Origin: an uncultured Mollicutes bacterium
Lineage (GTDB): Bacteria > Bacillota_I > Bacilli_A > RFN20 > CAG-826
Length of the DNA stretch: 64,000 nt
NCBI GenBank assembly: GCA_900540365.1
Contig: UQFN01000005.1
Location: 21,231 to 85,230, forward strand
Direction of reading: 5' to 3'
Part shown: positions 1-64,000 of the stretch, one piece after another
Layout: the number at the start of each line of letters is the position of its first letter
How positions within the stretch are numbered: the first letter of the stretch is position 1
Notes under the pieces: generated by a model
The model's input: the letters and a program-made list of their open reading frames with translations, nothing else
Told to the model about the DNA's origin: nothing
Database searches by the model: none
Position numbers and translations under genes: made by a program

Positions 1-387
1 TAGCCAAAAAAATGAAAATAGTGGACATATAATACCCATAATATTAAATTTTTGATTTGAATAATCCCATAGTTTAATTTTTAAACCTTTAATAAAAATC
101 AAACCAGCAATAAATTCAATTAAAACTAAACAAAAAGCAATAAAAACAATTTTTAATATGATTGTCCATGGACTAGTTTCATCAAGACCAATTAATGAAA
201 AATCCAAATTACTAAGTAAATATAAAATGACTACCCCAAATCCATATAAAGGAATATAAGGACCTACCATAAAACCTGGATTTACCCATTTATGAGCACT
301 AAAAAATCTTCGAAATAAAACTTCAATTACCCATCCGGCAAGTGAACCAATTACAAATAATGTAGCTATAATAATAAATGTTTCCAT
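1..387 (-). CDS. Polytopic membrane protein of the PF06541 type (so-called putative ABC-transporter type IV / CmpB-like); 3' end outside window
   Basis: Not in the ORF track because it runs off the window edge. ATG at 387-385. My hand translation METFIIIATLFVIGSLAGWVIEVLFRRFFSAHKWVNPGFMVGPYIPLYGFG...KLWDYSNQKFNIMGIICPLFSFFWL stays open to position 1. The GW.IE, NPGF.GP..P.YG and WDYS motifs are recalled from that family. Confidence 0.6.
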   Translation of the reverse strand, partial: METFIIIATLFVIGSLAGWVIEVLFRRFFSAHKWVNPGFMVGPYIPLYGFGVVILYLLSNLDFSLIGLDETSPWTIILKIVFIAFCLVLIEFIAGLIFIKGLKIKLWDYSNQKFNIMGIICPLFSFFWL

Positions 388-475
388 GTTAAATATTATA
401 GAATAATTAAATTCAATTTATAATAATATAGTTATATTCTTGTCTAATTAATGTTAAATAATTTATAAAAATTCT

Positions 476-505
476 AAAAAATACCTAAGTTTTAGATGTT
501 TTTTT
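476..505. repeat. Copy of dispersed ~28-nt intergenic motif (reverse orientation)
   Basis: aaaaaatacctaagttttagatgttttttt; overlaps the TAA of the 492..1274 gene. Confidence 0.45.
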
Positions 506-1274
506 CATTATTTAAAGACTTTTTTCTATTAATTAAATAAATAATCAGTGGACAAATTCCAATGTTAAAACGATTATTTTCTCTCTTTTTAAATATTAAA
601 TTATTTAAATAATTTGTACCAAATATAACTACGAAAAATAAAATATAAACTAGTGCTGCTAAAAACCATGAAAGAGTCATATTATTTGCTGAACTATTAA
701 AATAATTTAGAATCTCTCCATGGATTAAACGATAAATAAAGGTTGTTTTTACAAAACTTACTTTATCATAAATATAACCTTCTCCAGCTAAATATACATA
801 AATTAAAGTAATAGCAAAAAATATAAATGGTATATAAATATCTTTTAAATTATATTTTTCAACATTAAACAATAAATTGATTCCTAAAAATAATAAAGTA
901 AGGTGTGAAATAATCCCTAAAATAAATGTTGCTGGTGGTAGAGAATTAATTATTGAATTTGGAGAAACTACTCCCCCTATTAAATATCCAAGTCCTGCAA
1001 CAAAAGCAAAAATTCCACCAGTAAAATATAATTTTTTATAACCAACAACTATAATTCCACCAGTTAAAAAGTAAGCAATATGAGAAATTTCAACAGGTAC
1101 TGCACCATTGTTAAAAGCATAGCAGGTAAATTCAATTGCTTTCCATATGAAGATAACGCTTCCTAAAGAAAAAATTATTATCATTGTTGCTTTTTGATGC
1201 TTTTTTAAAATTATAGTTATAAAAATAAAACTTATTAAAGCAATAATTAGAAAACATGAATAAAGATATTCCAT
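492..1274 (-). CDS. Polytopic membrane protein (about 7 TM), family uncertain
   Basis: 260-aa ORF that is hydrophobic throughout. Loosely reminiscent of YwaF/TIGR02206-type proteins, but I cannot confirm this. Confidence 0.55.
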   Translation of the reverse strand: MEYLYSCFLIIALISFIFITIILKKHQKATMIIIFSLGSVIFIWKAIEFTCYAFNNGAVPVEISHIAYFLTGGIIVVGYKKLYFTGGIFAFVAGLGYLIGGVVSPNSIINSLPPATFILGIISHLTLLFLGINLLFNVEKYNLKDIYIPFIFFAITLIYVYLAGEGYIYDKVSFVKTTFIYRLIHGEILNYFNSSANNMTLSWFLAALVYILFFVVIFGTNYLNNLIFKKRENNRFNIGICPLIIYLINRKKSLNNEKNI

Positions 1275-1353
1275 CTATTTATTTTCGTAATTTATATATT
1301 TTTTTGTCAATCAATTATTTTTTTAGATTATCAACTAAAACCATTCTTTTTGT

Positions 1354-1383
1354 AAAATACCTTGTAAAACTAAACTATTTTTT
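1354..1383. repeat. Copy of dispersed ~28-nt intergenic motif (forward orientation)
   Basis: aaaataccttgtaaaactaaactatttttt. Confidence 0.5.
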
Positions 1384-1444
1384 ATTATTTTAACTTATTT
1401 TTAATTACTATCTTTTTAAAAAAATTTAAACTTAGAGCGGTTTG

Positions 1445-1473
1445 TTGACAAAAAAATGCATGAATGATAATTT
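1445..1473 (+). promoter_or_regulatory. Candidate sigma-A-type promoter of the 1527-15117 operon
   Basis: TTGACA (1445-1450), a 17-nt spacer ending TGa (1465-1467), then TAATTT (1468-1473), about 55 nt upstream of ATG 1527. Pattern match only. Confidence 0.35.
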
Positions 1474-1526
1474 TATTAGTAGGAGGAAAGGGTATATATA
1501 ATAAGGATATATCTCATTTAATAATT

Positions 1527-2156
1527 ATGAAATTATTTAAAACTTCAAAACTTATAATGGTCACTGCCATTGCTTTAGGCTTAGCATCAGTCGTCGGTAT
1601 TGGTGTTGGTGCCTATATTATTACAGGAGGAAATAAAACCGCTGAAGTACCTGTTACTGATGATGATATAGTAATAACTAATAATGTTGTTAATTTAACA
1701 GCTTCTTTAAAATCAGATGATAATAAACTTGTCTATGAACCTACAGAAGCAGTAACCGGTAAAAGATTAAATTCAGATGGTAATGGCGACTTAGATGTTA
1801 CACTTGTTTTAAGTGTTGAAGCAACTTCAACAAATATTATTCCAACATTTACCGTATCTGTTGTATCAAGTTATAGCGCTGAATCACCTGAATTAACTGC
1901 TTTAAACACTTATTTAGTTAAACCATCTGATGTTACAGTTAGTAACACGGAATTTACTGGATCTGCTCCATACACTAAAGAAGTAAAATTAACTTGGGCT
2001 TGGGGTAGTGCTTTTAATACTACCGATCCTTGTACTTACTATAACAAAAAATCTGAAGAAGAAGTTTCAACTGCTACTTTAGTTAGCGAAATGGAAAGCT
2101 TTAGAGATAATGTTAATGGTAACACTTGGAAAATAGAAATTAATCCTGTAGAATAA
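1527..2156 (+). CDS. Cassette-1 protein A1: secreted/anchored protein with TasA/camelysin-style (SipW-dependent-type) signal peptide
   Basis: The track ORF starts at 1464, inside the putative promoter. ATG 1527 gives MKLFKTSKLIMVTAIALGLASVVGIGVGAYIITGG. This is a basic n-region plus an h-region ending G-x-G-A-Y, comparable to GGGTFAYFSD (camelysin) and GGGTWAAF (TasA). The gene lies directly 5' of a SipW-type peptidase. Confidence 0.65.
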   Translation: MKLFKTSKLIMVTAIALGLASVVGIGVGAYIITGGNKTAEVPVTDDDIVITNNVVNLTASLKSDDNKLVYEPTEAVTGKRLNSDGNGDLDVTLVLSVEATSTNIIPTFTVSVVSSYSAESPELTALNTYLVKPSDVTVSNTEFTGSAPYTKEVKLTWAWGSAFNTTDPCTYYNKKSEEEVSTATLVSEMESFRDNVNGNTWKIEINPVE

Positions 2157-2173
2157 ATAAATTTATTTTAACA

Positions 2174-3097
2174 ATGATTTTTTATATCATCTTAGGAATT
2201 GTTATAATCATTGATTTAATTATTGTTATTTTATTAATTACTACTTCTATTAAATTAATAAAAGAAATTAATTTAGGAAGTTATGATGCGCGTTTGGTTT
2301 TTGAACGACACGAAAAAGAAGTTAAATCAAAAAATAAAAAACACATTTTTCTAAGAAAATTTATTAATATAACTTCAAATTTATTAATTCTAATTATTGG
2401 AATAATGTTTTTAATTGGCGTTGTAGATAGTTTTGTTAACGTTTCAAATATCAAGACTTTCGCTGTTCCAACTGGTTCAATGTCGTATAAAAATGAAGAA
2501 AATACTTATTTAGTAGAAAACAATTTAAATAACCAAATACAAATAAATGATTTAGTATTTGTTAAAAAAATTAATTCCTTAGATGATTTAAAACTTTATG
2601 ACATTATTTGTTATAAAGATGATACTCGTAAGATTAACATTATCCATAGAGTAATCGAAATTAATGAAGATTATGTAAAAACTAAAGGCGATGCAAATAG
2701 TGAAATTGATTTAAAAAATATTTATTTTGATGACATTATTGGAAAATATATTGATGTTCGTGTTCCTTATATAGGTGGGTTTGTCTTATTTACATCTTCT
2801 AATTATGGCTTATTAACTTTTGCATCAGTTCTTCTTGCTTTATTAACTTATGCAATTAGTCGAAATAAAGTAGATGGTGTTGAAGAAAAAAGATTACAAT
2901 ACATTGATACTTATTTAGTTAATACAATAAACGAGTATGCAATTACTTCTAAATATGGTTATCTAGAAGTTAATAACAATAACTTTATATATAAAGAAAA
3001 AGAAGAAGAAAATACAGATATTTTTTCTTCTTCAATATTAAAAATTAACGATAAAGTTATTGCCCTTAGTAAAGGAGAAAAGAAAGATGAAAAATAA
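2174..3097 (+). CDS. sipW: Signal peptidase I, SipW / ER-archaeal type, enlarged (307 aa)
   Basis: Catalytic boxes appear in SipW order: VPTGSMS (Ser), IIHRVIE (His), TKGDAN (Asp). There are N-terminal TM helices, a C-terminal TM (GLLTFASVLLALLTYAI) and a tail of about 80 aa. Confidence 0.8.
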   Translation: MIFYIILGIVIIIDLIIVILLITTSIKLIKEINLGSYDARLVFERHEKEVKSKNKKHIFLRKFINITSNLLILIIGIMFLIGVVDSFVNVSNIKTFAVPTGSMSYKNEENTYLVENNLNNQIQINDLVFVKKINSLDDLKLYDIICYKDDTRKINIIHRVIEINEDYVKTKGDANSEIDLKNIYFDDIIGKYIDVRVPYIGGFVLFTSSNYGLLTFASVLLALLTYAISRNKVDGVEEKRLQYIDTYLVNTINEYAITSKYGYLEVNNNNFIYKEKEEENTDIFSSSILKINDKVIALSKGEKKDEK

Positions 3098-4865
3098 ACT
3101 TAGTAAAAAAGAATGGTTATTTTTATCCTTATCGTTTTTTATTGCTTTAATGGTATTTTTAAGCGGACTAGGAATGGATGCTGGACATACTGTTTTTGCA
3201 AAAGGTAATATTTTTGAAGGTTTTGCTGAATTATTTCAAATTCCTAAAATAACTGCTAACGCTGGAATTTGGATTATGCTCTTATTATTTAGTATTGCCA
3301 TAATTACAACAAGTGTTGCTATATTGTATGTAAGAAGATATTTAATAAAACATGATAAAGATCCTAATTCACTTGTTTCATGGCTATATTATATTGGTTT
3401 ATTTATAGCTTCATTTGCTTTAATGTTAGCAATTGGAACTCTTTTTCAAATTCCTAATGGACGTATTGAAACATATGGATTAACTTTAACTTATGTTTTT
3501 GGTGCATTAGTTATTGGAGTTTTACTTTTTGCAATTATTGCTATATTCTTTTGGGCTTTAATTGGGACTTTACTTTATATTTACCAACCAACCGTTCATC
3601 CTTCTAAACCATTAGTTGATGTATCTAAAGATTATGATGAAAAAGAAGACAAAGTAACTAATGATGAGCCATTAAAAAATACTTTATTAGGTAATAATAA
3701 CCAAACAATTAATACAAACTTGACTCCTGTAAGCACTGGTTCTTCTTTATTTAATAATGGAGTAATTGCTTCTAAAGAAAAAGTTTTTACTAATTTAGTA
3801 GCAATTGACGAAGAAGGTCCAATGAAATTTTTTGATGAAAATAAAGAAAAAATTACCTTAAAAGATTTAGTTGTTAATTTACAAATTTATTTAGCAAATG
3901 TTCATAACTTGTATTACAACAAAAATGAACTTGCTCAATTTATTGCAGGAATGAACGCATCTAAATTAATTATTTTAGAAGGTATCTCTGGAACTGGTAA
4001 ATCTTCTTTACCAAGATATTTTGCTAAATTTATTGGAGAAGATGCTTTCTTTGAACCAATTCAAGTTACTTATAAAGAAAAATCTGATTTACTTGGTTAT
4101 TATAATGAATTAACTGGTAGATATGTCGAAACTAATTTCTTAAAAGAACTTTATCGTGCAAGTATGAATACTGAACGTTTAAATTTAATGGTTCTTGATG
4201 AAATGAATATTTCTCGTATTGAATATTATTTTGCTGACTTTTTATCAGTTATGGAATTCCCTGAAAATGAACGTCAAATTCCAATTATGTCATTACCAAG
4301 CGATTATGATGCTCCAATAAATTTAAAAGATGGGATTTTAAACATAACTCCTAACACTTATTTTATAGGAACCGCTAATAAAGATGATTCTACTTTTACT
4401 ATTACTGATAAAGTTATTGATAGAGCGATTGTCATTGATTTTGAAGATACACAAGTTGAAGCTAAATATGATAAAAATATAACTCCTATTAGTTTATCTT
4501 ATGATGAATTACATAATTTATTTAACGATGCTTTAAAAACTCATCCTTTCAAAACTAAAGATCGTGAAGTGTTTTTAAGTTTATTAAAATTTATTAGTGA
4601 AGAATTGGGTATTGTTTCTGGTAACCGTTTAATTAAACAAATAGATTTAATGGTTCCAGTTTATAATTCAATGGAAATTGATTATACAATTTGCCTTGAT
4701 TATTTCTTAGCTAATAAAGTTTTAAGAAAACTTGATGTTGTTTATGATTCATCTTTAAAAAATCAATTAACTAAATTATTAAAGAAACTTGATGAATTAT
4801 ATTTAAAAGATCAATTTTTATATTCAAAACGTCTAATTACTCGTTTTATTAGGAGAATTAGTTAA
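3087..4865 (+). CDS. Membrane-anchored AAA+ NTPase of the McrB / AAA_5 (dynein-related) type
   Basis: RBS AAAGGAG lies 9 nt before ATG 3087, and the start overlaps the sipW stop by 11 nt. The protein has 4-5 N-terminal TM helices (aa ~15-185) and an Asn/Thr-rich linker. Motifs: Walker A GISGTGKSS, Walker B LMVLDEMN, and FIGTANKDDSTFTITDKVIDRA, which resembles the McrB MNxxDRS region. Confidence 0.7.
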   Translation: MKNKLSKKEWLFLSLSFFIALMVFLSGLGMDAGHTVFAKGNIFEGFAELFQIPKITANAGIWIMLLLFSIAIITTSVAILYVRRYLIKHDKDPNSLVSWLYYIGLFIASFALMLAIGTLFQIPNGRIETYGLTLTYVFGALVIGVLLFAIIAIFFWALIGTLLYIYQPTVHPSKPLVDVSKDYDEKEDKVTNDEPLKNTLLGNNNQTINTNLTPVSTGSSLFNNGVIASKEKVFTNLVAIDEEGPMKFFDENKEKITLKDLVVNLQIYLANVHNLYYNKNELAQFIAGMNASKLIILEGISGTGKSSLPRYFAKFIGEDAFFEPIQVTYKEKSDLLGYYNELTGRYVETNFLKELYRASMNTERLNLMVLDEMNISRIEYYFADFLSVMEFPENERQIPIMSLPSDYDAPINLKDGILNITPNTYFIGTANKDDSTFTITDKVIDRAIVIDFEDTQVEAKYDKNITPISLSYDELHNLFNDALKTHPFKTKDREVFLSLLKFISEELGIVSGNRLIKQIDLMVPVYNSMEIDYTICLDYFLANKVLRKLDVVYDSSLKNQLTKLLKKLDELYLKDQFLYSKRLITRFIRRIS

Positions 4866-5968
4866 TGAAAGAACGTACAATTTATCAAAATAATTTCCAA
4901 CTTCAAACAATTTATGAAATTAAATCTCTTTTAAGCCACGTCTATCATATCCTAAACTCTTATAAAGTAGATTTAAAACATTTTGATAATATTGTACGTA
5001 TTGAAGATTTTAAAAAATATGATCATAAATTAGTTAAAGAAAGTTTAAAAGATTCACGTTTATTTGGTAACCAAAATAATAATATTTATTTAAAACGTGT
5101 ACATTCTTATACTTATGAAACTGATTATGATATATACGAAAATCGATTTATTGTTTTCTTAGTAAAATATTTAAAAGAGACTCTTCTTGAATATTGCTAT
5201 CGTAAACAAAGCATTAAACTTCCATTTTTAAATACTGGGATTAGTTATGGAGAATTTGGAACTTATTCCTTACTTAAAAAATATTCTTTAGATACTTTAA
5301 ATAATAATTTTAATGATTCTATCGATGAATTTTCAAATTTAATCGGCGTTATAAATAATTTACTTAAAAAAGATTTCTTTAATAAAATTAAGCCTTTAAA
5401 TTCAAATGAAATATATCCAACTAATCTTTTATTACAAGATCAAAATTATTCTTTTTGTTATTTTTTCTATCTTGATATGATGAGAAATAATTTAGAAATA
5501 AATAACAAATTTAAATTAAGTTTAAAAAATAAACTTAAGGAACTTCAACAAAATTCATTTTTAACAACTAGTGATGGTTTTAAATTTAAAAAAGATGATT
5601 TTCTTTTTATTTTTAAAGAAAGTGAATATGGTTATAAGTTAATAATTCAAAATGAATTAATTTCATCTTTACATGAATATGACTTAAAGTTTGATGTTAA
5701 CTTATTTTTAGTAAAGTTAGTTATTATTAATGATCAAAAAAAATATAATTTCATGATTAATAATCTTGAAAAAGTCATTGAAATTATATATTCCTTAACT
5801 TCAATATTTAAAAAATCTCCTCTTATTTGTCCAATTTGTGGAGAAGAATTATTAACTGATAATAATTATTGTCATATTTGTCATGCTAAATGGGATAATT
5901 TAACAAACTCAGATGTTGTTTGGGTTTTTAACCCTTATGAAATATCTAAGGAGGTAGTATATGAATAA
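4865..5968 (+). CDS. Partner of the AAA+ gene: possible McrC-N/DUF2357-like region plus C-terminal zinc ribbon; no nuclease motif recognised
   Basis: The ATG overlaps the preceding TAA (TAATG). YDIYENRFIVFLVKYLKETL resembles the ENR helix I recall from DUF2357/McrC N-domains (memory only). CPICGEELLTDNNYCHICHAKW is a CxxC-x10-CxxC zinc ribbon. I find no clear PD-(D/E)xK triad. Confidence 0.5.
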   Translation: MKERTIYQNNFQLQTIYEIKSLLSHVYHILNSYKVDLKHFDNIVRIEDFKKYDHKLVKESLKDSRLFGNQNNNIYLKRVHSYTYETDYDIYENRFIVFLVKYLKETLLEYCYRKQSIKLPFLNTGISYGEFGTYSLLKKYSLDTLNNNFNDSIDEFSNLIGVINNLLKKDFFNKIKPLNSNEIYPTNLLLQDQNYSFCYFFYLDMMRNNLEINNKFKLSLKNKLKELQQNSFLTTSDGFKFKKDDFLFIFKESEYGYKLIIQNELISSLHEYDLKFDVNLFLVKLVIINDQKKYNFMINNLEKVIEIIYSLTSIFKKSPLICPICGEELLTDNNYCHICHAKWDNLTNSDVVWVFNPYEISKEVVYE

Positions 5969-7076
5969 ATTTAAACGTTTTTTAAAAGTTTTATTTTTAA
6001 GCGCTAGTATAAGTTTATTACCTAGTTGTGGGATTTTTGGTAATCAATATGGGGGAGTAATGATTTCAGGAATCACTGCTACAACTAATGCTAATGGTGA
6101 GACTGAATTAACAATTACTTTTACTGATGAAGATATTGAACCTGTTACTTTTGTTATTCCTCAAGGAGAACAAGGTGAAACTGGGGCTCAAGGTGCTCCA
6201 GGAGTAGGAATTTCCACAATTAATGTTTTTCCTTCGGAAGATGGTACATATTCGACAATAGTTATTACATATACTGATTCTTCTATTCCTTCAACTTCTT
6301 TTATTGTTGAAAATGGTGTTAGTGTTATAAATATTACTTCATCAATTAATATAGAAAATAACTCTACAATAATTGAATTTCACTTATCTAATGGTGAAAC
6401 TAAACAATTTGAAATTAAAAATGGTAAAGATGGAGTTGGTATTGAAAGTGTTATTGAAGAAAGAAAAGAAAATGGAGATGTTGTAATTACAATTACTTAT
6501 ACTGATGGTAGAGAACCTAGTGTTATTACTTTACCTTATAAAAATGGTGAAGATGGTCGAGGAATTCAATCAATAATCGGAACACAAAACGGAAACAACT
6601 ATGTGATTACAATTATCTTTACTGATGGAACTTCAACTGAATTAACTCCTATTGAATTACCAGAAACTACTAAATGGTTATATGGTCAAGGTGCTCCTAA
6701 CTTTAGAGTTGAAGAAGAAGCTAATCCCGGTGATTATTATTTTGATTTAGAAAATTACATTATTTACTTATATGATGGGGCAAATTTTAATCCAATTATT
6801 AATTTAACAGATATTCCTTCTTCTACTAAAAAGTATACTGTTAGTTTTGATGCTAATGGAGGAAGTTTTACTTCTTCTATTCCAACAACAATTACTGTTG
6901 ATGCAGGAAAACCAATTGATGCAAGTAGAATTCCAACTTGTTATAAAGAAAATTGTAAATTTATTGGATATTATACAACTCCTGAAGGTCCACTTAATCC
7001 TTTAAGTGGAAAACTTACCGATTTAGTTCCTATTTATAGTGACTATACGTTTTATGCTTCTTATGAGGAAATTTAA
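5961..7076 (+). CDS. Lipoprotein with collagen-like G-x-y triplets, five ~38-aa internal repeats, a tail-fibre-like segment and one Listeria-Bacteroides (Flg_new) repeat
   Basis: RBS AAGGAGG. Lipobox SLLPSCG. Collagen-like run GEQGETGAQGAPGVG. Repeat units end in NGKDGVG and NGEDGRG (ITFTDE.., VITYTDS.., ITITYTDG.., ITIIFTDG..). NPGDYYFDLENYIIYLYDG resembles phage fibre tips. C-terminal YTVSFDANGG...FIGYYT...YTFYASY is the Flg_new repeat. Confidence 0.7.
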   Translation: MNKFKRFLKVLFLSASISLLPSCGIFGNQYGGVMISGITATTNANGETELTITFTDEDIEPVTFVIPQGEQGETGAQGAPGVGISTINVFPSEDGTYSTIVITYTDSSIPSTSFIVENGVSVINITSSINIENNSTIIEFHLSNGETKQFEIKNGKDGVGIESVIEERKENGDVVITITYTDGREPSVITLPYKNGEDGRGIQSIIGTQNGNNYVITIIFTDGTSTELTPIELPETTKWLYGQGAPNFRVEEEANPGDYYFDLENYIIYLYDGANFNPIINLTDIPSSTKKYTVSFDANGGSFTSSIPTTITVDAGKPIDASRIPTCYKENCKFIGYYTTPEGPLNPLSGKLTDLVPIYSDYTFYASYEEI

Positions 7077-7087
7077 AATATTTTAAT

Positions 7088-7786
7088 ATGAAATTAATCA
7101 AAAGCAAAAAAATAGTATTTTCTATATTAAGTTTAATTGGAATTAGTTTAACTATTTCTACTGCTTTTGGTATTTATACAATCGTTGGAACAAGTAATAA
7201 ATCTATACTTGTTAATGATGAAGATATTATTATCAATAACTATAGTGATTTGTTAGTCTTACAAACATTAGGTAGTAACGATAAAATGTATACAGCTTAT
7301 GACTTAATTGTTAGCGATGAAATAGTTTTACCTTTTTTAATTAAAACTGATACTAAATATGATGATGTTTTATCTTCAGGCGGAATGAGAATTGAATTTA
7401 ATGTTCCAAATGAAAGTTTATTTAACTATACTCAACATAAATTAATTAATGAAAAAAATTTCTTTATATCAATTATTGGTAAACAAGTTTATGAAATGAA
7501 TCCTTCAACTAATTATACCTATTTAAAAAATAATGTTGCTTATAGTATTTTTGAAGTCGATTATACAAATAATAAATTTAATATTCATCTTCCTTTTACA
7601 AGAGATCATAGTGAAATTAGTAATTTTAATATTTGGGATTTAAAAGGAAATATTATAAATAACGAAGCTAGTTTTAGTTTAAAATTTGATTTTGATATCA
7701 TTGATGAATCTTTAGGATATTCAACTTTATTTAGTCCTAGTGATTTTAATAATTTTAAAATTGATATTTTTATTGAGGTATATTGA
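7088..7786 (+). CDS. Cassette-1 protein B1 with TasA-style signal peptide
   Basis: N-terminus is MKLIKSKKIVFSILSLIGISLTISTAFGIYTIVG. 232 aa. The TGA stop is overlapped by the next gene. Confidence 0.6.
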   Translation: MKLIKSKKIVFSILSLIGISLTISTAFGIYTIVGTSNKSILVNDEDIIINNYSDLLVLQTLGSNDKMYTAYDLIVSDEIVLPFLIKTDTKYDDVLSSGGMRIEFNVPNESLFNYTQHKLINEKNFFISIIGKQVYEMNPSTNYTYLKNNVAYSIFEVDYTNNKFNIHLPFTRDHSEISNFNIWDLKGNIINNEASFSLKFDFDIIDESLGYSTLFSPSDFNNFKIDIFIEVY

Positions 7787-7788
7787 TT

Positions 7789-10254
7789 ATGAAAAAGTTT
7801 AATAAATTTTCTTTAACTTTATCCATAATATGCCTTAGTTTATTAGCAACTACTAGTATAGCATTTGCTAGTTATATGATTGCTGAACTTACTTATAATG
7901 ATTTTACATCTTCGGATTTAATTAGCAATGATAATTCAAGATTACATCAAATTATTTTTATAGATGATTCAACGCAAGTTGGTGAACTTTATGTTAAACC
8001 TGATAGTAAAATTGATTTAAGTGATGTTCCATATCTATTTAATTCCAATAATGAATTATTAGAATGGAAAGATAGCTCTGGATCAACAAAAATTAGTTTA
8101 ACTCAATCATTTACACCAACTTCTGATACAACTTTAACTGCTTCAGTTGTTTCTAAAACTGATTTAAATAGTGCTGTAAACGTTGAAAGTGGCTCAGGAG
8201 TATCAGTTTCTAGTAATTCTGTAACAATAAATCAAACTACATCTAGTGGTACATCTAATATAGTATCAATTAGCGGAAATATTGATAAAACAATTACGTC
8301 ACAAAGTTATGATGCATTTGGCTCAAATAATGTTTTTGCTGATCTAAGCGACAAGGAATCATTTTTTAGACCTGATAGAAAAAATCAAGCAAGTGGAAAC
8401 AATACTATTGGATTATCAGATAATACATTAGCAAACAAGATAAACTTATCAGGTGATTTAGTAATCACTAATTCAACTTTTAATATAAGTGCTTGGACAG
8501 GGTTTTATAATAGTTACGATTATTCGCAAATAAATTTCCAAGGCTATATAATTGGTAGTTACACACAGCTTGATTTATGTGGAAATAATTTGATTGTTGG
8601 CAACGGAGCAACCTTAAATGCTTATGGTCAAATTGTTGATAGCGTAGGCGGTGGTAAAATTATCGTTGAAAAAGGAGGGACTTTAAAATCAACCTTTGTT
8701 GTTGAAGATCATGTTCACGAGAGACACACTCCTGTTATATACGCATATGGTGGCAGTATTTTTTCAATGTATCGTATGGCATATTTAAATTGCGATATCG
8801 AATTTAGATATGGTTCTTCTGCTTATGGAATTTTGAGAATGGATTTTGGTGGCAATAATGATAATTTTTATGATGGGGAATTAAAACTTATTGGTACCGA
8901 CTCTTCATCATATATTCAAATGAATTCAAATAAAACTGATGGATATATTTTAAGAGAACATACAATTGATGCTGGTGTTCAAAGTGCAATATCTAGTAAT
9001 GATTTTTCTAAAAATAATCTTTTAAATCAAAAATATAAATATTCTTTTAATAACTTAGATATTACGATTAATCCACCAAAATTTAATATTTCATTTACTT
9101 CAGTACTAATTACTTTAAAATTCGATATAAATTTTGGTAAGGGAAACAATTTCATCCCACCATATTTTGATTTCTATTTATATGATACAAAAGTGACATT
9201 AAAAGCTAATTATACATTTTTGACTGGTTCATATTTATATGTCGATTCAAAATCGATAATTAACTTATCTGGTGATTCTAGTGGACATTTTCAGGCTCCA
9301 TCTTTAATTTCAGGTAAATTTACTGAACACTATTATCAAGCTAAAGGTGGTTTAAATTTTGTTTCTCAAAAATGGTATTTTAACGATGCAGTTACTTCAA
9401 AAGATAAAGGATGGTGTCTAGGAAGAGATAGCGAAGATGGTGGATTGTATGGTATTGGAAATAATATCATCTATTCTAGTACAAAAGTATTTTGGGGCTA
9501 TTTAAATAGAAGTAAACCAAGTTATTGCGATATGGAAGGTACTTTTACTTTTGATGATACTTATACTTCAACAACTACTAATGATAAAAAATATATGCTT
9601 GGTGGAAATATAAATATTTCGAATATTGAGACTTTTAAAAATGTAGTAAATTCAAGAAATGATGTTTATTTATATGGATCTACTGCTAAAATTGGACCAT
9701 GTGGATCTTATGGTGTGCCCTATAACTTTGGCACACATATAGTAGGTGTTACAGACTATTTTATTTCACCATTAATTAGTGATGGAAATGTCTTAACTAA
9801 TATGAAGGATAAAACTAAAGTAAGAGAAGATTACGCTAGTTCTTATTCTTCGTATAGTACGGAAACTGGATTAGTTAATTATGGTGGAAAATATTATGCT
9901 TTTATGACTACTAATGCTGAAGGAACATCTTTTAATAATGATAATTCAGGACATGTTAATAAGAGTAATTATGGTAGCGATGAAAACGCCTATCGAAATG
10001 GATTAGATTCTTGTTATGGTACATTTGTTGAAGTAACTAATAATTCTGCTAGTCATTCAGTTATTTGGAATAAAACTGGAGAGACTTATGTTTATTATCG
10101 TGGTATCTTTTTACCATTTACTTATGGTAGTTTAAGTTCTTCTACGGTTAATATGAATAAAATGTCAATTCAAGCTGTTGGAAATCGTACAATAATTTGG
10201 AAAACTTCTAGTACTGATAATTATTATGGGCATGGAGCATGGTGGATATTATGA
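7789..10254 (+). CDS. Cassette-1 giant protein C1 (about 821 aa) with TasA-style signal peptide and beta-helix-like Gly/Asn-rich repeats
   Basis: ATG 7789 gives MKKFNKFSLTLSIICLSLLATTSIAFASYMIAE. Segments such as GNNLIVGNGATLNAYGQIVDSVGGGKIIVEKGGTLKS look like passenger-type beta-helix rungs. Confidence 0.65.
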   Translation: MKKFNKFSLTLSIICLSLLATTSIAFASYMIAELTYNDFTSSDLISNDNSRLHQIIFIDDSTQVGELYVKPDSKIDLSDVPYLFNSNNELLEWKDSSGSTKISLTQSFTPTSDTTLTASVVSKTDLNSAVNVESGSGVSVSSNSVTINQTTSSGTSNIVSISGNIDKTITSQSYDAFGSNNVFADLSDKESFFRPDRKNQASGNNTIGLSDNTLANKINLSGDLVITNSTFNISAWTGFYNSYDYSQINFQGYIIGSYTQLDLCGNNLIVGNGATLNAYGQIVDSVGGGKIIVEKGGTLKSTFVVEDHVHERHTPVIYAYGGSIFSMYRMAYLNCDIEFRYGSSAYGILRMDFGGNNDNFYDGELKLIGTDSSSYIQMNSNKTDGYILREHTIDAGVQSAISSNDFSKNNLLNQKYKYSFNNLDITINPPKFNISFTSVLITLKFDINFGKGNNFIPPYFDFYLYDTKVTLKANYTFLTGSYLYVDSKSIINLSGDSSGHFQAPSLISGKFTEHYYQAKGGLNFVSQKWYFNDAVTSKDKGWCLGRDSEDGGLYGIGNNIIYSSTKVFWGYLNRSKPSYCDMEGTFTFDDTYTSTTTNDKKYMLGGNINISNIETFKNVVNSRNDVYLYGSTAKIGPCGSYGVPYNFGTHIVGVTDYFISPLISDGNVLTNMKDKTKVREDYASSYSSYSTETGLVNYGGKYYAFMTTNAEGTSFNNDNSGHVNKSNYGSDENAYRNGLDSCYGTFVEVTNNSASHSVIWNKTGETYVYYRGIFLPFTYGSLSSSTVNMNKMSIQAVGNRTIIWKTSSTDNYYGHGAWWIL

Positions 10255-10985
10255 TAAATGAAAATAAAATGATTGAAGTTAAAAATTTAAATAAATCCTA
10301 TGGTAAACATCAAGTGCTCTTTGATGTTAATTTTGATATTTATGAAGGGGAGTTATTTGGCTTAATTGGTAAAAATGGAGCTGGAAAATCTACTACTATT
10401 GAATGTATTTTAGGAGCTAAAAAATTCGATAGTGGAGAAATTTTAGTTGATCATAAAAATATTAATAAAGATGCTTTAGAAATTAAAAAAATAATTGGTT
10501 ATGTTCCTAGTGAACCAACTTGTTATTTAGATATGACTGGTTATGATTACTTAAATTTTGTTGGAAGTTTATATCAAGTAAGTTTTAAAACTTTTATCGA
10601 TAATGTTGATTTTTTAGTTAAATTATTTGATTTTTTAGAAAAAGATTTATATCGACCAATTAGAGAATATTCTCATGGTATGCAACAAAAGATATGTTTA
10701 ATGGCTTCTTTAATTCATAATCCTAAAATTTGGATTTTAGATGAACCAACAGTTGGTCTAGATCCTGTTGCTGCTAATGAATTAACTAAATTAATAAAAG
10801 AATTTATTAAACATAATAAATCTTGTTTTATTGCTTCACATAATATTGAGATGATTGCTAAATTATGTGACCGAGTTGCAATTGTTAAAGATGGAGAAAT
10901 TAGTGAAATTATCGATTTAAAAAATAATCCAAATATGCGTAGTAAGATACCAAGTATTTTTATGAAAGTTTATAATTTATTATGA
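10251..10985 (+). CDS. ABC transporter ATP-binding protein (ABC-2 exporter type) with degenerate signature motif
   Basis: ATGA overlap with the C1 stop. Walker A is GKNGAGKST. The signature position reads YSHGMQQK instead of LSGGQ. Walker B is WILDEPTVGLD. Confidence 0.85.
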   Translation: MINENKMIEVKNLNKSYGKHQVLFDVNFDIYEGELFGLIGKNGAGKSTTIECILGAKKFDSGEILVDHKNINKDALEIKKIIGYVPSEPTCYLDMTGYDYLNFVGSLYQVSFKTFIDNVDFLVKLFDFLEKDLYRPIREYSHGMQQKICLMASLIHNPKIWILDEPTVGLDPVAANELTKLIKEFIKHNKSCFIASHNIEMIAKLCDRVAIVKDGEISEIIDLKNNPNMRSKIPSIFMKVYNLL

Positions 10986-12595
10986 TTACTTTAAAAATTG
11001 CTTTAAAAGAAATTATGTCATTAGCCTTTTTTAACAAAAAAGGTTATAAAAAGTATCTTTCGTTAGCTACTTCAATTATTTTAATGGCTTTTTTTATCTT
11101 CTTAGAATGTTTTTTATACATTATGATTTTTAATAAAGTCGATGTATTTATAGATTTAAATTATTCTTTAATTATTATTATTTTATCGATATTTACTTTT
11201 ATTGGAACAATCTATTCGATGATTACTTGTAATAAAATATTTTTCTCTAATAAAAAAGAAAGAATAATTTTAGGAATTTCTCCAGTTAATATTTTAGAAG
11301 TTATTATTGGAAAATTAATTTTTGTTTATTTAAAGACTTTTATTTATTTTACTTCAACCTTTTTTGTATTTGCTTTAACTTATGGAATTAAAGTTCAAAC
11401 AGATTTTATATATTTTATTTGGATGTTTCTTTCTATTTTTATTTTAAGTTTAATGAGTGTAGGATTAGGAATATTATTTACTATTCCTTTTAGAGAAATT
11501 ATTAAATTAGTAGTAAGGTTTAAAATTATTAGTTTTATTTTAATTGTTATTTTAATTATATTACTTGCTGTTGGATATAATTTATTAATGAAATTATTTA
11601 TTGATTTATTAAGAAATGCTTCTTTAGATACTTTATTTACAACTCAAAATGTAGAAACTTTAAAAAAAGTTGCTAATAGTTTATATCCTTTAAAAAGTGT
11701 TGTTGATTATGCTTTAGTAATTAATAGCGGAGTTAATGCTTTAATTATTTTAACTTTTAGTCTTTTATCTATTTTATTTGGAGTGTTCTTTTTCTACTTC
11801 TATTTAAAAAATTATTATCATAACGATGATCAAGCTAAAGATATTAATAAAGTAAAATCTAAAAAAGTAAAATTAATTTCTCCAATACAAGCTTTAATAA
11901 AAAAGGAATTTTTATTGTTATTAAATAATAATGATGGATTATTTTCATATATCTTTTTAGTAATTTTACAACCATTCCTTGTTTATAGCGTTATTTCTAG
12001 TTTAAATTTAATTTTTTCTACTGGTAATTTTATTTATATAAACACTTTATTTCCTGAAATTTATTTATGTGTTGATATTTTACCAATCTTATTATTTTTA
12101 TCAGTTATTAATATGACATCTTCAATGTCTTTAACAAAAGAACGTCAAACCTTAATCATTATGAAAACAATTCCAGTTTCCTTTTTTAAACAAGTATTAG
12201 TTAAACTAGGAGTAAATTTTGTTGTTTCATTAATATCATATATAGCAACATTAATTACTTTAATTGCTACAAAAGAAATTAGTTTATATACTTTCTTATT
12301 TTTAATTATTATTGGAACATTAGCTTTACTTTGTTTAAATATTATTTCAATTAAAAGTGATTTTAAATTTAAAGCAAATTCCGATTTATTATCAATTTTA
12401 GTTGGTTTTGTTTTCCCTGTTTTATATGTTGTAGTTGCCACAATATTTATAATTTTTATAGAAACTTCTCAAACTGAAATTTTCTTTTTAAGTATAATAG
12501 CTCTTTTAGAATTAATTACTTTAGGAATTCTACTAATTAAATTTAAATCAAAAATTACTGAACAATTTTTAAATTATGAGGGGGTAAGTCTATGA
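10982..12595 (+). CDS. ABC exporter permease, about 12 TM
   Basis: ATGA overlaps on both sides. The 537-aa protein is uniformly hydrophobic with two 6-TM halves. Confidence 0.7.
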   Translation: MITLKIALKEIMSLAFFNKKGYKKYLSLATSIILMAFFIFLECFLYIMIFNKVDVFIDLNYSLIIIILSIFTFIGTIYSMITCNKIFFSNKKERIILGISPVNILEVIIGKLIFVYLKTFIYFTSTFFVFALTYGIKVQTDFIYFIWMFLSIFILSLMSVGLGILFTIPFREIIKLVVRFKIISFILIVILIILLAVGYNLLMKLFIDLLRNASLDTLFTTQNVETLKKVANSLYPLKSVVDYALVINSGVNALIILTFSLLSILFGVFFFYFYLKNYYHNDDQAKDINKVKSKKVKLISPIQALIKKEFLLLLNNNDGLFSYIFLVILQPFLVYSVISSLNLIFSTGNFIYINTLFPEIYLCVDILPILLFLSVINMTSSMSLTKERQTLIIMKTIPVSFFKQVLVKLGVNFVVSLISYIATLITLIATKEISLYTFLFLIIIGTLALLCLNIISIKSDFKFKANSDLLSILVGFVFPVLYVVVATIFIIFIETSQTEIFFLSIIALLELITLGILLIKFKSKITEQFLNYEGVSL

Positions 12596-15117
12596 AAACT
12601 AAAGCTATTATTTTTCTATTAATTTTACCCTTAGTTATTTCTATTTTAGCTTTTGTATCTTCGAGCTTTTTTATTCGCGGAGTAGAACAAGATATAACTG
12701 CTATTAGTTGGAATTATAAATCTAATGAAGGTTTTTTAATTAGTGAAGGTAAAGTTAAACTAGAAGCTAAACCAATTTATGATGAACGTTATCCTTTAAG
12801 TGAAGGTAATAATTTAGTTTGGACTTTAAATAATAATGATTATTGTAAATTAGAAATTATTAATGATGAAACTTACTTAGTTCCTTTTTCTCCAGGAAGT
12901 ACAATTGTTACTTGTCAAAATGAAAAGCAAACAATTACACAATCATTTACAGCAGTAATTATTGGTGATGAAGGAGCGATTATTCTTAATCCAATAATTC
13001 CTTTTTCAAAAAATAGTATTTCTTCAACTAATTATGTTGGTTTATATGAATCAACAACTAGTTATGATAATAATCAAATTGATACTACTTTAAAACTTGA
13101 AGTTGAAATTATTGGAGGAAGTTCTTCTATTGCAACTTTAAGTGTTGATCATAGTGACAATATTGAATTTAATGTTGATAAAAAAGAAATTACTTTCTTA
13201 AAAGAAGGCGAAGCTTATTTACGTTTATATCGCAGTTATTCTTCTAAAGGTGAAGCGTATCTTAACTTTGATATTGTTAAGGCAGTGAATATTTATAATT
13301 ATGAAGGATTAATAAATGTCACTAATAAAACTAATAAAAAGTATCCTGCAGTTTTAAGAGTTAATTTAGAATCCTTCGATAATACTTATATTGTAAATAA
13401 AGATAATACTTTAACAAAAAAATCAAATGATACTGAACTATTTGGTCAACTTGATGAAAATAATAAAGTAAAGTCTTTTATTGATGATCTTTATATTTTT
13501 GAAACTACCTATAATCATGATTTTTTAAATAGTTGGAATGAGTCAGTCAAAAATAATTTGATAGAAAATGCCTATGAAACACCAATTATTCGTTATGCTG
13601 GAGTACATATTCAATCAGATTTTTATGGAAATGGTTTTACAATTAATACTCATGAATTAGTATATCCAAGTTTAACCCAATCGATTAATGTCGATGGTAA
13701 TACTATTGTTGTTCCTTTATTAAGTGATGAAGATTTATATCGTGGTCCATTAGCTTTTGTGACAATGGGAGATCCCAATTATATTTTTGATCAAACAATT
13801 CAAAAGCCAATTTTTACTATATTTGGACAAGATAATAGTTCATTTTATATTAACGATGATAATGTTACTGTTGATAATGTTCATTTTAAAGGTTGTGATT
13901 TTGGTAACAACTTAACTAATTTACAATATACTGGTTCAACTCTTGATATTAATGCTAACAATGTTGTAATTCAAAATAGTATTTTAGAAAATAATCGTAA
14001 TATAATTCGTTCATATTCAAGTAAAAATTTATTAATTGATAATTGCTTATTAAGAAATTCAATGGAATTTCTATTTAGAAGTGGATCTAATGAATTTAAT
14101 AAAGTGAATTATGATGAAAATGTTCGTTATTTAGGAGAAAATAATGTTTCATATATTACTTCAAAAAGTAATTATTTAAGTAAACAAATTTTTACTGATA
14201 ATGGTCTAGATGATATTTCTAAAAGTTATCGAGCCGATTCATTATTAACTAATTCTGCTGTAGTTAATACTCAAGCTAATGAATTTTTAAATACTCCATT
14301 ACAAGGTTATACTAAAGAAGAGTTTATTATTGGACAACAAACTATTCGTGAAGCATTAACTAACCTTGAAGGAATTTATGGTGAAAATAATAAAAAAGTT
14401 TATGCAGGAAATACTATTATTAATGATACTTATTTCCAAAATAGTGGAATTTCTGCAATTTCGATGGATACTTTATATCAAGGTCCATTCTTAGAAACTA
14501 ATATTACTTCTTTATTTATATTTTTATTAGGAATTTATACAAGTTTCCTTCCTAAAAATTTAGCCTTAACTAGTTATCCAACATTATTAACTTTAAGTGG
14601 AGATATAAGATTTTATGATTGGAAAAATAAAAATAATTTATATTTTGAATCTTTAGTTGATGAAGATATTGCTGGTTTAATAATTGCTCATGGTGGATTA
14701 GGTTCAAGTTTTGAAGTTAATATTAGTGAAGATGATTATTTACCAATTAAAAAGATCTTGTTAGATAATTATTCAAGTGATGTTTTAAGTAATGATCAAT
14801 TAAACATTCCAATCTATTTCCAAGGCGGAGGATATAATGCTAGTGAAGTTATTATTGATGAAGAATTAAAATCTTACTTTAATTCAATACCTTACGATAT
14901 TGATCCATTTGTATATTCATTAGATTTAAAACAAACTCCATCAACTCATTTTATGAGTGATCCACAAGCTAAATATGAGGCTATGAAAATTGCAATGTTA
15001 AGAGCGTCTTCGAATTTTATAGGTTTATATTCATATAAATTATTAACTTTAAATAATGAAGTTTCTAAATGGATTGGGGAAACTCCTAATATTAATGATT
15101 TAATTTCTAGAGCTTAA
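12592..15117 (+). CDS. Large secreted/anchored protein with Ig-like segment and right-handed beta-helix-like repeats
   Basis: N-terminus is MKTKAIIFLLILPLVISILAFVSSSFFIRG. GSTIVTCQNEKQTITQSFTAVIIG looks like a Big_2 domain. NNVVIQNSILENNRNIIRSYSSKNLLIDNCLLRNS looks like parallel beta-helix rungs. Confidence 0.6.
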   Translation: MKTKAIIFLLILPLVISILAFVSSSFFIRGVEQDITAISWNYKSNEGFLISEGKVKLEAKPIYDERYPLSEGNNLVWTLNNNDYCKLEIINDETYLVPFSPGSTIVTCQNEKQTITQSFTAVIIGDEGAIILNPIIPFSKNSISSTNYVGLYESTTSYDNNQIDTTLKLEVEIIGGSSSIATLSVDHSDNIEFNVDKKEITFLKEGEAYLRLYRSYSSKGEAYLNFDIVKAVNIYNYEGLINVTNKTNKKYPAVLRVNLESFDNTYIVNKDNTLTKKSNDTELFGQLDENNKVKSFIDDLYIFETTYNHDFLNSWNESVKNNLIENAYETPIIRYAGVHIQSDFYGNGFTINTHELVYPSLTQSINVDGNTIVVPLLSDEDLYRGPLAFVTMGDPNYIFDQTIQKPIFTIFGQDNSSFYINDDNVTVDNVHFKGCDFGNNLTNLQYTGSTLDINANNVVIQNSILENNRNIIRSYSSKNLLIDNCLLRNSMEFLFRSGSNEFNKVNYDENVRYLGENNVSYITSKSNYLSKQIFTDNGLDDISKSYRADSLLTNSAVVNTQANEFLNTPLQGYTKEEFIIGQQTIREALTNLEGIYGENNKKVYAGNTIINDTYFQNSGISAISMDTLYQGPFLETNITSLFIFLLGIYTSFLPKNLALTSYPTLLTLSGDIRFYDWKNKNNLYFESLVDEDIAGLIIAHGGLGSSFEVNISEDDYLPIKKILLDNYSSDVLSNDQLNIPIYFQGGGYNASEVIIDEELKSYFNSIPYDIDPFVYSLDLKQTPSTHFMSDPQAKYEAMKIAMLRASSNFIGLYSYKLLTLNNEVSKWIGETPNINDLISRA

Positions 15118-15123
15118 AATTTT

Positions 15124-15152
15124 AAAAAATAGTTGAGTTTTAAAAGATTTTT
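15124..15152. repeat. Copy of dispersed ~28-nt intergenic motif (reverse orientation)
   Basis: aaaaaatagttgagttttaaaagattttt, preceded by taaaatttt as in the long inverted repeats at 41518/45394. Confidence 0.55.
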
Positions 15153-15200
15153 AAAAATTCTAATGAGTTTTCTCTTAATAATATGCTTTATTAATAAATT

Positions 15201-15224
15201 AAAAGCAGCTTGTTAGCTGCTTTT
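15201..15224. terminator. Bidirectional rho-independent terminator between convergent genes
   Basis: aaaa GCAGCT tgtt AGCTGC tttt: a 6-bp GC-containing stem flanked by an A-run and a T-run. Confidence 0.7.
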
Positions 15225-16413
15225 AATATTTAAATATTTCAATTTCCATATCACTAGTTGGATAAGAACAACATGGATGGAAGAAATGATATTTTTTATC
15301 AGTCATACGTAATTTCTCGTACTTAGTTGCTACATAAGTTCCTTTAATAATTCGACTTCTACAAAAACCACATCCACCTAAATGACATTTACTTCTAATA
15401 GGAAGTCCGCTTCTTTCTAAAGCTGTTAAAATAGTTTCGTTTGCATTAGCTTTAATTTCATAAACTTCATGCTCACAATTAACTTTAATATTATAAATAC
15501 TACTATCACTAATATCTAAATTAGTAGCTGTTCTTTCAATACGAATAAATTTCTTTTCTAAGTTAAGTTTTGATAACTCTTTATCTAAAAATTCAATCAT
15601 CGCACTAGGTCCAGCAGCAAAAATAGAATATTGTTCATCTTTTGGAGCATATTTCTTAATTAGATTAACATCAATAAATCCATGTTCATAATTAGGATTA
15701 TTTTCTTCACTTAAAACATAAACTACTTTTACTTTATGATTAGTGTTTTCTTCAATTTCTTTAAATTCTTTTTCAAATATTTTATCTTTTAATGTTCTTA
15801 TACCAAAAAGAATAGTTAAATTAAAGTCTTCACTTTTTTCATTAATAGCTTTTGCCATTGATAAAAATGGAGTAATACCAGTTCCTCCAGCTAGAGCAAT
15901 AACATTTTTAGCATCTCTTAATTTGTTATAAGTTAAATTTCCACCGACTTCACTAGCAATTAATTTATCATTAACTTTAGCTTCATCCAATAAATAAGAT
16001 GATAGTAAACCATCACTTTTTCTTTTAATAGTTACTTTATAAATATTATTTAAAGCTTCTTTTGGTGAAGATGATAAGGAATAAGTTCTAGCAACCACAT
16101 TATTTTTAGTTGCTACATCTTTAAACATAATTGAAATATATGATCCTGCTTTAAATGGAGCAAGTTCTTTTGTTTCACTTTCTTTATCATTAGTTAAAAC
16201 AAAAGTTTTAGTATCATAATTTTCTTCGATAATTTCTTTTATTACTAAATGTTGTTTTTCAGGATGAAAAATACGTGCTAAATGGTTAACATAATATTCT
16301 TCTTTTAAAGGTTTAGCAGGAGTATTTTCAATTGCTTCTAATCGATCACGTTTAAGATTTTTAAACTTCAACATGTCGAAAATTCCAATTAAACCAACTT
16401 TTACTTTTAACAT
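15223..16413 (-). CDS. Ferredoxin-NAD(P) reductase-type flavoprotein with C-terminal 2Fe-2S domain
   Basis: RTYSLSSSP is the FAD RxYS motif. GGTGITPFLSM is the NAD(P) site. The C-terminal Cys cluster is CHLGGCGFCRSR. Confidence 0.8.
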   Translation of the reverse strand: MLKVKVGLIGIFDMLKFKNLKRDRLEAIENTPAKPLKEEYYVNHLARIFHPEKQHLVIKEIIEENYDTKTFVLTNDKESETKELAPFKAGSYISIMFKDVATKNNVVARTYSLSSSPKEALNNIYKVTIKRKSDGLLSSYLLDEAKVNDKLIASEVGGNLTYNKLRDAKNVIALAGGTGITPFLSMAKAINEKSEDFNLTILFGIRTLKDKIFEKEFKEIEENTNHKVKVVYVLSEENNPNYEHGFIDVNLIKKYAPKDEQYSIFAAGPSAMIEFLDKELSKLNLEKKFIRIERTATNLDISDSSIYNIKVNCEHEVYEIKANANETILTALERSGLPIRSKCHLGGCGFCRSRIIKGTYVATKYEKLRMTDKKYHFFHPCCSYPTSDMEIEIFKY

Positions 16414-16414
16414 C

Positions 16415-17947
16415 TTATTTATCCTCCTTCATATCACCTAAGGTAAGTTTAGCAGCTAAATCTCCACTTAAATATGAAGAATTATATCCACTACTTCTAA
16501 CTGCGTGACCACCACAGAATCTTAGTCCTTTTAAATCTTCCTCAGCATACATTGTAGTTAATCTAGCCATCATATTGTCTAAATCTTCTGTTAAATAACC
16601 ATAAATCGTTCCATCTGGAGCATCTGTATAGTGAGCATAAGTTAATGGAGTACCAACTTCAATTTCTTCAATATAATCATGAATATTTGTATTAGTAGCT
16701 TTTTCAAAAGTTTCGATAAATTGTTTTGCTAAGCGATCTTTTAAATCAAAATAATTTTCTTTAGTTAACGCTTTTTCAAAACAATCTCCAAAGTATAAAG
16801 ATGTAAAGTACATAATAGTTGTTCCTTTTGGTGAACAATTAGGAAGCGCATTATTTAATACAACAACTACTTGACCATGATTTGAAATATTTTTCATTGT
16901 TTCAAATTGTTTATTTGAATCTAAATAATCGTAAATAAAATATGAATAATCTTTAAGACCAAGTTCTTGAGGAGTTTTGTTTAATCCTAAGAAAATTGAA
17001 AATCCTCGACCAGCTAATTTATTAAAGTTGGCTTTCTTAACTTGCCAAAGCGGAACATCTTTTTTATCAACCATTTTTCCATAAACACTAACTGGCATTG
17101 CATTTGAAACTATATGTTTAGTTTTTATAATAGTTCCACTAGCTAATACTGCTCCACTAACTACACCGTTTTCAGTTAAAATTTTTACAACTTCATCGCC
17201 ATAAAAAATTTCTCCGCCATGTTTTCTAATTGCATCTTCTAAAGCTTGACTTATTCCATGACTTCTAGTAGTTGGAATTTGTGCTTTTAAACTAATGTAA
17301 AGATAAACCATTATGCAGTAATGAGTAAATCCTAAGTGTGCTGTTGGAGCACCTAAATATGACCAATAAGTTCCCAATATTTCTTGAGCTTTCTTAGGCA
17401 TCTTAATAGCTTTCAAAACTTTATCTGTTGAATAAGTCGCTGTACGCATAAAGTTAGGATATTTTTCCATCATAACTTTAGTATCAGGTTGACCACGCGA
17501 AAGATTTAAATATTTTAAGGCTTCTTGAATTTCAGCGCCTAATTTAAAAAACGTTGTGACACTTTTTTTACTTCCTGGAACATATTCTTCCATTTTGTTA
17601 ATAAAATTTTCAATTCCAAAAGGTAAAGTATAATCTTCTTTAGTAGATAAAGAAATTACTCTAAAAGCTTCAGGAACATCAACAAATTCAATATCTTTTA
17701 AAACATCAAAATCCTTGAATAATTCATATAAATTTCCATGTAAATCTTCGTGTCCGAAATCACATAATTCATGTAATGAGGCTTCAAATTCAAATCTTCC
17801 TCTTATAAACGAAGTGGCAAATCCTCCACCTAAAAGATGTCGTTCAACTAAAAGAACTTTCTTATTACTTTTTGCTAGTCTTAAAGCAGCAGCTAATCCA
17901 CCATTACCAGCACCAATAACAAGAGCATCGTAAGTTAATGTAGTCAT
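16415..17947 (-). CDS. NAD(P)/FAD-dependent oxidoreductase, phytoene-desaturase (CrtI/COG1233) superfamily
   Basis: Dinucleotide fold YDALVIGAGNGGLAAALRLAKSNKKVLLVERH. 510 aa. The stop is 1 nt from the ATG of the reductase gene. Confidence 0.75.
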   Translation of the reverse strand: MTTLTYDALVIGAGNGGLAAALRLAKSNKKVLLVERHLLGGGFATSFIRGRFEFEASLHELCDFGHEDLHGNLYELFKDFDVLKDIEFVDVPEAFRVISLSTKEDYTLPFGIENFINKMEEYVPGSKKSVTTFFKLGAEIQEALKYLNLSRGQPDTKVMMEKYPNFMRTATYSTDKVLKAIKMPKKAQEILGTYWSYLGAPTAHLGFTHYCIMVYLYISLKAQIPTTRSHGISQALEDAIRKHGGEIFYGDEVVKILTENGVVSGAVLASGTIIKTKHIVSNAMPVSVYGKMVDKKDVPLWQVKKANFNKLAGRGFSIFLGLNKTPQELGLKDYSYFIYDYLDSNKQFETMKNISNHGQVVVVLNNALPNCSPKGTTIMYFTSLYFGDCFEKALTKENYFDLKDRLAKQFIETFEKATNTNIHDYIEEIEVGTPLTYAHYTDAPDGTIYGYLTEDLDNMMARLTTMYAEEDLKGLRFCGGHAVRSSGYNSSYLSGDLAAKLTLGDMKEDK

Positions 17948-17975
17948 ATTTCCTCCTATTAAATTAATATTTTAA

Positions 17976-18200
17976 TTATTTAGCAAAAATTAAGTGTTTA
18001 AATAAAACAACCCAAACACAATCAATCCAACCATTTAAAACCGGAATAAAGACTCCAAATATAAGTCCAATTATTGTCTTTAAATTTATTTTATAAAAAA
18101 TTGCACTAACTCTAACAATAATTTCAACAACATAATTAACTCCTGGAATTAATAAAAGAATTAATTGAATTAAACGTGGTAATTTATTAAATGTTTTCAT
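17976..18200 (-). CDS. Small two-TM membrane protein
   Basis: 74-aa hydrophobic ORF upstream of the oxidoreductase pair on the same strand. Confidence 0.45.
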   Translation of the reverse strand: MKTFNKLPRLIQLILLLIPGVNYVVEIIVRVSAIFYKINLKTIIGLIFGVFIPVLNGWIDCVWVVLFKHLIFAK

Positions 18201-18253
18201 AAAATCTCCTTAATATTATTGTATAACAATTAAAGTGTAATTTAAATTTTTTT

Positions 18254-18280
18254 AAAAAATAGTTGAGTTTTAGATGGTTT
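18254..18280. repeat. Copy of dispersed ~28-nt intergenic motif (reverse orientation)
   Basis: aaaaaatagttgagttttagatggttt, abutting the asnA stop. Confidence 0.55.
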
Positions 18281-19283
18281 ATAGTAAAATAACGCCTCTT
18301 TTTTCAAAATAATCTTTAGTTGATTGACTCCATAAAGAAGCTTGAACTTCTCCAATATGTAATTTTTTTAACATAAATAAGCAAACACGAGACTGACCAA
18401 TTCCCCCACCAAAAGTTAAAGGAATAACATCATTCAAAATCTTTTGATGATAATCATATTTTAAATAATCTTCATGTTTAGTTTCTTTTAACTGTTTAAC
18501 AAGAGAAACTTTATCAACTCTTATTCCAAGTGAAGAAATTTCAATAGCATTATCTAAAATTGGATTATATAAATATATATCTCCATTTAAATTCCAATCA
18601 TCATAATCAGGAGCACGATCATCATGAGGCATATTGTTAGATAATTTATTACCTATTCCAATTACGAATACTGCTTTATGTTCTTTAACATACTCATTAA
18701 CGCGTTCGTTTGGATTTAAATTTGGATAAATTTGTAATAATTCTTCGCTAGTAATAAAACTAATTTCTTTAGGAAGAATTGCTTTAATTTTGTATTCTAA
18801 TTCAACATATTGTTCTAAATCATATACGCATTTATAAATTTTCTTAACATAAGTTTTTAAGAAATTAAGATTACGATCGTTTTCATTAATAATTAATTCA
18901 AAATCCCATTGATCTACATATATTGAATGATAATTATCTCTTAATTCATCCTTTCTAATAGCGTTCATATCTGTATATAATCCTTGATGAACTTTAAAAC
19001 CATAACGATTAATATTTAATCTTTTCCATTTTGCTAGTGAATGAACAATTTCTATTTTATTTGTAAAATCTTTTAAAGAAAAATTTACTGGTACTTCTTT
19101 TCCACTAAGTCCATCATTAATTCCTTGATTAGATTCTACAAATAAAGGAGCGGTTACTCTTGTTAAATCTAAATTTTTAGATAATAAACTTTCAAATCTT
19201 TCACGAATATCTTTAATTGCTATTTCAGTTTCTTTTAAAGTTAATGCGCTTTTATATCCTTCAACGTAAATAAAGTTTTCCAT
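18279..19283 (-). CDS. asnA: Aspartate--ammonia ligase (asparagine synthetase A)
   Basis: 334 aa. N-terminal KETEIAIKDIRERFE...LTRVTAPLF and C-terminal GGGIGQSRVCLFMLKKLHIGEVQASLW are AsnA hallmarks. Confidence 0.9.
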   Translation of the reverse strand: MENFIYVEGYKSALTLKETEIAIKDIRERFESLLSKNLDLTRVTAPLFVESNQGINDGLSGKEVPVNFSLKDFTNKIEIVHSLAKWKRLNINRYGFKVHQGLYTDMNAIRKDELRDNYHSIYVDQWDFELIINENDRNLNFLKTYVKKIYKCVYDLEQYVELEYKIKAILPKEISFITSEELLQIYPNLNPNERVNEYVKEHKAVFVIGIGNKLSNNMPHDDRAPDYDDWNLNGDIYLYNPILDNAIEISSLGIRVDKVSLVKQLKETKHEDYLKYDYHQKILNDVIPLTFGGGIGQSRVCLFMLKKLHIGEVQASLWSQSTKDYFEKRGVILL

Positions 19284-19403
19284 ATTTAATTTCCTTTACT
19301 TTTTTAATTATCTTAAAAATACAATAAAAAACAACATATAAATGTTGTTTAAGGTTATTTTTTGCCTTAAATAGTGTATTATGTTTAAAAAAGGAGGATA
19401 GCT

Positions 19404-20393
19404 ATGATTAAAATCTATGAAGAAGTTAATGATGGACTCGATTATAAAAAATTCAAAAATGATGATGATAGTTATTTAGATGTTATTCATCCTCGTGTTT
19501 TAATTGATGTTACTTCACCAAATTTAGAAATGCTTGAAAAAATTTCAAACGCTACTTCTCTTCCATTACAATCTTTACAACTTTCTTTAGATACAGAAGA
19601 GATGGCTCACGTTGATTTTGATGAAACTTCGAATTTAATTGTTATCGACATTCCTTCAAGTGACGACGATGATCGATTTTTTACAATGCCATTTTTTATT
19701 TGCTTTAATGATCAATATATGGTCACAATTTGTAAAAAAAGAAATGATATTTTAAAAAATGTTATTAAAAATGCTAAAAAGTTCGAACCACATAAACATA
19801 CAAGAACAACTTTATTTATTCTTTATCGAATTGCACAAGAATATATTAAATCACTTCGTGAAATCGATAAAAGAACTCGTGATGTTGAAACTAAGTTACA
19901 CGATTCGACGAAAAATAAAGAACTTATTGAATTAATGGATTTAAATAAAATGTTAGTCTATTTTTCAACATCATTAAATAGTAATAAAGCTGTTACTTTG
20001 AAACTTTTACGTTCTACATTATTTAGACAATATGAAGCAAATCAAGACTTAATGGAAGATTTAGTTGTTGAAAACGATCAGGCAATTGAAATGTGTAATA
20101 TTTATCGTGACATTTTAGCTGGTACTATGGATGCTTTTGCTAGTATCATTTCAAATAACTTAAATGTTGTTATGAAAACTTTAGCAATTATTACAATTGT
20201 TTTATCAATTCCAACAATGGTTTCTGGTTTTTATGGAATGAATGTCTCTAACGTTCCTCTTGGTGAAAATAATTATGCCTTTTGGATTATAATTGGAATC
20301 AGTGGTATATTAGCCTTTATTGCAGGAATTTGTTTCTTCTTTTATGGAAGAAAAAGTCGTACAAAAACGTTTAAAAAAAGAGGCAAAAAATAA
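19404..20393 (+). CDS. corA: CorA-family Mg2+/Co2+ transporter
   Basis: RBS AAAGGAGG. Two C-terminal TM helices with the GFYGMNV (GMN) motif. Confidence 0.85.
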   Translation: MIKIYEEVNDGLDYKKFKNDDDSYLDVIHPRVLIDVTSPNLEMLEKISNATSLPLQSLQLSLDTEEMAHVDFDETSNLIVIDIPSSDDDDRFFTMPFFICFNDQYMVTICKKRNDILKNVIKNAKKFEPHKHTRTTLFILYRIAQEYIKSLREIDKRTRDVETKLHDSTKNKELIELMDLNKMLVYFSTSLNSNKAVTLKLLRSTLFRQYEANQDLMEDLVVENDQAIEMCNIYRDILAGTMDAFASIISNNLNVVMKTLAIITIVLSIPTMVSGFYGMNVSNVPLGENNYAFWIIIGISGILAFIAGICFFFYGRKSRTKTFKKRGKK

Positions 20394-20437
20394 AATTTTA
20401 TCTTAGATTAGCAGGGTTTTTTAATAAATTAATAAGT

Positions 20438-21469
20438 TTAGAAGCATTTTTGTTTTCTAAATTTTTTGCATTCTTGTTCTTTTCCACAGTGATAACAAAC
20501 TTCGTTATTATTAAAGACATTTTCAAAATGATCTAACAAATTTTGAGTAGTTGTATCAGCTATATTATTTAAAGCTTCGTTAGTTAAGAAGGCTTGATGA
20601 GAAGTTACTAAAACATTTGGCATCGCAATTAATTGTAATAAGATATCATCATTTATAATGTGATTTGATTTATCTTCGTAAAATAAGTCACTTTCTTCTT
20701 CATAAACATCTAAACAAGCAGCACCAACTTTTCTTTCTTTAATTCCATTTAATAAATCTAAAGAATTAATTAAAGCTCCACGGCTTGTATTTAAAATAAT
20801 GACGCCTTTTTTCATCAAATTAATTGAATCTTTATTAATAAGATGTTTTGTTTCTTCAGTTAATGGACAATGTAAAGAAATAATGTCACTTTCTTTAAAT
20901 AATGTTTCAAGATCTACATAAGTTCCTTTTACGTCTTTTGAAGGAAATTTATCATAACAAAGAACTTTCATGTTAAATCCATTACAAATGTTAATAAAGA
21001 TTCTTCCAATATTTCCGGTTCCAATTACTCCAATAGTTTTATTATTTAAATCCATTCCAGTTAAACCATTTAAAGAAAAGTTGTATTCTCTAGTGCGATT
21101 ATAGGCTTTATGAATTCTTCGATTAATAGTTAATAACATCGCCATAGTATGTTCTGCTACTGCATAAGGAGAATAAGAAGGGACTCGGTAAATATGGATT
21201 TTGTTAAAAGCGTGTTTAACATCGACATTATTAAATCCAGCACATCTTAACAAAATTGCTTTTACCTTTAATTTATATAATTCATCAATTACTTCTTTAG
21301 AAACATCATCATTAACAAATACACAAACAGCATCAAAACCATTAGCTAAGCCAACAGTCGTAATATTTAATTTATCTTCAAAGTAAGTAATTTCAATATT
21401 TCTTAACTTTGCATAATAATCAAAGGATAATTTATCATAAGGTTTTGCATCAAAAAAAGCTAATTTCAT
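20438..21469 (-). CDS. ldhA: D-lactate dehydrogenase (D-2-hydroxyacid dehydrogenase) with Cys-rich C-terminal tail
   Basis: GGAGGTG is the RBS, so ATG 21469 (MKLAFFDAKPYDK) is the likely start. The sequence is colinear with E. coli LdhA (MKLAVYSTKQYDK..AVCIFVNDD..LRCAGFNNVD). NAD site is GVIGTGNIG. The tail reads CYHCGKEQECKKFRKQKC. Confidence 0.85.
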   Translation of the reverse strand: MKLAFFDAKPYDKLSFDYYAKLRNIEITYFEDKLNITTVGLANGFDAVCVFVNDDVSKEVIDELYKLKVKAILLRCAGFNNVDVKHAFNKIHIYRVPSYSPYAVAEHTMAMLLTINRRIHKAYNRTREYNFSLNGLTGMDLNNKTIGVIGTGNIGRIFINICNGFNMKVLCYDKFPSKDVKGTYVDLETLFKESDIISLHCPLTEETKHLINKDSINLMKKGVIILNTSRGALINSLDLLNGIKERKVGAACLDVYEEESDLFYEDKSNHIINDDILLQLIAMPNVLVTSHQAFLTNEALNNIADTTTQNLLDHFENVFNNNEVCYHCGKEQECKKFRKQKCF

Positions 21470-21545
21470 AATTTTCACCTCCATTTTTATATTAAAGATA
21501 ATATGAAAATTTAAAAGAAATATGCTTTTTTATTTTTAAAATTAT

Positions 21546-21974
21546 TTATAAACTTAAATCAAATCTTTCAATGACTTTTTTTACTTTTTTATATATTTCA
21601 ATTCGAAACAATTCATCTTTTTCTCTTGAATAAAAAACGTATAGTTCCTTATGATTTATAAAAACTTTTTTATAAGTAACTTCTTCAAAGAAATATCTTT
21701 TATTTTTATAAATTATATATTTTCGATTAAAGTTAAAATAAACTTTTCTTTTAATTCGAGGCAAAAAAGTAAAAAAGACAAAAAACATTAATAAAACCGC
21801 TACTACAATTATTGCAATAAAAGTAACTGGAATATCATTTTGAAAATCATCATAATTAACACCAATTAATATCACAAAAGTAATTGGAACAACTGCTAAA
21901 AGAAAAAGCAAAATGAGCATTGTAATTAATGAGGAAATATCTTCAAAAACGCTTTCTAATTCATTACTTTTCAT
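21546..21974 (-). CDS. Membrane protein with two TM helices and a small C-terminal domain
   Basis: 142-aa ORF; no family recognised. Confidence 0.45.
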   Translation of the reverse strand: MKSNELESVFEDISSLITMLILLFLLAVVPITFVILIGVNYDDFQNDIPVTFIAIIVVAVLLMFFVFFTFLPRIKRKVYFNFNRKYIIYKNKRYFFEEVTYKKVFINHKELYVFYSREKDELFRIEIYKKVKKVIERFDLSL

Positions 21975-22046
21975 AATATAAATAGATTATAAGTTAATAA
22001 AAGGTAAATAAAAAGGACTTTATTAAGTCCTTTAATTTTATTTTAT

Positions 22047-22715
22047 TTAGAAAAATACTTCTCTAGCTTTTTCTTTAATTTCTTTGGTAGCGCTAAATGG
22101 AATTCTAGTTGTATATCCAGCTCTTGCTGCAACAATCATTTTAACTGGCCAAGCATTGACATCTCTATTCCAAGCATTTACTGAATCATTATAAAGCTCT
22201 CTAGCTGCAGTAATTTCTCTTTGTAAATATGAATTTTGTTGTAAACAATCAGCAATTTCATTATGTGCTTTTAAATCTGGATAATTTTCAAAAGCTACAT
22301 TAATTTTAGCTGCAACATTATCTACTTTAGTAGCAATTTCATTTCTTAAAGCATCATTATCAGGATTTGCTCCACCTCGATAAGCTGCAATTTGAGTCAA
22401 TGTATCTTTATCTAAATCAATTGCTTTATCAAGTAATTTAGCAGCATTTGATAAAATGACTACTCTTTGTTCAAGATAATTATCAATTTGGCTTGCGTCA
22501 TGTTGAATTTTCTGCTCTAATTGGCGGAAATAATTTTGAGCTTTAATTTTTAAAATTAAAAAAATAACACCTGGAATTATTCCACAAATCCATAACATAA
22601 TTTCAAAAATTGTACTGCCAACACCAACTTTAATTGGAATTTGTTTAGCAATTACATTTACATCGCGACCTTGTTCTAAAACTGGTCCAGTTAATTCATC
22701 TAATTGATTAGCCAT
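22047..22715 (-). CDS. lemA: LemA family protein
   Basis: One TM (IFEIMLWICGIIPGVIFLIL) followed by LemA-type helices (..AFENYPDLKAH..REITAARELYNDSVNAWN..WP). Confidence 0.85.
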   Translation of the reverse strand: MANQLDELTGPVLEQGRDVNVIAKQIPIKVGVGSTIFEIMLWICGIIPGVIFLILKIKAQNYFRQLEQKIQHDASQIDNYLEQRVVILSNAAKLLDKAIDLDKDTLTQIAAYRGGANPDNDALRNEIATKVDNVAAKINVAFENYPDLKAHNEIADCLQQNSYLQREITAARELYNDSVNAWNRDVNAWPVKMIVAARAGYTTRIPFSATKEIKEKAREVFF

Positions 22716-22727
22716 TTTTGTCCTCCT

Positions 22728-24569
22728 TTAATTTTTATGGTTAATATTATTAAATAACGAATTTACATTCTTGTCATCTTCTAAAGTGACTTCCTTATCA
22801 ATAAGCCATGCAAATAAACCTCTTTGATAAGACATATTTGTTGGAAGACGATTCATTTGCTTTTGAATAAGATCATTAAATGTTAAATAAGTCCAATTAG
22901 AAGATTTAACATCTTTTAATGCCATTAAAGATGTTCTTTCAAGTGGAATATATTCATCATAATAAACAGGAATCGAATGCATTCTTCCATCTCCACCCAT
23001 TTGGCTTACATATTCTACTCTTTGTACTGTTTTATAAGAATAGGCTTTTACTTCAATATTATCGATACTTCCAACTTTACTTAAAAAATGAGTTTTAAGC
23101 ATTACTTTAGTTACGCTTTCAGGATGAGCAAATAATTTTGGATCGAAACTATTAGCCAAAGTTTCTGCTTCATAATTTGTATAATTAGACAAAAAATCTT
23201 TATTGTAAATATATTCGATCGGTTTATGCTGTTGATATAAAGGTATCGATAATAAAGGAGCTAAATCAAAATATAAACTTTGGAAAAAATTATTCATATA
23301 ATCAACAAATATCTTTTTCAAAGCTTCTAAATCATGACTTTGAAATAAAGAAGGATTTGCTGTATAGTTCGTAATTTGAGAATGCTTAGAAGAAATTATA
23401 TTTAATGGACCATATTTATTAAAATAAAAATCATCTCCATAAGGTTCTTTGGAAGTTAAAAGTTCAACATAATTAGTTTGAGCTAGTGGCGTAAATAAAA
23501 GTCTATATTCAACTTCATTATTTCGATCTACTGCACCAAATAAAGACTCAAATTCTGTATTCGCCATTAAAGTAAACTTTTTACCTTTTTTAATAGCTTT
23601 TCTTGATAATTTTTCTAATTTCTTTTCTTTATTTTCAACAAATTTTTCTAAATCTTTTTCATCGTCACCATCATAATTTGAAGGTTTTCTTGTAAAAATT
23701 AAATTTGGTGCTGCTTCATTTCCATAGACTAAATATGTTTCTTGACCATAATATGGGCAAGGTTTTTGCACACTAGCAGTTAAGACTTGTGTTTTAGTTA
23801 CAGTGTGCGATCTTCCTTGAGAATCACGAACAGTTTCAACCCAAGAAATTGTAATACTACCGTGATAAACTTTTGTTCCCATTTTAGTTTTATTATTAGT
23901 TACTACTAAAAATGGGTTCCCAACAATTGATCCGCTAACAACACAACAAGTTGATTTAGACTTTTCATCTAAATTTTTAAATCCATATTTATCATACATA
24001 TAGTTAAATTTTCTAACATCAAAGATTGGATCAAGATCAATTAATGGAGTTACTTTTTCAATAATTTTAGAAGGAATATTCCAATCAAAACACACCAATA
24101 ATGGATGAATTTGATTATAACAATCTTGATAATTTTTATTTTTAATTTTTGTTAATTGATTAAAAGTTTGCTCTGACAATTTAACTTTTTGTCTTAAAAC
24201 TTTAAAGTTAACAATAAATAAAATAATACTTACAACGATTAAACTAGCACCAACAGAAGTTAAAACAATAACATTTACTTCTTCTAAAAATAAACCAAAA
24301 AATAAACAAATTAAGCCTGCAACTAATGCTAATCCAGCTAAAATATAAAGAAAAATATACCAAGAGTTTAAAGAGTTAAATTTCTTTTGTGCTTTATCAG
24401 CTTTTGTTTTTGAAATATTATACTTTTTTACTAAAGCTTTATTTTCTTCTTTATTAACTTTAGAAATTTTTACTAGTTCTTCAAAATACTTATTGCTTTC
24501 ATCATTTATTTGATTTTTAAACTTAGTTTTATATAAATGTATAGGTTCTAATATTTGAGTATTTTCCAT
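22728..24569 (-). CDS. Large two-TM protein co-transcribed with lemA, function unknown
   Basis: 613 aa. It has an N-terminal coiled region, a TM hairpin (aa ~70-125) and a globular part of about 480 aa. The stop is 12 nt before the lemA ATG. Confidence 0.6.
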   Translation of the reverse strand: MENTQILEPIHLYKTKFKNQINDESNKYFEELVKISKVNKEENKALVKKYNISKTKADKAQKKFNSLNSWYIFLYILAGLALVAGLICLFFGLFLEEVNVIVLTSVGASLIVVSIILFIVNFKVLRQKVKLSEQTFNQLTKIKNKNYQDCYNQIHPLLVCFDWNIPSKIIEKVTPLIDLDPIFDVRKFNYMYDKYGFKNLDEKSKSTCCVVSGSIVGNPFLVVTNNKTKMGTKVYHGSITISWVETVRDSQGRSHTVTKTQVLTASVQKPCPYYGQETYLVYGNEAAPNLIFTRKPSNYDGDDEKDLEKFVENKEKKLEKLSRKAIKKGKKFTLMANTEFESLFGAVDRNNEVEYRLLFTPLAQTNYVELLTSKEPYGDDFYFNKYGPLNIISSKHSQITNYTANPSLFQSHDLEALKKIFVDYMNNFFQSLYFDLAPLLSIPLYQQHKPIEYIYNKDFLSNYTNYEAETLANSFDPKLFAHPESVTKVMLKTHFLSKVGSIDNIEVKAYSYKTVQRVEYVSQMGGDGRMHSIPVYYDEYIPLERTSLMALKDVKSSNWTYLTFNDLIQKQMNRLPTNMSYQRGLFAWLIDKEVTLEDDKNVNSLFNNINHKN

Positions 24570-24651
24570 ATAAACTTCCTTTATATTATTATTACATAAG
24601 TTGATAAAATTTAAAATTGTTTAAAAATAAACAAAATCACTAGTTTTTATT

Positions 24652-24680
24652 AAAAACCCTTTTAAACCCAATTATTTTTT
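24652..24680. repeat. Copy of dispersed ~28-nt intergenic motif (forward orientation)
   Basis: aaaaacccttttaaacccaattatttttt. Confidence 0.45.
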
Positions 24681-24700
24681 AAAAAATAAACTATTTTTTG

Positions 24701-25094
24701 TTTTAAATAAAATCTTTTAATAAGCTTTTGAATTTCAAATAAAACTAAAGAAACTAAAGAAATTAGTAACACATATAAATAATTAATTGGTTCTAAATAA
24801 ACTAATTGAAATATATTCATAACTTTAGGAGTAAAAACAATAAAAGCAACGACCCCTTAAGCTCCAAACAAAACGATGTAAAGCCATTTATTATGATCTT
24901 TTGGAGAAAAATAGAAACAATGTTTGATCTTTGATTAAACGAATGAATGATTTGTGAAATAGATAATACTAAAAATGACATAGTCATTGCAGCTTGAGGA
25001 TCTTTTAAACCTAATATTCAATACATATAAATACTAAAAAAACTTAAAGCAATAAAAATTCCATGGATTATTACCCTAATAGCTAAACTATTTG
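24701..25094 (-). pseudogene. Remnant of the C-terminal membrane domain of a P-type cation ATPase
   Basis: Hand translation gives ..YMY*ILGLKDPQAAMTMSFLVLSISQIIHSFNQRSNIVSIFSPKDHNKWLYIVLFGA*GVVAFIVFTPKVMNIFQLVYLEPINYLYVLLISLVSLVLFEIQKLIKRFYLK. It has in-frame TGA and TAA codons, and no ATPase body lies upstream. Confidence 0.6.
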
Positions 25095-25389
25095 CTATTC
25101 ATGATAAAGTTTTGCTAAAGGCTCAGTTTTAGCATAATATTCATCACTAGTTATTTCTTCCTTAATTTTATTTAATCGATTAAGAATAATCTCTTTTTCA
25201 TAATTAACATATTCATCAAAACTATTAAAATCTGGATATTTTGCTAAACAACCAACATCTAACATATCATTAAAACTATATCCTTAATATGAATAATCTA
25301 GAGGAAATTTTGTATTAACAAAATCGACAAAATTTTCGTTGTCGCTTTTAAATACTAATACACTACAGTTTTTTTAAATGTTCTTTCAT
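25095..25389 (-). pseudogene. Degraded small ORF of unknown family
   Basis: The ATG 25389 frame stops after 8 codons. Adding one nt to the T7 run at 25369-25375 restores ..CSVLVFKSDNENFVDFVNTKFPLDYSY*GYSFNDMLDVGCLAKYPDF..LAKLYHE. One in-frame TAA remains even then. Confidence 0.4.
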
Positions 25390-25401
25390 AATAAATTCTT
25401 T

Positions 25402-25429
25402 AAAAATAATTGAGTTTTAGAGATTTTTT
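25402..25429. repeat. Copy of dispersed ~28-nt intergenic motif (reverse orientation)
   Basis: aaaaataattgagttttagagatttttt. Confidence 0.55.
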
Positions 25430-25518
25430 CTTAAATTGATAGCTTTTTTACTTCCGTTCTTTATCTAAAATAGCATATTGATATGTATTTTCATATATAG
25501 GAGAGCCATCTTCTCTAT

Positions 25519-26127
25519 TTAAAAACTTTCTAAGTACTTTTTCTTTTGATCTTCCCAATATTTTTTATCTTCAAGAGTTATTTTTCTAATTACTTTGCAA
25601 GGATTTCCACACGCAATTACATTATCTTCAATATCATGAGTAACTACTGATCCAGATCCAATTACAACATTATTTCCAATTTTAACTCCAGCATTGATAG
25701 TCACATTCCCACCAATCCAAACATCATTGCCGATAACTACTTTATAACCATATTCTAATAATTCATTACGAATATCTTTATCTATTGGATGTCCAGCTGT
25801 AAATATATTAACTCTTGGCCCTAACATTACATTATTTCCAATAATAATTTCATTTACATCTAAAAATATACAATCCATATTTGCATAAAAATTATCACCT
25901 ACAGAAATATTGCAACCATAATCACATCTAAATGGATAATTAATAAATGCATTTGAACCAATGTGTTTAAACAATTTTCTTAACAAATCTTGTTTTGAAA
26001 CTGTGTCAGTGTTACTTTCATCATTAAAAAGTTTTAAAATACTTTTCTTATATTCATTTAGTTTACTTAACTCTTCATCGTTTGCTTTATAAAGCATTCC
26101 AGATAACATTCTTTCTTTTTGTGTCAT
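25519..26127 (-). CDS. maa: Maltose/galactoside O-acetyltransferase (left-handed beta-helix, hexapeptide repeats)
   Basis: Colinear with E. coli Maa: ERMLSGMLYKANDEEL.., FRCDYGCNISVGDNFYANMDC, GNDVWIGGNVTINAGVKIGNNVVIGSGSVV. Confidence 0.85.
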   Translation of the reverse strand: MTQKERMLSGMLYKANDEELSKLNEYKKSILKLFNDESNTDTVSKQDLLRKLFKHIGSNAFINYPFRCDYGCNISVGDNFYANMDCIFLDVNEIIIGNNVMLGPRVNIFTAGHPIDKDIRNELLEYGYKVVIGNDVWIGGNVTINAGVKIGNNVVIGSGSVVTHDIEDNVIACGNPCKVIRKITLEDKKYWEDQKKKYLESF

Positions 26128-26172
26128 AAAAAACCTCTAACATAGTATACACAAAAAGTAAAAATATTTAAA

Positions 26173-26797
26173 TTAAGGTTGCATAATACCAGCAAATACT
26201 AACCATGCAAGTAATGTTTTTGCTACTAAACTTAAAATGATATATACTCTTTCGCCGTATAAATAGTCTTTCCACTTTCCAACTTTTTTATATTGTAAGA
26301 CCATATTTATTGGGAATAAATTAAATAAGACAAAATAAACTGCTGCTATAACAAAAACAAACCAAGGAACAAGAGATAAATCTGCACAAGAAACTAAGTT
26401 AATTAAAAAAAAATCCAAGAACCAATCTCAGCAATTGAGCCAAAAATAAAAGGTAACCAATTGACTTTTTCTTTGCTTGATTTATTTTTTCCATCAATAA
26501 CCCAAATAAATTCATTGAAGCATTTAATAAGAAAATTAAAATTAAAGTACATATATCATAAATGCCAAATAATATAGCAATTAAAACCATCATTAAAGAA
26601 GAAGATAAAGCATATTCATACCATCTAAAAACATTAATATTATTTTTTAAACCTAAATTATAACAGTCATTAACTTTTTTAGGTAAACTTACTAAATGAT
26701 GAAAAATTGTTGATATAAATAAAAATAACAACACACAAATTCAAAAAGGTAAACTAAAAAAGTACTTTAGAACTTGATACTAAAAATCCCATATCAT
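26173..26797 (-). pseudogene. Heliorhodopsin remnant (5'-truncated, two frameshifts)
   Basis: Track ORFs 26399..26734 and 26173..26418, plus a short third-frame stretch (VNWLPFIFGSIAEIGSWIFF), join into a helices B-G sequence. Matching motifs: NVFRWYEYALSSSLMMVLIA, NASMNLFGLLMEK, LQYKKVGKWKDYLYGERVYIILSLVAKTLLAW. The Schiff-base Lys in LVAK is kept. The comparison is from my memory of heliorhodopsin 48C12. Confidence 0.75.
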
Positions 26798-26857
26798 TTA
26801 AAGTTAAATTTATAAACAGTTTTTATATTTTTTTATTAAAAAAATCTTTTTTTAAGT

Positions 26858-26885
26858 AAAAACCTTGCAAAACTGAACTATTTTT
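26858..26885. repeat. Copy of dispersed ~28-nt intergenic motif (forward orientation)
   Basis: aaaaaccttgcaaaactgaactatttttc, directly after the LysR stop. Confidence 0.55.
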
Positions 26886-27776
26886 CTATATTTTGTATTG
26901 ATGATACATTGATAAAATATTATCAACAATTTCTTGAGAAATAAAATCTTTCATAAAAACAATATTAGTTTCTCTAATCATATTCATATTTTCAATTGGT
27001 AAAATAGCTAATGAATGGTCTTTTAATTCACTAAAACAAACACTTCTAGGAAGTACGGATACTCCTGCTCCTTTTCTAATTAAATCTTTGATTGTAGCAA
27101 TATTATCAATCTCTAAAATAACATTAAATTCATCAATTGACATATTCATATTCATAAGTTGAGAAACAAATAAATTTCTAGTTCCACTTTGTTTTGAACG
27201 TAAAATCATCTTCTCTTTTTTTAAATCGTTAATATTAACAATCTTTTGCTTAGCTAAAGGATTATCTAAACTCATAACTGCTACTAAATAATCAGTATCA
27301 AGCAAGACACTAGAATATTTTTTCTCAGTGACTTTACCTTCAACAAAGGCTAAGTCAATCTCATAAGTTGATAATTTATCATAAAGATTTTTTATAGTAT
27401 CAGAAACAATTTTTATTTTAGTACCCTTATTATTTGCACAATAATTTGCTAAAACTTCAGCAACAATATTGCTCTCTGAAGTATGTGTAATTCCAATAAT
27501 TAAGCTTTTGGCATGCATCTTTTCATCTTTTAATTTAGACGCTAATTCATGATATAAAGAGACAATTCTTCTAGCATATTTAAGTAAAATCTCTCCTTCA
27601 GGTGTAATTTTTAAATCATTACCAACTCTATTAAATATTTTAATATTTAATTCAGTTTCAAGTTGTTTTATATGTTGACTAACTGCAGGTTGAGTCAAAT
27701 TTAATTTTTTAGCAGCTAGAGTGAAGTTTTTTAATTCACTTGCTGCTAATAAAGAAACTAGTTTTACATCTTCCAT
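26886..27776 (-). CDS. LysR-family transcriptional regulator
   Basis: wHTH FTLAAKKLNLTQPAVSQHIKQLE followed by a substrate-binding domain of about 200 aa. Divergent from the antiporter gene. Confidence 0.9.
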   Translation of the reverse strand: MEDVKLVSLLAASELKNFTLAAKKLNLTQPAVSQHIKQLETELNIKIFNRVGNDLKITPEGEILLKYARRIVSLYHELASKLKDEKMHAKSLIIGITHTSESNIVAEVLANYCANNKGTKIKIVSDTIKNLYDKLSTYEIDLAFVEGKVTEKKYSSVLLDTDYLVAVMSLDNPLAKQKIVNINDLKKEKMILRSKQSGTRNLFVSQLMNMNMSIDEFNVILEIDNIATIKDLIRKGAGVSVLPRSVCFSELKDHSLAILPIENMNMIRETNIVFMKDFISQEIVDNILSMYHQYKI

Positions 27777-27799
27777 AAATCATGCCTCCATAAGATTTT

Positions 27800-27815
27800 G
27801 TTATAGTATTATAAC
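27800..27815. promoter_or_regulatory. Candidate LysR-type operator in the divergent intergenic region
   Basis: Perfect inverted repeat GTTATA-gtat-TATAAC. A further ATTATAAC lies 19 nt downstream. Confidence 0.3.
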
Positions 27816-27907
27816 GATTTATTAGTTTTCATTATAACCTTACTTGTTAAGATAATAGCATGCTTGCTAATTTTTTCAAGCCAAATATTTAAAAGGAGGA
27901 AACGAAA

Positions 27908-29284
27908 ATGCCACTAGAAATTTACAAGTTATACGATGGTCTAGGTGTAGCAACAGTTCTTATTGCTTTAGCAATAATGTTACTAGCTGGCTTTGCCTTA
28001 TCGCGTTTAACAAAATTATTAAAATTACCAAATGTTACCGGCTATATTATTGCTGGCGTCTTAATTGGACCTTATGTCTTAAATATGATTCCAGGTGAAA
28101 TTATTGATAGCATGAGTTTCTTAAGTGATTTAGCTCTTGGATTTATTGCCTTTGGTGTAGGTAAATTTTTTAAGAAAAATGTTATTAAGAGTGCTGGCTT
28201 AAAGATTATTGTTATTACTTTATTTGAAGCTTTACTTGCCGGAATATTAGTTACAGTTTTTGTTGGAGTTTGTTTCCCTAGCTTAGGATGGTCTTTTGCT
28301 TTATTATTAGGTGCTATTGCAACTGCTACTGCTCCAGCTTCAACCATGATGACAATTAATCAATATAAAGCAAAAGGTGATTTTGTTAATACTTTATTAC
28401 AGGTTGTTGCTTTAGATGACATTGTTTGTTTATTAGTATTTAGTGTTGTTTCAGCGATTATTAGTGGTACTAATGGTGAAGGTGTTAATGTTTGGAGTAT
28501 TATTCTTCCAATTCTTTATAATATTGCCTTTATTGTAGTCGGATTTATTTCTGGATTTATTCTTGGTTTCCTTGTTAAGAAAAGAAGTCCAAATAGTAGA
28601 TTAATAATTGCTGTCGCTTTAATTTGTGCAATTTCTGGAGCATGTATTGTTTTAAATATTTCTCCACTTCTTTCTTGTATGGTATTTGGTGCAACATATA
28701 TTAACTTTAAAGAAGATGAAAAAATCTTTAAATATATGGATCACTTCACTCCTCCAATTATGCTTTTATTCTTTGTTATGAGTGGAATGAATATGAATTT
28801 AACAGCCTTTGCAACTGTAGGTTTAGTTGGAGTTGTTTACTTCTTAGTTCGTATTGTTGGCAAATATGGTGGTGCATATTTAGGTTGTTTAGTTACTAAA
28901 AAAGCTCCTGCTGTTAAAAACTATTTAGGTTTTGCTTTAATTCCTCAAGCCGGAGTTGCTATTGGATTAGCTTTCCTTGGTCAAAGAATGTTACCAGCTG
29001 AAATAGGTTCAACCTTCTTATCAATTATTTTATGTTCTTCAGTTTTATATGAAATGGCTGGTCCAATTCTTGCTAAGTTTGCTTTATTTAAAAGTGGAGC
29101 CATTAGTAAAGATCAAGTTCCAGTTTTAGATACTAGTGATGTAATTGATTCTGGTAATACTTATCAAAGAATTAACGTTAAACAAATTGAACAAATTAAT
29201 GAAGTTAATTCACCTGCTTCAAAACCTATTGAAGATGAATCAACTCCAGTTTCCAATGAATTAGTTCATAGTAAAAAGGGGTGA
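27908..29284 (+). CDS. Cation:proton antiporter (Na+/H+ exchanger fold) with polar C-terminal tail
   Basis: RBS AAAGGAGGAA. About 12 TM helices. The N-terminal pattern LSRLTKLLKLPNVTGYIIAGVLIGP is typical of CPA2 (KefB/YbaL-like) transporters. Confidence 0.75.
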   Translation: MPLEIYKLYDGLGVATVLIALAIMLLAGFALSRLTKLLKLPNVTGYIIAGVLIGPYVLNMIPGEIIDSMSFLSDLALGFIAFGVGKFFKKNVIKSAGLKIIVITLFEALLAGILVTVFVGVCFPSLGWSFALLLGAIATATAPASTMMTINQYKAKGDFVNTLLQVVALDDIVCLLVFSVVSAIISGTNGEGVNVWSIILPILYNIAFIVVGFISGFILGFLVKKRSPNSRLIIAVALICAISGACIVLNISPLLSCMVFGATYINFKEDEKIFKYMDHFTPPIMLLFFVMSGMNMNLTAFATVGLVGVVYFLVRIVGKYGGAYLGCLVTKKAPAVKNYLGFALIPQAGVAIGLAFLGQRMLPAEIGSTFLSIILCSSVLYEMAGPILAKFALFKSGAISKDQVPVLDTSDVIDSGNTYQRINVKQIEQINEVNSPASKPIEDESTPVSNELVHSKKG

Positions 29285-29288
29285 TTTT

Positions 29289-29687
29289 ATGAGTTATTAT
29301 ACAAATATTTTACTTGCTAATTTTAATCGTATTATTCCAAATAAGAAAAAATCTTATGTCACTATAATTAAAAATACATATGAAGAAAAAAAGTCTGCAC
29401 TAGCTACTACTTTATTATTAAATATTGTAGCCTTTATAATTACTGGTGTTATTGATTTAATGGTTTATTTATTTAATGTAAGTTATTTAAACGCTATCTT
29501 TATTCATTTAGGATTAATCTTCTATTATGTTTTACATTTTAATATGTATCGTAATAATATGATCTTCTTATTTGCATATATCTTTATGATAATATCCTTA
29601 TTTATTTTTAAATATTGGATCTTAACATTTATATTTATTTTAGTTGGTTCGTTTTATTTACTTCATGAGATATATTCATTTAAATAA
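29289..29687 (+). CDS. Small 3-4 TM membrane protein
   Basis: 132-aa hydrophobic ORF starting 4 nt after the antiporter gene. Confidence 0.45.
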   Translation: MSYYTNILLANFNRIIPNKKKSYVTIIKNTYEEKKSALATTLLLNIVAFIITGVIDLMVYLFNVSYLNAIFIHLGLIFYYVLHFNMYRNNMIFLFAYIFMIISLFIFKYWILTFIFILVGSFYLLHEIYSFK

Positions 29688-29688
29688 A

Positions 29689-29709
29689 TAAAGGGCACTT
29701 GGTGCCCTT
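29689..29709. terminator. Bidirectional rho-independent terminator
   Basis: AAAGGGCAC-ttg-GTGCCCTTT: a perfect 9-bp stem between convergent stops. Confidence 0.75.
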
Positions 29710-29711
29710 TA

Positions 29712-31742
29712 TTAATAAGAATTCCCAATAAATTCTAAAATATATTCAACACTAATTTTTTCTTTATTAGATTTAAATATTGGTAAATATGTATAATATT
29801 CACTAGTTATCTTATCAATTAAGTTAGTAGTTATATTAAGTGAAAAATCTAAATAAGAATTTTCGTTATTAATATCTTTTTCTAAATCTACAAGTTTTTC
29901 TTCTTGAACAAATAACATTGGAATATTATAGCCTTCAACTACATAATTTTCATTAGTTGCATCATAATAAGTAAAATATCTTGTTCTTAATTCAATATCA
30001 TATCTTCTTGAAAGCATTTTAGTAGATAAACCACCATATTTCTTAGCGACAAAGACATCAGTGGATCCATTAACATATATGGAATAGGAATTCATACTTA
30101 AGTCTTCTTCTTCACTACTGCCTTTATGTATTGCTTTAATTGAATTAATACCACTAGTGTCGCTTAAATTAAACCATAATGTATTATATTCAGTTTCTGT
30201 TCCTAAAGCTGAAAGATGTTCATTAACTTCATATCCAATTAAATGTCCTGTGTTAGTATTATATACTTCGCAAATTACTCCATCAAAACCAGGTAATGCT
30301 CCGGCTTTATTTCCGATTACAGTTGTATAGTCTTCATTAATGTAAAATTCAGCAGCACTCGATGTAGAAATACTACCATCAATACCTAAATACTCATATA
30401 TGCTTCCAGATATACTTGCATCTTCATTAACAATCATATTAAAGTAAGCTCTTCTTACTCCACCATAACGTATAGCAAACGTATAATTATCACCATTAAT
30501 TACATATTTTAAAGCATTAGCATCATTTAGTTGAATTCTTCCAACTCGTTCACCAGTAGTTACATTTAATTCTAACCCAATTTGGACTTTAGTTTCACCG
30601 ATTAAAGGAATTGTAGTATCAAATTCAAGTACATAAATCATTAGTGTTCCATCAAAAGAAATATCTACTTTATATACTCCTACTTCAAATGAATATTCTG
30701 CAGTTGAACTAGGATTTTTATCTAAATAATTATTAAAGGCTGTAATGGATGCTGAAGAAACTAAATCAATAACACTTAAAACATTAAAGAAAATTGTGGA
30801 TTGATTCAAATTATCAACAACCATTTTCCATTGTTCACCATAACCATAATCCAAAATTAAGTTTGTATTTACAAAATTAGTATAATCAAAATCTAATTGT
30901 CCTTGATTAATTAGATTTGCTTCATATGAAGGTAATAATGATTGTGGAATCTTACTAAGTGGATTATATGAATATCCTTCTAATAAAGACTTCAAATATT
31001 GACCAATATTAACTTTTTCGTTATATGATGCATAGAAAGTAACATCACCAACTAATTTATATGGCCAAGTAACTGCAGTTGTTAAATCTTCATCGATACA
31101 CCAACCAACAAAACGATAGTTTTCAAGAATAGGTTTATCCTCAGGTTCATTAATTAATGTTCCATAATCTGCAGTTATACTATTAACTTTTGAACCATCA
31201 AATGTTTCAAAAGTAATTGTATATTTATTTATTGTCTCCTTAAATTTTGCAACATATTCAGTATTTTCTTTAACAGGAAGAATTTCTTTATCCCATCCAT
31301 CAAACGAGTATGAATATTCGACACTTTTTGGTTTTAAAGGAGTTTCTCCATCATATTTTGGTAAAGTATTATAAGGGACATTATTATCGATTTCTAAAAC
31401 GCTACCATCATAGTTTTTCCATACAACTTGATAAGTATTAATAACTTCATTAAAAGTAGCCGTATAAGTTGCATCGCTATAAGCTTTTATAACCGATGGA
31501 GTCCATCCACTAAAAGTATAAGAATATTGATCATTTCCTTCTTTACAAGGTTCTTTCCCATTATAAACTGGCAATTCTCCTTCTAATACTTCATCAACTA
31601 ACAATATATTACCATCATAGTTTTTCCACGTAATAGTATATTCTTTTGGTTCAGTTGTATCAGTTGAATTATTATTACAACTAGCTAATACAAATAAACT
31701 TAATAAAGAAAAACTAACAGCACTAATAAATTTTATATTCAT
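29712..31742 (-). CDS. Surface lipoprotein with three tandem Listeria-Bacteroides (Flg_new-like) repeats and a large C-terminal domain
   Basis: Lipobox LFVLASCNN. Three ~70-aa repeats: YTITWKNYDG..YTFSGW..YTATF, YQVVWKNYDG..YSFDGW..YVAKF, YTITFETFDG..FVGW..TFYASY. Confidence 0.75.
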   Translation of the reverse strand: MNIKFISAVSFSLLSLFVLASCNNNSTDTTEPKEYTITWKNYDGNILLVDEVLEGELPVYNGKEPCKEGNDQYSYTFSGWTPSVIKAYSDATYTATFNEVINTYQVVWKNYDGSVLEIDNNVPYNTLPKYDGETPLKPKSVEYSYSFDGWDKEILPVKENTEYVAKFKETINKYTITFETFDGSKVNSITADYGTLINEPEDKPILENYRFVGWCIDEDLTTAVTWPYKLVGDVTFYASYNEKVNIGQYLKSLLEGYSYNPLSKIPQSLLPSYEANLINQGQLDFDYTNFVNTNLILDYGYGEQWKMVVDNLNQSTIFFNVLSVIDLVSSASITAFNNYLDKNPSSTAEYSFEVGVYKVDISFDGTLMIYVLEFDTTIPLIGETKVQIGLELNVTTGERVGRIQLNDANALKYVINGDNYTFAIRYGGVRRAYFNMIVNEDASISGSIYEYLGIDGSISTSSAAEFYINEDYTTVIGNKAGALPGFDGVICEVYNTNTGHLIGYEVNEHLSALGTETEYNTLWFNLSDTSGINSIKAIHKGSSEEEDLSMNSYSIYVNGSTDVFVAKKYGGLSTKMLSRRYDIELRTRYFTYYDATNENYVVEGYNIPMLFVQEEKLVDLEKDINNENSYLDFSLNITTNLIDKITSEYYTYLPIFKSNKEKISVEYILEFIGNSY

Positions 31743-31753
31743 CTTTTTCCTCC

Positions 31754-32617
31754 TTATATTTCAGTTTTTGCATCATTAGTGTATGACCAATAAATAGAAA
31801 ATGGAAATACAAAAAAACTCATAACAGCACAAATTCCAGTTGCTAAAATAATCGCTCCTAGCATTAGTACAAACCCAATTATTGCAAAAACAATTTTAAT
31901 TAAAATAAGAGATTTAATTCCATCAAAAGTGAAAGAAAAAATTATTCCAGGAAATTTAATTGCTCCCCAAGAAGCTACTGTCAACCGCATATCACCGATA
32001 AAATTGTTACGCATAAATACACAAAAAACAAATGTAAAAGTAAGTATCATTGCTGGGGCAAGAAATGAATAATATATCAAAGCATTACTTTGATCTCCTA
32101 TTGTAGCAAGTAAAATAAAAATAATACCAACTACAGCAGATAAAATTCCTCCAAAAACATATCCACGTAAACGAAAGGAGTTATTTTTATCACTTCGAAC
32201 TTGTTGCTGACGTATTTTCTCTTTTCTTAAACATTCATTACAAACATAATAAAGTTCGCGTCCTCCTCTAGACTTAGCAATAGAACGCTGAACTCCTTCC
32301 CCTGGATGAATATATTTATGACATATTTTACATTCCCCGATTACTGGCAATGATTTATTTACTTCATTGTTTGATTGTTTTACGTTTTCTTCATCCTTTT
32401 TTGGTTCTTCTTTTTCCTTTAATTCTAATAAATCGTCCACTGATACTTTATATAAAGCTGCTAAGTCCTTTATAGTATCAATATTTGGTTCAACCGCATC
32501 TAATTCCCAACGAGACACGGCTTGTGGAGTTACATTTAATTTTTCTGCAACTTCATTTTGTGTATAACCACACTTAATTCTATATTCTTTAAGATTCTTT
32601 CCTAAATTCACAAGCAA
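31754..32617 (-). CDS. Membrane-bound XRE-family HTH regulator with zinc ribbon
   Basis: HTH is YTQNEVAEKLNVTPQAVSRWE. Zinc ribbon is CKICHK..x..CNEC. There are 4 C-terminal TM helices. The true start is probably GTG 32611, 7 nt after GGAGGG. Confidence 0.75.
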   Translation of the reverse strand: MLVNLGKNLKEYRIKCGYTQNEVAEKLNVTPQAVSRWELDAVEPNIDTIKDLAALYKVSVDDLLELKEKEEPKKDEENVKQSNNEVNKSLPVIGECKICHKYIHPGEGVQRSIAKSRGGRELYYVCNECLRKEKIRQQQVRSDKNNSFRLRGYVFGGILSAVVGIIFILLATIGDQSNALIYYSFLAPAMILTFTFVFCVFMRNNFIGDMRLTVASWGAIKFPGIIFSFTFDGIKSLILIKIVFAIIGFVLMLGAIILATGICAVMSFFVFPFSIYWSYTNDAKTEI

Positions 32618-32936
32618 CCCTCCTGTTGTCTATATACTGCGATTAATCTCTTTAATTTTAAATAAACAAAACTGTGATTTCGATAAACATTTTGTTGAGT
32701 TAATTTATAATTAAGTATTTATAAAATTAAATTATTCTAAAATAAAAACCTTACTTTATAATTATACTTTAAACTACTTGATTTTAATGTCATGTATAGA
32801 ATTCATATATTTTTTATTAAGATTAAGATATTATTTTTCTTTAATATTAAATAAATAAAAATATTTATTTTAAATTTTATTTAAGTTTTAAAAGGTTTTA
32901 GTTAAAAATTTACTTTTAATAATTAATAGGAACTAT

Positions 32937-35510
32937 TTAAGATCCTGTTTTATCAAAGTATAAAATATAGTTTTTCATTACTCTTAAATTCAAAACTAAA
33001 TTTCCTGTATTATCAAAATATCCAATTAAAGCATCAGTAACAAAATCTCTAATTAATAAATTTTGTTTGGTATATCCATTTGTATTAGAGTTAATAAAAC
33101 TTTCAACTGCTTCTTGGAATGTAATTTGAGTTGAATTAAAACTAATATCACAGGTATCGCTACGTTTCATATTAACTCCAAGATAATACTTCTTTCTCCA
33201 TAATAAATAATCAAAATCAGTTCCGTCAGCATTTTTATGGATAGCAAGTCCAGTATTTGTATCAATGCTTACTTTATTTTCAAAAAGTTTAATGAAAATA
33301 TTAGTATGACGATATGTATATACATTAAATTGATCGCTATCTTTATTATATTCAATTAAAATATCATAAATACCTCGATCATTTTCATAATCATTTAAAC
33401 TTAAAGCATTTTCTTTTACATTTGTACTAGCAATTGTAATTTGCTTTGCATTAAACCATAAACTAGCATTAGTAAATACATCTTCATCATTAAATTTAAA
33501 TTGATTGTTTGCATATGTTGGATTAAAAATTAGTGCTTCATTATTATTTAATGGATTTAAATTATATAATTCACCATCGACATTATAATATTCATTATTA
33601 AATCGAATTTGCATTAATAAATTAGTGCTAATCTCTGTTAAATCAACATTTTGTGCTAAATAAATATAACTATTGTTTTCTGTTAATTCACTAGTTGAAT
33701 CTACTACATAAGCTCCACTTGAATTTAATGTTGCTTTATATAACTTAGCATTTAAATTATAAAATTTTGGAGCATTAACTTGTTTGTTTAAATCTGAATC
33801 GAAAGTTTTATCATCTATATAAGAGCTATTTAATTCCTTATAAAATGAAGCTTCAGCTATTTTTTCTACTAGTAATATGTATGGACGATTAGTATATATA
33901 TCACTAATTATTATATTATCTTTAAATAAATATTCTAAAACTCCTCCTCCTTTATTAGTATCTTTGCTAATATATGATAAATTTTTATTATAAATTTGTT
34001 TAAAGACAGTTAAATTGCTTGTAACATTATCGGCAATAGTAGATATGTTATTAAATCCTGCTGTGGAACTACTTGCTGTTGTGTTTCTTCCAACTACCAA
34101 ATAAAAATTATAAAGCCCAAGACCATAGTTATTTTTAATATATGTTATAATGCTTGAACCAGTTATGGAAGTATTTGAACCATAAAATGCTGCCCACGGT
34201 TGACCTCCCCAATGTCCAGCACTCTCTGCAGGATGTATTGCTATTTCTAAATCGGTTATATTTTCATTTATGTTAATGTTTGAAACATAGCCAATGTTTG
34301 TATTATTTATTCCATTAATAGGTGTACCTGCTTCAGAACCTTGAAAATATAACATTGGATATCTTGTTGAGTTTCCGCTTTTATCTTTAATATCCATTCT
34401 TAAAGCATCTCTTCCACCTTCAGAAATTATATCTTTATAACCTTTGGAATTTGAAAAAACTGGGAATAGTCTAATTACATTATCTTTATCAGCAAAGCCT
34501 GATAAAGCTTTATTTATATCAAAAAATTGATTAATGTCTTTACTTCTAAATACGGAAATTTCAATACTATCATCACCAACTTTGCAAGGATAAATTGGAT
34601 TGTCATTTCCATCAAAATCAACATAAGTCCACATTGCAAAATTTAATTCGTACCAACCTTCTTGATCGCCCATTGAAGTCCATGGGGTCATTGTAAGCTT
34701 AGAAAAATCACCTTGAGAAATAGATTCAAAAACCTCTATTTTTTGAGGTAAGACTCTTCCTTCATCATAATTTAAATTTGGCCAAAAACCAAATCGATCA
34801 TTTTTAAAATGCCTTCTATTATTATATTGACTATTATTAAAGTTAATATGATTAAATTTACCACTATCAAATCCATTTAACTGATTTTGATCTATATAAT
34901 AATCATCCCATGAAGTATTTGTAGGAATTACTCCTTTTCCATTAGAGTCGTCTTTTTCACCAAAATCGCTACGAGCATTATGACCACCATTTAATCCTGA
35001 TTCTCCGATTCCATTAATTTCTAAATCATAGACAATTTGGTAACCATAAACTTCAGCTTTGTTATACTCCATTACACCTAAGCCTTTTTGTGCGACTATT
35101 CTTTTAGAATTGTCTAAATATTCGTTATTATTATTAACATAATCACGATATGTTTCTTTGCTAGATTGTTTTAAGGTTTGCTTATAAGAAATATTTCCAG
35201 AACTATCTTCAATAGCTTCAATATAACCAAAAGCATCTTCTGGTTTGATAGTACTTCCATTTAAATAATCTTGATAAATCTCTAAATATAACGTACTTGG
35301 AAATAAATATATAGTGTAGTCTTTTCCAACATAATCTTCTCTACCAAATACATAATTTTCTTCGATATTATCAACTCTAATTTGATCTTCAATTAATTGA
35401 CTAGATTTAACTTCATCACTAAAAATAAAATATGCAAAAGCACTACTTGTAGCAATTGCTACAATTCCAATTAAACTTAAAAGAAATGTTTTAAATTTAA
35501 ATCTAACCAT
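32937..35510 (-). CDS. Cassette-2 giant protein C2 (about 857 aa) with TasA-style signal peptide
   Basis: ATG 35510 follows GAGGGG and gives MVRFKFKTFLLSLIGIVAIATSSAFAYFIFSDE (compare camelysin TFAYFSD). It overlaps the B2 stop by 8 nt. Confidence 0.65.
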   Translation of the reverse strand: MVRFKFKTFLLSLIGIVAIATSSAFAYFIFSDEVKSSQLIEDQIRVDNIEENYVFGREDYVGKDYTIYLFPSTLYLEIYQDYLNGSTIKPEDAFGYIEAIEDSSGNISYKQTLKQSSKETYRDYVNNNNEYLDNSKRIVAQKGLGVMEYNKAEVYGYQIVYDLEINGIGESGLNGGHNARSDFGEKDDSNGKGVIPTNTSWDDYYIDQNQLNGFDSGKFNHINFNNSQYNNRRHFKNDRFGFWPNLNYDEGRVLPQKIEVFESISQGDFSKLTMTPWTSMGDQEGWYELNFAMWTYVDFDGNDNPIYPCKVGDDSIEISVFRSKDINQFFDINKALSGFADKDNVIRLFPVFSNSKGYKDIISEGGRDALRMDIKDKSGNSTRYPMLYFQGSEAGTPINGINNTNIGYVSNININENITDLEIAIHPAESAGHWGGQPWAAFYGSNTSITGSSIITYIKNNYGLGLYNFYLVVGRNTTASSSTAGFNNISTIADNVTSNLTVFKQIYNKNLSYISKDTNKGGGVLEYLFKDNIIISDIYTNRPYILLVEKIAEASFYKELNSSYIDDKTFDSDLNKQVNAPKFYNLNAKLYKATLNSSGAYVVDSTSELTENNSYIYLAQNVDLTEISTNLLMQIRFNNEYYNVDGELYNLNPLNNNEALIFNPTYANNQFKFNDEDVFTNASLWFNAKQITIASTNVKENALSLNDYENDRGIYDILIEYNKDSDQFNVYTYRHTNIFIKLFENKVSIDTNTGLAIHKNADGTDFDYLLWRKKYYLGVNMKRSDTCDISFNSTQITFQEAVESFINSNTNGYTKQNLLIRDFVTDALIGYFDNTGNLVLNLRVMKNYILYFDKTGS

Positions 35511-36246
35511 TTGTCCCCTCAAATCTAGCTGTAAATTCTATATCAATAGTCCAATATTTACCATATTTTGTGAAATCTTGATACAAAGTAGTATATTTAG
35601 TTAATGTATTAGGTTTTACCTTTTCACTAGCATATGCAAAAATATCACCTAAATTAATTGTTATAACATATTCTTGAATTTTTAATCCTTCATACCCAGT
35701 TGCATTATCGACAAATGGATCGCTAACAGTATAAGGATAATAATCTAATAAATTTACAAAATTATTATTTGCATATAAATTAGATGAGATTGTAACATAT
35801 TTTGATAATGGTACTGCATTTTGATCAGTTGAAGTATCAGTAAGAATAGATATTTTTGCTCCTAAAACAAATCTAATATCACTAGGTAAAGTAAAATCAT
35901 TCACTTCACGGTGAAATATGACCTTAATTTCATCGTTTTTAACTAATTCATATTTATTAGTAACATTACTATAAGTACTTTTATAAAATTCTAAGCCTTC
36001 ATTTAAATCGGTTGAGGAATTTCCTTCTTCAAATAACATAAAAGTAGGAAACACTTGATTATCATGGGCATTTGCAAAATGTCCTAAGTTAGCTTTTGAT
36101 GATATATTAATTGGTATTCCAACTTCTTGAGATAAATCTCCAGCTTCACTACTATAAAAAACCCACACTCCAAATCCACTACCAACAAATAAAAAAGTAG
36201 TTAAAAAAGGAAGAACAGTTACTAATAATTTATTTTTAAACCACAT
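35503..36246 (-). CDS. Cassette-2 protein B2 with TasA-style signal peptide
   Basis: N-terminus is MWFKNKLLVTVLPFLTTFLFVGSGFGVWVFYSS. 247 aa. It overlaps the sipW-2 stop by 11 nt. Confidence 0.6.
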   Translation of the reverse strand: MWFKNKLLVTVLPFLTTFLFVGSGFGVWVFYSSEAGDLSQEVGIPINISSKANLGHFANAHDNQVFPTFMLFEEGNSSTDLNEGLEFYKSTYSNVTNKYELVKNDEIKVIFHREVNDFTLPSDIRFVLGAKISILTDTSTDQNAVPLSKYVTISSNLYANNNFVNLLDYYPYTVSDPFVDNATGYEGLKIQEYVITINLGDIFAYASEKVKPNTLTKYTTLYQDFTKYGKYWTIDIEFTARFEGTNG

Positions 36247-37270
36247 TATTAGTATCTTCCTTTAGTTGAAAACTAATATTATAGTCTTCATCTATTTTCT
36301 TTGAAAGTTCTAAAATCTTATTATCATAAGTTTTTTCAATTAAACCTTCAGCAACGTTATATGTAATTAAAAATAAGAAACTAGCTGCAAGAGCAACAAG
36401 TCCTATATTTGATTGCAAATAAATAAGTGTGACACCTAAGCCATAATTTTGAAAACCATTATATTTACCAACTACTTTATCAAAAGTTAATGTTAATTCT
36501 TCTGCTGAAGAAGTATCATTAGCATCTCCTCTTAAAGTATAATAAGTAACATTAGTTTCTTCATTTTGATATATTCTTATAACGCGGTGAACGATAATAC
36601 TTCCACTTTCACTTTTATAAGCCAATATATCATATAATTTTATATCGTTTTCACTATAAATTTTATCGATTCCAATTAAAGAATATTGTTCAATTTGATT
36701 AGTTAAATTATGTTCTTCAATATAATTATTTTCATTATTAACTGTTTCCATTGATCCTGTACGAATAGTTAATAATGTAGTGTCACCAAAAAACAATTGT
36801 TCTCCACCAATTTTAAAACCTAGTGCAAAACCAAAAATTATTAGTAATGCACAATAAAGAATACCAAATAATGTGTTCATTATAATTTGATATTTCTTGT
36901 TTCTTTTCTTGTCTATTAATATTGATTCGTAAACACCTATTGGTTCATCTACTTTAGCATTTTTAATTTTCTTTTTTAAATCTCTTCTTAAAAAAGTTTT
37001 AATATGTGGTTCGTTTTGAACTAAATAATAGTTCAAAACGCTTACTTCCACATCTTTATTTTTTTCTTCTATTTTAGGTTTTTCTAAAACATAACGATAT
37101 TTTCTTTTTAAAGAAGATTCAAGTTTATCATCTTCATGACCTAATTTAATATGTCTAATTTTATAATGACCATATAGTCCGAATAAAATACTAAATACAA
37201 TTGCGAATCCGATGATTACACACATTGAGACAATAAAAGCTATAAAAGATAGTCTTTCTTGTCCGTTCAT
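36236..37270 (-). CDS. sipW: Signal peptidase I, SipW / ER-archaeal type, enlarged (344 aa)
   Basis: Catalytic boxes are IRTGSMET, IVHRVIRI and LRGDAN. It has a ~135-aa N-terminal extension with two TM helices and a charged loop, plus a C-terminal TM and tail. Confidence 0.8.
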   Translation of the reverse strand: MNGQERLSFIAFIVSMCVIIGFAIVFSILFGLYGHYKIRHIKLGHEDDKLESSLKRKYRYVLEKPKIEEKNKDVEVSVLNYYLVQNEPHIKTFLRRDLKKKIKNAKVDEPIGVYESILIDKKRNKKYQIIMNTLFGILYCALLIIFGFALGFKIGGEQLFFGDTTLLTIRTGSMETVNNENNYIEEHNLTNQIEQYSLIGIDKIYSENDIKLYDILAYKSESGSIIVHRVIRIYQNEETNVTYYTLRGDANDTSSAEELTLTFDKVVGKYNGFQNYGLGVTLIYLQSNIGLVALAASFLFLITYNVAEGLIEKTYDNKILELSKKIDEDYNISFQLKEDTNNVV

Positions 37271-37301
37271 ATAAAAAGTAATATTTAAAAATAATTAATT
37301 A

Positions 37302-37928
37302 CTAGGCACCAACTTCGACAACTACTGCCGACCATTCAAAAGTAATTGAGGCCTTTGCTAAATTACTTTTCATTGTCCCATAATCAATTGAATTTCCAGG
37401 TTTTTTGCCTTCTATATACTCTAAGAATGTACATACATCTCCTGACATTAATGAAATAGTATCAGTTAGTCCTGTATTTGAAGTAACATCTTGCGTTAAT
37501 GTATGAACAGTTGAACCAGGTGTATAATCTGATAATCCTGTTACTTTAACATAATCTAATAAATTTGCAGTGAATGTGATAGTTCTAGTAACTTCAACTT
37601 TCATTCCAGCAGAAGTTAAATTCTCATAAGCTCCGTCTTTAAATGTAAATTTAGCACCAACGCTAGCTGCATCAAAACTAATTCCTTTCTTAACATCAGT
37701 TCTATTTTGAAATCCGCCTTGATCAAGCGTAAGTGTTGTAGCTTTTGTTTCATTTAATGTTAAAGTACCCACAGCATTATCAACCATATCTGAAACGATG
37801 ACATTAACATTTTGTTCTGCTTCCTTAATATTATTTTCGCTAAAATACCAAGCTGAAAAACCACTACCAACAAGTGCACTAACGGCTACTGCTGGTAAAA
37901 CTAACGCCAATAATTTTCTATTTAGCAT
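37302..37928 (-). CDS. Cassette-2 protein A2 with TasA-style signal peptide
   Basis: RBS AGGGGGA lies 8 nt before ATG 37928 and gives MLNRKLLALVLPAVAVSALVGSGFSAWYFSENN. The track start at 37970 lies inside the promoter. Confidence 0.65.
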   Translation of the reverse strand: MLNRKLLALVLPAVAVSALVGSGFSAWYFSENNIKEAEQNVNVIVSDMVDNAVGTLTLNETKATTLTLDQGGFQNRTDVKKGISFDAASVGAKFTFKDGAYENLTSAGMKVEVTRTITFTANLLDYVKVTGLSDYTPGSTVHTLTQDVTSNTGLTDTISLMSGDVCTFLEYIEGKKPGNSIDYGTMKSNLAKASITFEWSAVVVEVGA

Positions 37929-37958
37929 AAAAAAAATCCCCCTAAACTTTGTGCTTAG

Positions 37959-37986
37959 ATAATAACACATTTTGTGTTATTGTCAA
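37959..37986 (-). promoter_or_regulatory. Promoter of cassette 2 with an operator-like palindrome between -35 and -10
   Basis: The minus strand reads TTGACA-ATAACACAAAATGTGT-TATTAT (extended TGt-TATTAT). ATAACACA-aaa-TGTGTTAT (37962-37980) is a perfect 8-bp inverted repeat filling the spacer. Confidence 0.5.
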
Positions 37987-38043
37987 ATTTAATTAGTTAT
38001 GGGTTAATGATTAAATAACTAAAAAAAGCAAAAATTTAAAATT

Positions 38044-38068
38044 TTCTTTTTAAAACTCAATTATTTTT
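38044..38068. repeat. Copy of dispersed ~28-nt intergenic motif (forward orientation)
   Basis: ttctttttaaaactcaattattttt. Confidence 0.5.
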
Positions 38069-38082
38069 ATAAAATTTCTATC

Positions 38083-38427
38083 TTAAGGATAATCATATCC
38101 ACCATTAGGATATTTACAACTTTTTAAGCGATCAATTCCTTTTTTTAATCCTTCAAACAAACCATATTTAATAATAGCTAATTTCATATACTCTGAACAA
38201 GAAGGTTCAAAACGACATTTCATTCTTAATTTTTTTGGCGCTATTAATTGATATAAATCTATTAAAAATAAAATAATTGCTTTTAATCTAATTGATACAT
38301 AAAAAAGAATATAAATTATAGGAATTATTATTTTTAGACAATATTTATCAATAAAAAAATATGTTATTAATGTGATTATAACTAAAAAGCTACTAAATAA
38401 AATAAATTCTAAAAGTATTTTTTCCAA
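38083..38427 (-). CDS. YidD-domain protein (membrane protein insertion efficiency factor-like) with N-terminal two-TM extension
   Basis: C-terminal CRFEPSCSEYMKLAIIKYGLFEGLKKGIDRLKSC matches the YidD motif C.F.PSCS.Y. It appears to use a TTG start. Confidence 0.65.
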   Translation of the reverse strand: MEKILLEFILFSSFLVIITLITYFFIDKYCLKIIIPIIYILFYVSIRLKAIILFLIDLYQLIAPKKLRMKCRFEPSCSEYMKLAIIKYGLFEGLKKGIDRLKSCKYPNGGYDYP

Positions 38428-38505
38428 TTAATTTTTGGATAAGTTAAAACACGTTTATAATTTAATGAACTTGGATCGTTATTATAACTAATGTTAAAAG
38501 ATGAA

Positions 38506-38706
38506 TTATTCATCTTTTTCAAAAATTAACATGTAAAGAGTTGCATCACTTTCTTTATGAAAGCAACCACCTTTTGCAGTTTGTCTAACAGTTTCCATTG
38601 AATGATATCTCCACCCACCAACAGAATTTTTGTTAATTAAGTCCTCAAAAAGTTAACAAGCATCTCCTTCAACAGATGTTGGTCCTGGTACAACTTTATA
38701 CATCAT
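38506..38706 (-). pseudogene. DUF4177-like small protein interrupted by an in-frame TAA
   Basis: Translation is MMYKVVPGPTSVEGDAC*LFEDLINKNSVGGWRYHSMETVRQTAKGGCFHKESDATLYMLIFEKDE. The stop is at 38653-38655. Confidence 0.5.
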
Positions 38707-38759
38707 AGACGATTCCAACTTTATATTTTTGTTTTATCACTAGAAAATTTTTATCAATA

Positions 38760-40229
38760 TTAAAAATTTAATGTCTTTAATTTTTCAACTGCATACTCAT
38801 TAAATGTTAAGTTTACAGTTGATGAATTATTTTCCTTACTATATTTAAATTGTTTACTAAATTCCATAAATTTATTATTATCTAAATATTTAGAAGCATA
38901 TTCTTTACATAAAGATATATATCTACTTTGATATTCTTCAATTACTGGATATTTATTTGAATAATCAACATTATTATCGTTTTCACTTAAAAATAATCTC
39001 CATAATAAAGGATTAGGTTGATATGGTTCATTTCCATTACCTAAATATTGTTTATTATAATCTAAAGGAATATTTTCCATATGAATTTCCCAATCTTTTA
39101 ATATTCCAAAACAACGATCAAAATCATAAGGGATAAAACTCATTTTATTAGTTTTACTATTAAAATATATATAAAAGTTATTAGAGTTATTTCTTGAATC
39201 ATCTGGATTTCCAATTACCCAGCATAATGCTTGATATTTTAAAATTGAATCTACATCTATTAAAGAATCTAAAGTATCTTTAAATGATGATGCACTACTT
39301 GTATCATCATTTAAAGTATTAATAACATTTCTTAATAAACTATGATCTATTTCATCTTCTTTATCATTAGTTTTTAAGTCATAACTAGGATGATAATTAG
39401 GACCTTCTACACCAATTTTATCTATTGTATTTTTATTTAAAGATGCTGGTCCTTGGTCAGTATAAGTTGCTTTATATAAATTACCTTTATATTCTTCTTT
39501 AGTTAAACGCTTTTTTAAAAAATCTTTATCAATTGTTTCTTGAATTTGATAAATATTAGTCATTGAATCACTTTCTGAATTAATTGTTACTTTAGCTAAA
39601 GTAACATTACTAGCCATTATTCCTTCTTCATTAAAAGCATTATATGCATATATTTGACGAGTAAAGGTTTGATCTTCTTCTTTATTATATTTCATATCAA
39701 GTTTTTGTTGATCTGCAAAACTACGATCTTTTCTTTCTTCTCTTAAAGTATCATCTTCCCAAGAACGAATATAATAATCATTATCTTTAACATCATCAAA
39801 AGTTTCTTTAAAAGATAATTTAAAATGTACTGGGGCATTAAAATGACCATCTTCACTAACAAAATTTTCATTTTTAGAAGTATTACCTTTCATTCTTGCT
39901 CCAACTTCCTTAAATGTATAAATTTCATCATTTAAAGAAATTGTTACATTACAAGGATGATACATTTCTTTTTTAACTTCATCTGAAGAATATTTTGCAA
40001 GTTTATAAATAGCTTCATTAGTAAAATTTAAAGTTATTTGTAAATTTGAAGTTGGATCATACATTTCTTCATATAAATCTTCTTCAACTGGAGTATCTGG
40101 ATTAGTAGGTTCATCTGTTTCGCTAGGTTCTTCTGGATTAGGAACTACAACTACTTCATCATTTAATGAATTACAACTACTTAATAATAAACAAGCAAGA
40201 AAACTAATTAAAAAAGCAAATTTTATCAT
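38760..40229 (-). CDS. CotH-family (atypical kinase fold) lipoprotein
   Basis: Lipobox LLLSSCNS followed by an acidic Pro-rich linker. NNFYIYFNSKTNKMSFIPYDFDRCFG resembles the CotH catalytic region (from memory). Confidence 0.65.
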   Translation of the reverse strand: MIKFAFLISFLACLLLSSCNSLNDEVVVVPNPEEPSETDEPTNPDTPVEEDLYEEMYDPTSNLQITLNFTNEAIYKLAKYSSDEVKKEMYHPCNVTISLNDEIYTFKEVGARMKGNTSKNENFVSEDGHFNAPVHFKLSFKETFDDVKDNDYYIRSWEDDTLREERKDRSFADQQKLDMKYNKEEDQTFTRQIYAYNAFNEEGIMASNVTLAKVTINSESDSMTNIYQIQETIDKDFLKKRLTKEEYKGNLYKATYTDQGPASLNKNTIDKIGVEGPNYHPSYDLKTNDKEDEIDHSLLRNVINTLNDDTSSASSFKDTLDSLIDVDSILKYQALCWVIGNPDDSRNNSNNFYIYFNSKTNKMSFIPYDFDRCFGILKDWEIHMENIPLDYNKQYLGNGNEPYQPNPLLWRLFLSENDNNVDYSNKYPVIEEYQSRYISLCKEYASKYLDNNKFMEFSKQFKYSKENNSSTVNLTFNEYAVEKLKTLNF

Positions 40230-40290
40230 AGACTCTCCTTAATTATTTAATATTGTATTAAATTAAATTATAAATTTAAATATTTAAATT

Positions 40291-40725
40291 TTATTTTAGT
40301 TTTAAAGGCTTTTTATTATTTTTTAAAGACAAATAAATAATTCTAAATATAAAATAAATTAGAAAAATAATTAAGAAAACTAAACATAAAATTATTAAAA
40401 TATTGTAACTATTTAAGTATAAATTAAATAATATTCCACTAACTAAACTAAAAATATTTACTCCTAAAGATATTAAAAATTCATATTTATTTTTATATAT
40501 AAAATATAAGATTAAACCTTCAAGTAAAAATATTATTATTTCTCCAAAGATTAACCAATATAAAGAATAATTTAATCTTACATATATAAAATTAAAAGTA
40601 AGATTAGTGAATACATTCATTAAAATAATATAAGATAAATTTAAAATAGTTTTTTTCTTATTTAATTCAAAATAAATTGGAGTTTCGATAAATAAAGTTA
40701 AAACGAGAGGAAATAAATATTCCAT
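40291..40725 (-). CDS. Small 4-TM membrane protein
   Basis: 144-aa hydrophobic ORF. Confidence 0.45.
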   Translation of the reverse strand: MEYLFPLVLTLFIETPIYFELNKKKTILNLSYIILMNVFTNLTFNFIYVRLNYSLYWLIFGEIIIFLLEGLILYFIYKNKYEFLISLGVNIFSLVSGILFNLYLNSYNILIILCLVFLIIFLIYFIFRIIYLSLKNNKKPLKLK

Positions 40726-40781
40726 TCTATTATTTTAAAAGAAAAGATTTATTAAGTACACTAAAATGCTATAATGAAATT

Positions 40782-41525
40782 ATGAATAAGAAACTTCTTC
40801 CTATTATAATTTGTTTAACTCCTTTATTATTAGCAAACGCTCCTGCTCCTGATACAAAGGTTTCTTATGAAGAAACGTTTTTACTAAGTAAAGAAGAATT
40901 TACATTAAGTGATAATATATTAAGTTTTAATTTTACTAATTCAAGTAAGTATTATATTACTTCTTTAAAATTAAATGATAATTATATCTTTGATTTTTAT
41001 TACTATGGGATGATTATTCCACCTTCAAAAACTACTTTAATTCAAGTTAATAATTTTGAAGAAAAAATCAAAGATAATAATGAAGTTAAAGTACTAGGAA
41101 AAGATTTTTCTATTTCATCTTCTAAAGTTAGTAATATTAATATAAATTCAGCTAATTACGATAGTGACACTAACTTAACTACTTTAAGTATAACTTATGA
41201 TTTTACTTATCTTGATAATATTTCTTTACAAGGAATATATTTTTATTTTTATTTAGAAGATAGTAATTCTTACTATGCTTCTAAAAGTGATTTATCAAAC
41301 TATAAAAAAGAAGAAACAACAAGTTTTACTTCTACTTTTTATTTTTTAAATGATGTTAGTTATTTAAAAAATGAAGATTTAAATTATTTTATTGGAACTT
41401 TAGATAATCGTTCAAATATTAATTTACTTACAATAATAATAGTAATTGGAGTAATTATTGTTGTTCTAGTTGTAAGTTTACTGATATTTATTTTATATAA
41501 AATTAGTTTTCATTATAAAAAATAA
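40782..41525 (+). CDS. Secreted protein with cleavable signal peptide and C-terminal TM anchor
   Basis: Signal peptide is MNKKLLPIIICLTPLLLANA/PAP. The C-terminal anchor is LLTIIIVIGVIIVVLVVSLLIFILY. Confidence 0.55.
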   Translation: MNKKLLPIIICLTPLLLANAPAPDTKVSYEETFLLSKEEFTLSDNILSFNFTNSSKYYITSLKLNDNYIFDFYYYGMIIPPSKTTLIQVNNFEEKIKDNNEVKVLGKDFSISSSKVSNININSANYDSDTNLTTLSITYDFTYLDNISLQGIYFYFYLEDSNSYYASKSDLSNYKKEETTSFTSTFYFLNDVSYLKNEDLNYFIGTLDNRSNINLLTIIIVIGVIIVVLVVSLLIFILYKISFHYKK

Positions 41526-41609
41526 AAATAAGTTAATAAAAAATTTCTGTATAATAATTATTTTTTATTACTAAAATTTTAAAAAATATTTAAGTTTTTA
41601 AAGGTTTTT
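41518..41609 (+). repeat. Left arm of ~92-bp inverted repeat flanking the nuclease/ATPase pair
   Basis: aaaaataaaaataagttaataaaaaatttctgtataataattattttttattactaaaattttaaaaaatatttaagtttttaaaggttttt. The inner 29 nt is a copy of the dispersed motif. Confidence 0.8.
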
Positions 41610-41626
41610 GAAAAAATTGCTGGAAA

Positions 41627-44143
41627 TTATATTTTTCTACTTTCATGACATGTTAAATAGATAATTTGGATATCTTTAGAGATTTTTTTAATAATATCAA
41701 TTGCATTTATTAAATGTTTTTCATCTAATTGTACAAATGGATCATCAAGTAAAACAAATGGTTTTTCATCTTTATACATGTTTTCAATAAGAGCTAATCT
41801 AAAACATAATTCACAAATTGCTTTATTTCCGCTTGAAAGATGTTTGTCGCTTCTTAAACCTCCAGCAATATCAAAAGTAATTTCTAAATTAGAATTCATT
41901 CTAAGTTTTGTTGAAAGTGTTTTTTCGATTAAATTTGCATATTTTGTAAAATTATTAACAAGTGGCATTAAATATTTATTATTTAAATTTCGATCTGCTT
42001 CTTTTAAATTTTCAATTGCCGCAGTAATTAAATCATAATTTTTTATATATTGTTTTTTTCTATTTGAAACTTCATTTAATTGATATTCTAATTCTCCTAA
42101 TCTTGAAATTTCATCTTCATCTTGAATAATTTCTTTTTCTAATAAATTGTAGTCTTTATCAATGTCTTCTTTTTCTTTATTTAAGTAAGTAAAATCTTTA
42201 GAAATTATTTCTTTAATAAGTTCTTCTTTTAATCTAAATTTTTCTAATTGTTCTTCATTTTCTTTATAAAAATTTAGAATATTTTGCTCTTCATTTTTAA
42301 TTTGAGTAGTTAATGAATTAAAGTCATTGATATCGTTTTTTACTTCTTCTATTTTGTCTAAAGAAATATGATATTTATTTAAAATATTATTGATTGAAGC
42401 TTGATTTTCTTTAATTTGTTCTTCATTAGTTTTATTTAAATTATTTAAAGTTTCTTGTTCTTTAAATAAAGCTATATATTCTTTTAAATTGTTAAATAAA
42501 ATTTCATAATTTTCGTTATTAGACTCTAAATAATATTTTCTTAAAATCGAAATAATACTAATTTCAAATTGGTTAATTTCTTCATTATTTTTTCTAATTA
42601 AAACCAAGTAATCGTTTTGTTGTTTAATGTAATTTAAATAGTTAGTTGCTTCATTAGAAAATAATATTAAAGAATTTAATATATTTGTTTCATTATAAAA
42701 ATTATATTTAACTAAAATTTCTTTAATTTCTCCATTTAGAGTTTTAGATTTTTGTTTTGTATAATCTTCACTTTTCTTTTTAATTTTATTAATGTAAACA
42801 ATGGTTGTAATTGATAATAAAACTCCCACAACTCCAATTATCAAACCAGCAATTAAATTAAAGAAAATAGTAACGAGTCCACCAATTAAAAGTATAAAAG
42901 AAAGAATTCCTAAAAGTAGGCTTGTAATCTTTTTATTTTTTAAATTAAGAGGTGGAGAATTTTTAAAATCATCACTATTAATTGTAGAAATATAATCTTG
43001 AACTTTTTTTAAATTTTCTTCGACTTTAGGATCGTCTTTATATTTAGCATCTAAATCTTTATTTTTTTCTTTTAAATCAGTTAGATTTTTATTAATTAAT
43101 TCATTAGTGCCTTTTATTTTTTTAACTTCACTAATTGTCTTAGTTAAATTATCAATATCTTCATTTTTAATATTTTCATTAATTAATGTTTCCTTATGTT
43201 TTTTAAATAATTTGCTTTTTTCTTCATCTAAAGAAAAGACTTGATTACTTAATTTATCGTTAACATCTTTTTTTGTTATTACTTCGATAATTTCATTTTG
43301 TAGTGGAATACCATTTAAGTAATTGTTTTTGATATTTTGTAATTTAACTTCATCTGCTTTTTTTGTATTTAAAAAATCTTGATATTTTTTATTAAGTTCA
43401 TTTAATTTAAAAGCTTCTTCCCATGAGTTTATTTTTGAATAAATTTCATTACGCTTATTCTCGATATTTTTTAGTTTATTATATTTAAGTGAAATATTCT
43501 TTTTAATTTGTTCTAAATTTCTAATTTGAATTTCAATTTCATACATTCTTTCTTTTGCTTTGTTAATATAGCCATTACCAAGGCCACGTTTATTGCGGTA
43601 CTTCTTTCCTTTTTCTTCAAGAAGTTTGATAGCGCTATCTAAATCAAATTTTTCTTCACCACCATAAATTGTCATTCCTAGTTTACTAGAAATTGAGCTA
43701 GTTGATTTAATATCAATTTCATTAGAGGTTATAAAGAAGATACGTTCAAATGAAGTTTTATCAATACCAAAAAAGTATGTTCCAAGAGAATAAATCTTTT
43801 CTAATTCTCTACTTCTTTGATTGTTTTTATAAACAACTAAAACATCATAATTAGCTGAATGTCTAGAAAAAGTTCTTTCTATACGATAAGCATTGCCTTC
43901 ATGTTCAAATTCAATATTTCCTCCAAATTTATTATTGTTAAAAGGATAAAATCTAATTCTTTCATTAAATTTTGAAGTACTATAATAATTTTCTAATCCA
44001 TAAAACATTGCTTTAATAAAACATACTAATGTAGTTTTCCCATAACCATTTTCTTCATAAAAACTACTTAGATTAGAGTCAAAGTTATATTTATATGCGG
44101 ATAAATTTCCAAAATTTTCTATATATAATGAAATTAATCTCAT
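41627..44143 (-). CDS. SMC/SbcC-like AAA ATPase of the YhaN (AAA_27) type with a TM hairpin in the middle of the coiled coil
   Basis: N-terminus is MRLISLYIENFGNL..ENGYGKTTL (Walker A). It has long Lys/Glu/Asn-rich coiled coils. The central TM segment is SLLLGILSFILLIGGLVTIFFNLIAGLIIGVVGVLLSITTIVYI. C-terminal motifs are LSSGNK (signature) and FVLLDDPFVQLD (Walker B). Confidence 0.8.
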   Translation of the reverse strand: MRLISLYIENFGNLSAYKYNFDSNLSSFYEENGYGKTTLVCFIKAMFYGLENYYSTSKFNERIRFYPFNNNKFGGNIEFEHEGNAYRIERTFSRHSANYDVLVVYKNNQRSRELEKIYSLGTYFFGIDKTSFERIFFITSNEIDIKSTSSISSKLGMTIYGGEEKFDLDSAIKLLEEKGKKYRNKRGLGNGYINKAKERMYEIEIQIRNLEQIKKNISLKYNKLKNIENKRNEIYSKINSWEEAFKLNELNKKYQDFLNTKKADEVKLQNIKNNYLNGIPLQNEIIEVITKKDVNDKLSNQVFSLDEEKSKLFKKHKETLINENIKNEDIDNLTKTISEVKKIKGTNELINKNLTDLKEKNKDLDAKYKDDPKVEENLKKVQDYISTINSDDFKNSPPLNLKNKKITSLLLGILSFILLIGGLVTIFFNLIAGLIIGVVGVLLSITTIVYINKIKKKSEDYTKQKSKTLNGEIKEILVKYNFYNETNILNSLILFSNEATNYLNYIKQQNDYLVLIRKNNEEINQFEISIISILRKYYLESNNENYEILFNNLKEYIALFKEQETLNNLNKTNEEQIKENQASINNILNKYHISLDKIEEVKNDINDFNSLTTQIKNEEQNILNFYKENEEQLEKFRLKEELIKEIISKDFTYLNKEKEDIDKDYNLLEKEIIQDEDEISRLGELEYQLNEVSNRKKQYIKNYDLITAAIENLKEADRNLNNKYLMPLVNNFTKYANLIEKTLSTKLRMNSNLEITFDIAGGLRSDKHLSSGNKAICELCFRLALIENMYKDEKPFVLLDDPFVQLDEKHLINAIDIIKKISKDIQIIYLTCHESRKI

Positions 44144-45201
44144 AAATCGTACTCCTTGCCTTCAAGAGCTCTTAATCCAAGATTAATAACTTTAACTTTA
44201 TCGTTATCATTTAAATCTTTAGAATTTAAAACGTTACGAACAAATTCACCTTTAATAGAAACTTCATCTTTATATTTTGAGATATCAAAAGTTTTAGTTG
44301 TCTTATCTTTTATTGAAAGATAACCAACTTCTTTACGTAATCTTGAACTTAAATCATCGACTAAATCTTCTATATCACCATTTAGGGAACCAGTTAAGTT
44401 AATTCGATATATTTCATCTTTGGATAATAAATAATTTTGTTTAATTAATAAATAAATTTCATTAATAGTTTTGGCATTTGTAACATCAATTGTTAATTCA
44501 TTAATTTCTTCTCCATCACAAACATAAAATTTATGAGTAATTGTTTTATCTTCTATATTTATAACAACAAAACCTTTTTGGCCTGTTTCATCAAATCCTC
44601 TTCCAACTAAACAACCTGGATAAACATAATAAGTATCATTTTCAAGAATTCCAGATTGATATTGATGAACATGTCCTAATGCTAAATAATTTATGTTTTT
44701 ATCATTTAAACTTTTAAGATTAATATTATTAGGAGCAATTGTATTAGAAACTTGTCCATGCAATAGCACAATATTGACATCATTTTTATCTAATAACAAA
44801 GTAGAATATAAGCTTTTAAAATTACTTTCATCCATCTCAATTCCACTAATGGCAACATTACCATATCGATATAATTTCCATTCATTATTAAATAATTTTA
44901 AATTAGGTAATGTTCTATTATGTGCACTATTAGAATCATGATTTCCTTTTAAATATAAAAAATCAATCTCACTATTATCTTTGATTATTTCATAAAAGAA
45001 ATCTTTATCTTTTTTAATAGGAGAATCGCTATCAAAAATATCTCCAGTTAATAAAATAACTTTTATGTTATTTTGAGATGCATAGTTAACTACATATCTA
45101 AATCTTTCACGAATTAAATTCTTTCTTTGAATAGCTATTTCTTTTGGAAATGTGCCTATTTTAGATCCTAAATGAAGATCACTGACATGAATTATTTTCA
45201 T
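44140..45201 (-). CDS. Mre11/SbcD-like metallophosphoesterase (YhaO-type DNA repair exonuclease)
   Basis: Phosphoesterase motifs HVSDLHLG, GDIFDS, LKGNHD, LLHG and LGHVH. ATGA overlap with the ATPase gene. Confidence 0.85.
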   Translation of the reverse strand: MKIIHVSDLHLGSKIGTFPKEIAIQRKNLIRERFRYVVNYASQNNIKVILLTGDIFDSDSPIKKDKDFFYEIIKDNSEIDFLYLKGNHDSNSAHNRTLPNLKLFNNEWKLYRYGNVAISGIEMDESNFKSLYSTLLLDKNDVNIVLLHGQVSNTIAPNNINLKSLNDKNINYLALGHVHQYQSGILENDTYYVYPGCLVGRGFDETGQKGFVVINIEDKTITHKFYVCDGEEINELTIDVTNAKTINEIYLLIKQNYLLSKDEIYRINLTGSLNGDIEDLVDDLSSRLRKEVGYLSIKDKTTKTFDISKYKDEVSIKGEFVRNVLNSKDLNDNDKVKVINLGLRALEGKEYDL

Positions 45202-45301
45202 AAAATCCCCTTAATAGTTATTATTATTATAACTATTATCATACAATAAAAAAATGATTATTTTAAAATTTTAAAATATATGAAAAATGTTATTTTTAGA
45301 T

Positions 45302-45394
45302 AAAAAAACCTTTAAAACTCTACTATTTTTTAAAATTTTAGTAATAAAAAATAATTATTTTACAGAAATTTTTTATTAACATATTTTTATTTTT
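45302..45394 (-). repeat. Right arm of ~92-bp inverted repeat
   Basis: The reverse complement reads aaaaataaaaatatgttaataaaaaatttctgtaaaataattattttttattactaaaattttaaaaaatagtagagttttaaaggttttt. It differs from the left arm by 5 mismatches and 1 gap. Confidence 0.8.
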
Positions 45395-45447
45395 GAGAAG
45401 AGTATTTATGTAAAATATTGTTTTAACTATATTTAAGAGGGAATCTT

Positions 45448-45866
45448 ATGAAAAAAGGAAAAATTTTTTACTCTTAACAGGTATAACATGCGCATTAGCT
45501 CTTAGCTCATGCGAAAGTAAACCTTCTTTCGAATTAACCATTGATAAAGACGAAGGTGTTAACCAAGTTACTCTTTATGATAGTGAAACAGTTTTTAGTG
45601 ATTTAGAAAATATTAATTTAGAGAAGAAAAATAAAAATATTATTATTTTGTCAGAATCTTATTATTATTGTATCTTATGTGCTTATTCTGATATAAAAAC
45701 TAATGTTAAAGTATACGATAATTTATTAAAAATAAATAAAGACCGAATAATTATTGAATCTGAACTATATAGTGATTATTCAAAAATAACATCCCCAATA
45801 TTCGAATTACGTTGTTCATTAAATGAAAATGAAGCAGCTAAAATAATAAAAAAAATCGCTAAATAG
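45448..45866 (+). pseudogene. Small lipoprotein gene, out of frame after the start codon at a poly-A tract
   Basis: RBS AAGAGGG plus ATG 45448, but this frame stops at 45475. Adding one A to A6 (45451-45456) or A5 (45459-45463) gives MKK(R/G)KNFLLLTGITCALALSSC|ESKP... This reading is open to 45866 and contains track ORF 45648..45866. Confidence 0.65.
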
Positions 45867-45879
45867 AAGCGATTTTTTT
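45855..45879 (+). terminator. Rho-independent terminator
   Basis: ATCGCT-aaataga-AGCGAT followed by T7; overlaps the TAG stop. Confidence 0.6.
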
Positions 45880-45899
45880 AAAAATAAGCACTTTTTAGA

Positions 45900-46619
45900 T
45901 TATTTAGAAGATCCTTCAACTGCTTCAGTTTTCTTACTAAGATCTTCTTTTAAATTAAATGATGAGAATTCTTTAGTGTTTGGTAATTTTAAATCCCATT
46001 CATTTAATTTATTAAGTTTATATTGAATATTTTCACCACTTACTTTTAAGATATGTCCACCTTTAGTTAAATCCTTAGAGATGAAATGAATATGCCATCC
46101 TGGTAAGTTCATTCCTTCAACATAATTTGGGCAAAATACACCAACAACATATCCTTCAATGTCGTGATATTCAAATTCTCTTTGATCTTTAGCAACTTTA
46201 TAAAGAGGTTCATAAGGCTTATCTTGTTTAAAGCAAGATCTAACTCTAACATTAAACTTACCTTCCATTTTAATCATATAGAAATAGTTTGTAGAAACTA
46301 ACTCTTTTGATAGTAAAGTTTTAAAGTCTTCAATTGATTCAAAACTAATAACTTGTTCTTTAGCTTTTTCATCAAAGAAAGCTACTGTTGTAAATGGTAA
46401 GCTATCTTCTTCACTCATTTCGCTTACAACACCATTTGCTCTTCCATTATAAGCTTTTCCGTTTAAAATAATAGCTTCTCCATCAAGTCCATCATATGTA
46501 CCAATACCAGTATCACCATGTTTTAATAATTCTTTTACTGAACAAGTACCATTATAATCGCCTAACATTAAATCATTTAATGTAGAAACTTGAAATAATT
46601 TATTTGTTTTCATTTTCAT
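45900..46619 (-). CDS. budA: Alpha-acetolactate decarboxylase
   Basis: LFQVSTLNDLMLGDYNGTCSVKELLKHGDTGIGTYDGLDGEAIILNGKAY is colinear with AlsD/BudA. Confidence 0.85.
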   Translation of the reverse strand: MKMKTNKLFQVSTLNDLMLGDYNGTCSVKELLKHGDTGIGTYDGLDGEAIILNGKAYNGRANGVVSEMSEEDSLPFTTVAFFDEKAKEQVISFESIEDFKTLLSKELVSTNYFYMIKMEGKFNVRVRSCFKQDKPYEPLYKVAKDQREFEYHDIEGYVVGVFCPNYVEGMNLPGWHIHFISKDLTKGGHILKVSGENIQYKLNKLNEWDLKLPNTKEFSSFNLKEDLSKKTEAVEGSSK

Positions 46620-47844
46620 TCTCCTTTGTAATTTCTTCTTTATGTGATTTTATATGAAAAACCTTTTTAAAATATGTATGGTTATGGTGATGAGTTCTAT
46701 AGTTGTTATTTTCATCATAAACAGCTTCTAATAACTCAGGATGAGTTTCTTGGAAAACTCTTTTTGGATCAGATATTTTATCACCTTGATGGGTTTTAAA
46801 ATAAAAGTTCATAGTCCATTTTGTAAAGAAAGGTGACAAGATATTTGTGATTAAAAGGACAATTGCAAGAACAGCAACTGCACGAGAAATCATATCTTCT
46901 CCAAATGTTTCACCATTAAATGCAAAGCCATTAAACATTGCAGGAATTGATAATGCAACTCCAGCTAATGAAGCACTTCCTACACTAGCATATCCAGGTC
47001 TTTTTAAAGCAAAACGATCAACAATATAAGGAATAATTAAAGTAACAGCCCAGTATAATAAAATTGCTACTAAAACTGATAATAATACTTGTGCGTCAAA
47101 GAGTTTTGTTAAATTAATAGTACTTCCAAATTGGAATCCTAAGAAAGGAAGAATAATAGCATTACCACCTTTAAAGACATCTCTAATTTTTGGATCTAAA
47201 TTACCTAATAATACACCAAGTAAGAATGGAATAAGCAAAGAGAAAATTTGCATTATTTTTTGAGTTAATGATGTACTTCCTTCACCAAATGAACTAATAA
47301 AGATAAATGGTAATAAAGGCATTGAACATATTAACATAATAGGGAATGTACCAAGATCGCTTTTATCAGCATAAGGTTGAATAATACCCATATATAATGC
47401 AGCATTAGCACTTGTTAATATACAAGTTAAAGTTACAAAGTCAATTCCAGCAAATCCATTTAAGCCACAAACGACATAAACAATTGCACTTAAGACATAA
47501 GCAGGAATTAATCTAGCAAGAATAATCCAAATTCCTCTTTTACCAACTTCAACAAAATCATGAGGTTTAATCATTGTTCCTGTGCAAAATAGCATTAATC
47601 CAATCATCAACATTTGACCAGTTGATCCGAATAAATCTTGCATAGGATTTCCTAAATATTGCCATAACGTAACTCCATGTCCTAATTCTGTTGTACCTTC
47701 TGGAGCACCTAAATTAAATTCAATAGTTAATGTACAAATAATTGCACTAATTAATAAAGGTACAAACATAGTACCGGCTGGAATTTTATTTAAAAATTTC
47801 CAAATGCCAATACCTTTAAATTTCTTTTGTTTAACTTCTTCCAT
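46600..47844 (-). CDS. KdgT-family (2-keto-3-deoxygluconate permease-like) transporter with His-rich C-terminal extension
   Basis: N-terminal FLNKIPAGTMFVPLLISAIICT is KdgT-like, with about 10 TM helices. A ~60-aa tail contains THHHNH. The gene overlaps budA by 20 nt. Confidence 0.65.
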   Translation of the reverse strand: MEEVKQKKFKGIGIWKFLNKIPAGTMFVPLLISAIICTLTIEFNLGAPEGTTELGHGVTLWQYLGNPMQDLFGSTGQMLMIGLMLFCTGTMIKPHDFVEVGKRGIWIILARLIPAYVLSAIVYVVCGLNGFAGIDFVTLTCILTSANAALYMGIIQPYADKSDLGTFPIMLICSMPLLPFIFISSFGEGSTSLTQKIMQIFSLLIPFLLGVLLGNLDPKIRDVFKGGNAIILPFLGFQFGSTINLTKLFDAQVLLSVLVAILLYWAVTLIIPYIVDRFALKRPGYASVGSASLAGVALSIPAMFNGFAFNGETFGEDMISRAVAVLAIVLLITNILSPFFTKWTMNFYFKTHQGDKISDPKRVFQETHPELLEAVYDENNNYRTHHHNHTYFKKVFHIKSHKEEITKENENENK

Positions 47845-47852
47845 AATTTATA

Positions 47853-48953
47853 TTACCTAGCACTTTCTTTTAAATATTCTTTATTAATTGCATCAACAAG
47901 CAAAATGGCATCTTCTAATTCTTTAACTGAAACGTCACCACTAAAATTGTGTATTGATTCGCCATCAGCACAACTTGCTACAGCAACTTTATGAACATCT
48001 TCTTTTGTAATTCCAACTTCTTCTAATGTTAAAGGTAATCCAACACTATGCATAAATTCTCTAACAGTATTAAATTCTTCTTTATCATTATTTTCTAATA
48101 AAAGTTGAACAAGGGTACCATAAGCTACACAGCAACCATGCATTGCAGTTTTCTTTCCAAGTGAACTTACACCATTATAAAATGAATGAGCTACACATAA
48201 ACCACCATTATCAGCACCAACACCACTTAAATATGTATTAGCTTCGATAATAGCATCAAGTTCAGGGGTAACTAAATGGTTATCACAACTAATTTTTGCT
48301 TCTTTACCACATTTTAATAAAGTTTCATAGCAAAGTTTACAAAGAGCTAATGATGATAATGTAATTCCACCATTTTCTAATGATAATGAACTTGTTTTAT
48401 AGCATTCTCTTGCTTCAAAATAAGTTCCTAAAGCATCACCCATTCCTGCGACAAGAAATTTAGTAGGAGCATTTGCAATTACTAAACTATCAACCAAAAC
48501 AAAGTCTGGATTATTAGGATAAAATAAATAAGAATTAAACGTATGATCGTCATTATAAATGACACTTAATCCTGTACATGGAGCATCAGTAGCACAAACA
48601 GTAGGAATTATTGCAATACGTTTTTTCTCATAATATGCAGTTGCTTTACTTGTGTCGATAGCACTACCACCACCAACTCCTACAACGACATCAATTTTTT
48701 CATTACGGACGATTTCTCTCATCTTATTAATTTCACCAACTGAAGAAATTCCGCCAAAAATTTGATAAATTCTTTTCGTTTTAGAATCTTTAAATGATTC
48801 TTCAATTAAATCATGAGTTGACTTATAAGCACTATTTGAACATATAAAAAGATAGTTATTACCGAATTCTTTTATATTTTCATAAAAATGTTTCAATGCA
48901 TTAGCGCCTTGGACATATTTTAGAGGTGCTCTCATGAGTAATAAATTTTTCAT
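47853..48953 (-). CDS. gldA: Glycerol dehydrogenase (iron/zinc ADH family III)
   Basis: Colinear with E. coli GldA: YVQGANAL, GVGGGSAIDTSKA, TDAPCTGLSVIY, AGMGDALGTYFEAREC, EANTYLSGVG. Confidence 0.9.
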   Translation of the reverse strand: MKNLLLMRAPLKYVQGANALKHFYENIKEFGNNYLFICSNSAYKSTHDLIEESFKDSKTKRIYQIFGGISSVGEINKMREIVRNEKIDVVVGVGGGSAIDTSKATAYYEKKRIAIIPTVCATDAPCTGLSVIYNDDHTFNSYLFYPNNPDFVLVDSLVIANAPTKFLVAGMGDALGTYFEARECYKTSSLSLENGGITLSSLALCKLCYETLLKCGKEAKISCDNHLVTPELDAIIEANTYLSGVGADNGGLCVAHSFYNGVSSLGKKTAMHGCCVAYGTLVQLLLENNDKEEFNTVREFMHSVGLPLTLEEVGITKEDVHKVAVASCADGESIHNFSGDVSVKELEDAILLVDAINKEYLKESAR

Positions 48954-49063
48954 AAACGATTCCTCCTCTTACGCTAGAAATTTTATTACCAAAAAATATT
49001 GAAATAAATATTTTGATGTAATAAAATTCATATAGTAAATTGTGCTACTAGCCTAATTAAATT

Positions 49064-50248
49064 ATGGATACCTATCAAAAATTATTCGAAATATATATCA
49101 AGAGCATTTCCATTAATGATTTTGTCAAAAATATTACTAGAGAAATAAATAATCCTATTGCTTTAATTAACGAAAATTTTCAAATTATTTCTTATAGTGA
49201 TAATGATTTATATAATGATAGTTTTTATGATGAAGCAACCAAAATAGGCTTTTGGTCGTTAAGCTTTGCAAAAAAAATTACTGATGAATTTAAAGATGGT
49301 AGTGAATATAAGATTATTGATTATATTAACGAACATCGAAGACTATTTATTAGATTAACTTATGACAATAAGTTTGTTGGATATTGTGTAATCTTAGAAA
49401 TTAATAAAAATTTAGATAGTCTTAATAAAGAATTTGTTAAGGCCGCAAGTATTATTTTTGCTAAATCTATATATACCTTTGATCCAATTTCAAAAGACAT
49501 TAGTAATGAAACTTTTTTAATAAACTTAATCAATCATATTTACAATTCACGTCAAATATATTTAGAAAGATTAAAAAGATCTAATTTTCATCAAAATACA
49601 GACTCATATATTTTTATTTTTAATATAAAAAATATTAAAAACGAAAAAGAAGACTATTTTTTAAAAGCTCTACGCGAAATTGATTCAAAGCTTATATTAG
49701 TTCTTAAAGATGACTACTTAATATGTTATCTTAATGAAAACTATTCTTCATCAACATTTTCAAAAATAGATAATTTATTATTTACATGTCATCTTGATGG
49801 GATTGTATCTTCAAAAATACTTGATTTATATAAACTCGATGAAATTTTTTCATTAAATGTAAAGCTACTAACAGCATTAAATAATAGCTTTTTGGAATAT
49901 AAATTGTATAAAGAAGAAGATTATAAAATCATTCTTCCTTTTTTAGAAATAGATAAAAATATTTTATTTAGTTTTTTAAATGAAAAAATAGCTAAACTAT
50001 ATCATTATGATTTAATTAATAAGACTAATTATATTGATACTTTATATGCTTATATATTAAATGAAAGAAGTTTAAATGAAGCTAGTAAAATTTTATACCT
50101 ACATAAAAATACTATTTTGTATAGATTAGATAAAATAAAAAATATCGCAAACATTAACTTAGAAAATTATAACGAAAAACTTTCATATATATTTTCGATA
50201 GTGCTTTTATATTATTTATTAAATGAATTGCATAAAATAAATTTATAA
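49064..50248 (+). CDS. PucR/CdaR-family transcriptional regulator
   Basis: C-terminal HTH is SLNEASKILYLHKNTILYRLDKIKNI. Divergent from the gldA operon. Confidence 0.7.
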   Translation: MDTYQKLFEIYIKSISINDFVKNITREINNPIALINENFQIISYSDNDLYNDSFYDEATKIGFWSLSFAKKITDEFKDGSEYKIIDYINEHRRLFIRLTYDNKFVGYCVILEINKNLDSLNKEFVKAASIIFAKSIYTFDPISKDISNETFLINLINHIYNSRQIYLERLKRSNFHQNTDSYIFIFNIKNIKNEKEDYFLKALREIDSKLILVLKDDYLICYLNENYSSSTFSKIDNLLFTCHLDGIVSSKILDLYKLDEIFSLNVKLLTALNNSFLEYKLYKEEDYKIILPFLEIDKNILFSFLNEKIAKLYHYDLINKTNYIDTLYAYILNERSLNEASKILYLHKNTILYRLDKIKNIANINLENYNEKLSYIFSIVLLYYLLNELHKINL

Positions 50249-50361
50249 GATTAATTATTTAATAATTTTTAATTGATATTTCTTAAAAATATAAGGTTAA
50301 ATTTTTGTTATATATATTAATATTTGTCTGCTGATACATTAAAAAAGTGCTTTATTTTTAT

Positions 50362-50390
50362 AAAAAGTATGCAAAACTAAACTTTTTTTT
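50362..50390. repeat. Copy of dispersed ~28-nt intergenic motif (forward orientation, diverged)
   Basis: aaaaagtatgcaaaactaaactttttttt. Confidence 0.45.
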
Positions 50391-50892
50391 AAAATTTTAG
50401 CCAATTAATTAATATGTCATCAATATTAGATTGATTAACTTCATGTCCCTTAATTGCTAAACCATCTTTGATAATTGCAAGTGGATATTTACTTTTTAAA
50501 ATTTTAATAATATTTCCAAGTCCACTTCCTTCATGTGTAACTAATGGCATAATGATTTTATTTTCCAAATTTAAATTATCTAATAATGAATATATTTCAT
50601 AAGGATATTCACCAAAATAAATAGGTCCAGCAACAATAATGTAGTCATATTCATCAACATTATTTAAATATTGTTTTAACTTAGGTCTTAAATTGTTTTG
50701 CATGTTAAAGGGTGCTTCTTTTACACATTCTTTATAATTAGGAGAATATTCTTTAACAGGCTCACATTTAAAAAGATCGCAATTTATTAATTTTTTAATA
50801 TGATTTGCTAATACTTCTGTATTACCAACTTTTAAATTACCAACCGCATAATTTTCGTTTGCTCTTGAAAAAAATATTAAAATTGATTTCAT
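50389..50892 (-). CDS. Flavodoxin-family protein
   Basis: 167 aa. MKSILIFFSRANENY..GNTEVLANHI has the layout of flavodoxin_4-type proteins. Confidence 0.7.
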   Translation of the reverse strand: MKSILIFFSRANENYAVGNLKVGNTEVLANHIKKLINCDLFKCEPVKEYSPNYKECVKEAPFNMQNNLRPKLKQYLNNVDEYDYIIVAGPIYFGEYPYEIYSLLDNLNLENKIIMPLVTHEGSGLGNIIKILKSKYPLAIIKDGLAIKGHEVNQSNIDDILINWLKF

Positions 50893-50898
50893 AATACA

Positions 50899-52548
50899 TT
50901 AATATGACTTTAAATCATTATTCAAAGATTTAAATAATCTATATCCTCCAGCTAAATGAAAACAATCATAACCTTTTTGAGTCAAAATTCTTGCTGCAAT
51001 ATAACTTCTTAAGGCACTAAAACATATTAAATATATTGTTTTGTCTTTATTAATTTTAAATAAATTATCTCTTAATTCATCTAATGGAATATTAACACTT
51101 CCATTAATATGATCTGCATCATATTCTTCTTTAGTTCTAACATCAATTAACAAACTATTTTGACTTGAGATTATTTTATCTAATTCTTCAACATAAAATT
51201 GCTTAACAAGATTATTTTTTAAATTTTCAATCATATAACCTATCATATTAATAGGATCTTTTGCAGAAGCAAACGGAGGAGCATAAGATAATTCTAAACT
51301 ACCTAATTCATAGCCTTTTAAGTGCGCTTTTATGCATGTAGCTAATACATCAATTCTTTTATCTACACCTTCTTCTCCTACAATTTGCGCTCCTAATATT
51401 TCATAATTGTTTTTATTAAATAAAACTTTTATAAACAACATTTTTGAATTTGGATAATAGGTTGCGTGGTTATACGGAGATAAATATACTTTGTCAAAAA
51501 TTATATTCTTTTGTTTTAATTGCTCTTCAGATAAACCCACAGAACCAATTGATAAATTAAATAATTTTAAAATTGAAGTTCCTAGGGGTTTAATTTCATT
51601 AACTTTATTAAAAGCAAAATAAGACGCTAAATCTCTTCCTTCCTTATTTGCTAATCCGGCTAAAGCAATATTCACTTTTAAATTATCAAAGAAAGAATTT
51701 AAACAAATTACATCGCCAATGGCGAAAATATTTTCATCGTAAGTTTGATAGACATCATTTACGGCAATACTATTTTTAAAATCTAGTTTTAAATTTGAAT
51801 CAGCCGCTAATTTTGAATTTGGTCTGACACCAATAGCTTGAATTAAAATATCACTTCCAATTTCAAATCCATCTAATTTAGTTACTACGCAGTCTTCTTT
51901 TTCTTCAATACTTTTAACAATTTTGTTTAAAAATAAATTTATATTATTATTTCTAAGTTCTTCGTGAACAAATGTCGCTACATCTAAATCTAAATTAGCT
52001 AAAACATGATTTCTTCCTTCAATTAAATTTACTTTAATACCTAGTTTAATTAGATTCTCACTTATCTCTAATCCAATAAACCCTCCACCAATTACAGTTG
52101 CGGTGTGAATATTATTATTAATCACATATTCTTTAATTCTTAAAGAATCTTCAACTGTCTTTAATTCAAAAATTTTTGACGAGTTTGGAGTTAATTTAAT
52201 AGCTTCTGCACCTAAAGCTAGTATTAATTTATCATAAAAAAATTCTTTCTCTAAATTCGTTAAAAGATCTTTAACTATAACAGACTTTTTTTCTTTATTA
52301 ATCTTAACAACCTCGTGATTTACGAATACATCAATATTAAAACGTTTTTTTAAAGAATTAGGAGTTTGCAATGTTAAACTTGATTTTTCTTTAATTACCG
52401 AAGAAATATAATATGGCAGTCCACAATTAGCATAAGATACAAAATTAGATTTTTCAAAAATAGTAATCTTAGAATTTTCATCTAATCTTCTTAGTCTACA
52501 AGCAAATGATGCTCCAGCAGCAACTCCACCAACAACAATATAATTCAT
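50899..52548 (-). CDS. CoA-disulfide reductase / NADH oxidase-family flavoprotein fused to a rhodanese domain
   Basis: N-terminus is MNYIVVGGVAAGAS. The redox Cys lies in SYANCGLPYY. The second dinucleotide site is VIGGGFIGLE. The C-terminal rhodanese region is LLIDVRTKEEY...ICFSALRS. Confidence 0.85.
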   Translation of the reverse strand: MNYIVVGGVAAGASFACRLRRLDENSKITIFEKSNFVSYANCGLPYYISSVIKEKSSLTLQTPNSLKKRFNIDVFVNHEVVKINKEKKSVIVKDLLTNLEKEFFYDKLILALGAEAIKLTPNSSKIFELKTVEDSLRIKEYVINNNIHTATVIGGGFIGLEISENLIKLGIKVNLIEGRNHVLANLDLDVATFVHEELRNNNINLFLNKIVKSIEEKEDCVVTKLDGFEIGSDILIQAIGVRPNSKLAADSNLKLDFKNSIAVNDVYQTYDENIFAIGDVICLNSFFDNLKVNIALAGLANKEGRDLASYFAFNKVNEIKPLGTSILKLFNLSIGSVGLSEEQLKQKNIIFDKVYLSPYNHATYYPNSKMLFIKVLFNKNNYEILGAQIVGEEGVDKRIDVLATCIKAHLKGYELGSLELSYAPPFASAKDPINMIGYMIENLKNNLVKQFYVEELDKIISSQNSLLIDVRTKEEYDADHINGSVNIPLDELRDNLFKINKDKTIYLICFSALRSYIAARILTQKGYDCFHLAGGYRLFKSLNNDLKSY

Positions 52549-52651
52549 AATTTACTCCTTGGCTTTATTATAAGTAAATATAGAAATAGCTTCTAGATAA
52601 TTGCACTATAAATTCTTATTAATTATTATTAATAAAGAATGAGGTAATTGT

Positions 52652-53560
52652 ATGATAATTTGTGTTGGTGAAATTTTATACGATTGTTATGTGAATAAAC
52701 AAAATGTATGCGGTGACTTAACTATTAATGCTCATCCAGGTGGCGCTCCTTATAATGTAGCATGTAATTTAACATATCTAGGTGATAAGGTATGTTTTAT
52801 AGGAAATGTTGGTAATGATATTTTCGGTAAAGAATTAAGAAAACATGCTTTAAGTATGAATTTTCATCATATATCAATTTTAAAAAAATTTAATACAACT
52901 TTAGCACTTGTTTCTTTAGATGAAAATAATGAACGTAATTTTTCTTTTATAAGAAAAAATGGAGCAGATTTTCGATTTAAAAAATTACCTTTTAAACTAG
53001 TAAATAAAGCAAAAATAGTTCATTTTGGATCGTTGATGCTTTCAACAAAAGAAGGAAGAAATTTCATTTTAAAAGAATTAAATTTATTAAAAAAATCAAA
53101 TGTTTTTTTAACTTTTGATGTTAATTATCGAAATGAAATTTTTACTAGTCAAATAAACGCTAAGAACTTTTACTTAAAAATTCTTCCTTATTTTAATTTA
53201 GTAAAACTAAGTGAGGACGAAGTATTTTTTCTAACAAATTTAAACGATATTGATGCAGGCGTAAAAATGTTAAAAAAAGATTTTCAAATTTATATAGTAA
53301 CTTTGTCAGATAAGGGTAGCAAATTATATTATCAAGATAAGATTTATTTTGAGAATTCAAAAAAAGTAAATGTAGTTGATACAACGGGCGCTGGAGATGC
53401 CTTTTTAAGTGGAGTATTACATTACATAAATAATAAAGACATTAAATATAATGACGAATATTTTCACAACCTACTAGAATATGCTAATTGCTTAGGAGCG
53501 TTTAGTGTCACACACGAAGGAGCAATTTCTAATAAAATTTCTAATTATTCAATAAAATAG
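52652..53560 (+). CDS. PfkB-family sugar kinase (fructokinase-like)
   Basis: Motifs GGAPYNVA and DTTGAGDAF. Confidence 0.85.
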   Translation: MIICVGEILYDCYVNKQNVCGDLTINAHPGGAPYNVACNLTYLGDKVCFIGNVGNDIFGKELRKHALSMNFHHISILKKFNTTLALVSLDENNERNFSFIRKNGADFRFKKLPFKLVNKAKIVHFGSLMLSTKEGRNFILKELNLLKKSNVFLTFDVNYRNEIFTSQINAKNFYLKILPYFNLVKLSEDEVFFLTNLNDIDAGVKMLKKDFQIYIVTLSDKGSKLYYQDKIYFENSKKVNVVDTTGAGDAFLSGVLHYINNKDIKYNDEYFHNLLEYANCLGAFSVTHEGAISNKISNYSIK

Positions 53561-53582
53561 TTTACTTTTGCAGGGTTTTTTT
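53558..53582. repeat. Partial copy of dispersed motif (reverse orientation)
   Basis: tagtttacttttgcagggttttttt, starting at the kinase stop codon. Confidence 0.4.
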
Positions 53583-53653
53583 ATATTTTAAGGATTTTAA
53601 CTACATGAATATTTTAATTTAATTTAGTAAAAATAAAGTGTATATTAAATCAT

Positions 53654-54355
53654 ATGAAAAAATATTTTGAACTTATTGATTGCTTATTGTTATCTTATTT
53701 AGGTGGTTTTTTAGATGGATATTCTCTTTTGTTTAGAGGTAATAAATTCACCTGTATGCAAACTGGAAATATCATATATTTTGCTATTGATTTAGTTAAT
53801 AAAAATTATGATTCTCTTTTATTTCCATTTTATTTATTTATATGTTTTGTAGTTGGTTTAATATTTGCCTATCTTTTCGAATTTTTTCTTGTTAAATATA
53901 AAAAAGAAAAACTTGTACATCCTTTATTTTTAATAGTTATTTTGCTACTACTATTACCAAACTTTTTTTATGGAAAGACTAATGGAATTGATGACTCTTT
54001 AATTTGTCCTTTGTTAATGAGCATTTGTGGAGGTATTTTATTAGAGTCTTTTACAAAATTTAAGGTAAAATTTACTCCTACAATGATGACAAATAATACC
54101 AAACTAATGGTTAACTCATTTTTAGATTCTTTTTTATATAAAAATAAAAGTTACTTATATAAAGGCATAACATATATATTTGTTATTGTATTTTTTGTTT
54201 TTGGAGTAGCTTCATCAGCTTTATTAATAAACTTTACAGCATTAGCACAATATACAATTTTCCTTGCTTTTATTGTAATTATTCTTTTACTAGTTAATGA
54301 ATTAATAATTAATAAAATTTCAATTAATGAAATAAATTCCAATGATTCAATTTAG
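53654..54355 (+). CDS. YoaK/DUF1275-family membrane protein
   Basis: The LSYLGGFLDGYS motif near the N-terminus, with 6 TM helices. Confidence 0.7.
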   Translation: MKKYFELIDCLLLSYLGGFLDGYSLLFRGNKFTCMQTGNIIYFAIDLVNKNYDSLLFPFYLFICFVVGLIFAYLFEFFLVKYKKEKLVHPLFLIVILLLLLPNFFYGKTNGIDDSLICPLLMSICGGILLESFTKFKVKFTPTMMTNNTKLMVNSFLDSFLYKNKSYLYKGITYIFVIVFFVFGVASSALLINFTALAQYTIFLAFIVIILLLVNELIINKISINEINSNDSI

Positions 54356-54503
54356 ATATAAAATTTATAAATAAATCGTTTATCTAAACAATATAATAAA
54401 TAATTATAAAAAGGTTTTAAAAAGAATTAAATTTTATGAATATTAATATGTACATTTATTACTTTTAAAGTAAAATTTTAGTTTCTTTATATATAATATT
54501 TAT

Positions 54504-55070
54504 ATGAATTTTATAGGGACAAAAACTTTAAAAACAAAACGTTTAATTTTAAGGAAATTTAGTAAAAATGATTTAAACGATTTTTATGAGTATGCTTCTA
54601 ATTATGAAATTACCAAGTTTTTAACATGGAATCCTCATAAATCTATAAAGGAATCGCAAAATATTTTAGAAAATATTTTCATAAAATATGATAATAAAAC
54701 TTTTAGATGGGCAGTTATTTTAAAAGAGGAAAATAAATTAATCGGTTCAATTGATGTTATAAAAATAAATAAAATTGATGAGAGTGTTGAAGTTGGATAT
54801 GCATTAAACATTAATTATCATAACAAAGGATTTATGACCGAGGCATTTAAAGAAATTATTAACTATTTATTTAACGAAGTTAACGTTAAAGAAATAAGAG
54901 CTTGTTTCCAAATTGAAAATACTCCTTCTTATAAAGTAATGAAAAAATGTGGATTTAAAGATTTAAATTTAATAGTTGAGAAAATTTTACCTCTTAAAAA
55001 TAATAAAGTAGTTTATGTTAAATATATGACAATTAAAAAATATGAATATACTTTATTAAATAAAAACTAA
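54504..55070 (+). CDS. GNAT N-acetyltransferase (RimJ/RimL-like)
   Basis: TKRLILRKFSKNDLNDFYEY...VGYALNINYHNKGFMTEA. Confidence 0.8.
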   Translation: MNFIGTKTLKTKRLILRKFSKNDLNDFYEYASNYEITKFLTWNPHKSIKESQNILENIFIKYDNKTFRWAVILKEENKLIGSIDVIKINKIDESVEVGYALNINYHNKGFMTEAFKEIINYLFNEVNVKEIRACFQIENTPSYKVMKKCGFKDLNLIVEKILPLKNNKVVYVKYMTIKKYEYTLLNKN

Positions 55071-55073
55071 ATT

Positions 55074-55709
55074 TTATAACATAATTTGATCTATGATAGT
55101 TTTAATTTCATTTAAATTTTTTAATGGATAAATTTCATAATTTTCTTTATTTGTATAGATTATAAGTTTGCCTGAATTAAGCTTTCCATGCGTTTTAATT
55201 TGAACACTATCTATATCGTCGTAGTTAATTTCCCTAGTTTTTATCAAGGTTTTAATTTTAAGGCTATAATCATTATATTCAACAAGTACTTTTTTTAATG
55301 GAAAAATTGTTTTTATTAACATATAAACAATCATTAAAAGGAATGCAAAACATAAAATATTACTTAAAATCAAAGATACTAGTTCCACATTTTGATAATT
55401 TAAATTTAACATAATAATTACAAAAATAACAAAAAATAAGTAAATACTATATAAACCTATAAACCAAAATTGTTTATATCCAAGAGGTTTGTATATACTT
55501 GATTTATTTTCTTTATTAACTTCTAATAATTCACTTATTGAAATATTAAATTCTTTAGAAATTAATTTAAGTGTATCAATTGAAGGATAACTTAATCCTC
55601 TTTCATATTTTGATACAGCTTGTCTAGTTAAAAATAAACGTTGTGCAAATTCTTCTTGTGTAAGATTATTTTCTTTTCTTATTGTAATAATTTTTTCATT
55701 TAGTGCCAT
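55074..55709 (-). CDS. Membrane-anchored XRE-family HTH protein with C-terminal bacterial-PH-like domain
   Basis: HTH is LTQEEFAQRLFLTRQAVSKYE, followed by two TM helices. The C-terminal INYDDIDSVQIKTHGKLNSGKLIIYT is bPH-like. Confidence 0.7.
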   Translation of the reverse strand: MALNEKIITIRKENNLTQEEFAQRLFLTRQAVSKYERGLSYPSIDTLKLISKEFNISISELLEVNKENKSSIYKPLGYKQFWFIGLYSIYLFFVIFVIIMLNLNYQNVELVSLILSNILCFAFLLMIVYMLIKTIFPLKKVLVEYNDYSLKIKTLIKTREINYDDIDSVQIKTHGKLNSGKLIIYTNKENYEIYPLKNLNEIKTIIDQIML

Positions 55710-55781
55710 AAAATACCTCTATCAACTATTAGAAGTCAAAAAGAATAATAATCAAGAAACTATCGGTTGCAAATGCTTTTA

Positions 55782-55970
55782 TTATTGATTTAAAAGCATA
55801 GTTAATAAATTACCACTACCAATTTTATGTCCAAGACGATCATATGTATATTTTCCATCATAATATCCAAGCTTATGTCCTAAATGGTCATATATAACAT
55901 CTCTATTTCCCTCAACACGAATTTCACCTATTTTATGTCCTAAACGATCCCTTAAGATTTCTCTATCCAT
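55782..55970 (-). CDS. 62-aa protein built from three D[RH]LGHK[IL]G repeats
   Basis: RBS AAAGGAGAA. Protein is MDREILRDRLGHKIGEIRVEGNRDVIYDHLGHKLGYYDGKYTYDRLGHKIGSGNLL. The DNA carries a threefold ttatgtccnanangntc repeat. Confidence 0.6.
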   Translation of the reverse strand: MDREILRDRLGHKIGEIRVEGNRDVIYDHLGHKLGYYDGKYTYDRLGHKIGSGNLLTMLLNQ

Positions 55971-56031
55971 ATAATTCTCCTTTTATTTAATTATAAATGA
56001 TTAATTATTTTTAAAAAACTACTAATTTTAG

Positions 56032-56060
56032 AAAAAACCTTGCAGAACTAACTTATTTTT
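56032..56060. repeat. Copy of dispersed ~28-nt intergenic motif (forward orientation)
   Basis: aaaaaaccttgcagaactaacttatttttc. Confidence 0.55.
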
Positions 56061-56204
56061 CGAGTTTTTTTCTTAAAAATTTAATATTAACTTCTGATTC
56101 ATTTTTTAAAAATTATAACAAAATCAATAAAACTTAATTTTATAAAGCTAAACTATTTAGTTTAAAAAAAGAAATAATTTAAAACTCTAAAATATTTTTA
56201 TTTA

Positions 56205-56465
56205 GCAAAAATTCCTTAATTCTTATAATTAAATATCCTTTTTCATATCGCCTTGGTTTCATACTTTATCCAACAATAATATTTTTTTCAAAAGAATCAT
56301 CGACTTTATCAAATTATCATATTTCTTGTAAGATTTTCTCTTTATTTATCTTGTATATAATAACGATTGCTCTCTAAATTAGCTACAAAATCAATTTCGT
56401 ATTGATATTTTGTTTGGTTTTCATTTTTTAAATATACTTCGACAACTCCAACATCTTTTTATTCA
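56205..56465 (-). pseudogene. C-terminal remnant of a DUF4143-type AAA ATPase gene
   Basis: Hand translation across frames gives DVGVVEVYLKNENQTKYQYEIDFVANLESNRYYIQ..KILQEI..FDKVDDSFEKNIIVG..KPRRYEKGYLIIRIKEFLL. Several stops and frameshifts are present, and no N-terminal part remains. Confidence 0.5.
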
Positions 56466-56575
56466 TGTAACTATTTTTATTAATCTGTTATATTTTTTAT
56501 AATTAATTTTATTTTTATTTGAATTTAATATAAATTATAAGTTTAAGTGAAAGCTAAATTATATTTAAAAAGTTG

Positions 56576-57649
56576 TTAATAATCGCTAGTTTTGAATTTA
56601 TATGAAGTTTTAAATTTTTTATCAAACTTGCCATAAGGTACTAAGTAATTTTTTTCTTTATGGAGTCTTCCTAAAACAATGCAAGGATGAATTCCAACAC
56701 TATTTGCAAATTCGATAATTGAGTCTTCAGTAAAACAATTTTTATTTATATAATCGTTCCATTTATCGTTAGAAATTAACATCTCTGCAGCTATTAAATC
56801 AGCTTCATCATCTTCGTCATTTTCAATATTTATTAATGTTTCTCTACGATGTTCCATTAAGACATGGGATATTTCATGAAACAATGTAAACCAAAATAAA
56901 TCTGCTTTCTCACCTCTATTTGAAATTGCTAGCATGACATTATCCTTGCTAAACCATTTTGTTGCTCCATAAATATAAGATTTTGATAAATAAGGTAGTA
57001 AAACAAAAGAAATACCACATTCATTTAAAATATATTTTAATCTAGGTAAAAAATCTTCTAAATTTTGTTTCGTCATTCCTCTAATTTCTGGAATATATTC
57101 AATTAACATATTCTTATTAAAAGGGATTTCATTTTTCTTTCTAGCTTCATTTAAAGCTAAAGCAATCCAAAAGTTTTGAGCAAAATAATCGACTTCTTTT
57201 TTTGTATGATGTTCTTTTAAACAAACAAATAAGTCCTTTTTATCTAAAAGCATTAAACTATTTACTCCAACTACTTCTCTACACTTATTAATAATTTCTT
57301 CCTTTGTAAAATTATTAAAAACATAACCATAATCTATTAAGTAATTTTTTACTTTGCTTGCAAAAACCCATTCTTTTTTAAGTTCTTCGTTTTTATTTAA
57401 TTCTTTTAAATATACGTTGTATTGTGTTTGTAAATTAGTCCAATAATTAATTGAGTTATCAAAAAATATTGATAATTTATATGCAATATCAAAAGTAAGA
57501 TCACCGTTCCCAGTAATTAGTGCAGAAATTGTTCTTTCTGAAATTCCTGTTCTAAGTGAAAATTCTTTTGCAGTCATTTCCATAGAATCTAATAATTCTT
57601 TTAAATAAACACCTGGATGAAATCTTTTAATACTCGCCATAATGGTCAC
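56576..57649 (-). CDS. HigA-type XRE antitoxin domain fused to an ImmA/IrrE (COG2856) zinc metallopeptidase domain
   Basis: The N-terminal FHPGVYLKELLDSMEMTAKEFSLRTGISERTISALITG is a HigA-like HTH. The HExxH motif lies in LFHEISHVLMEH. The gene overlaps the upstream toxin-like gene by 23 nt. Confidence 0.75.
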   Translation of the reverse strand: MTIMASIKRFHPGVYLKELLDSMEMTAKEFSLRTGISERTISALITGNGDLTFDIAYKLSIFFDNSINYWTNLQTQYNVYLKELNKNEELKKEWVFASKVKNYLIDYGYVFNNFTKEEIINKCREVVGVNSLMLLDKKDLFVCLKEHHTKKEVDYFAQNFWIALALNEARKKNEIPFNKNMLIEYIPEIRGMTKQNLEDFLPRLKYILNECGISFVLLPYLSKSYIYGATKWFSKDNVMLAISNRGEKADLFWFTLFHEISHVLMEHRRETLINIENDEDDEADLIAAEMLISNDKWNDYINKNCFTEDSIIEFANSVGIHPCIVLGRLHKEKNYLVPYGKFDKKFKTSYKFKTSDY

Positions 57650-57989
57650 TTATCTCCTTAATTCTTATTTTCTTTACACTTTTTAAAAATTCTTTTTCGT
57701 TTTCTGTTGGAACAAGAACATTATTGTTTTCATCGAGCATTTGTATTAATATTCGCCACTTACTTTTTTTCTTATCTAGTGATAACGAATAATAATTTTT
57801 TAGATTACCTTTTTTATGTTCCATATAGAAATATATATTAACTTTTAAATCATAAGCATTGTCTGCTGCATCTAAAACACCAAGTAAAAGTAACATTCCT
57901 CTTGATATAACCTTACCATATTTCCTAGTCATGTACTTTTCATCTTCATATTTATTTTTCAAACTTGGCGGGCTATATTCATATTCCAC
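57627..57989 (-). CDS. HigB-like (RelE/ParE superfamily) toxin candidate
   Basis: 120 aa. LLGVLDAADNAYDL..MEHKKGNLKNYYSLSLDKKKSKWRILIQ...IRIKEISDHY follows the HigB pattern (L.G.....YS.r.....Ri.f......v.i.dYH). Confidence 0.55.
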   Translation of the reverse strand: MEYEYSPPSLKNKYEDEKYMTRKYGKVISRGMLLLLGVLDAADNAYDLKVNIYFYMEHKKGNLKNYYSLSLDKKKSKWRILIQMLDENNNVLVPTENEKEFLKSVKKIRIKEISDHYGEY

Positions 57990-58091
57990 AAGTACCTCCT
58001 TACTAAATTCATATTACATAAATTGTAATTTAAAATCAATTTAAAAGCAAATTAAAATTACTTTTTATGTAATTTGAACATAAGAAAATAT

Positions 58092-58250
58092 TTTAAAGTT
58101 AATAACGATGCTTGTTTAAAATGTAATAAATGTTTTGAAGTTTGTCCTTTAAATAACATTTTGATGGTTAATGATAAAATAACTTTTAAAGACAATTCTA
58201 TGTTTTGCTTATCATGTATTAATCGTTGTCTAATAAATACAATAACATAA
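58092..58250 (+). pseudogene. Start-less fragment of a 4Fe-4S ferredoxin-domain gene
   Basis: Plus-strand frame reads FKVNNDACLKCNKCFEVCPLNNILMVNDKITFKDNSMFCLSCINRCLINTIT*. It has CxxCxxCxxxCP and then a degenerate second cluster. There is no ATG or RBS. The 58058..58258 minus-strand ORF is its antisense shadow. Confidence 0.5.
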
Positions 58251-58506
58251 AAAAACAATAAAAATGGAGATTATTTATGTCCAATAGGTCATTTTAAAAC
58301 AAAATAAAATAATAATCTTAAACTTAATAAATTAATATAGATTACTTAAAAATAAAATTAAACTTTCTTTTTAAATCATATTTTATTTAAATAAAAGTAT
58401 GCAGTTCTAAGGTAAATACTTATTTTTTGCACATTTTAATAAAATATCTTTAATTCTAAATTTCTTAATTAATGACAACTTTTTAAAATAGTTTTATAAT
58501 AACTTT

Positions 58507-59327
58507 ATGAAAAAAGAAGCTGTTTTTTTAAACAATACATATTTATGTGGACATGAAATATTTTTTAATTTAAGTGAAATAAAGGAAGAATATCCTTTAC
58601 ACTTTCATGAGTTTTACGAATTGGAACTTTTAATTGAAGGTGAAGGATATGAAATTATTAACGGAATAAAATATGATATTAAACCTAATACTTTATTTTT
58701 ATTTCATCCAACCGATTATCATCAAATTATAGCTACTAAACCTTTAAAAATATTTAATGTTGCTTTTACTGACTCTATAATTGATGAAAAAAATATTATT
58801 AACTTTCTTGATTACGATAATGGAATAGTTATTAATCTTTCCGAAAATAAATTAAAGCAAGTTCGTTCAACAATTGAAATTATTAGAGACGTATTTTATG
58901 GAAATAGAAGTAACAAAGAATTAATTTTAACTCATTTAGTAAACGCTTTATTATTAATTATTATCGGATCACACGAATTAAAAAATAATACCATAACTAC
59001 TAAAAAAATGTTGATGTTTTAAAATATATCCAAAATAACTTTCAAAAAAATCCTTCATTAGAAGAATTAAGTCAATTTTGTGGATATCAAAAAAATTATT
59101 TTTGTGAATATTTTAAAAAGAATTTTAATACAACTTATAAAGAATATTTATCAAGTGTCAAAATTAATCATTCAAAGAAACTTTTAAAACTTACTAATAA
59201 ATCTATTAAAGAAATTGCTACTGAATGTGGTTTTAATAGCGCTAATAATTTCATAAGAAAATTTAAAGAGACTTCTATTATTACTCCTAAAGAATATCGA
59301 CAACTTTATTTAAAAACTATGAAATAA
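58507..59327 (+). pseudogene. AraC-family regulator (cupin + HTH) split by a -1 frameshift in an A7 tract
   Basis: Track ORF 58507..59022 is the cupin half (HFHEFYELELLIEG). Adding one A at 59002-59008 continues into ..VDVLKYIQNNFQKNPSLEELSQFCGYQKNYFCEYFKK...IKEIATECGFNSANNFIRKFKE, the AraC HTH, which ends at 59327. Confidence 0.75.
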
Positions 59328-60510
59328 ACTTTTCAAAATATATAGACTTGGAAATTAAAGAAGATAAGCCTTTATTATTTTTATTTATTGTTAAAGTTAA
59401 AAGTGATATAACACCTAAAAATAAACTTAAAACCGATAAATGATAAGTTGAAATTGTAAAGACTCCTACTTCAATTAAAGTAAAGTTCAAAGTATTAATT
59501 CCACCTAATATTAATAAAATAAACATTGAGATATAAAAATATTTAAATAACGAACAAATCATATTAACTAATATAATTTTTAAACTATATTCTTTATAAT
59601 TATTTAATCTAGCTAAAGATAAAATCAAATTAGATGGATTAACTTTATTTTTGTTAAATATAGGAAAAATACATTCAAATATTATAAAAGAAATTAAAAA
59701 GGAAAATACTCCTGCATACATTTTATAACTATGAATAACTTCATATGTTTCATTATATAAATTAAAATTAATTTGATAATCTTTATATTTCAATAATAGA
59801 TCTCCAGCGTTAGAATAAATCTCTTTAAAGTAATTATAGAATGACGCATCAACCTCTCTTAAAGTTGAATAACTAACATCCATAACGTGATATTGAAATA
59901 AATATCGACAAATATCGACATTTAATCGTGGTAACTTATCATAATTATTATCAAAAGTAAAAAATTCTTTACCTTCTTCATTAATTTTTAAAACATTATT
60001 AACATAATAAACTTTTCCATCATAGCTAGTATTATAATTTACTAGAAGTTCATCATTAGTATCTACTTTATTTAATATAAAAGAAGTGTAAAAATAACCT
60101 AAAAAATCAGTTTCATAAGAATCAATTAAAAAATTTTCCATGAAATCTTTTTTAGTAGAATAACCATAATTATCTAACTCCTCTTTATATATATCTCCAT
60201 ATTCTTCATAACACATTTTTATATTTTGAATTACGTAAACAAAATAAATACTATCTAAAGTAGATATATTATTAAATTCTTCATTATAAAAAAATAATTT
60301 ACTGCTTGTACCTATTTCAAGCATATTATCTTTATAAGTAACATTATTAGTAAGAGCGTTTTGATAAGTCGAATCGTTATTAACAATTGGCATTCCAACA
60401 GCAAAAACTAAGATTAAAGAACTTAAAAATAAAAAAATACTTTCTAATAAATTAGAAAATAAAATTCTTTTTTTACTTGCTTTTAATAAAGTCTCATTCA
60501 TAAACTTCAT
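59317..60510 (-). CDS. Membrane protein (1 N-terminal + about 4 C-terminal TM) coupled to the alpha-galactosidase gene
   Basis: 397 aa. The start overlaps the GH36 stop by 17 nt. Confidence 0.5.
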   Translation of the reverse strand: MKFMNETLLKASKKRILFSNLLESIFLFLSSLILVFAVGMPIVNNDSTYQNALTNNVTYKDNMLEIGTSSKLFFYNEEFNNISTLDSIYFVYVIQNIKMCYEEYGDIYKEELDNYGYSTKKDFMENFLIDSYETDFLGYFYTSFILNKVDTNDELLVNYNTSYDGKVYYVNNVLKINEEGKEFFTFDNNYDKLPRLNVDICRYLFQYHVMDVSYSTLREVDASFYNYFKEIYSNAGDLLLKYKDYQINFNLYNETYEVIHSYKMYAGVFSFLISFIIFECIFPIFNKNKVNPSNLILSLARLNNYKEYSLKIILVNMICSLFKYFYISMFILLILGGINTLNFTLIEVGVFTISTYHLSVLSLFLGVISLLTLTINKNNKGLSSLISKSIYFEKFIS

Positions 60511-62677
60511 CTAATTCTATTAATTGAGGAGTAAAAGAAGCCATTCCCATCGATAAATTAATTCCAATATTCATATAAAAATCACCTCTATAAATACCTC
60601 CATTAAAAGAGTTTTTATAAAGTTTATTTTTATCTAATCCTTTTAATTTTAAATAACGTGAAAACCAATTGACTTGCAAATAGTTCATAAAAAAGACTAC
60701 TGCTTTAGATTTATTTTTTGCAACTAATTCAAAAGAAATAAAATTAGAATTAAAAGGTGCAATTAAAGAATAATAATCTCCATTTTTAATTAAATCTTCA
60801 TTATCTAAATATCTTTTATTAGAAATTATAATTTCATTTTCTTGAATAGGATCTAACTTAGTAATATCTAATTCATATCCAAATGTACCAAACATACTGA
60901 TGGCGCTTTTTTCTTTAATAGAAAGATATTTTCGATTTGAAGTATGTGATCCAATAACGCAAAGTGGATAAAATAAATATGTTGAATATTGAATAAAAGT
61001 TCTACTTATACCATCAGTTTCATCACTTGCCCAAATTTGAGGTGAATAAAATAACATCCCTAGATCGAAACGACCTCCACCTCCTGAACAAGTTTCAAGT
61101 AATATTTTTGGATATCTATTTATAAAACGATTTAATAAATCATAAGTTCCTAAAATAAAACGATGATAAATCTCTCCATGATTTAAAGAGTTATTTGAAT
61201 AAGGTTCTGTTAAAACACGGTTAAAATCCCATTTACAATAATCAATTTCATAATTATCAAAAATATTTGAAATTTTCTTAAAAATATAATCAATAACTTC
61301 ATTGTTAGTTAAATCCATAACTAATTGATGTCTAAAAGTCGTTAAATTAAGTTTATTATATCCTAAAGCGTACTCAGGATGAGCTTTAAAAATCTTAGAA
61401 TTAAAACTAATCATTTCTGGTTCGATCCGTAAGCCAAATTTAACATTTAATTGATGTGCGTAATTAATAACCGCTTTTAAATCAATTTTTTTATGATTAA
61501 TTTCCCAATCTCCAAGTCCACCAGTATCATCATCTCGATTAATAAACCATCCATCATCTAAGACGACTAAATTTATTCCTAATTCACTTGCTTTTTTTAT
61601 AAATTCAATAATTTTATTTGTATCAAATTTCATTTCAAAAGCTTCCCATGAATTTAATAAAATAGATTTATCAATGTAAGTTTCTTTTCTAATTAAGTTT
61701 TCACGTATTAAATCATGGAACGTATTTGTTAAGTTATCTAGCCCATTTTCGCTATAAACTAATATAGCTTCAGGAGAAATAAACGTTTCCTCTTCATTTA
61801 AAGAGTAAAGAAAACTTTCATCATTAATACCAAAAATTACTCGAGTTGAGTTCATTTCAGTTCCATTAACTTCTAATTTAAAGTTACCACTATAAACTAA
61901 ACCAAATCCAATTGCTTCTGTAGTATTATAATTTTTATTATTGTTAATTAAAATTGCCATTGGATTATGATAAAAAGATTTTCCATTAGTATTTGTTTCG
62001 ATAACAATTGTATTATGTTTAATTTCTTGCTTTTCAATTAACCTATCAGTAGCATATGTTCCATGTAATGAAATTAAATCATATTCATTAGTAGGTAAAT
62101 CTATTGATAAAGAACATATTTTACTTATTTTAATCTTATGATTAGTTTTATTAATAATCTCGTTATGTCGAATAATTACATTCTTATCTTTTAAAATTGA
62201 ATAGAAAGTATTTAAATATATTTCATCTTTTCGATCTTTTAAAACAACTTTTAAAGTTTCGATATAACTATTATTTTCTCTTATAAAAGGTAAATTAATA
62301 AAGGTAGGTTTTCCTTTATATATTTCATGACTTACATATCTAAAATCAGTTAAATCTACTTCATCAATATTTTTAATTTTAATAGCAGCGATACGTTTAT
62401 CAAAAGTACCAAAACTAGGAATTTCCACTCTTGAAGCAATTCCAGAAAAATATTGATCATTAATAACTTCTTCCTTCTTATTAATATCAAAATAAGTATA
62501 CTTATCTGCATACATATTATTAATAAATTCATAAGAATCTTTACTTAATTGATTAATTTTTTTGCCAAAATAAAGATTTACTAAAATATTTTCATGATTA
62601 ACATAAAAAATATAAGAAATATCATTATTTTCGATAGTAAATGTTTTAGTTGTTTTATCAAATTTGATTAATTGCAT
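60494..62677 (-). CDS. Alpha-galactosidase, glycoside hydrolase family 36
   Basis: 727 aa with LVVLDDGWF, DYCKWDFNR and CSGGGGRFDLG..IWASDETD, the GH36 catalytic-region motifs. Confidence 0.9.
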   Translation of the reverse strand: MQLIKFDKTTKTFTIENNDISYIFYVNHENILVNLYFGKKINQLSKDSYEFINNMYADKYTYFDINKKEEVINDQYFSGIASRVEIPSFGTFDKRIAAIKIKNIDEVDLTDFRYVSHEIYKGKPTFINLPFIRENNSYIETLKVVLKDRKDEIYLNTFYSILKDKNVIIRHNEIINKTNHKIKISKICSLSIDLPTNEYDLISLHGTYATDRLIEKQEIKHNTIVIETNTNGKSFYHNPMAILINNNKNYNTTEAIGFGLVYSGNFKLEVNGTEMNSTRVIFGINDESFLYSLNEEETFISPEAILVYSENGLDNLTNTFHDLIRENLIRKETYIDKSILLNSWEAFEMKFDTNKIIEFIKKASELGINLVVLDDGWFINRDDDTGGLGDWEINHKKIDLKAVINYAHQLNVKFGLRIEPEMISFNSKIFKAHPEYALGYNKLNLTTFRHQLVMDLTNNEVIDYIFKKISNIFDNYEIDYCKWDFNRVLTEPYSNNSLNHGEIYHRFILGTYDLLNRFINRYPKILLETCSGGGGRFDLGMLFYSPQIWASDETDGISRTFIQYSTYLFYPLCVIGSHTSNRKYLSIKEKSAISMFGTFGYELDITKLDPIQENEIIISNKRYLDNEDLIKNGDYYSLIAPFNSNFISFELVAKNKSKAVVFFMNYLQVNWFSRYLKLKGLDKNKLYKNSFNGGIYRGDFYMNIGINLSMGMASFTPQLIELDEVYE

Positions 62678-62696
62678 AAATTTATCTTAATAATAA

Positions 62697-64000
62697 TTAA
62701 ACTAACAAGCAATCATCAATTGTATCAAATAAATGAATTTTTTCTAAATTGAAGAAAACATTAACATTTTCATTTTCTTTAATATCATTATTAGCACTTG
62801 TTTTTAAAATAAAGTCTTTATTATTTATTAATGTATGTAAGAAATATTCATGTCCTAATAATTCTGGGATTGTAATTGTGACGTTAATTAAATCACTTTT
62901 AACAACACTAGGTTCAATGACGCTATTTTCTACATAAACATCTTCAGGTCTAATTCCAAGTTTAACTTGATACACATTATCTTGTAGCATTTTTTCATAT
63001 TTTTCTTTTTTGACTTTTGCTACTTTTAATTGTTCTTCGTACATGTTCTTACACAAATTCATTTCAAATTCATCAAGTTTAACATCGTTAAATGGATCTA
63101 AACTATTTCCAGCTTCATCATGATTTACATGATAACCTTTCTTTAAGAAATTTAATCTTACTGCCGCTCTTTTTACATTTAACTCTTTTTCAATTTCTTC
63201 GTTTAAACCATTTTCGATAAAGTTATTAACTTCATTTAATTTCTCTAAAATCTTATTTCTTAATCTTAATTTAAAATCTTCTTTGATTGATATTTTTGTA
63301 TTTTCATCAATCTTAACTTCATTATTTTCAATAGTTGCATTTAAAATATTCATTGAAGGACTACCAATAAAGGTTGCAACAAAAATATTTTTAGGATTAT
63401 TATAAATTTCTTTAGGTGTTCCGATTTGTTGAGTAACACCTTTATTCATAATGACAATTCGATCAGCCATAGTCATTGCTTCGGTTTGATCGTGAGTAAC
63501 ATAAATTGTTGTAGCATTAATTGTTTTATGAATACGAATAATTTCACTTCTCATTGAAACACGGAGTTTAGCATCTAAGTTAGAAAGTGGTTCATCCATT
63601 AAAAATAATTTAGCTCTTTTACAAATTGCTCTACCTAAAGCAACTCTTTGACGTTGTCCACCAGATAAAGCTCTAGGTTTACGATCTAAATATTCTTCAA
63701 TTTGTAAAATTTTAGCAGCTTCATGAACTCTTTCATCAATTTCTTCTTTTGTAAGTTTTTTCTCAATAATTTTTAAGACTTTATGAGATTTAGTAAATTC
63801 TAATTCTTTATTAAGTTGATCGATTTCACTATTTAAATCTTTAATTTCTAAATTCTTAGCATAAATTTTATCTTTTAAATTAAATGCTTTTTCTTGATAA
63901 ATATGTTTTATTTTTGAAGAAACAAAGTTATCTTTACTAAATTTATTAGATTTTTCTAATAAATTGTTTATTTTAGTTGTTAAAAGATTTTCATCGATTG
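62697..64000 (-). CDS. MsmK/MalK/UgpC-type sugar ABC transporter ATPase with long coiled-coil insertions; 5' end outside window
   Basis: The track ORF starts at an internal Met (MDEPLSNLD, Walker B). My translation stays open upstream to 64000: ..[75 protein letters not shown] second insert lies in the C-terminal regulatory domain. Confidence 0.85.

Follow-up and report, generated by a model that had tools for sequence, protein, structure and literature searches.

Gene Content and Organization of the Locus

The window analyzed here, i.e., the whole stretch of 64,000 nucleotides from an uncultured Mollicutes bacterium (GCA_900540365.1, UQFN01000005.1:21231-85230), contains ten intact open reading frames that lie at positions 1527-15117 in one orientation throughout (Table 1), as was claimed in the original prediction, which had been made from the sequence alone. 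The junctions that it listed, namely an 11-nt overlap at 3087, TAATG at 4865, an 8-nt overlap at 5961, and ATGA at 10251, 10982, and 12592, were all confirmed; the other intergenic gaps are +17, +11, and +2 nt, and no gap in the operon exceeds 17 nt. The single strong terminator placed at 15201 was found as a hairpin that is common to the operon and the convergent downstream gene. As regards the single promoter-like site claimed upstream, a consensus promoter scan returned 112 such sites, compared with 125 ± 10 expected by chance in this DNA (25% GC). The GC content of the operon is that of its flanks, which consist of housekeeping genes. Membrane or exported products are encoded by eight of the ten genes, and neither an LPXTG motif nor a sortase was found in the cassette. 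The view that the ten genes form one tightly coupled cassette, centered on an enlarged ER/archaeal-type (SipW-like) signal peptidase, is supported.

The divergent gene at 492-1274 has a counterpart at the equivalent position in five related loci and occurs in only ~10 loci in all. On the public contig, RhuM and Schlafen/AlbA_2 genes are located a few kb upstream of the cassette. A smaller, paralogous cluster with a second SipW-like peptidase, to which the original prediction drew no link, lies in the same window and is devoid of g3, g4, the ABC transporter genes, and g10; its peptidase scores 48.2 bits (9e-13) against the SipW equivalog model NF046067 (cutoff 190).

TABLE 1. Features of the window (↓, putative cleavage position; TM, transmembrane).
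Feature	Position	Strand	Characteristics
Divergent 260-aa protein	492-1274	-	~7 TM helices (hydropathy); lineage-specific neighbor outside the conserved core
A1, 209-aa exported protein	1527-2156	+	N-terminal basic and hydrophobic segments; box GIGVG↓AYIIT
SipW-like ER/archaeal-type signal peptidase I, enlarged, 307 aa	2174-3097	+	TIGR02228, Peptidase_S26
g3, 592-aa membrane-anchored McrB-family AAA+ GTPase	3087-4865	+	PDC-M26A; Walker and signature motifs
g4, 367-aa cytoplasmic McrC-like partner	4865-5968	+	N-terminal DUF2357; C-terminal CPxC...CxxC zinc ribbon
g5, 371-aa lipoprotein	5961-7076	+	Lipobox LLPSC; G-x-x-G-rich internal repeats; C-terminal Listeria-Bacteroides (Flg_new) repeat
B1, 232-aa exported protein, distant A1 paralog	7088-7786	+	Box STAFG↓IYTIV; gene precedes C1
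C1, 821-aa exported beta-rich protein	7789-10254	+	Box SIAFA↓SYMIA
ABC transporter ATPase, ABC-2/DrrA-like	10251-10985	+	ABC_tran 2e-28
ABC permease, polytopic, 537 aa	10982-12595	+	~12 TM helices (hydropathy)
g10, 841 aa	12592-15117	+	N-terminal TM/signal segment 5-23; large extracytoplasmic part; parallel-beta-helix-like repeats
Terminator hairpin	15198-15227	.	13-bp stem
Paralogous mini-cluster	32937-37970	-	Four genes below
861-aa protein of mini-cluster	32937-35522	-	SSAFAYFIFSDE
B1-like gene of mini-cluster	35503-36246	-	GSGFGVWVF
Second SipW-like peptidase, 344 aa	36236-37270	-	SipW profile 2e-70
A1-like gene of mini-cluster	37302-37928	-	GSGFSAWYF; A1 profile 1e-12

The Signal Peptidase and the Signal Box of A1, B1, and C1

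The cassette peptidase consists of an extra N-terminal TM helix with a basic loop, a catalytic domain, a C-terminal TM helix, and a cytoplasmic tail of ~78 aa. The enlarged SipW-type enzyme described in the original prediction was recovered by TIGR02228 (sigpep_I_arch; 61.6 bits, cutoff 51.85) and by Peptidase_S26 (23.2 bits, cutoff 22.9). The motifs GSM-S, H-R, and T-R-G-D-x-N..D show conservation of ≥90%, or close to it, among 76 orthologs; the catalytic pair of the family is Ser and His (not Lys), which is accompanied by the GDxN..D box, and the peptidase is predicted to be active. An assignment as a SipW orthologue was rejected since the score against NF046067 is 52.6 bits and the cutoff is 190 bits, and the enzyme is referred to here as SipW-like only.

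The common box that had been noticed at the end of the signal peptides of A1, B1, and C1 was confirmed and is specific: of all proteins in the window, just six, those flanking the two SipW-like genes, have it immediately behind a hydrophobic segment at the N-terminus. The window form is [AG]-[FV]-[AG]-x-Y-x-I and the consensus across 84 related loci is G-F-[AS]-x-[WF]-[IV]-[IV], in which G (79%), F (67%), and A or S (60 or 33%) precede the putative cleavage position, any residue follows, +2 is W (65%), F (27%), or Y (8%), and I or V occupies +3 and +4. The box is present in 184 of the 195 A1/B1-like proteins of the 84 loci and in most C1-like proteins, and is kept in orthologs at 30-35% identity. 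Its -3 and -1 positions are taken by small residues and its -2 and +2 positions by aromatic ones, and the genes that encode it adjoin a SipW-type peptidase gene. TasA is cleaved at T-W-A↓A-F, and the box of A1, B1, and C1 is in the same register as this site and that of camelysin. The N-terminal segments could also be uncleaved anchors.

The mature parts are another matter. As the original prediction had judged by eye, they do not detectably resemble TasA: the TasA, camelysin (Peptidase_M73), and TIGR04088 models did not match A1, B1, or C1 even at E ≤ 10, none of 96 A1-like members matched TasA/camelysin or TIGR04088, and the profile built from them found no TasA in the PDB. A1 itself has no match in Pfam, NCBIfam, or the PDB. 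In its AF2 model (pLDDT 68.8, i.e., moderate confidence), the residues just after the box are unstructured and a beta-rich core follows; the best Foldseek match to this model in the PDB has E = 0.28 with TM < 0.3 and is not TasA, and a TasA-like jellyroll was not seen. The sole pilin match in the PDB (Natrinema PilA2, E = 0.026) is due to the hydrophobic N-terminus and lacks significance. The A1-like family, of which A1 is a divergent member, comprises 1-7 tandem paralogs per related locus and shares the C-terminal motif F.WG..F...NP..YYN. Tandem small paralogs are a pattern typical of fiber or pilin subunits, and A1 is a candidate for the main subunit.

The B1 profile matches A1 at 4.9e-18, and small A1/B1-like genes are found upstream of C1-like genes in many loci. 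The C1 family is rare (17 clusters). The start of C1, as corrected, is the ATG at 7789, in agreement with the public gene call. Its AF2 model is beta-rich (pLDDT 73.3, pTM 0.78) and has no significant Foldseek match; the weak top matches are beta-helical adhesins, and an N-terminal beta-grasp domain resembles the InlB B-repeat. The earlier description of C1 as beta-helical finds weak support in this model. We regard C1 as a candidate for an adhesin or for a distal component.

A Membrane-Anchored McrB-Family GTPase and Its McrC-Like Partner

The third and fourth genes, which went unrecognized in the original prediction, encode a membrane McrB-family GTPase and a nuclease-less McrC-like protein. 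These are the most conserved and the most unusual components of the cassette. Four TM helices make up the N-terminal part of g3; a low-complexity linker of acidic character connects them to the cytoplasmic GTPase domain, the signature of which is N-K-D-D. It matches the PADLOC model PDC-M26A at 3e-41 and, weakly, Pfam AAA_5 (15.8 bits, cutoff 22). The family alignment displays Walker A (GxSGTGKSS), Walker B (VLDEMN), and GTANKDDSTFTITDKVIDRA; the two Walker motifs and GTAN-K-D-D-S are invariant or nearly so. Of 87 family sequences, 80 carry the signature N-x-D-[DE]; TM helices number 4-5 in 77 of 82. A nucleic-acid-binding N-terminal domain was not found, the N-terminal 170 aa being four hydrophobic helices that have no PDB or Pfam match. 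The family comprises more than 7600 clusters and is carried by at least 558 species genomes; the full-length TM-McrB form was absent from the plasmid and phage collections searched, and the nearest relatives of the AAA domain reside on plasmids in CoCoNuT-like gene pairs.

The partner g4 exceeds the cutoff of DUF2357 (39.2 bits, cutoff 23.3), and this domain is also precomputed on orthologs. Across 81 orthologs, YENRF, PTN..D..Y..CY.FY, and four Cys are conserved; judged by sequence conservation, they share no D/E/K triad of a PD-(D/E)xK nuclease. In a crude heptad test, g3 (0.56) and g4 (0.60) of the window score at background (control median 0.52), and a heptad segment (0.85-0.9) is found only in some longer g4 orthologs.

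The Lipoprotein, the ABC Exporter, and g10

The lipobox Cys of g5 is conserved in 69 orthologs, and the gene belongs to the core, being present in 66 of the 84 loci; the match to Flg_new is just above the cutoff (27.4 bits, cutoff 27). The ABC ATPase matches TIGR01188 at 1.9e-50, which is below the cutoff of that model. It has Walker A (GKNGAGKST), Walker B (ILDEP), and H-loop (SHN) motifs, and together with the adjacent polytopic permease it has the makeup of an ABC-2 type exporter. Its signature, YSHGMQQK, departs from the usual one as noted originally, yet "degenerate" is not the right word, as YSHGM[KQ]QK is a variant conserved family-wide in 73 orthologs. The permease, which always follows the ATPase, has a weak match to PF09847 (12TM_1) on an ortholog. 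The g10 protein has a weak match to DUF4957 and the conserved motifs YGNGxTiN, GQDN, FYDxK, and yyGGGxNxS; its family is specific to the cassette, with only 320 clusters among 1.84 billion representatives.

Conservation of the Cassette

The same gene order recurs in related loci and is therefore not unique to this genome, a finding that would have told against the original prediction had it been otherwise. The conserved core is [1-7 A1-like paralogs]-peptidase-McrB(TM)-McrC-ABC-permease-g10-lipoprotein; a B1/C1 pair is present in some loci and absent from others. Of 84 loci, 74 have the peptidase gene directly 5′ of g3, and all have g4 after g3; g4 is followed by the ABC-permease genes in 59 loci and by either these or g5 in 74, and the order permease-g10-g5 is found in 51. 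Identity of g3 across these loci is 32-54%. The pair g3-g4 stands alone in L082, L086, L087, L089, and L090, which match in the AAA domain only and thus have a different N-terminal form. Four loci share the chromosomal neighbors rpmI-rplT-infC and a Fic-like gene. The carriers are uncultured, wall-poor, Mollicutes-like gut Bacilli, represented by hundreds of species genomes, all of which are metagenome-assembled; in these bacteria, the cassette is widespread and probably vertically inherited.

Possible Function of the Cassette

We favor, with a probability of roughly 0.55, a model in which the cassette exports, processes, and assembles dedicated surface proteins into a fiber or coat, with the membrane GTPase driving or gating the process. 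A1-, B1-, and C1-like precursors would enter the membrane via the basic-hydrophobic signal that ends in the box. By analogy with TasA, the peptidase would cleave within the box, on the C-terminal side of the small residue (G-F-A↓x-W), leaving a hydrophobic, beta-strand-like N-terminus. The released subunits may then form the surface structure, perhaps through donation of the N-terminal strand in the manner of TasA and BsaA. In this scheme, the tandem A1 paralogs would supply the major and minor subunits, with B1 serving as an adaptor and C1 as the large distal or adhesive component. The GTPase may form a hexamer with ~24 TM helices in the membrane and, with the nuclease-less g4 as activator, may supply or gate energy for extraction, assembly, or turnover, any DNA-cutting role of the pair having presumably been lost. 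A function in secretion or assembly is not known for any McrB-family protein, and such a role would be without precedent. The ABC exporter, g10, and g5 are further conserved envelope components, which may serve to export a second component or to anchor to one. It is also tempting to speculate, with rather less confidence, that the membrane-anchored GTPase hexamer, activated by the nuclease-less McrC, is the motor of a hitherto unknown surface-filament machine, whose subunits belong to new families and are matured by an archaeal-type peptidase. If this were true, Mollicutes-like gut Bacilli would have exapted the motor of a restriction enzyme for the biogenesis of their envelope.

The peptidase and substrate evidence also applies to the processing or shedding of membrane-anchored surface proteins, that is, a variable coat of wall-poor cells that is not polymerized and in which the McrBC-like pair has a regulatory role. 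The carriers are indeed Mollicutes-like lineages, divergent A1 paralogs could equally mean antigenic diversity, and no polymerizing fold was detected in the AF2 models of A1 and C1. Such a coat seems rather unlikely to us, because the box and the I/V residues at +3 and +4 show stronger conservation than simple cleavage would call for, an energy-consuming hexameric GTPase is left unexplained, and tandem small paralogs with one large protein mirror the SipW fiber operons (PMC11580942).

The homology of g3 and g4 to McrB and McrC raises the question of whether the cassette is a McrBC/CoCoNuT-type system for anti-phage defense or conflict, in which the membrane pair senses infection and the exported proteins, the ABC transporter, and the peptidase serve as effectors or remodel the surface. 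The signature N-x-D-[DE] places g3 near the CoCoNuT branch in the description of Bell et al. (2024; PMC11090510). The match to a defense candidate (PDC-M26A), the plasmid-borne relatives of the AAA domain, and the RhuM and Schlafen/AlbA_2 genes upstream point in the same direction. Against these stand the replacement of any nucleic-acid-binding N-terminal domain by TM helices, the absence of a conserved nuclease motif from g4 in a cassette with no other nuclease, and the predominance of membrane or exported products. Furthermore, the full-length g3 form was not found on plasmids or phages, and the gene order and chromosomal neighbors are stable, whereas defense islands are usually patchier. 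A defensive role is thus distinctly improbable. The least credible explanation, a chance insertion of an unrelated McrBC-like pair and an ABC transporter into an ordinary SipW/substrate operon, which could account for the mini-cluster without these genes and for the few loci with g3-g4 alone, is disfavored by the synteny retained despite 32-54% identity (peptidase-g3 and g4-ABC-permease or g4-g5, each in 74 of 84 loci), together with the overlapping stop and start codons and the different N-terminal form of g3 in those few loci.

Comparison with Known Systems

The fiber or coat model favored here can be set against four kinds of known system. Canonical McrBC of E. coli K-12 and the cassette both have an AAA+ GTPase that bears the two Walker motifs (A and B) and the signature loop of McrB, with a DUF2357 partner encoded downstream; according to the summary in Bell et al. 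(2024; PMC11090510), the DUF2357 domain of McrC plugs into the McrB hexamer and activates it. Unlike canonical McrBC, TM helices take the place of the DNA-binding domain in g3, a zinc ribbon takes that of the PD-(D/E)xK nuclease in g4, and the pair is embedded among envelope-protein genes. Type IV and archaeal pilus machineries offer a functional analogy only: they, too, combine membrane-anchored precursors, a dedicated peptidase, and several paralogous subunits with a hexameric NTPase in the cytoplasm that is coupled to a polytopic part in the membrane. The cassette differs from them in containing no PilD-, PilB-, or PilC-type proteins and in the position of its box, which sits at the C-terminus of the hydrophobic segment instead of preceding it.

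SipW-dependent biofilm fibers are produced by sipW-tasA-(tapA) of Bacillus subtilis and sipW-bsaA-bsaB-bsaC of Clostridium perfringens. In these operons and in the cassette alike, a dedicated ER/archaeal-type peptidase is encoded beside its substrates; the box that ends the signal peptide has small residues at -3/-1 and aromatic ones at -2/+2 (T-W-A↓A-F in TasA, G-F-A↓x-W in the cassette), and LPXTG motifs and sortases are lacking. The C. perfringens operon encodes small paralogous subunits and one larger protein (PMC11580942), as does the cassette. On the other hand, the mature proteins of the cassette could not be related to TasA, camelysin, or BsaA by either sequence or fold, its peptidase is ~120 aa larger than SipW and falls far short of the equivalog cutoff, and the membrane McrB-like GTPase, the McrC-like protein, the ABC exporter, g10, and the lipoprotein are found in the cassette and not in the Bacillus and Clostridium operons.

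A further parallel is CoCoPALM, an otherwise undescribed class of McrBC systems linked to signal peptidases, to which one paragraph is devoted in Bell et al. (eLife, 2024; PMC11090510), where a McrB clade is independently tied to signal peptidases and "pilus assembly." The original claim of an undescribed composition must be narrowed accordingly: the link between GTPase and signal peptidase already bears a name, and the composition is not entirely undescribed. In that paragraph, CoCoPALM has an FtsB-like TM and coiled-coil fusion, with coiled coils on both partners. The GTPase of the cassette departs from this description: it has 4-5 TM helices, not a single one, and its acidic linker is short. 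It agrees with it in its N-x-D signature followed by D/E, in its fusion to a membrane-spanning N-terminal part, in its McrC homolog as partner, and in the adjacency of its gene to one of the signal-peptidase family. When compared by the published description, the cassette probably belongs to CoCoPALM or lies near it.

Organization of the cassette

The ten-gene operon can be read, with a probability of about 0.8, as a dedicated cassette for the export, processing and assembly of surface proteins, and it looks like one of several conserved envelope systems in RF39, Acholeplasmatales and related Bacilli. The observation behind the original prediction held: the ten co-directional genes are all intact, the proposed gene junctions were exact on recomputation, and the terminator expected after the operon is a hairpin. 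Its interpretation as a surface fibre or adhesin system was supported in part and is substantially extended here. The window lies within a metagenomic contig of 117 kb (GCA_900522185.1 ULOB01051052.1), has a GC content of about 25% and is translated normally under genetic code 11; the GC content of the cassette is that of its flanks, and its neighbors are housekeeping genes (AsnA, CorA and dehydrogenases). A consensus scan for promoters was uninformative because the DNA is AT-rich and promoter-like matches occurred at or below the number expected by chance (112 versus 125 ± 10). No RNA families were found by Rfam within the window. The short terminator-like hairpin inside the A1 coding region has a weak tail, and such sites are present at chance number.

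Features of the cassette and its surroundings (window coordinates except for L001, the public contig that holds the window)
Feature	Position	Strand	Junction to next gene (nt)	Remark
A1 (gene 1)	1527-2156	+	gap +17
Hairpin within A1	1814-1832	+		8-bp, terminator-like
Signal peptidase (gene 2)	2174-3097	+	overlap -11	307 aa
g3	3087-4865	+	overlap -1	McrB-like
g3 first external loop	3087-3600	+		residues 31-41
g4	4865-5968	+	overlap -8	McrC-like
g5	5961-7076	+	gap +11	lipoprotein
B1 (gene 6)	7088-7786	+	gap +2
C1 (gene 7)	7789-10254	+	overlap -4
ABC ATPase (gene 8)	10251-10985	+	overlap -4
Permease (gene 9)	10982-12595	+	overlap -4
g10	12592-15117	+
Terminator hairpin	15198-15227			13-bp stem
Lipoprotein and XRE-type HTH protein	29712-32617	-
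Second, smaller cluster	32937-37970	-		A1-like, peptidase, B1-like, 861-aa protein
AAA_23/AAA_15 ATPase and phosphoesterase	41627-45201	-	overlap of 4 nt within pair	838 aa and 353 aa
Schlafen/AlbA_2-HATPase_c_4 gene and RhuM gene	L001 4342-7405			just upstream of window start

The signal peptidase and its presumptive substrates

The product of gene 2 scores 61.6 bits against TIGR02228 (cutoff, 51.85) and is an ER/archaeal-type signal peptidase I. Its enlargement is due to an additional transmembrane helix plus basic loop at the N-terminus and to a cytoplasmic tail some 78 aa long; 76 orthologs keep the Ser, His and GDxN..D residues. By its sequence it is SipW-like, yet it falls far under the cutoff of the Bacillus SipW equivalog model (52.6 bits against 190). 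It is a peptidase of the ER type, dedicated to the cassette and predicted to be active.

The proteins encoded with it have signal peptides that end in a box specific to the family. In A1, B1 and C1, a basic n-region is followed by a hydrophobic stretch about 16 residues long and then by the box (GVG-AYII, AFG-IYTI and AFA-SYMI, respectively). Only six proteins in the window carry the box right behind an N-terminal hydrophobic segment, and the genes of all six flank the two SipW-like genes. The box is retained in orthologs of only 30-35% identity and occurs in 184 of 195 A1/B1-like proteins from related loci, with the family-wide consensus G-F-[AS]-x-[WF]-[IV]-[IV]: G (79%) at position -2, F (67%) at -1, A (60%) or S (33%) at 0, A, S or T at +1, W (65%), F (27%) or Y (8%) at +2, and I or V at +3 and +4. 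Most C1-like proteins contain the same box, and the N-terminus of g10 (ILAFV[ST][AS][ST][YF][FV]IR) resembles it but fails the pattern. If cleavage took place after position 0, small residues would be placed at -3/-1 and aromatic residues at -2/+2, a register that we take to be that of the TasA (GGGTWA↓AFND) and camelysin (GGGTFA↓YFSD) sites. The proposal of TasA-style signal peptides therefore stands at the level of the motif but not at that of the TIGR04088 profile, which did not detect them; a literature search for TIGR04088 turned up nothing.

The mature parts, which were judged by eye not to resemble TasA, indeed gave no profile, NCBIfam or Foldseek match to it. Searched at E ≤ 10, neither Pfam nor NCBIfam gave any match to A1, B1 or C1; these are new families, A1 and B1 being distant paralogs by profile comparison. 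A profile of 96 A1-like sequences found neither TasA nor camelysin in the PDB; its sole match, to an archaeal pilin, was non-significant and driven by the hydrophobic N-terminus, and the 96 members scanned singly against NCBIfam gave scattered chance matches, none to relevant models. A type IV pilin reading is out, as the box lies behind the hydrophobic segment rather than ahead of it and PilB, PilC and PilD genes are lacking. The AF2 model of A1, built from an alignment only 13 sequences deep (pLDDT 68.8, pTM 0.64; core at 80-90), places an unstructured mature N-terminus ahead of a beta-rich domain, and Foldseek found no significant neighbor for it in the PDB (best match, E = 0.28). The model of C1 (pLDDT 73.3, pTM 0.78) is also beta-rich and begins with a beta-grasp domain resembling the InlB B-repeat; its remaining matches, to beta-helical adhesins such as HMW1 and Ag43, were all insignificant, and no significant neighbor in the PDB or BFVD and no viral match was obtained. 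Proteins of this kind might also coat the cell or be shed without polymerizing, and we regard such a coat or shedding system as the strongest of the alternatives to an assembly cassette, although an unlikely one.

A membrane-anchored McrBC-like pair

The peptidase and its presumptive substrates are obligatorily linked to a GTPase of the McrB type that is anchored in the membrane and to its McrC-like, nuclease-less partner, a feature overlooked in the original prediction. In the g3 protein, an McrB-family AAA+ GTPase domain follows four transmembrane helices and an acidic linker. This domain has a Walker A motif (GxSGTGKSS), a Walker B motif (VLDEMN) and a GTAN-K-D-D-STFTITDKVIDRA loop (alignment A1, an alignment of g3 sequences distinct from protein A1); the signature N-x-D-[DE] is present in 80 of 87 sequences. 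The same alignment contains an invariant Asp (D31) and a near-invariant Asn-Pro at N41 in the first loop that the membrane domain exposes externally, and this loop is a candidate contact for the peptidase or its substrates on the outer face. The g4 protein contains the McrC N-terminal domain DUF2357 (39.2 bits; cutoff, 23.3) and a CPxC...CxxC zinc ribbon. In a crude heptad test, coiled-coil-like segments were seen only in longer g4 orthologs and not in g3 or g4 of the window, and as single-sequence queries neither protein matched the PDB. The relationship to McrBC raises the alternative that the cassette is a conflict or defense system; g3 matches the PADLOC model PDC-M26A (3e-41), whereas no PD-(D/E)xK triad is conserved among 81 g4 orthologs. 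We consider a defense role improbable.

There is likewise linkage to an ABC exporter, a putative cassette-specific beta-helix protein and a lipoprotein. Gene 8 codes for an ATPase of the ABC-2 type and gene 9 for a permease that has about 12 transmembrane helices. The signature of the ATPase, previously described as degenerate, is no decayed motif: YSHGMQQK is a variant kept throughout the cassette family. The g5 lipoprotein carries a Listeria-Bacteroides repeat. A single N-terminal hydrophobic segment precedes the large external part of g10, for which a weak match to DUF4957 suggests parallel-beta-helix-like repeats; g10 and the permease gave nothing meaningful in Pfam/NCBIfam at E ≤ 10, and g10 occurs in this system alone (320 clusters out of 1.84 billion representatives).

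Conservation and distribution

The C1 family is rare (17 clusters), and all ten genes are found in unchanged order in loci with C1 proteins of only 31-35% identity. Recurrence of the gene order elsewhere was borne out by profiles made from the window proteins and mapped onto 84 distinct loci, in which many shortfalls are contig ends: the peptidase gene lies immediately 5′ of g3 in 74 loci and g4 immediately 3′ of it in all 84, g4-ABC-permease occurs in 59, permease-g10-g5 in 51, and A1-like genes, mostly in two or three tandem copies and up to seven in a row, in 73. Most frequently the genes run [A1-like]n-peptidase-g3-g4-ABC-permease-g10-g5, and a B1-like/C1-like pair may or may not come next; the window represents a minority arrangement (g4-g5, 15 of 84) in which g5-B1-C1 is placed between g4 and the ABC genes. 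That the cassette is a composite brought together by chance is highly implausible.

The g3 family is large: clustering at 90% identity gives more than 7600 clusters, and at least 558 GTDB species genomes contain relatives. All carriers are uncultured gut or rumen Bacilli, plus some bins labeled Clostridia; their labels include Mollicutes, Acholeplasmatales, Anaeroplasmataceae, Candidatus Enteromonas, Alloenteromonas, Onthovivens, Scatosoma and "Staphylococcus sp. CAG:324." Some species have the same chromosomal genes next to the cassette (in L008, L019, L031 and L039, infC-rpmI-rplT together with a Fic-like gene), an indication of vertical inheritance. An origin from a phage or plasmid was rejected, since the full-length transmembrane McrB form was not found in plasmid and phage collections, where only its AAA domain matched soluble McrB-like ATPases, and C1 gave no viral match.

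Several loci depart from the common pattern. In L028, L038, L040, L047, L049 and L080 the peptidase gene is preceded by five to seven A1-like paralogs in tandem, and these arrays look like major/minor subunit sets or antigenic diversification. One metagenome-assembled genome (CAJJXG01; L011 and L047) contains two full cassettes of different types, one of the window type with a single A1 and the other of the common type with six tandem A1-like genes. In L082, L086, L087, L089 and L090, g3-g4-like pairs occur without peptidase or substrates; they match the AAA domain only (residues ~217-591), some of the McrC-like partners are much longer (790 aa), and the g3-like proteins probably have a different (soluble or CoCoNuT-like) N-terminal form.

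The second cluster in the window has no McrBC-like, ABC or g10 genes and may be a minimal version of the cassette or may use the main one in trans. Its peptidase is SipW-like (344 aa), the boxes of its A1-like and B1-like proteins read GSGFSAWYF and GSGFGVWVF, and the signal of its 861-aa protein ends in SSAFAYFIFSDE, presumably near the camelysin and TasA box. Directly downstream lie a 676-aa lipoprotein with repeated Listeria-Bacteroides-type units and an adjoining XRE-type HTH protein with C-terminal transmembrane helices. Elsewhere in the window, the ATPase and calcineurin-like phosphoesterase genes look like an SbcC/SbcD-type pair. On the public contig (L001), the Schlafen and RhuM genes a few kb before the cassette are defense-island-like content beside an otherwise housekeeping context.

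A model for the cassette

A feasible model, which we favor by a modest degree, is that the peptidase cuts G-F-A↓x-W, exposing a hydrophobic N-terminal strand, and that the tandem A1-like paralogs then polymerize, perhaps via strand donation as in TasA and BsaA (PMC11580942), with B1 as an adaptor and C1 as a distal or adhesive protein. A g3 hexamer would turn GTP hydrolysis into membrane work or gating, and g4 would activate it in the manner of McrC on McrB. It is tempting to speculate further that the McrB-like GTPase serves as the motor for assembly of a filament, but this stronger form is doubtful.

Human and animal guts harbor RF39, Acholeplasmatales and related Bacilli in abundance; these groups are uncultured, and to our knowledge almost none of their surface biology has been characterized. 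The cassette would give the McrBC GTPase module a non-defense, membrane-coupled role, and it defines three or four new protein families (A1/B1-like, C1-like, g10 and the transmembrane McrB form). The sharply conserved box could in addition serve to locate substrates of this peptidase genome-wide.

Comparison with known systems

In a survey of McrBC systems, one McrB branch was described whose GTPases carry a shortened signature, NxD, "usually followed by E or a second D," and the description of the CoCoPALM class, which is tied to signal peptidases, was left to a future paper (Bell et al., 2024; eLife, PMC11090510); our literature search found no such follow-up. The cassette shares with CoCoPALM the N-x-D-[DE] signature of g3 and a very strong link to a signal peptidase, whereas g3 has 4-5 transmembrane helices in place of the FtsB-like single helix of CoCoPALM. 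It is thus probably CoCoPALM or a sister form, and would supply the first concrete parts list for a class that has only been named. SipW-type fiber operons were known before, and the link between McrB and signal peptidases had been named, though not described. The cassette lies outside the TasA family and, as far as its genes can be read, is a SipW-dependent-like system with added machinery that has no characterized counterpart.

Follow-up and report, generated by a model that had tools for sequence, protein, structure and literature searches.

Two gene clusters with their own signal peptidases

The window, by which we mean the whole 64,000-nucleotide stretch of DNA that was analysed, comes from an uncultured low-GC gut bacterium and contains two different gene clusters, each with its own archaeal-type signal peptidase. 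Both encode secreted proteins with one unusual export signal, and both showed sharp divergence among closely related strains. The type-1 locus is a ten-gene operon on the forward strand, in the order A1, S1 (the peptidase), a membrane AAA+ ATPase, a DUF2357 protein, a lipoprotein, B1, C1, an ABC transporter ATPase, a permease and D1. The type-2 locus is a four-gene unit, A2-S2-B2-C2, on the reverse strand. A first-pass annotation had described the two as paralogous cassettes with a conserved A-SipW-B-C order. The six open reading frames of the sizes it gave, the six signal segments it quoted and the strings LNTYLVKPS and LLDYVKVTG were all present. The order holds for type 2; in cassette 1 it is conserved only if the intervening genes are ignored, as three overlapping or abutting genes of the same strand (3060–4865, 4865–5968 and 5961–7076) lie between S1 and B1, and three further genes (10239–15117) follow C1 ahead of the first terminator-like site.

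The type-1 operon opens with A1 (1527–2156, forward strand), a secreted protein of 209 aa. A1 serves here as founder of a large family without a name, marked by the signature F.WG..F...NP..YYN, for which an exhaustive search returned 432 cluster representatives at E ≤ 1e-3. Its AlphaFold2 (AF2) model was of moderate quality (pLDDT 56.6 overall, about 78 for residues 87–209). Upstream, a TTGACA −35-like box at 1445–1450 was read in the sequence; the region 1445–1526 (forward strand), which strains L028 and L029 have kept, may hold the promoter. The lipoprotein Lp1 (5961–7076, forward strand), with an LPSC lipobox and a C-terminal Listeria-Bacteroides repeat (Flg_new), is conserved in type-1 loci. 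B1 (7088–7786, forward strand; 232 aa) carries a signal, has few homologues and is fast-evolving, with 22% identity to its orthologue in L002. The secreted C1 (7783/7789–10254, forward strand) has about 821 aa (823 or 821 depending on the start at 7783 or 7789). The ABC transporter ATPase (10239–10985, forward strand) belongs to the DrrA/GldA-like ABC-2 subfamily (PF00005, E 2e-28, and NCBIfam matches), is similar to many subfamilies, those for lantibiotic protection and PSM export among them, and is conserved in type-1 loci. Its gene is coupled by a 4-nt overlap to that of the permease (10982–12595, forward strand; 537 aa, about 12 TM segments). D1 (12592–15117, forward strand; 841 aa) has a single TM or signal segment, at its N-terminus, and matched no known domain; every type-1 locus that reaches far enough has kept it, with orthologues in L004, L010, L021 and L023. 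The first strong terminator-like hairpin after the operon, a 13-bp stem with a run of T behind it, lies 3' of D1 at 15198–15227.

The membrane-anchored AAA+ ATPase (3060–4865, forward strand) is probably of the McrB/AAA_5 type, with the Walker A motif GTGKSS and a match over its P-loop core to the PADLOC model PDC-M26A (E 3.4e-41). Pfam AAA_5 matched all seven orthologues weakly, each time under the gathering score (best E 4e-4), and no PDB sequence match was found for the ATPase. Residues 1–177 form four predicted TM segments that are kept in orthologues; TM segments thus occupy the N-terminus, and the protein does not have the form of a soluble McrB with an N-terminal DNA-recognition domain. 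The gene is syntenic in L002, L003, L009, L010, L021 and L023. Its partner (4865–5968, forward strand) has a McrC-like DUF2357 N-terminal region (PF09823, 39.2 bits, cut-off 23.3) and ends in a conserved CPxC...CxxC zinc ribbon whose cysteines are invariant; no nuclease domain was detected in it, and no PADLOC partner model matched. The pair resembles McrBC-type defence modules, and its function could be unrelated to the secreted proteins.

At the type-2 locus, A2 (37302–37928, reverse strand) is a secreted protein of 208 aa, modelled by AF2 (pLDDT 77.5) as a beta-sandwich whose N-terminal segment is disordered. None of its 75 homologues had a name or a Pfam domain. B2 (35503–36246, reverse strand; 247 aa) is also secreted and is a paralogue of A2 by jackhmmer and hhalign, the two families aligning over 165 columns after removal of the signals (probability 97.4%, E 1e-11). 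C2 (32937–35522, reverse strand), likewise secreted, has about 857 aa (861, or 857 from an internal Met). Directly upstream of A2, at 37959–37986 on the reverse strand, lies the sequence that fits a sigma-70-like promoter best in this region (TTGACA-16-TGnTATTAT, with 11 matches in 12 positions). A GGGGG ribosome-binding site precedes the A2 ATG at 37928, and both this site and the TTGACA box are kept in L025–L027.

Both arrangements extend beyond the window. A genome scan and phmmer maps recovered the linkage of a peptidase gene with special-signal genes in at least 19 loci from other genomes. The ten-gene type-1 arrangement was found again in other genomes, and its core (A, S, AAA+, DUF2357, ABC, permease, D and lipoprotein) was syntenic even where A identity was only 20–25%. 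The locus types were also borne out by distant contexts in CAG:631 and on a 1.7-Mb contig. Two type-1 loci from deeply diverged genomes (L010 and L021) have no B and C, and the AAA+, DUF2357, ABC and D genes are still core there.

The peptidases and the signals of their neighbours

S1 (2174–3097, forward strand; 307 aa) and S2 (36236–37270, reverse strand; 344 aa) are SipW-like enzymes with three predicted TM segments, S2 with a long N-terminal extension. Both match ER/archaeal-type signal peptidase I models, in line with the first-pass statement that each cassette has a peptidase of its own. S1 passed the cut-offs of TIGR02228 (61.6 bits, cut-off 51.85) and of the Pfam S26 model PF10502 (23.2 bits, cut-off 22.9). 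S2 matched TIGR02228 (43.1 bits, E 4e-11) and NF046067 (E 9e-13) under their cut-offs. With 52.6 bits (S1) and 48.2 bits (S2) against the 190-bit cut-off of NF046067, the Bacillus SipW equivalog, the two are SipW-like and not SipW orthologues. In alignments, S1, S2 and each of the 19 related peptidases had a Ser in (T/S)xSM, a His in HR(V/I) and an Asp in GDA without exception; in S1 the putative catalytic residues are Ser102 (TGSM), His158 (HRVI) and Asp173 (GDAN). The assignment of Ser and His, the latter replacing the Lys of P-type enzymes, together with the conserved Asp as probable catalytic residues follows the SipW literature.

The six substrates share a signal type consisting of a basic N-terminus, a hydrophobic core and then G-F-[A/S]-[A/S]-W-[V/Y]-[I/F] or close variants. 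The A2 signal is MLNRKLLALVLPAVAVSALVGSGFSAWYF; the other signals end in GVGAYIITGG (A1), STAFGIYTIVG (B1), SIAFASYMIAE (C1), VGSGFGVWVF (B2) and SSAFAYFIFSD (C2). No NCBIfam signal model matched A1, A2, B1, B2, C1 or C2 at E ≤ 0.1. The same signal was present in 140 A1-family representatives and in 75 A2-family proteins. In a post-hoc motif scan of 467 open reading frames, all 31 matches fell inside peptidase loci, and the GF[AS][AS]W-type signal end was confined to peptidase-adjacent genes in all loci examined. The occurrence of each peptidase beside special-signal genes, recurring in at least 19 loci, makes dedicated peptidase-substrate sets the natural reading.

TasA of Bacillus has W at P2 and F at P2' of its cleavage site (PMC10269814). 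When the window proteins were aligned to this site (TWA↓AF), W, Y or F fell at the predicted P2' in all six and F at P2 in five of the six. The cognate peptidase would cut the signals at GF[A/S]↓[A/S]W, leaving an aromatic residue on either side, at P2 and at P2', as TasA has, a configuration that LepB-type peptidases handle poorly.

Variation between strains and resemblance to known systems

Comparison of near-identical strains, whose machinery genes have 97–100% identity and whose neighbouring genes have 92–100% nucleotide identity, showed a different behaviour of the secreted proteins. The mature region of A2 had 56–77% nucleotide identity versus 97–98% for S2, and C2 had 72–73% identity to L026/L027 and 93% to L025, its alleles differing at dS 0.69–0.80. 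The core of C1 (about 8201–9700) had 64–69% identity versus 97–100% in flanking genes, and dS values of 0.38–0.64 versus about 0.05. Overall, dS of the variable alleles reached 4–10 times the value seen in flanking genes; dN/dS was 0.4–0.96 for A versus 0.05–0.27 for the machinery. The A and C genes at each locus were shown to be hypervariable, old divergent alleles replacing them among near-identical strains. Diversification of a surface-exposed product, which the first-pass annotation had proposed along with dedicated substrate sets, was supported among strains within each locus and not between the cassettes, and the dedicated sets agree with the recurring linkage. Hypervariability of this kind would also be expected of secreted toxins or of other kinds of phage receptor. 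Type IV pilins and Mycoplasma variable surface lipoproteins likewise have a conserved N-terminal signal or 5' end and a hypervariable exposed mature part that is exchanged among strains. Unlike these, the proteins described here are paired with an S26 ER-type enzyme instead of a prepilin peptidase or Lsp, and the window contains no silent cassettes or repeats and no evident invertible element.

Among the closest known systems are tapA-sipW-tasA of B. subtilis, sipW-tasA-calY of B. cereus and sipW-bsaA of C. perfringens. The tapA-sipW-tasA operon and donor-strand fibres have been described (PMC9245690, PMC9674648). Like that operon, both loci have a dedicated peptidase gene adjoining the substrate genes, an arrangement that recurs in other genomes; the substrates are beta-rich, at about 200–260 aa, and small and aromatic residues surround the predicted cleavage site. 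The differences are several. S1 and S2 (307–344 aa) are longer than SipW (about 190 aa), with one more TM segment at the N-terminus and with extensions in the cytoplasm; the loci add a secreted C protein of about 820–860 aa; and type 1 adds the membrane AAA+ ATPase, DUF2357 protein, ABC transporter, D1 and lipoprotein. The substrates also differ: neither by sequence nor by structure could A, B or C be related to TasA, TapA, camelysin or any pilin. Neither a PF12389 match nor the jelly-roll fold of the TasA/camelysin family was found in them. The six proteins had no Pfam or NCBIfam match at E ≤ 0.1, neither Pfam domains nor informative source names nor PDB relatives were found for their families, and a PDB search with the A2-family profile gave no match at E ≤ 10.

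Foldseek searches with the A1 and A2 models gave no match with E < 0.001, and TasA was not in the top 50. Self-complemented FimA was among the weak top PDB matches of both models (E 0.03–1.1, TM 0.2–0.34, non-significant). Neither locus has chaperone or usher genes, and the proteins were not assigned to a chaperone-usher pilus. The substrates resemble subunits of donor-strand-complemented filaments (FimA pilins, archaeal AbpA bundling pili and archaeal threads) in being small modelled beta-sandwiches with a flexible N-terminal segment, and the large accessory protein could be a tip or adhesin. The similarity, at E ≥ 0.03 and TM about 0.3, is not significant, and polymerisation is putative here, the models being of monomers.

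Origin and possible function of the two systems

The first-pass annotation had called the two cassettes strongly diverged paralogues. This was correct for the peptidases: S1 and S2 aligned over the catalytic domain with 35% identity (E 9e-26), and on this alignment they are demonstrably paralogues, the sole cross-cassette pair of which this can be said. For A, B and C the cross-cassette similarity was confined to the signal peptide. With signals removed, profile–profile comparison of A1 and A2 (hhalign) was not significant even with a 140-sequence A1 profile; that of B1 and B2 found nothing; and C1 and C2 aligned full-length in the signal peptide only and, when trimmed, not significantly at all. 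Duplication of an ancestral A-SipW-B-C unit, with the substrates since changed past recognition and cassette 1 later enlarged by further genes, is in our view fairly unlikely. The paralogous peptidases speak for it, as do the one signal class of all six substrates and the matching sizes of A, B and C. A1 and A2 are equally long, and their models are colinear in secondary-structure order, the sole feature that these models share; the order of elements is shared over the C-terminal 120 residues, a Y-containing motif sits at equivalent positions, and hhalign repeatedly picked the same C-terminal helix-strand (P about 0.01–0.09). Nevertheless, no pair has significant mature-domain similarity, and the homology of the B and C pairs that the cassette proposal entails was not found; by the annotation's own refuting condition these two pairs fail, and the A pair, with its colinear models, may still be related. 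A2 and B2 are related whereas A1 and B1 are not detectably so, B1 with its signal trimmed showing no similarity to A1, A2 or B2. The loci have ten and four genes, and the AAA+, DUF2357, ABC and D genes are core to type 1 even in deeply diverged genomes, some of them lacking B and C. A neighbour-joining tree of the peptidases, an analysis that the annotation had suggested, grouped S1 with the peptidases of type-1 loci and S2, in a separate clade, with those of type-2 loci, and did so for many genomes. This division by locus type points to two old, distinct systems, and descent of the cassettes from one another as diverged duplicates was not shown.

Other readings concern function. That the AAA+/DUF2357 pair is a McrBC-like anti-phage or restriction module, merely resident in the type-1 operon and with no role in secretion or assembly, appears unlikely. 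It resembles McrBC-type modules (PADLOC candidate defence system PDC-M26) in its putative McrB-like/AAA_5 P-loop core and in a neighbouring gene with a McrC-type region, and further defence-like genes, for a TIR protein and an SLFN/AlbA_2 protein, lie near these loci in related strains. Against this, four TM helices replace the DNA-binding N-terminal domain, no nuclease can be recognised in the partner, which carries a zinc ribbon, and the pair is fixed right after the peptidase, in overlapping frames, in at least seven loci of diverged genomes with A down to 20–36% identity; among strains it is 98–100% conserved, unlike a variable defence island. We consider it very unlikely that the products are secreted polymorphic toxins, bacteriocin-like effectors or enzymes, with the ABC transporter as exporter or immunity pump. 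Hypervariable, anciently diverged alleles are typical of polymorphic toxins too, and lantibiotic-protection and PSM-export subfamilies are among the many that the ABC ATPase resembles, but no toxin, immunity or enzyme domain was detected in A, B, C or D. In C1 it is the middle of the protein that varies, not an exchanged C-terminal module; A and B are small beta-sandwiches that show no catalytic signature; and type 2 lacks any transporter. It is also highly improbable that S1 and S2 are general type-I signal peptidases whose neighbours carry ordinary Sec signals by incidental co-location. Many Mollicutes-like genomes have no LepB-type peptidase, and our view covers 64 kb of this genome; yet the motif is restricted to peptidase-adjacent genes and absent from the lipoproteins and other exported proteins of the window, and the signal of A2 homologues is far better conserved than the mature part (mean pairwise identity 90.7% versus 43.4%), unlike ordinary signal peptides.

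The reading we favour, and judge probable, is that the window encodes two separately conserved surface or fibre systems with dedicated peptidases, built around paralogous SipW-like enzymes and bearing hypervariable exposed subunits. The released A and B proteins, beta-sandwiches of about 180 aa, would assemble with the large C proteins into an exposed surface structure, most likely a fibre of the TasA/TapA or pilus kind on which C would be the adhesin. Export, assembly or anchoring in type 1 may fall to D1, the lipoprotein, the ABC transporter and the membrane AAA+ ATPase with its DUF2357 partner. The exposed parts would be under frequency-dependent selection by host immunity or phages.

Signal peptidases and locus types

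The first-pass annotation had described two paralogous A–SipW–B–C cassettes, and all eight of its reading frames proved real, with lengths as claimed and every quoted peptide string present. The SipW-like signal peptidases of cassette 1 (S1) and cassette 2 (S2) both matched ER/archaeal-type signal peptidase I models. S1 scored 61.6 bits against TIGR02228 (cut-off 51.85) and also passed the Pfam S26 threshold, and S2 scored 43.1 bits (E 4e-11), slightly under the cut-off; both scored far below the Bacillus SipW equivalog cut-off. The two proteins were 35% identical across 195 residues (E 9e-26), with common Ser (TGSM), His (HRVI) and Asp (GDAN) positions. The motif ENNLxNQI was dropped as a peptidase hallmark derived from our genome scan because it had served as the search pattern of that scan; a variant form is present in the peptidases of L021 and L023, two related loci found independently of it.

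Cassette 1 did not turn out to be a contiguous four-gene unit. Its S1 and B1 genes are separated by three genes on the same strand (3060–4865, 4865–5968 and 5961–7076), whose frames overlap or abut, and C1 is followed by genes for an ABC ATPase, a 12-TM permease and the 841-aa protein D1 (10239–15117). The first strong terminator-like hairpin of this type-1 operon (15198–15227) lies after the 841-aa protein gene. A recent insertion of the AAA+ ATPase, DUF2357 and Lp1 genes that split cassette 1 was ruled out because the arrangement is kept in the related loci L002, L003, L009, L010, L021 and L023. A genome-collection scan using the peptidase alignment gave 19 loci. Maps of the fetched loci made with phmmer showed the type-1 order A-S-AAA-DUF2357-Lp-B-C-ABC-permease-D in L002 and L003 and parts of it in L009, L010 and L004. 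Two distant contexts, in CAG:631 and on the 1.7-Mb contig ERZ28759971 contig_1252, were found via the A1 family, not via the peptidase; they have the order A(s)-S-AAA-DUF2357-like-ABC-permease-D-lipoprotein, with A proteins only 20–25% identical. The four-gene type-2 order A-S-B-C recurs in L012, L014, L015, L016, L018 and L020 and also in the type-2 sister strains (L025–L027).

A neighbor-joining tree of the peptidase catalytic domains gave three groups: an S1 clade from type-1 loci, an S2 clade from type-2 loci and a third clade from Clostridia MAGs. Given this tree and the recurrence of the locus types, the loci of the window belong to two old, distinct systems and are not the product of a recent or lineage-specific duplication. 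Contig DJQS01000011.1 (Bacillales bacterium UBA6380) carries two S2-clade peptidase loci 17 kb apart (L013 and L015): one has the standard A-S-B-C form, and in the other the peptidase is preceded by an 839-aa protein whose signal is of the same type. The window is therefore not alone in having several peptidase loci in one genome. Other variants were seen among the type-1 loci. L004 (9378–12529) is without the AAA+/DUF2357 pair and has three tandem A1-like genes and a fourth small signal-bearing gene; in one copy the SipW-type signal end is replaced by a lipobox (LTSCG). In L021 (8444–9040) and L022 (3241–3846), from a distant type-1 locus, the A genes are immediately preceded by a gene for a resolvase/serine recombinase (PF00239), a hint that the genomes in question may have phase variation or mobility here; an equivalent is absent from the window.

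A common export signal and mature substrates without significant cross-cassette similarity

The A1-family signal has the consensus (L/I)(V/I)S(V/T)-G-F-A-A-W-V-I-T-G (135 representatives) and the A2-family signal LVGSGFSAWYF, and variants of the same type occur on the B and C proteins. In a post-hoc motif scan of 467 ORFs the matches were confined to genes of the peptidase loci. Mean identity in the A2 family was 90.7% for the 29-residue signal versus 43.4% for the mature part. The W at P2 and the F at P2′ of the TasA cleavage site, TWA↓AF, interfere with LepB, and TasA processing depends on the ER-type SipW (PMC10269814). When GF[AS]↓[AS]W was aligned to this site, every one of the six window proteins had an aromatic residue at the inferred P2′ position, and five of them had F at P2. 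By analogy, the aromatic residues flanking the putative cleavage site would give a rationale for a dedicated peptidase. Being recognizable, the export signal could serve to find the substrates of SipW-like peptidases across whole genomes.

The claimed paralogy of A1/A2, B1/B2 and C1/C2 was not borne out, as BLASTP aligned the N-terminal signal alone, and in pairwise and profile alignments with the signals trimmed no cross-cassette pair was significant. Family profiles were built from 75 homologues for A2 and 17 for A1, and an exhaustive search with an A1-family HMM gave 432 cluster representatives at E ≤ 1e-3. The A family has at least 432 clusters at the 50% identity level. The trimmed A2 and B2 families aligned over 165 columns (hhalign probability 97.4%, E 1e-11), in agreement with jackhmmer, and by these profiles the two families are clearly homologous. 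Trimmed A1 and A2 gave P=0.09 in hhalign, and a 140-sequence A1 profile against A2/B2 gave P about 0.01 across 23–27 columns, which for A1/A2 were the last helix and strand. The A2 and B2 HMMs matched none of the 148 A1-family representatives. Nothing significant was obtained for trimmed A1 versus B1 or B1 versus B2, nor for C1 versus C2, whose full-length alignment was the signal peptide only. A full-length jackhmmer link of A1 to the A2 family (E 9e-6) and an A1–B1 phmmer match (8e-5) were driven by the signal, because both vanished on trimming.

The AF2 model of A2 (pLDDT 77.5) is a beta-sandwich with three helices in which residues 1–36 are disordered; that of A1 is of moderate quality, with a pLDDT of 56.6 overall and about 78 across residues 87–209. 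The order of elements in the C-terminal 120 residues is the same in both models. The strings LNTYLVKPS and LLDYVKVTG, noted by eye as weakly colinear in A1 and A2, lie at equivalent helix-to-strand positions in the models; both A proteins may therefore have a common fold. No relationship of the window substrates to TasA, camelysin, TapA or pilins was detectable with Pfam, PDB profiles or Foldseek. The A models had no Foldseek match with E<0.001 in PDB or BFVD, and PDB sequence and profile searches with A1, A2 and the A2, C1 and C2 families gave nothing meaningful. Self-complemented FimA was among the weak top matches of both A models (E 0.03–1.1), and this modelled similarity may serve as a lead, not as evidence.

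Strain-level variation and flanking genes

Comparison with sister strains located the diversification that had been proposed between the cassettes. At the type-2 locus, nucleotide identity to L025–L027 was 92–93% for the CotH-family gene, 97–98% for S2, 93–94% for B2 and 91–94% for the A2 signal region, versus 56–77% for the A2 mature region; C2 was 93% identical in L025 and 72–73% in L026 and L027. At the type-1 locus most genes were 97–100% identical to L028/L029, versus 91–93% for mature A1 and 77–88% for C1 (core 64–69%). Nei–Gojobori dS was 0.39–0.93 for A2 versus 0.08–0.12 for S2 and 0.38–0.64 for C1 versus about 0.05 for its neighbours, and dN/dS was 0.4–0.96 for A versus 0.05–0.27 for machinery genes. 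This pattern fits old alleles swapped by recombination and kept in the population, as would be expected of exposed surface antigens or receptors. Diversification is therefore real, yet it acts from strain to strain within a locus, not from one cassette to the other.

A search for an invertible promoter or phase-variation switch gave only AT-rich inverted repeats, as chance would give. The window has a G+C content of about 25% and its stop codons include TGA; promoter scans at 25% GC were uninformative overall, with fewer matches than in shuffled sequence. At 37955–37987, the best promoter match in front of A2 has a 19-nt palindrome, ATAACACAAAATGTGTTAT, overlapping its spacer and −10, an operator-like arrangement. 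The palindrome is not kept in L025–L027, which retain the TTGACA box and ribosome-binding site and have a different spacer. All sister strains keep the CotH-family lipoprotein gene (38760–40229, −) next to the type-2 locus on its upstream side; the family was assigned from PF08757 matches on the L025–L027 orthologues. Between this gene and A2 lies a yidD-like ORF (38083–38427, −; PF01809, E 8e-17), at whose position L025–L027 have merely a gap of about 360–400 nt. Farther on, an 838-aa coiled-coil ATPase and a 353-aa metallophosphoesterase with overlapping frames (41627–45201, −) form an SbcC/SbcD-like pair that also adjoins the locus in L026 and looks ordinary. The region downstream of C2 varies among sister strains (window 29712–32617, −; L025 7130–7770; L026 11525–12711; L027 11169–12398): the window encodes an HTH-plus-4-TM protein together with a Flg_new lipoprotein, whereas L026 and L027 encode a 409-aa protein with a TIR domain, and L025 has neither set. 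In appearance this is a small variable island that may be related to defence.

Putative membrane machinery of type 1 and the likely role of the loci

The 601-aa protein (3060–4865) has four predicted N-terminal TM segments and a P-loop core that matched the PADLOC candidate-defence model PDC-M26A (E 3.4e-41); Pfam AAA_5 gave weak matches in seven of seven orthologues. Its neighbour has a McrC-type DUF2357 region and an invariant zinc ribbon, with no detectable nuclease. The fixed position, overlapping frames and 98–100% identity between strains argue that this pair belongs to the type-1 operon. In the lipoprotein Lp1 (5961–7076), the Flg_new repeat comes after a short run that is collagen-like, GEQGETGAQGAPGVG, and beta-rich modules that are internally repeated. 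D1, the permease, C1 and C2 had no match in Pfam, NCBIfam or PDB, and PDB sequence and profile searches with the AAA and D1 families gave nothing meaningful; alignment of C1 and C2 with D1 was confined to N-terminal hydrophobic segments. In the libraries searched, no Pfam domain, informative name or literature match turned up for the substrate families, for the large C and D proteins or for the AAA+/DUF2357/ABC association.

The first-pass observation was thus confirmed in part, and its reading as dedicated peptidase–substrate sets of a diversifying surface structure was partly supported. Most likely these are two dedicated-peptidase secretion and surface-assembly systems with hypervariable exposed components, type 1 having its own membrane machinery; tapA-sipW-tasA is a precedent for the concept. 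A more specific reading, which we think rather improbable, is that type-1 loci are an undescribed export and surface-assembly system of uncultured low-GC Mollicutes-like gut Bacilli, with a membrane-anchored McrB-like AAA+ ATPase and DUF2357 partner recruited from a restriction-type module, and the four-gene type-2 locus its minimal, machinery-free sister. If the membrane McrB-like ATPase truly belongs to the system, ATPases of its class would gain a new role, and defence-system predictors that count such genes among their candidates would call for caution.

The MAGs in which the related loci lie carry the labels uncultured Mollicutes (UMGS482), Acholeplasmatales, Bacillales or Bacilli, and Firmicutes bacterium CAG:631, and in the public data searched these lineages are represented solely by metagenome-assembled genomes. 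Literature searches found nothing on their surface structures and no description of type-1 or type-2 loci. The loci supply two new protein families without domain annotation and a natural case of strain-level allelic replacement of surface proteins beside invariant machinery, and they are a concrete, testable candidate for the main exposed surface structures of these lineages.

Follow-up and report, generated by a model that had tools for sequence, protein, structure and literature searches.

The Bacillus TapA-SipW-TasA operon encodes a dedicated SipW peptidase together with its cognate secreted fibre proteins. A second group of systems is related to the McrBC restriction enzymes. CoCoNuT systems (CnuB/CnuC) are McrBC pairs of the NxD branch in which coiled coils are combined with nucleases, HEPN or other. 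Bell et al. (2024; PMC11090510) gave the name CoCoPALM to a McrBC clade associated with signal peptidases; they did so in one paragraph and deferred the description to a later paper.

Here we describe a locus that combines elements of both groups, found in a 64,000-nucleotide stretch of DNA from an uncultured Mollicutes bacterium (the window). We regard it as likely, though well short of certain, that two of its genes, G1 and G2, encode a McrBC-derived pair and predicted GTPase that is re-used at the membrane, that they are core genes of a conserved envelope operon of about ten genes, and that the pair is neither a restriction enzyme nor an insert. G1 and G2 would then be descendants of a restriction motor that lost its nuclease, gained a membrane anchor and became a fixed operon part in hundreds of uncultured gut Bacilli.

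G1, a membrane-anchored McrB-type protein, and its partner G2

A preliminary description of this DNA reported three overlapping genes with particular motifs downstream of sipW, and all of these are present: G1 (3087-4865), G2 (4865-5968) and G3 (5961-7076), on the forward strand. They are real genes and not chance reading frames, for each is a long open reading frame, the DNA has a G+C content of about 24%, and homologues of all three are numerous. G1 had been given 601 residues, counted from a TTG at 3060. The gene itself stands, but its start is the ATG at 3087, which lies 9 nt after an AAAGGAG site, was also chosen by an independent gene call and yields 592 residues. sipW (2174-3097) overlaps G1 by 11 nt. 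G2 starts on the stop codon of G1, as had been noted, with one base common to both genes in TAATG (4863-4867), and the two are translationally coupled. G2 and G3 overlap by 8 nt, and an AAGGAGG site lies upstream of G3.

G1 consists of a four-helix membrane domain and a McrB-type AAA+ module that bears an N-x-D-[D/E] signature, joined by a disordered linker, in agreement with the earlier proposal of membrane helices fused to a McrB-like core. The membrane domain (residues 1-166; 3087-3584) contains four hydrophobic segments by hydropathy, and AlphaFold2 places helices at residues 7-29, 59-88, 96-119 and 126-166 (pLDDT about 90). Its first outside loop is conserved: D31 and N41 are each kept in at least 90% of 60 homologues, and mean identity to the window G1 is 37% in the loop and 32% in the domain. 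The linker (residues 167-229; 3585-3773) is of low complexity, with pLDDT below 50 across residues 168-225. In most orthologues it is an E/K-rich stretch of 20-30 residues with a DLAxSF motif after it; this stretch, which comes after the fourth helix, is nearly missing from the window G1, and the model contains no long coiled coil.

The remainder of G1 (3774-4865), which ends in a helical lid, is assigned by profile and motif matches to the McrB-like AAA+ proteins of the NxD branch and is a predicted GTPase. It contains GISGTGKSS (Walker A, 3981-4007), VLDEMN (Walker B, 4191-4208) and TANKDDST...DRA (NKDD at 4377-4388). When the G1 profile was compared with E. coli McrB by hhalign, the two aligned over 164 columns, spanning Walker A through the signature motif, with a probability of 85.8% (E 5.4e-6), whereas the control, the MoxR protein RavA, gave 3.9% (E 0.011). 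Among the 60 homologues, N431 is present in 59 and D433 in all, and position 434 holds D (53) or E (7); this signature fits the NxD branch that Bell et al. (2024; PMC11090510) described. The Pfam match is a generic one, to AAA_5, and is found in 42 of the 60. The AAA core shows 71.5% mean identity among homologues that are 35-55% identical overall. Additionally, a Deinococcus plasmid encodes an 800-aa ATPase that shares 34% identity (E 1e-50) with residues 252-574, and its IGTANHDETT aligns with IGTANKDDST of G1. The plasmid operon encodes, in order, a large AAA protein, a hypothetical protein, the ATPase and a DUF2357 protein. One G1 homologue is labelled 'MoxR-like ATPase' in one public source.

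G2 is a soluble protein made of a McrC N-domain, a small beta domain and a Cys4 ribbon in the nuclease's place. The preliminary description had linked its YENRF motif (residues 91-95; 5135-5149) to DUF2357, and Pfam bears this out for the N-terminal domain (residues 1-231; 4865-5557) with E 6.2e-10 and 39.2 bits against a cut-off of 23.3. By hhalign, residues 15-207 match the DUF2357 protein of the Deinococcus plasmid (probability 97%, E 9.4e-11), and the comparison of G2 with E. coli McrC was non-significant. A second motif, PTNLL (residues 185-189), reads PTNILL in the family consensus. The only invariant residues among 35 orthologues are Y91, E92, N93, T186, N187, Y195 and four cysteines. 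The middle domain (residues 232-310; 5558-5794), modelled by AlphaFold2 as six beta strands and one helix, occupies the position of the McrC nuclease. It is poorly conserved (16.7% mean identity) and is devoid of any shared acidic or lysine motif, the 35 G2 orthologues have no D...(D/E)xK motif in common, and a Foldseek search of the PDB with the G2 model gave nothing significant. G2 is not an ordinary PD-ExK McrC. In the AlphaFold2 model the C-terminus of G2 is a beta meander plus a ribbon, and its last part (5795-5968) carries the zinc ribbon CPIC-x10-CHIC (residues 322-339), whose cysteines C322, C325, C336 and C339 (encoded at 5828-5881) are the four invariant ones. Both the ribbon and the missing PD-(D/E)xK motif had been recognized before. 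In 75 of 78 loci the gene that follows G1 has a CxxC...CxxC motif; G2 itself matches Zn_Ribbon_1 weakly, and one homologue matches A2L_zn_ribbon. G2 has no transmembrane segment by hydropathy and is therefore cytoplasmic. Some homologues are extended at the C-terminus by a GNAT acetyltransferase or by a repeated module of about 110 aa. Variable additions of this kind are commoner in conflict systems.

The operon around the pair

The first gene of the window operon, A1 (1464-2156, +; start probably ATG 1527), encodes a small secreted protein that is a presumed SipW substrate. A basic and a hydrophobic stretch and a motif of the GxGAY/GFAAW type make up its N-terminus; in the family as a whole, the consensus reads KRK, a hydrophobic stretch and GFAAWVI, with WGSAFxGxNPxxYYN near the C-terminus. 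A1 matched nothing in Pfam, NCBIfam or PDB sequences. sipW1 (2174-3097, +) encodes a signal peptidase I of the archaeal/ER type (SipW-like) that has additional transmembrane segments and a tail at its C-terminus. It matches TIGR02228 (E 7.7e-17; 61.6 bits, cut-off 51.85) and Pfam Peptidase_S26, and its TGSM, IHRVI and GDAN boxes are visible. Downstream of G3 follow B1 (7088-7786, +), a second small protein with an A-type N-terminal motif, TAFGIYTI, and C1 (7789-10254, +), a large secreted protein of 821 aa with the N-terminal motif SIAFASYMI and no known domain, orthologues of which were found in close (type I) loci. A GFAAW-like N-terminal motif is common to one or several secreted proteins of these operons.

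The ABC transporter ATPase (10239-10985, +) belongs to the DrrA/GldA-like ABC-2 subfamily (Pfam ABC_tran, E 2.1e-28; TIGR01188 and TIGR03522 at about E 2e-50, both under their curated cut-offs). Its polytopic permease partner of 537 aa (10982-12595, +) has no family match. The last gene of the window operon encodes X841 (12592-15117, +), an 841-aa protein with an N-terminal anchor. X841 is probably a right-handed beta-helix: Pfam Beta_helix matches 3 of 21 orthologues, and no PDB sequence matches. Profile and PDB-sequence searches found no recognizable homologues for A, B, C or X841; our guess is that they form a fibre or other surface structure.

G3 encodes a lipoprotein with about five short beta-rich repeats, GxDGxGI linkers and a GDFYFD...IY.K..G.W motif, and its lipobox cysteine, Cys23, is invariant in 24 orthologues. 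The lipoprotein character, the collagen triplets and the GDYYFD...IYLYDG motif of the preliminary description are all there. The collagen-like part amounts to five Gly-X-Y triplets (GEQGETGAQGAPGVG) and varies among orthologues, and a Flg_new/internalin B-repeat domain lies at the C-terminus (6834-7058). The proposed likeness to phage fibres was not supported: in a search against PHROGs, G3 matched no tail-fibre family and gave one weak match, to a family of unknown function.

We surveyed synteny in 80 species-level genomes, with denominators of 78, 74 and 54 for individual genes. G2 follows G1 in 75/78 loci. sipW is directly upstream of G1 in 65/74 (median gap, -4 nt). Downstream, the ABC ATPase, the permease, X841 (a probable beta-helix protein of about 800 aa) and G3 are each found in 51/54. 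The same neighbours surround G1-G2 in about 90% of the 80 loci, down to 32% identity, and the order sipW-G1-G2 is kept from 53% to 32% identity. In most loci G3 is the last operon gene, after the protein of about 800 aa. It is absent alongside the stand-alone G1-G2 pairs, which have no sipW or ABC genes nearby (5/80 loci: L075, L079, L080, L082 and L083). Thus, G3 belongs to the operon and not to a fixed trio. The stand-alone loci imply that the pair can function, or at any rate survive, without the rest of the operon.

A G1 relative is encoded in at least 558 species genomes. No relative turned up in 2.9 million viral contigs, no full-length match in 72,556 plasmids, and the flanks of the window are housekeeping genes (AsnA, CorA, oxidoreductases). 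These results indicate that the pair is not mobile and not in a defence island. Outside the family, the pairs most closely related to G1-G2 lie on plasmids and have a CoCoNuT-like gene order.

The window also contains cassette 2 on the reverse strand (32937-37970), which consists of A2 (37970-37302), SipW2 (37270-36236), B2 (36246-35503) and C2 (35522-32937). These are a paralogous peptidase and its substrates, without G1, G2, G3, ABC genes or X841; as first observed, nothing lies between SipW2 and B2. SipW1 and SipW2 are 35% identical, and sequence similarity between C1 and C2 is not detectable. As G1-G2 are core genes across the surveyed loci, cassette 2 is a reduced copy of the operon.

A model for G1-G2 and its alternatives

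Because the nuclease is lost, a membrane anchor is present and the position in a surface operon is fixed, G1-G2 probably have a function in the cell envelope and not in DNA cleavage. Most likely they are a membrane GTPase module for a SipW-dependent surface-protein system; the functional tie to SipW, the ABC transporter and the secreted proteins is suggested by gene order alone. Based on the structures of E. coli and Thermococcus McrBC (PDB 6HZ4, 6UT6 and 6UT3) and on Bell et al. (2024), we propose that six G1 subunits form a ring beneath the membrane, anchored by 24 transmembrane helices. The ring would be plugged by the G2 N-domain, which would trigger GTP hydrolysis, and the ribbon and beta domain of G2 would bind a partner. 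From genomic context, the GTPase cycle may act through the G1 membrane domain to gate, power or organize the processing, export or surface assembly of SipW-cleaved A, B and C. This would occur jointly with the ABC transporter, X841 and G3, and cassette 2 would draw on the same machinery in trans.

The preliminary description offered two roles, an NTPase for fibre assembly and an envelope-associated anti-phage or exclusion module. We favour the former, in the form of an NTPase working with the assembly of surface proteins, because the co-occurrence with sipW is nearly constant, which speaks against a defence function. In a defence or abortive-infection module the ribbon would sense infection and the ring would activate the G1 membrane domain as an effector, for example by making the membrane leaky, and the sipW operon would be merely a common neighbourhood. 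Membrane effectors are frequent in defence systems. The nearest outside relatives are of a branch predicted to act in defence, stand-alone two-gene loci exist, G2 is fast-evolving with variable C-terminal fusions, and the PADLOC candidate-defence model PDC-M26A matches G1 (E 3.4e-41). However, that match spans only about 150 of 724 profile positions, and no PADLOC model matched G2, its 35 homologues or G3. The conserved GTPase core, the translationally coupled operon with its stable neighbours and housekeeping flanks, and the lack of viral relatives or full-length plasmid matches also argue against defence, and a Pfam scan of the operon found neither a nuclease domain nor another known effector. 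We therefore consider this reading unlikely. It is also rather improbable that G1-G2 are a membrane-tethered, nucleic acid-directed GTPase whose ribbon binds RNA or DNA, either controlling operon expression or, next to SipW at the membrane, holding or regulating operon transcripts or ribosomes. The invariant Cys4 ribbon, its zinc-ribbon profile matches and the cytoplasmic location of G2 fit this idea, as does the prediction of Bell et al. (PMC11090510) that the NxD/CoCoNuT branch targets RNA. Nevertheless, the only candidate nucleic acid-binding domain detected is a generic ribbon, ribbons bind proteins equally well, and the conserved outside loop of G1 points to an extracellular partner.

Could G1 instead be a MoxR-type AAA+ chaperone that inserts or matures a membrane complex, with G2 as an unrelated adaptor? 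Foldseek ranked MCM, dynein and NorQ/MoxR over McrB, and the generic AAA_5 match and the public label agree with this. Yet G1 is nearer to McrB than to RavA by hhalign, no VWA partner is present, and the partner carries DUF2357, the McrC N-terminal domain. Moreover, the N-x-D-[D/E] signature and the 34% identity link G1 to an ATPase whose own partner is a DUF2357 protein, which makes the chaperone very unlikely. We give still less credence to the original framing as an insert, here taken as a mobile three-gene cassette that recently entered between sipW and B of an ancestral A-SipW-B-C cassette. It drew on cassette 2, which is without the three genes, but it is contradicted by the survey of 80 loci, in which G1-G2 are core genes between sipW and the ABC transporter. 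The commoner order separates G3 from G2; measured against it, B and C are the genes that lie between machinery genes. G+C content is steady at 22-27% across the region, and Pfam profiles and the flank annotation of the window revealed no mobility genes nearby.

Comparison with known systems

Our preferred reading, a membrane GTPase pair serving surface proteins, can be set beside several known systems. Like TapA-SipW-TasA of Bacillus, the window operon encodes a SipW/archaeal-type peptidase with small secreted proteins. The window substrates have a common N-terminal motif after the hydrophobic stretch (GFAAWVI), for which the TasA counterpart is GGGTWAAF; similarity of the substrates to TasA, camelysin or solved structures was not detectable. 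An NTPase, an ABC transporter and a lipoprotein are all missing from the Bacillus operon. The likeness to PADLOC PDC-M26 (gene A) lies in the AAA core of G1, and we found no paper describing that system.

With E. coli McrBC, G1-G2 share the McrB-type AAA+ module and a partner with a McrC N-domain, whose gene follows at once, its start codon overlapping the preceding stop codon. In contrast, they lack the DNA-binding N-domain and the PD-(D/E)xK nuclease, and the conserved signature of G1 is NxD rather than NxxD. CoCoNuT systems are closer in that the nearest detectable relatives of both G1 and G2 have a CoCoNuT-like gene order, the NxD signature is followed by D/E, and the McrC homologue has no active nuclease. 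The G1-G2 operon has no coiled-coil domain, helicase, HEPN or other nuclease; a membrane domain and a zinc ribbon substitute for these. It is also chromosomal and syntenic, whereas CoCoNuTs are borne on plasmids or islands.

The published paragraph on CoCoPALM describes an McrB-like GTPase of the NxD branch with a membrane-spanning N-terminal fusion, an McrC homologue as partner, a tie to a signal-peptidase-family gene and a large clade, all of which apply to G1-G2. It also describes an FtsB-like domain with transmembrane and coiled-coil helices and coiled coils on both proteins, whereas G1 has four transmembrane helices and a model free of long coiled coils. The paper is silent on the ABC transporter, X841, G3 and GFAAW-type substrates. 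G1-G2 thus resembles, and may be, the CoCoPALM clade, as matched by its published description rather than by its sequences.

The operon and its conservation

The window has a G+C content of about 24% and reads cleanly in genetic code 11. Between 1464 and 15117 it contains ten genes on the + strand, the majority of which overlap or are separated by a few bases. The first gene, A1 (1464/1527-2156), encodes a secreted protein and is followed by sipW1 (2174-3097), which encodes a SipW-type signal peptidase and overlaps by 11 nt with G1 (3087-4865), the gene for a membrane-anchored McrB-like GTPase. An AAAGGAG site precedes the ATG of G1, and an independent gene call gave the same start and a protein of 592 aa. 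G2 (4865-5968), encoding the zinc-ribbon partner, shares one base with G1 in the sequence TAATG, and the lipoprotein gene G3 (5961-7076) overlaps G2 by 8 nt. The secreted proteins B1 (7088-7786) and C1 (7789-10254) come next, followed by an ABC ATPase (10239-10985), a permease (10982-12595) and X841 (12592-15117), a probable beta-helix protein of 841 aa. A terminator scan of the + strand from 1464 to 15117 found a single site, at 1814-1832 within A1, which does not exceed chance expectation. A reduced paralogous set, cassette 2 (A2-SipW2-B2-C2; 37970-32937, minus strand), has nothing between SipW2 and B2. This empty junction, like all of the genes and motifs listed in the preliminary description, was found as described.

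The preliminary description took G1, G2 and G3 for a three-gene insert in this operon. When one genome for each GTDB species was scanned by pattern, a G1 relative was identified in at least 558 of them. Nearly all of the hosts are uncultured gut Bacilli or Mollicutes-like lineages, including Acholeplasmatales, Anaeroplasmataceae, Ca. Enteromonas, Alloenteromonas, Onthovivens, 'Staphylococcus sp. CAG:324' and some Christensenellales. We retrieved 80 loci and searched their ORFs with the window proteins, counting for each feature the loci with room to show it. A zinc-ribbon G2 lies immediately 3' of G1 in 75/78 loci and sipW immediately 5' of G1 in 65/74 (median gap -4 nt); on the basis of this synteny we reject a mobile insert. 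The ABC ATPase, the permease, X841 and G3 are each found within 9.5 kb downstream in 51 of 54 loci. Close relatives (40-53% identity) share the window order, A-sipW-G1-G2-G3-(B)-C-ABC-permease-X841, and most other loci (32-38% identity) have the order (A)-sipW-G1-G2-ABC-permease-X841-G3. Compared with this commoner order, it is B and C that are interposed and G3 that is displaced, the reverse of the original picture.

Some loci depart from these patterns. The metagenome-assembled genome ERR321628-bin.40 contains both gene orders, in loci L004 (53% identity to the window G1) and L040 (34%), on contigs CAJJXG010000006 and CAJJXG010000003, respectively. Thus, the two orders are paralogous systems and not just lineage variants. 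In loci L019 and L030 a large C protein lies between sipW and G1 (sipW-C-G1), and therefore the sipW-G1 junction is not absolutely fixed. Five loci, from some Christensenellales and 'Bacillales UBA' genomes, contain a stand-alone G1-G2 pair but neither sipW nor ABC genes (G1 at about 9443-11137 in L075, 4522-6279 in L079, 9965-11632 in L080, 4112-5800 in L082 and 1976-3715 in L083). G2 in the stand-alone loci is often longer (460-790 aa).

The GTPase G1 and its partner G2

Residues 1-166 of G1 form four transmembrane helices, as judged by hydropathy and by an AlphaFold2 model (pLDDT ~90). The basic N-terminus and the four helices after it would place the AAA+ part in the cytoplasm. D31 and N41, in the first outside loop, are near-invariant. 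The linker (residues 167-229) is disordered in the AlphaFold2 model (pLDDT ~30); in most orthologues it opens with 20-30 E/K-rich residues after the fourth helix, which are nearly absent from the window protein. A short motif, (D/G)LAxSF, is kept in most orthologues at residues ~190-205 (window ~3654-3701) within this low-complexity cytoplasmic linker, which suggests a docking peptide.

The AAA+ module occupies residues 230-592, and its Walker A and Walker B motifs are LEGxSGTGKSS and VLDEMN, respectively. The generic Pfam family AAA_5 was matched by 42/60 G1 homologues. When the G1 profile was aligned with E. coli McrB residues 176-348 using hhalign, the probability was 85.8% (E 5.4e-6, 164 columns), compared with 3.9% (E 0.011) for the MoxR protein RavA, which served as a control. 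A grouping of G1 with MoxR, which the preliminary description named as an outcome that would refute a McrB assignment, was thus not borne out. Foldseek with the G1 model returned the whole MCM/dynein/NorQ/McrB clade, within which McrB and MoxR were not separable, and McrB was not significant in a PDB sequence search with the G1 profile (E 0.17-0.5). The G1 signature is N-K-D-D, with N431 present in 59/60 homologues, D433 in 60/60, followed by D in 53 and by E in 7; an NxxD reading is also possible from the ungapped hhalign alignment with E. coli McrB. In tblastn searches of plasmids, G1 matched through its AAA core only (30-38% identity), and the top matches were 800-aa 'AAA family ATPases'. 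G1 residues 252-574 are 34% identical to the ATPase of Deinococcus p96k (E 1e-50), in which NHDE aligns with N-K-D-D. The gene after this ATPase is annotated as a DUF2357 protein; the gene at the same position in Polaromonas pPNAP01 is an unannotated hypothetical protein. Both plasmid operons have a CoCoNuT-like gene order, CoCoNuT being a named clade of McrBC-like systems. Taken together, the hhalign result, the plasmid relatives and the signature motif point to McrB specifically. A G1 AAA-core relative without the membrane domain (31% identity, E 6e-39) is also present in the phage record MT835511.1 (human faecal 'Bacteriophage sp.'), at 40037-41107. In contrast to the membrane-anchored form, the GTPase core of G1 does have soluble relatives that are carried by mobile DNA.

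G2 contains the McrC N-terminal domain, DUF2357 (Pfam E 6.2e-10, over the cut-off), and its profile aligns over residues 15-207 with the Deinococcus DUF2357 protein (probability 97%, E 9.4e-11). Across 35 orthologues, Y91-E92-N93, T186-N187, Y195 and the four cysteines C322, C325, C336 and C339 are invariant and R45 is nearly so; E47 is invariant in a separate set of 36 database homologues, with which we built an AlphaFold2 model (pLDDT 79). In the model, an N-terminal region with a helix and a beta-hairpin precedes a helical bundle, which extends to residue 231 and includes the longest helix (39 residues, 193-231); a weakly conserved six-strand beta domain (239-298) and the zinc ribbon complete the four parts. 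No D...(D/E)xK pattern is conserved across the 35 orthologues, and neither Foldseek nor Pfam identified a nuclease in G2. Foldseek with the G2 model returned nothing at E <= 0.001 (McrC, 6hz4_M, E 0.076; a YdjA-YdiS model, 0.05), and hhalign of G2 with E. coli McrC was non-significant. Because G2 matches DUF2357, lacks a nuclease motif and has a beta domain and zinc ribbon in the model, it is therefore a McrC homologue with its nuclease half replaced. The earlier proposal of a membrane-anchored, nuclease-less McrBC-like pair thus stands, given DUF2357, the McrB alignment and the missing D/E/K motif.

The G2 family has ~1,900 representatives when clustered at 50% identity. Some homologues contain a GNAT domain (Acetyltransf_3, RimJ/RimL-like) directly after the zinc ribbon, and others have one to three copies of an unannotated module of ~110 aa with the motif ...SW.YDSF.LGR..VKL..KGK.L..F.ALD... 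C-terminal additions of one or the other kind are found in P0221, P0225 and P0235 (~940-1120 aa) and in P0237, P0250 and P0273.

Signal peptidase, secreted proteins and neighbouring genes

SipW1 matches the archaeal-type signal peptidase family TIGR02228 (61.6 bits; cut-off 51.85) and retains the TGSM, HRVI and GDAN boxes. SipW2 is 35% identical to SipW1 and scores 43.1 bits, under the cut-off. The N-termini of the A, B and C proteins are alike in that basic residues are followed by a hydrophobic stretch and then by a GFAAWVI-like motif; within the window this motif is found in cassette proteins only. We infer that A, B and C are SipW substrates. Members of the A family (window 1464-2156; L018, 7605-8258; others) also have a C-terminal WGSAFxGxNPxxYYN motif.

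Most of the ten operon proteins matched no known family. The A-family profile and its members had no sequence match in Pfam, NCBIfam or PDB, and searches of PDB, Pfam and NCBIfam with C1, C2, the permease and X841 were uninformative, with the sole exception of weak Beta_helix matches in 3/21 X841 orthologues. The ABC ATPase resembles DrrA and GldA. The lipoprotein G3 contains short repeats and, at its C-terminus, an internalin B-repeat/Flg_new domain. It had been described as a phage tail-fibre/collagen-like protein; we reject this description. A PHROGs search with G1-G3, A1, B1, C1 and X841 matched no tail-fibre or other informative family.

Two genes lie directly downstream of cassette 2 (29712-32617, minus strand). 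One encodes a 676-aa lipoprotein whose Flg_new repeat is the domain also found at the C-terminus of G3, and the other an HTH_3 regulator with C-terminal transmembrane segments; they are possibly an accessory and a regulator of cassette 2. The minus-strand gene just upstream of cassette 2 (38083-38427) encodes a form of YidD, the membrane protein insertion efficiency factor, that has an additional membrane segment at its N-terminus (TIGR00278 E 5e-19). The surface-protein cassettes are also adjoined by a minus-strand gene (38760-40229) for a lipoprotein-like protein, in which Pfam identified a CotH kinase domain (E 1.5e-21). An SbcC/SbcD-like pair (41627-45201, minus strand), consisting of an AAA_23/AAA_15 ATPase of 838 aa and a Metallophos nuclease of 353 aa, belongs to the usual repair machinery and is unconnected with the operon.

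A putative envelope function and comparison with known systems

The textbook example of a restriction motor driven by GTP is McrBC. A nuclease-less, membrane-anchored McrBC that is fixed in a secretion and surface-protein operon suggests that this motor has been re-used for envelope biology. We favour the reading that G1 and G2 probably work in an envelope machine. The operon position is stable over deep divergence, the G1 GTPase core has a mean identity of 71.5% across homologues, and the window flanks are housekeeping genes, all of which argue against G1-G2 as a defence module. Relatives with a CoCoNuT-like gene order, the existence of stand-alone G1-G2 pairs, the variable C-terminal fusions of G2, including GNAT acetyltransferases, and a match of the G1 AAA core to PDC-M26A of PADLOC are what a defence role would have in its favour. 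Nevertheless, a nuclease or other known effector is absent, 2.9 million viral contigs contained no relative and plasmids no full-length match, and we consider a defence module unlikely.

Our model for an envelope machine is as follows. By analogy with McrBC structures, G1 is predicted to form a hexamer, and the N-domain of G2 to enter the G1 ring and stimulate GTP hydrolysis. Unlike McrBC, the ring would be held at the membrane, by 24 transmembrane helices. SipW, the permease, G3 and the substrates are candidate contacts of their conserved outside loop. Through its GTPase cycle, the ring would act as a gate or a power source for SipW-cleaved proteins as they are processed, exported or assembled. 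More broadly, and tentatively, a McrBC-type GTPase ring may have been recruited away from restriction and defence, as the membrane-embedded engine or gate of an undescribed surface-filament or secretion apparatus. This apparatus would combine a dedicated SipW peptidase with GFAAW-tagged subunits, an ABC exporter, a beta-helix protein and a lipoprotein, and it would be widely distributed among gut Bacilli that are wall-less or reduced, for example RF39, Acholeplasmatales and Anaeroplasmataceae. Given its presence in at least 558 species-level genomes of largely uncultured gut Bacilli, the operon probably represents a major surface feature of a part of the gut microbiota that is abundant but poorly understood.

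Like canonical McrBC, the system has a McrB-type AAA+ GTPase domain, whose N-K-D-D signature has the conserved Asp of the NxD type, and a DUF2357 McrC partner directly downstream (TAATG overlap; 75/78 loci). Canonical McrBC differs in having a PD-(D/E)xK nuclease in McrC, where G2 has the six-strand beta domain and zinc ribbon of the model, and a DNA-binding N-domain on McrB, where G1 has four transmembrane helices. An ordinary type IV restriction pair is rejected because G2 has no PD-(D/E)xK nuclease. MoxR-type chaperones differ in their core, judging by the RavA alignment, and Pfam found no VWA domain, the MoxR partner, in the operon. PADLOC PDC-M26 comprises a full-length gene A and partners, whereas G1 matches only profile positions 296-442 of 724; G2, G3 and 36 G2 homologues had no relevant PADLOC match, and a literature search for 'PDC-M26' found no papers. 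SipW/TasA-type fibre operons share the archaeal/ER-type signal peptidase I (SipW1, TIGR02228), but their substrates are of the TasA/camelysin family, whereas the A family has no Pfam, NCBIfam or PDB match.

The NxD branch of McrB-like GTPases is defined by the motif 'NxD, usually followed by E or a second D' (Bell et al. 2024, PMC11090510), as seen in G1 (D433 in every homologue, then D or E). Within this branch, CoCoNuT has a long coiled-coil domain on the GTPase, whereas the AlphaFold2 model of G1 shows transmembrane helices and a disordered linker only; CoCoNuT also has tandem HEPN or other nuclease genes, and Pfam found no nuclease in the ten operon proteins. CoCoPALM is an NxD-branch McrBC in which the GTPase carries a fused FtsB-like domain with transmembrane and coiled-coil helices, and it is linked to signal-peptidase genes (Bell et al. 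2024, PMC11090510). The name appears in a single paragraph that leaves the details to a later publication, and the coiled coils of CoCoPALM are 'usually' on both the McrB and McrC homologues (Bell et al. 2024, PMC11090510). Literature searches for CoCoPALM, and for McrB with signal peptidase and pilus, found only the 2024 paper and its preprints; a search for SipW with McrB found nothing relevant, and no CoCoPALM entries were found in the supplement of the 2024 paper. G1 has four transmembrane helices and, in most orthologues, the short E/K-rich segment that is nearly absent from the window protein. The signal-peptidase association is present here, with a SipW-type peptidase directly upstream in 65/74 loci, and so is the NxD motif. 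Compared with CoCoPALM by its published description only, the window system may be the first worked-out example of this clade. It provides a concrete case, with coordinates, motifs and synteny, that can be set beside what has so far been only a name in the literature.
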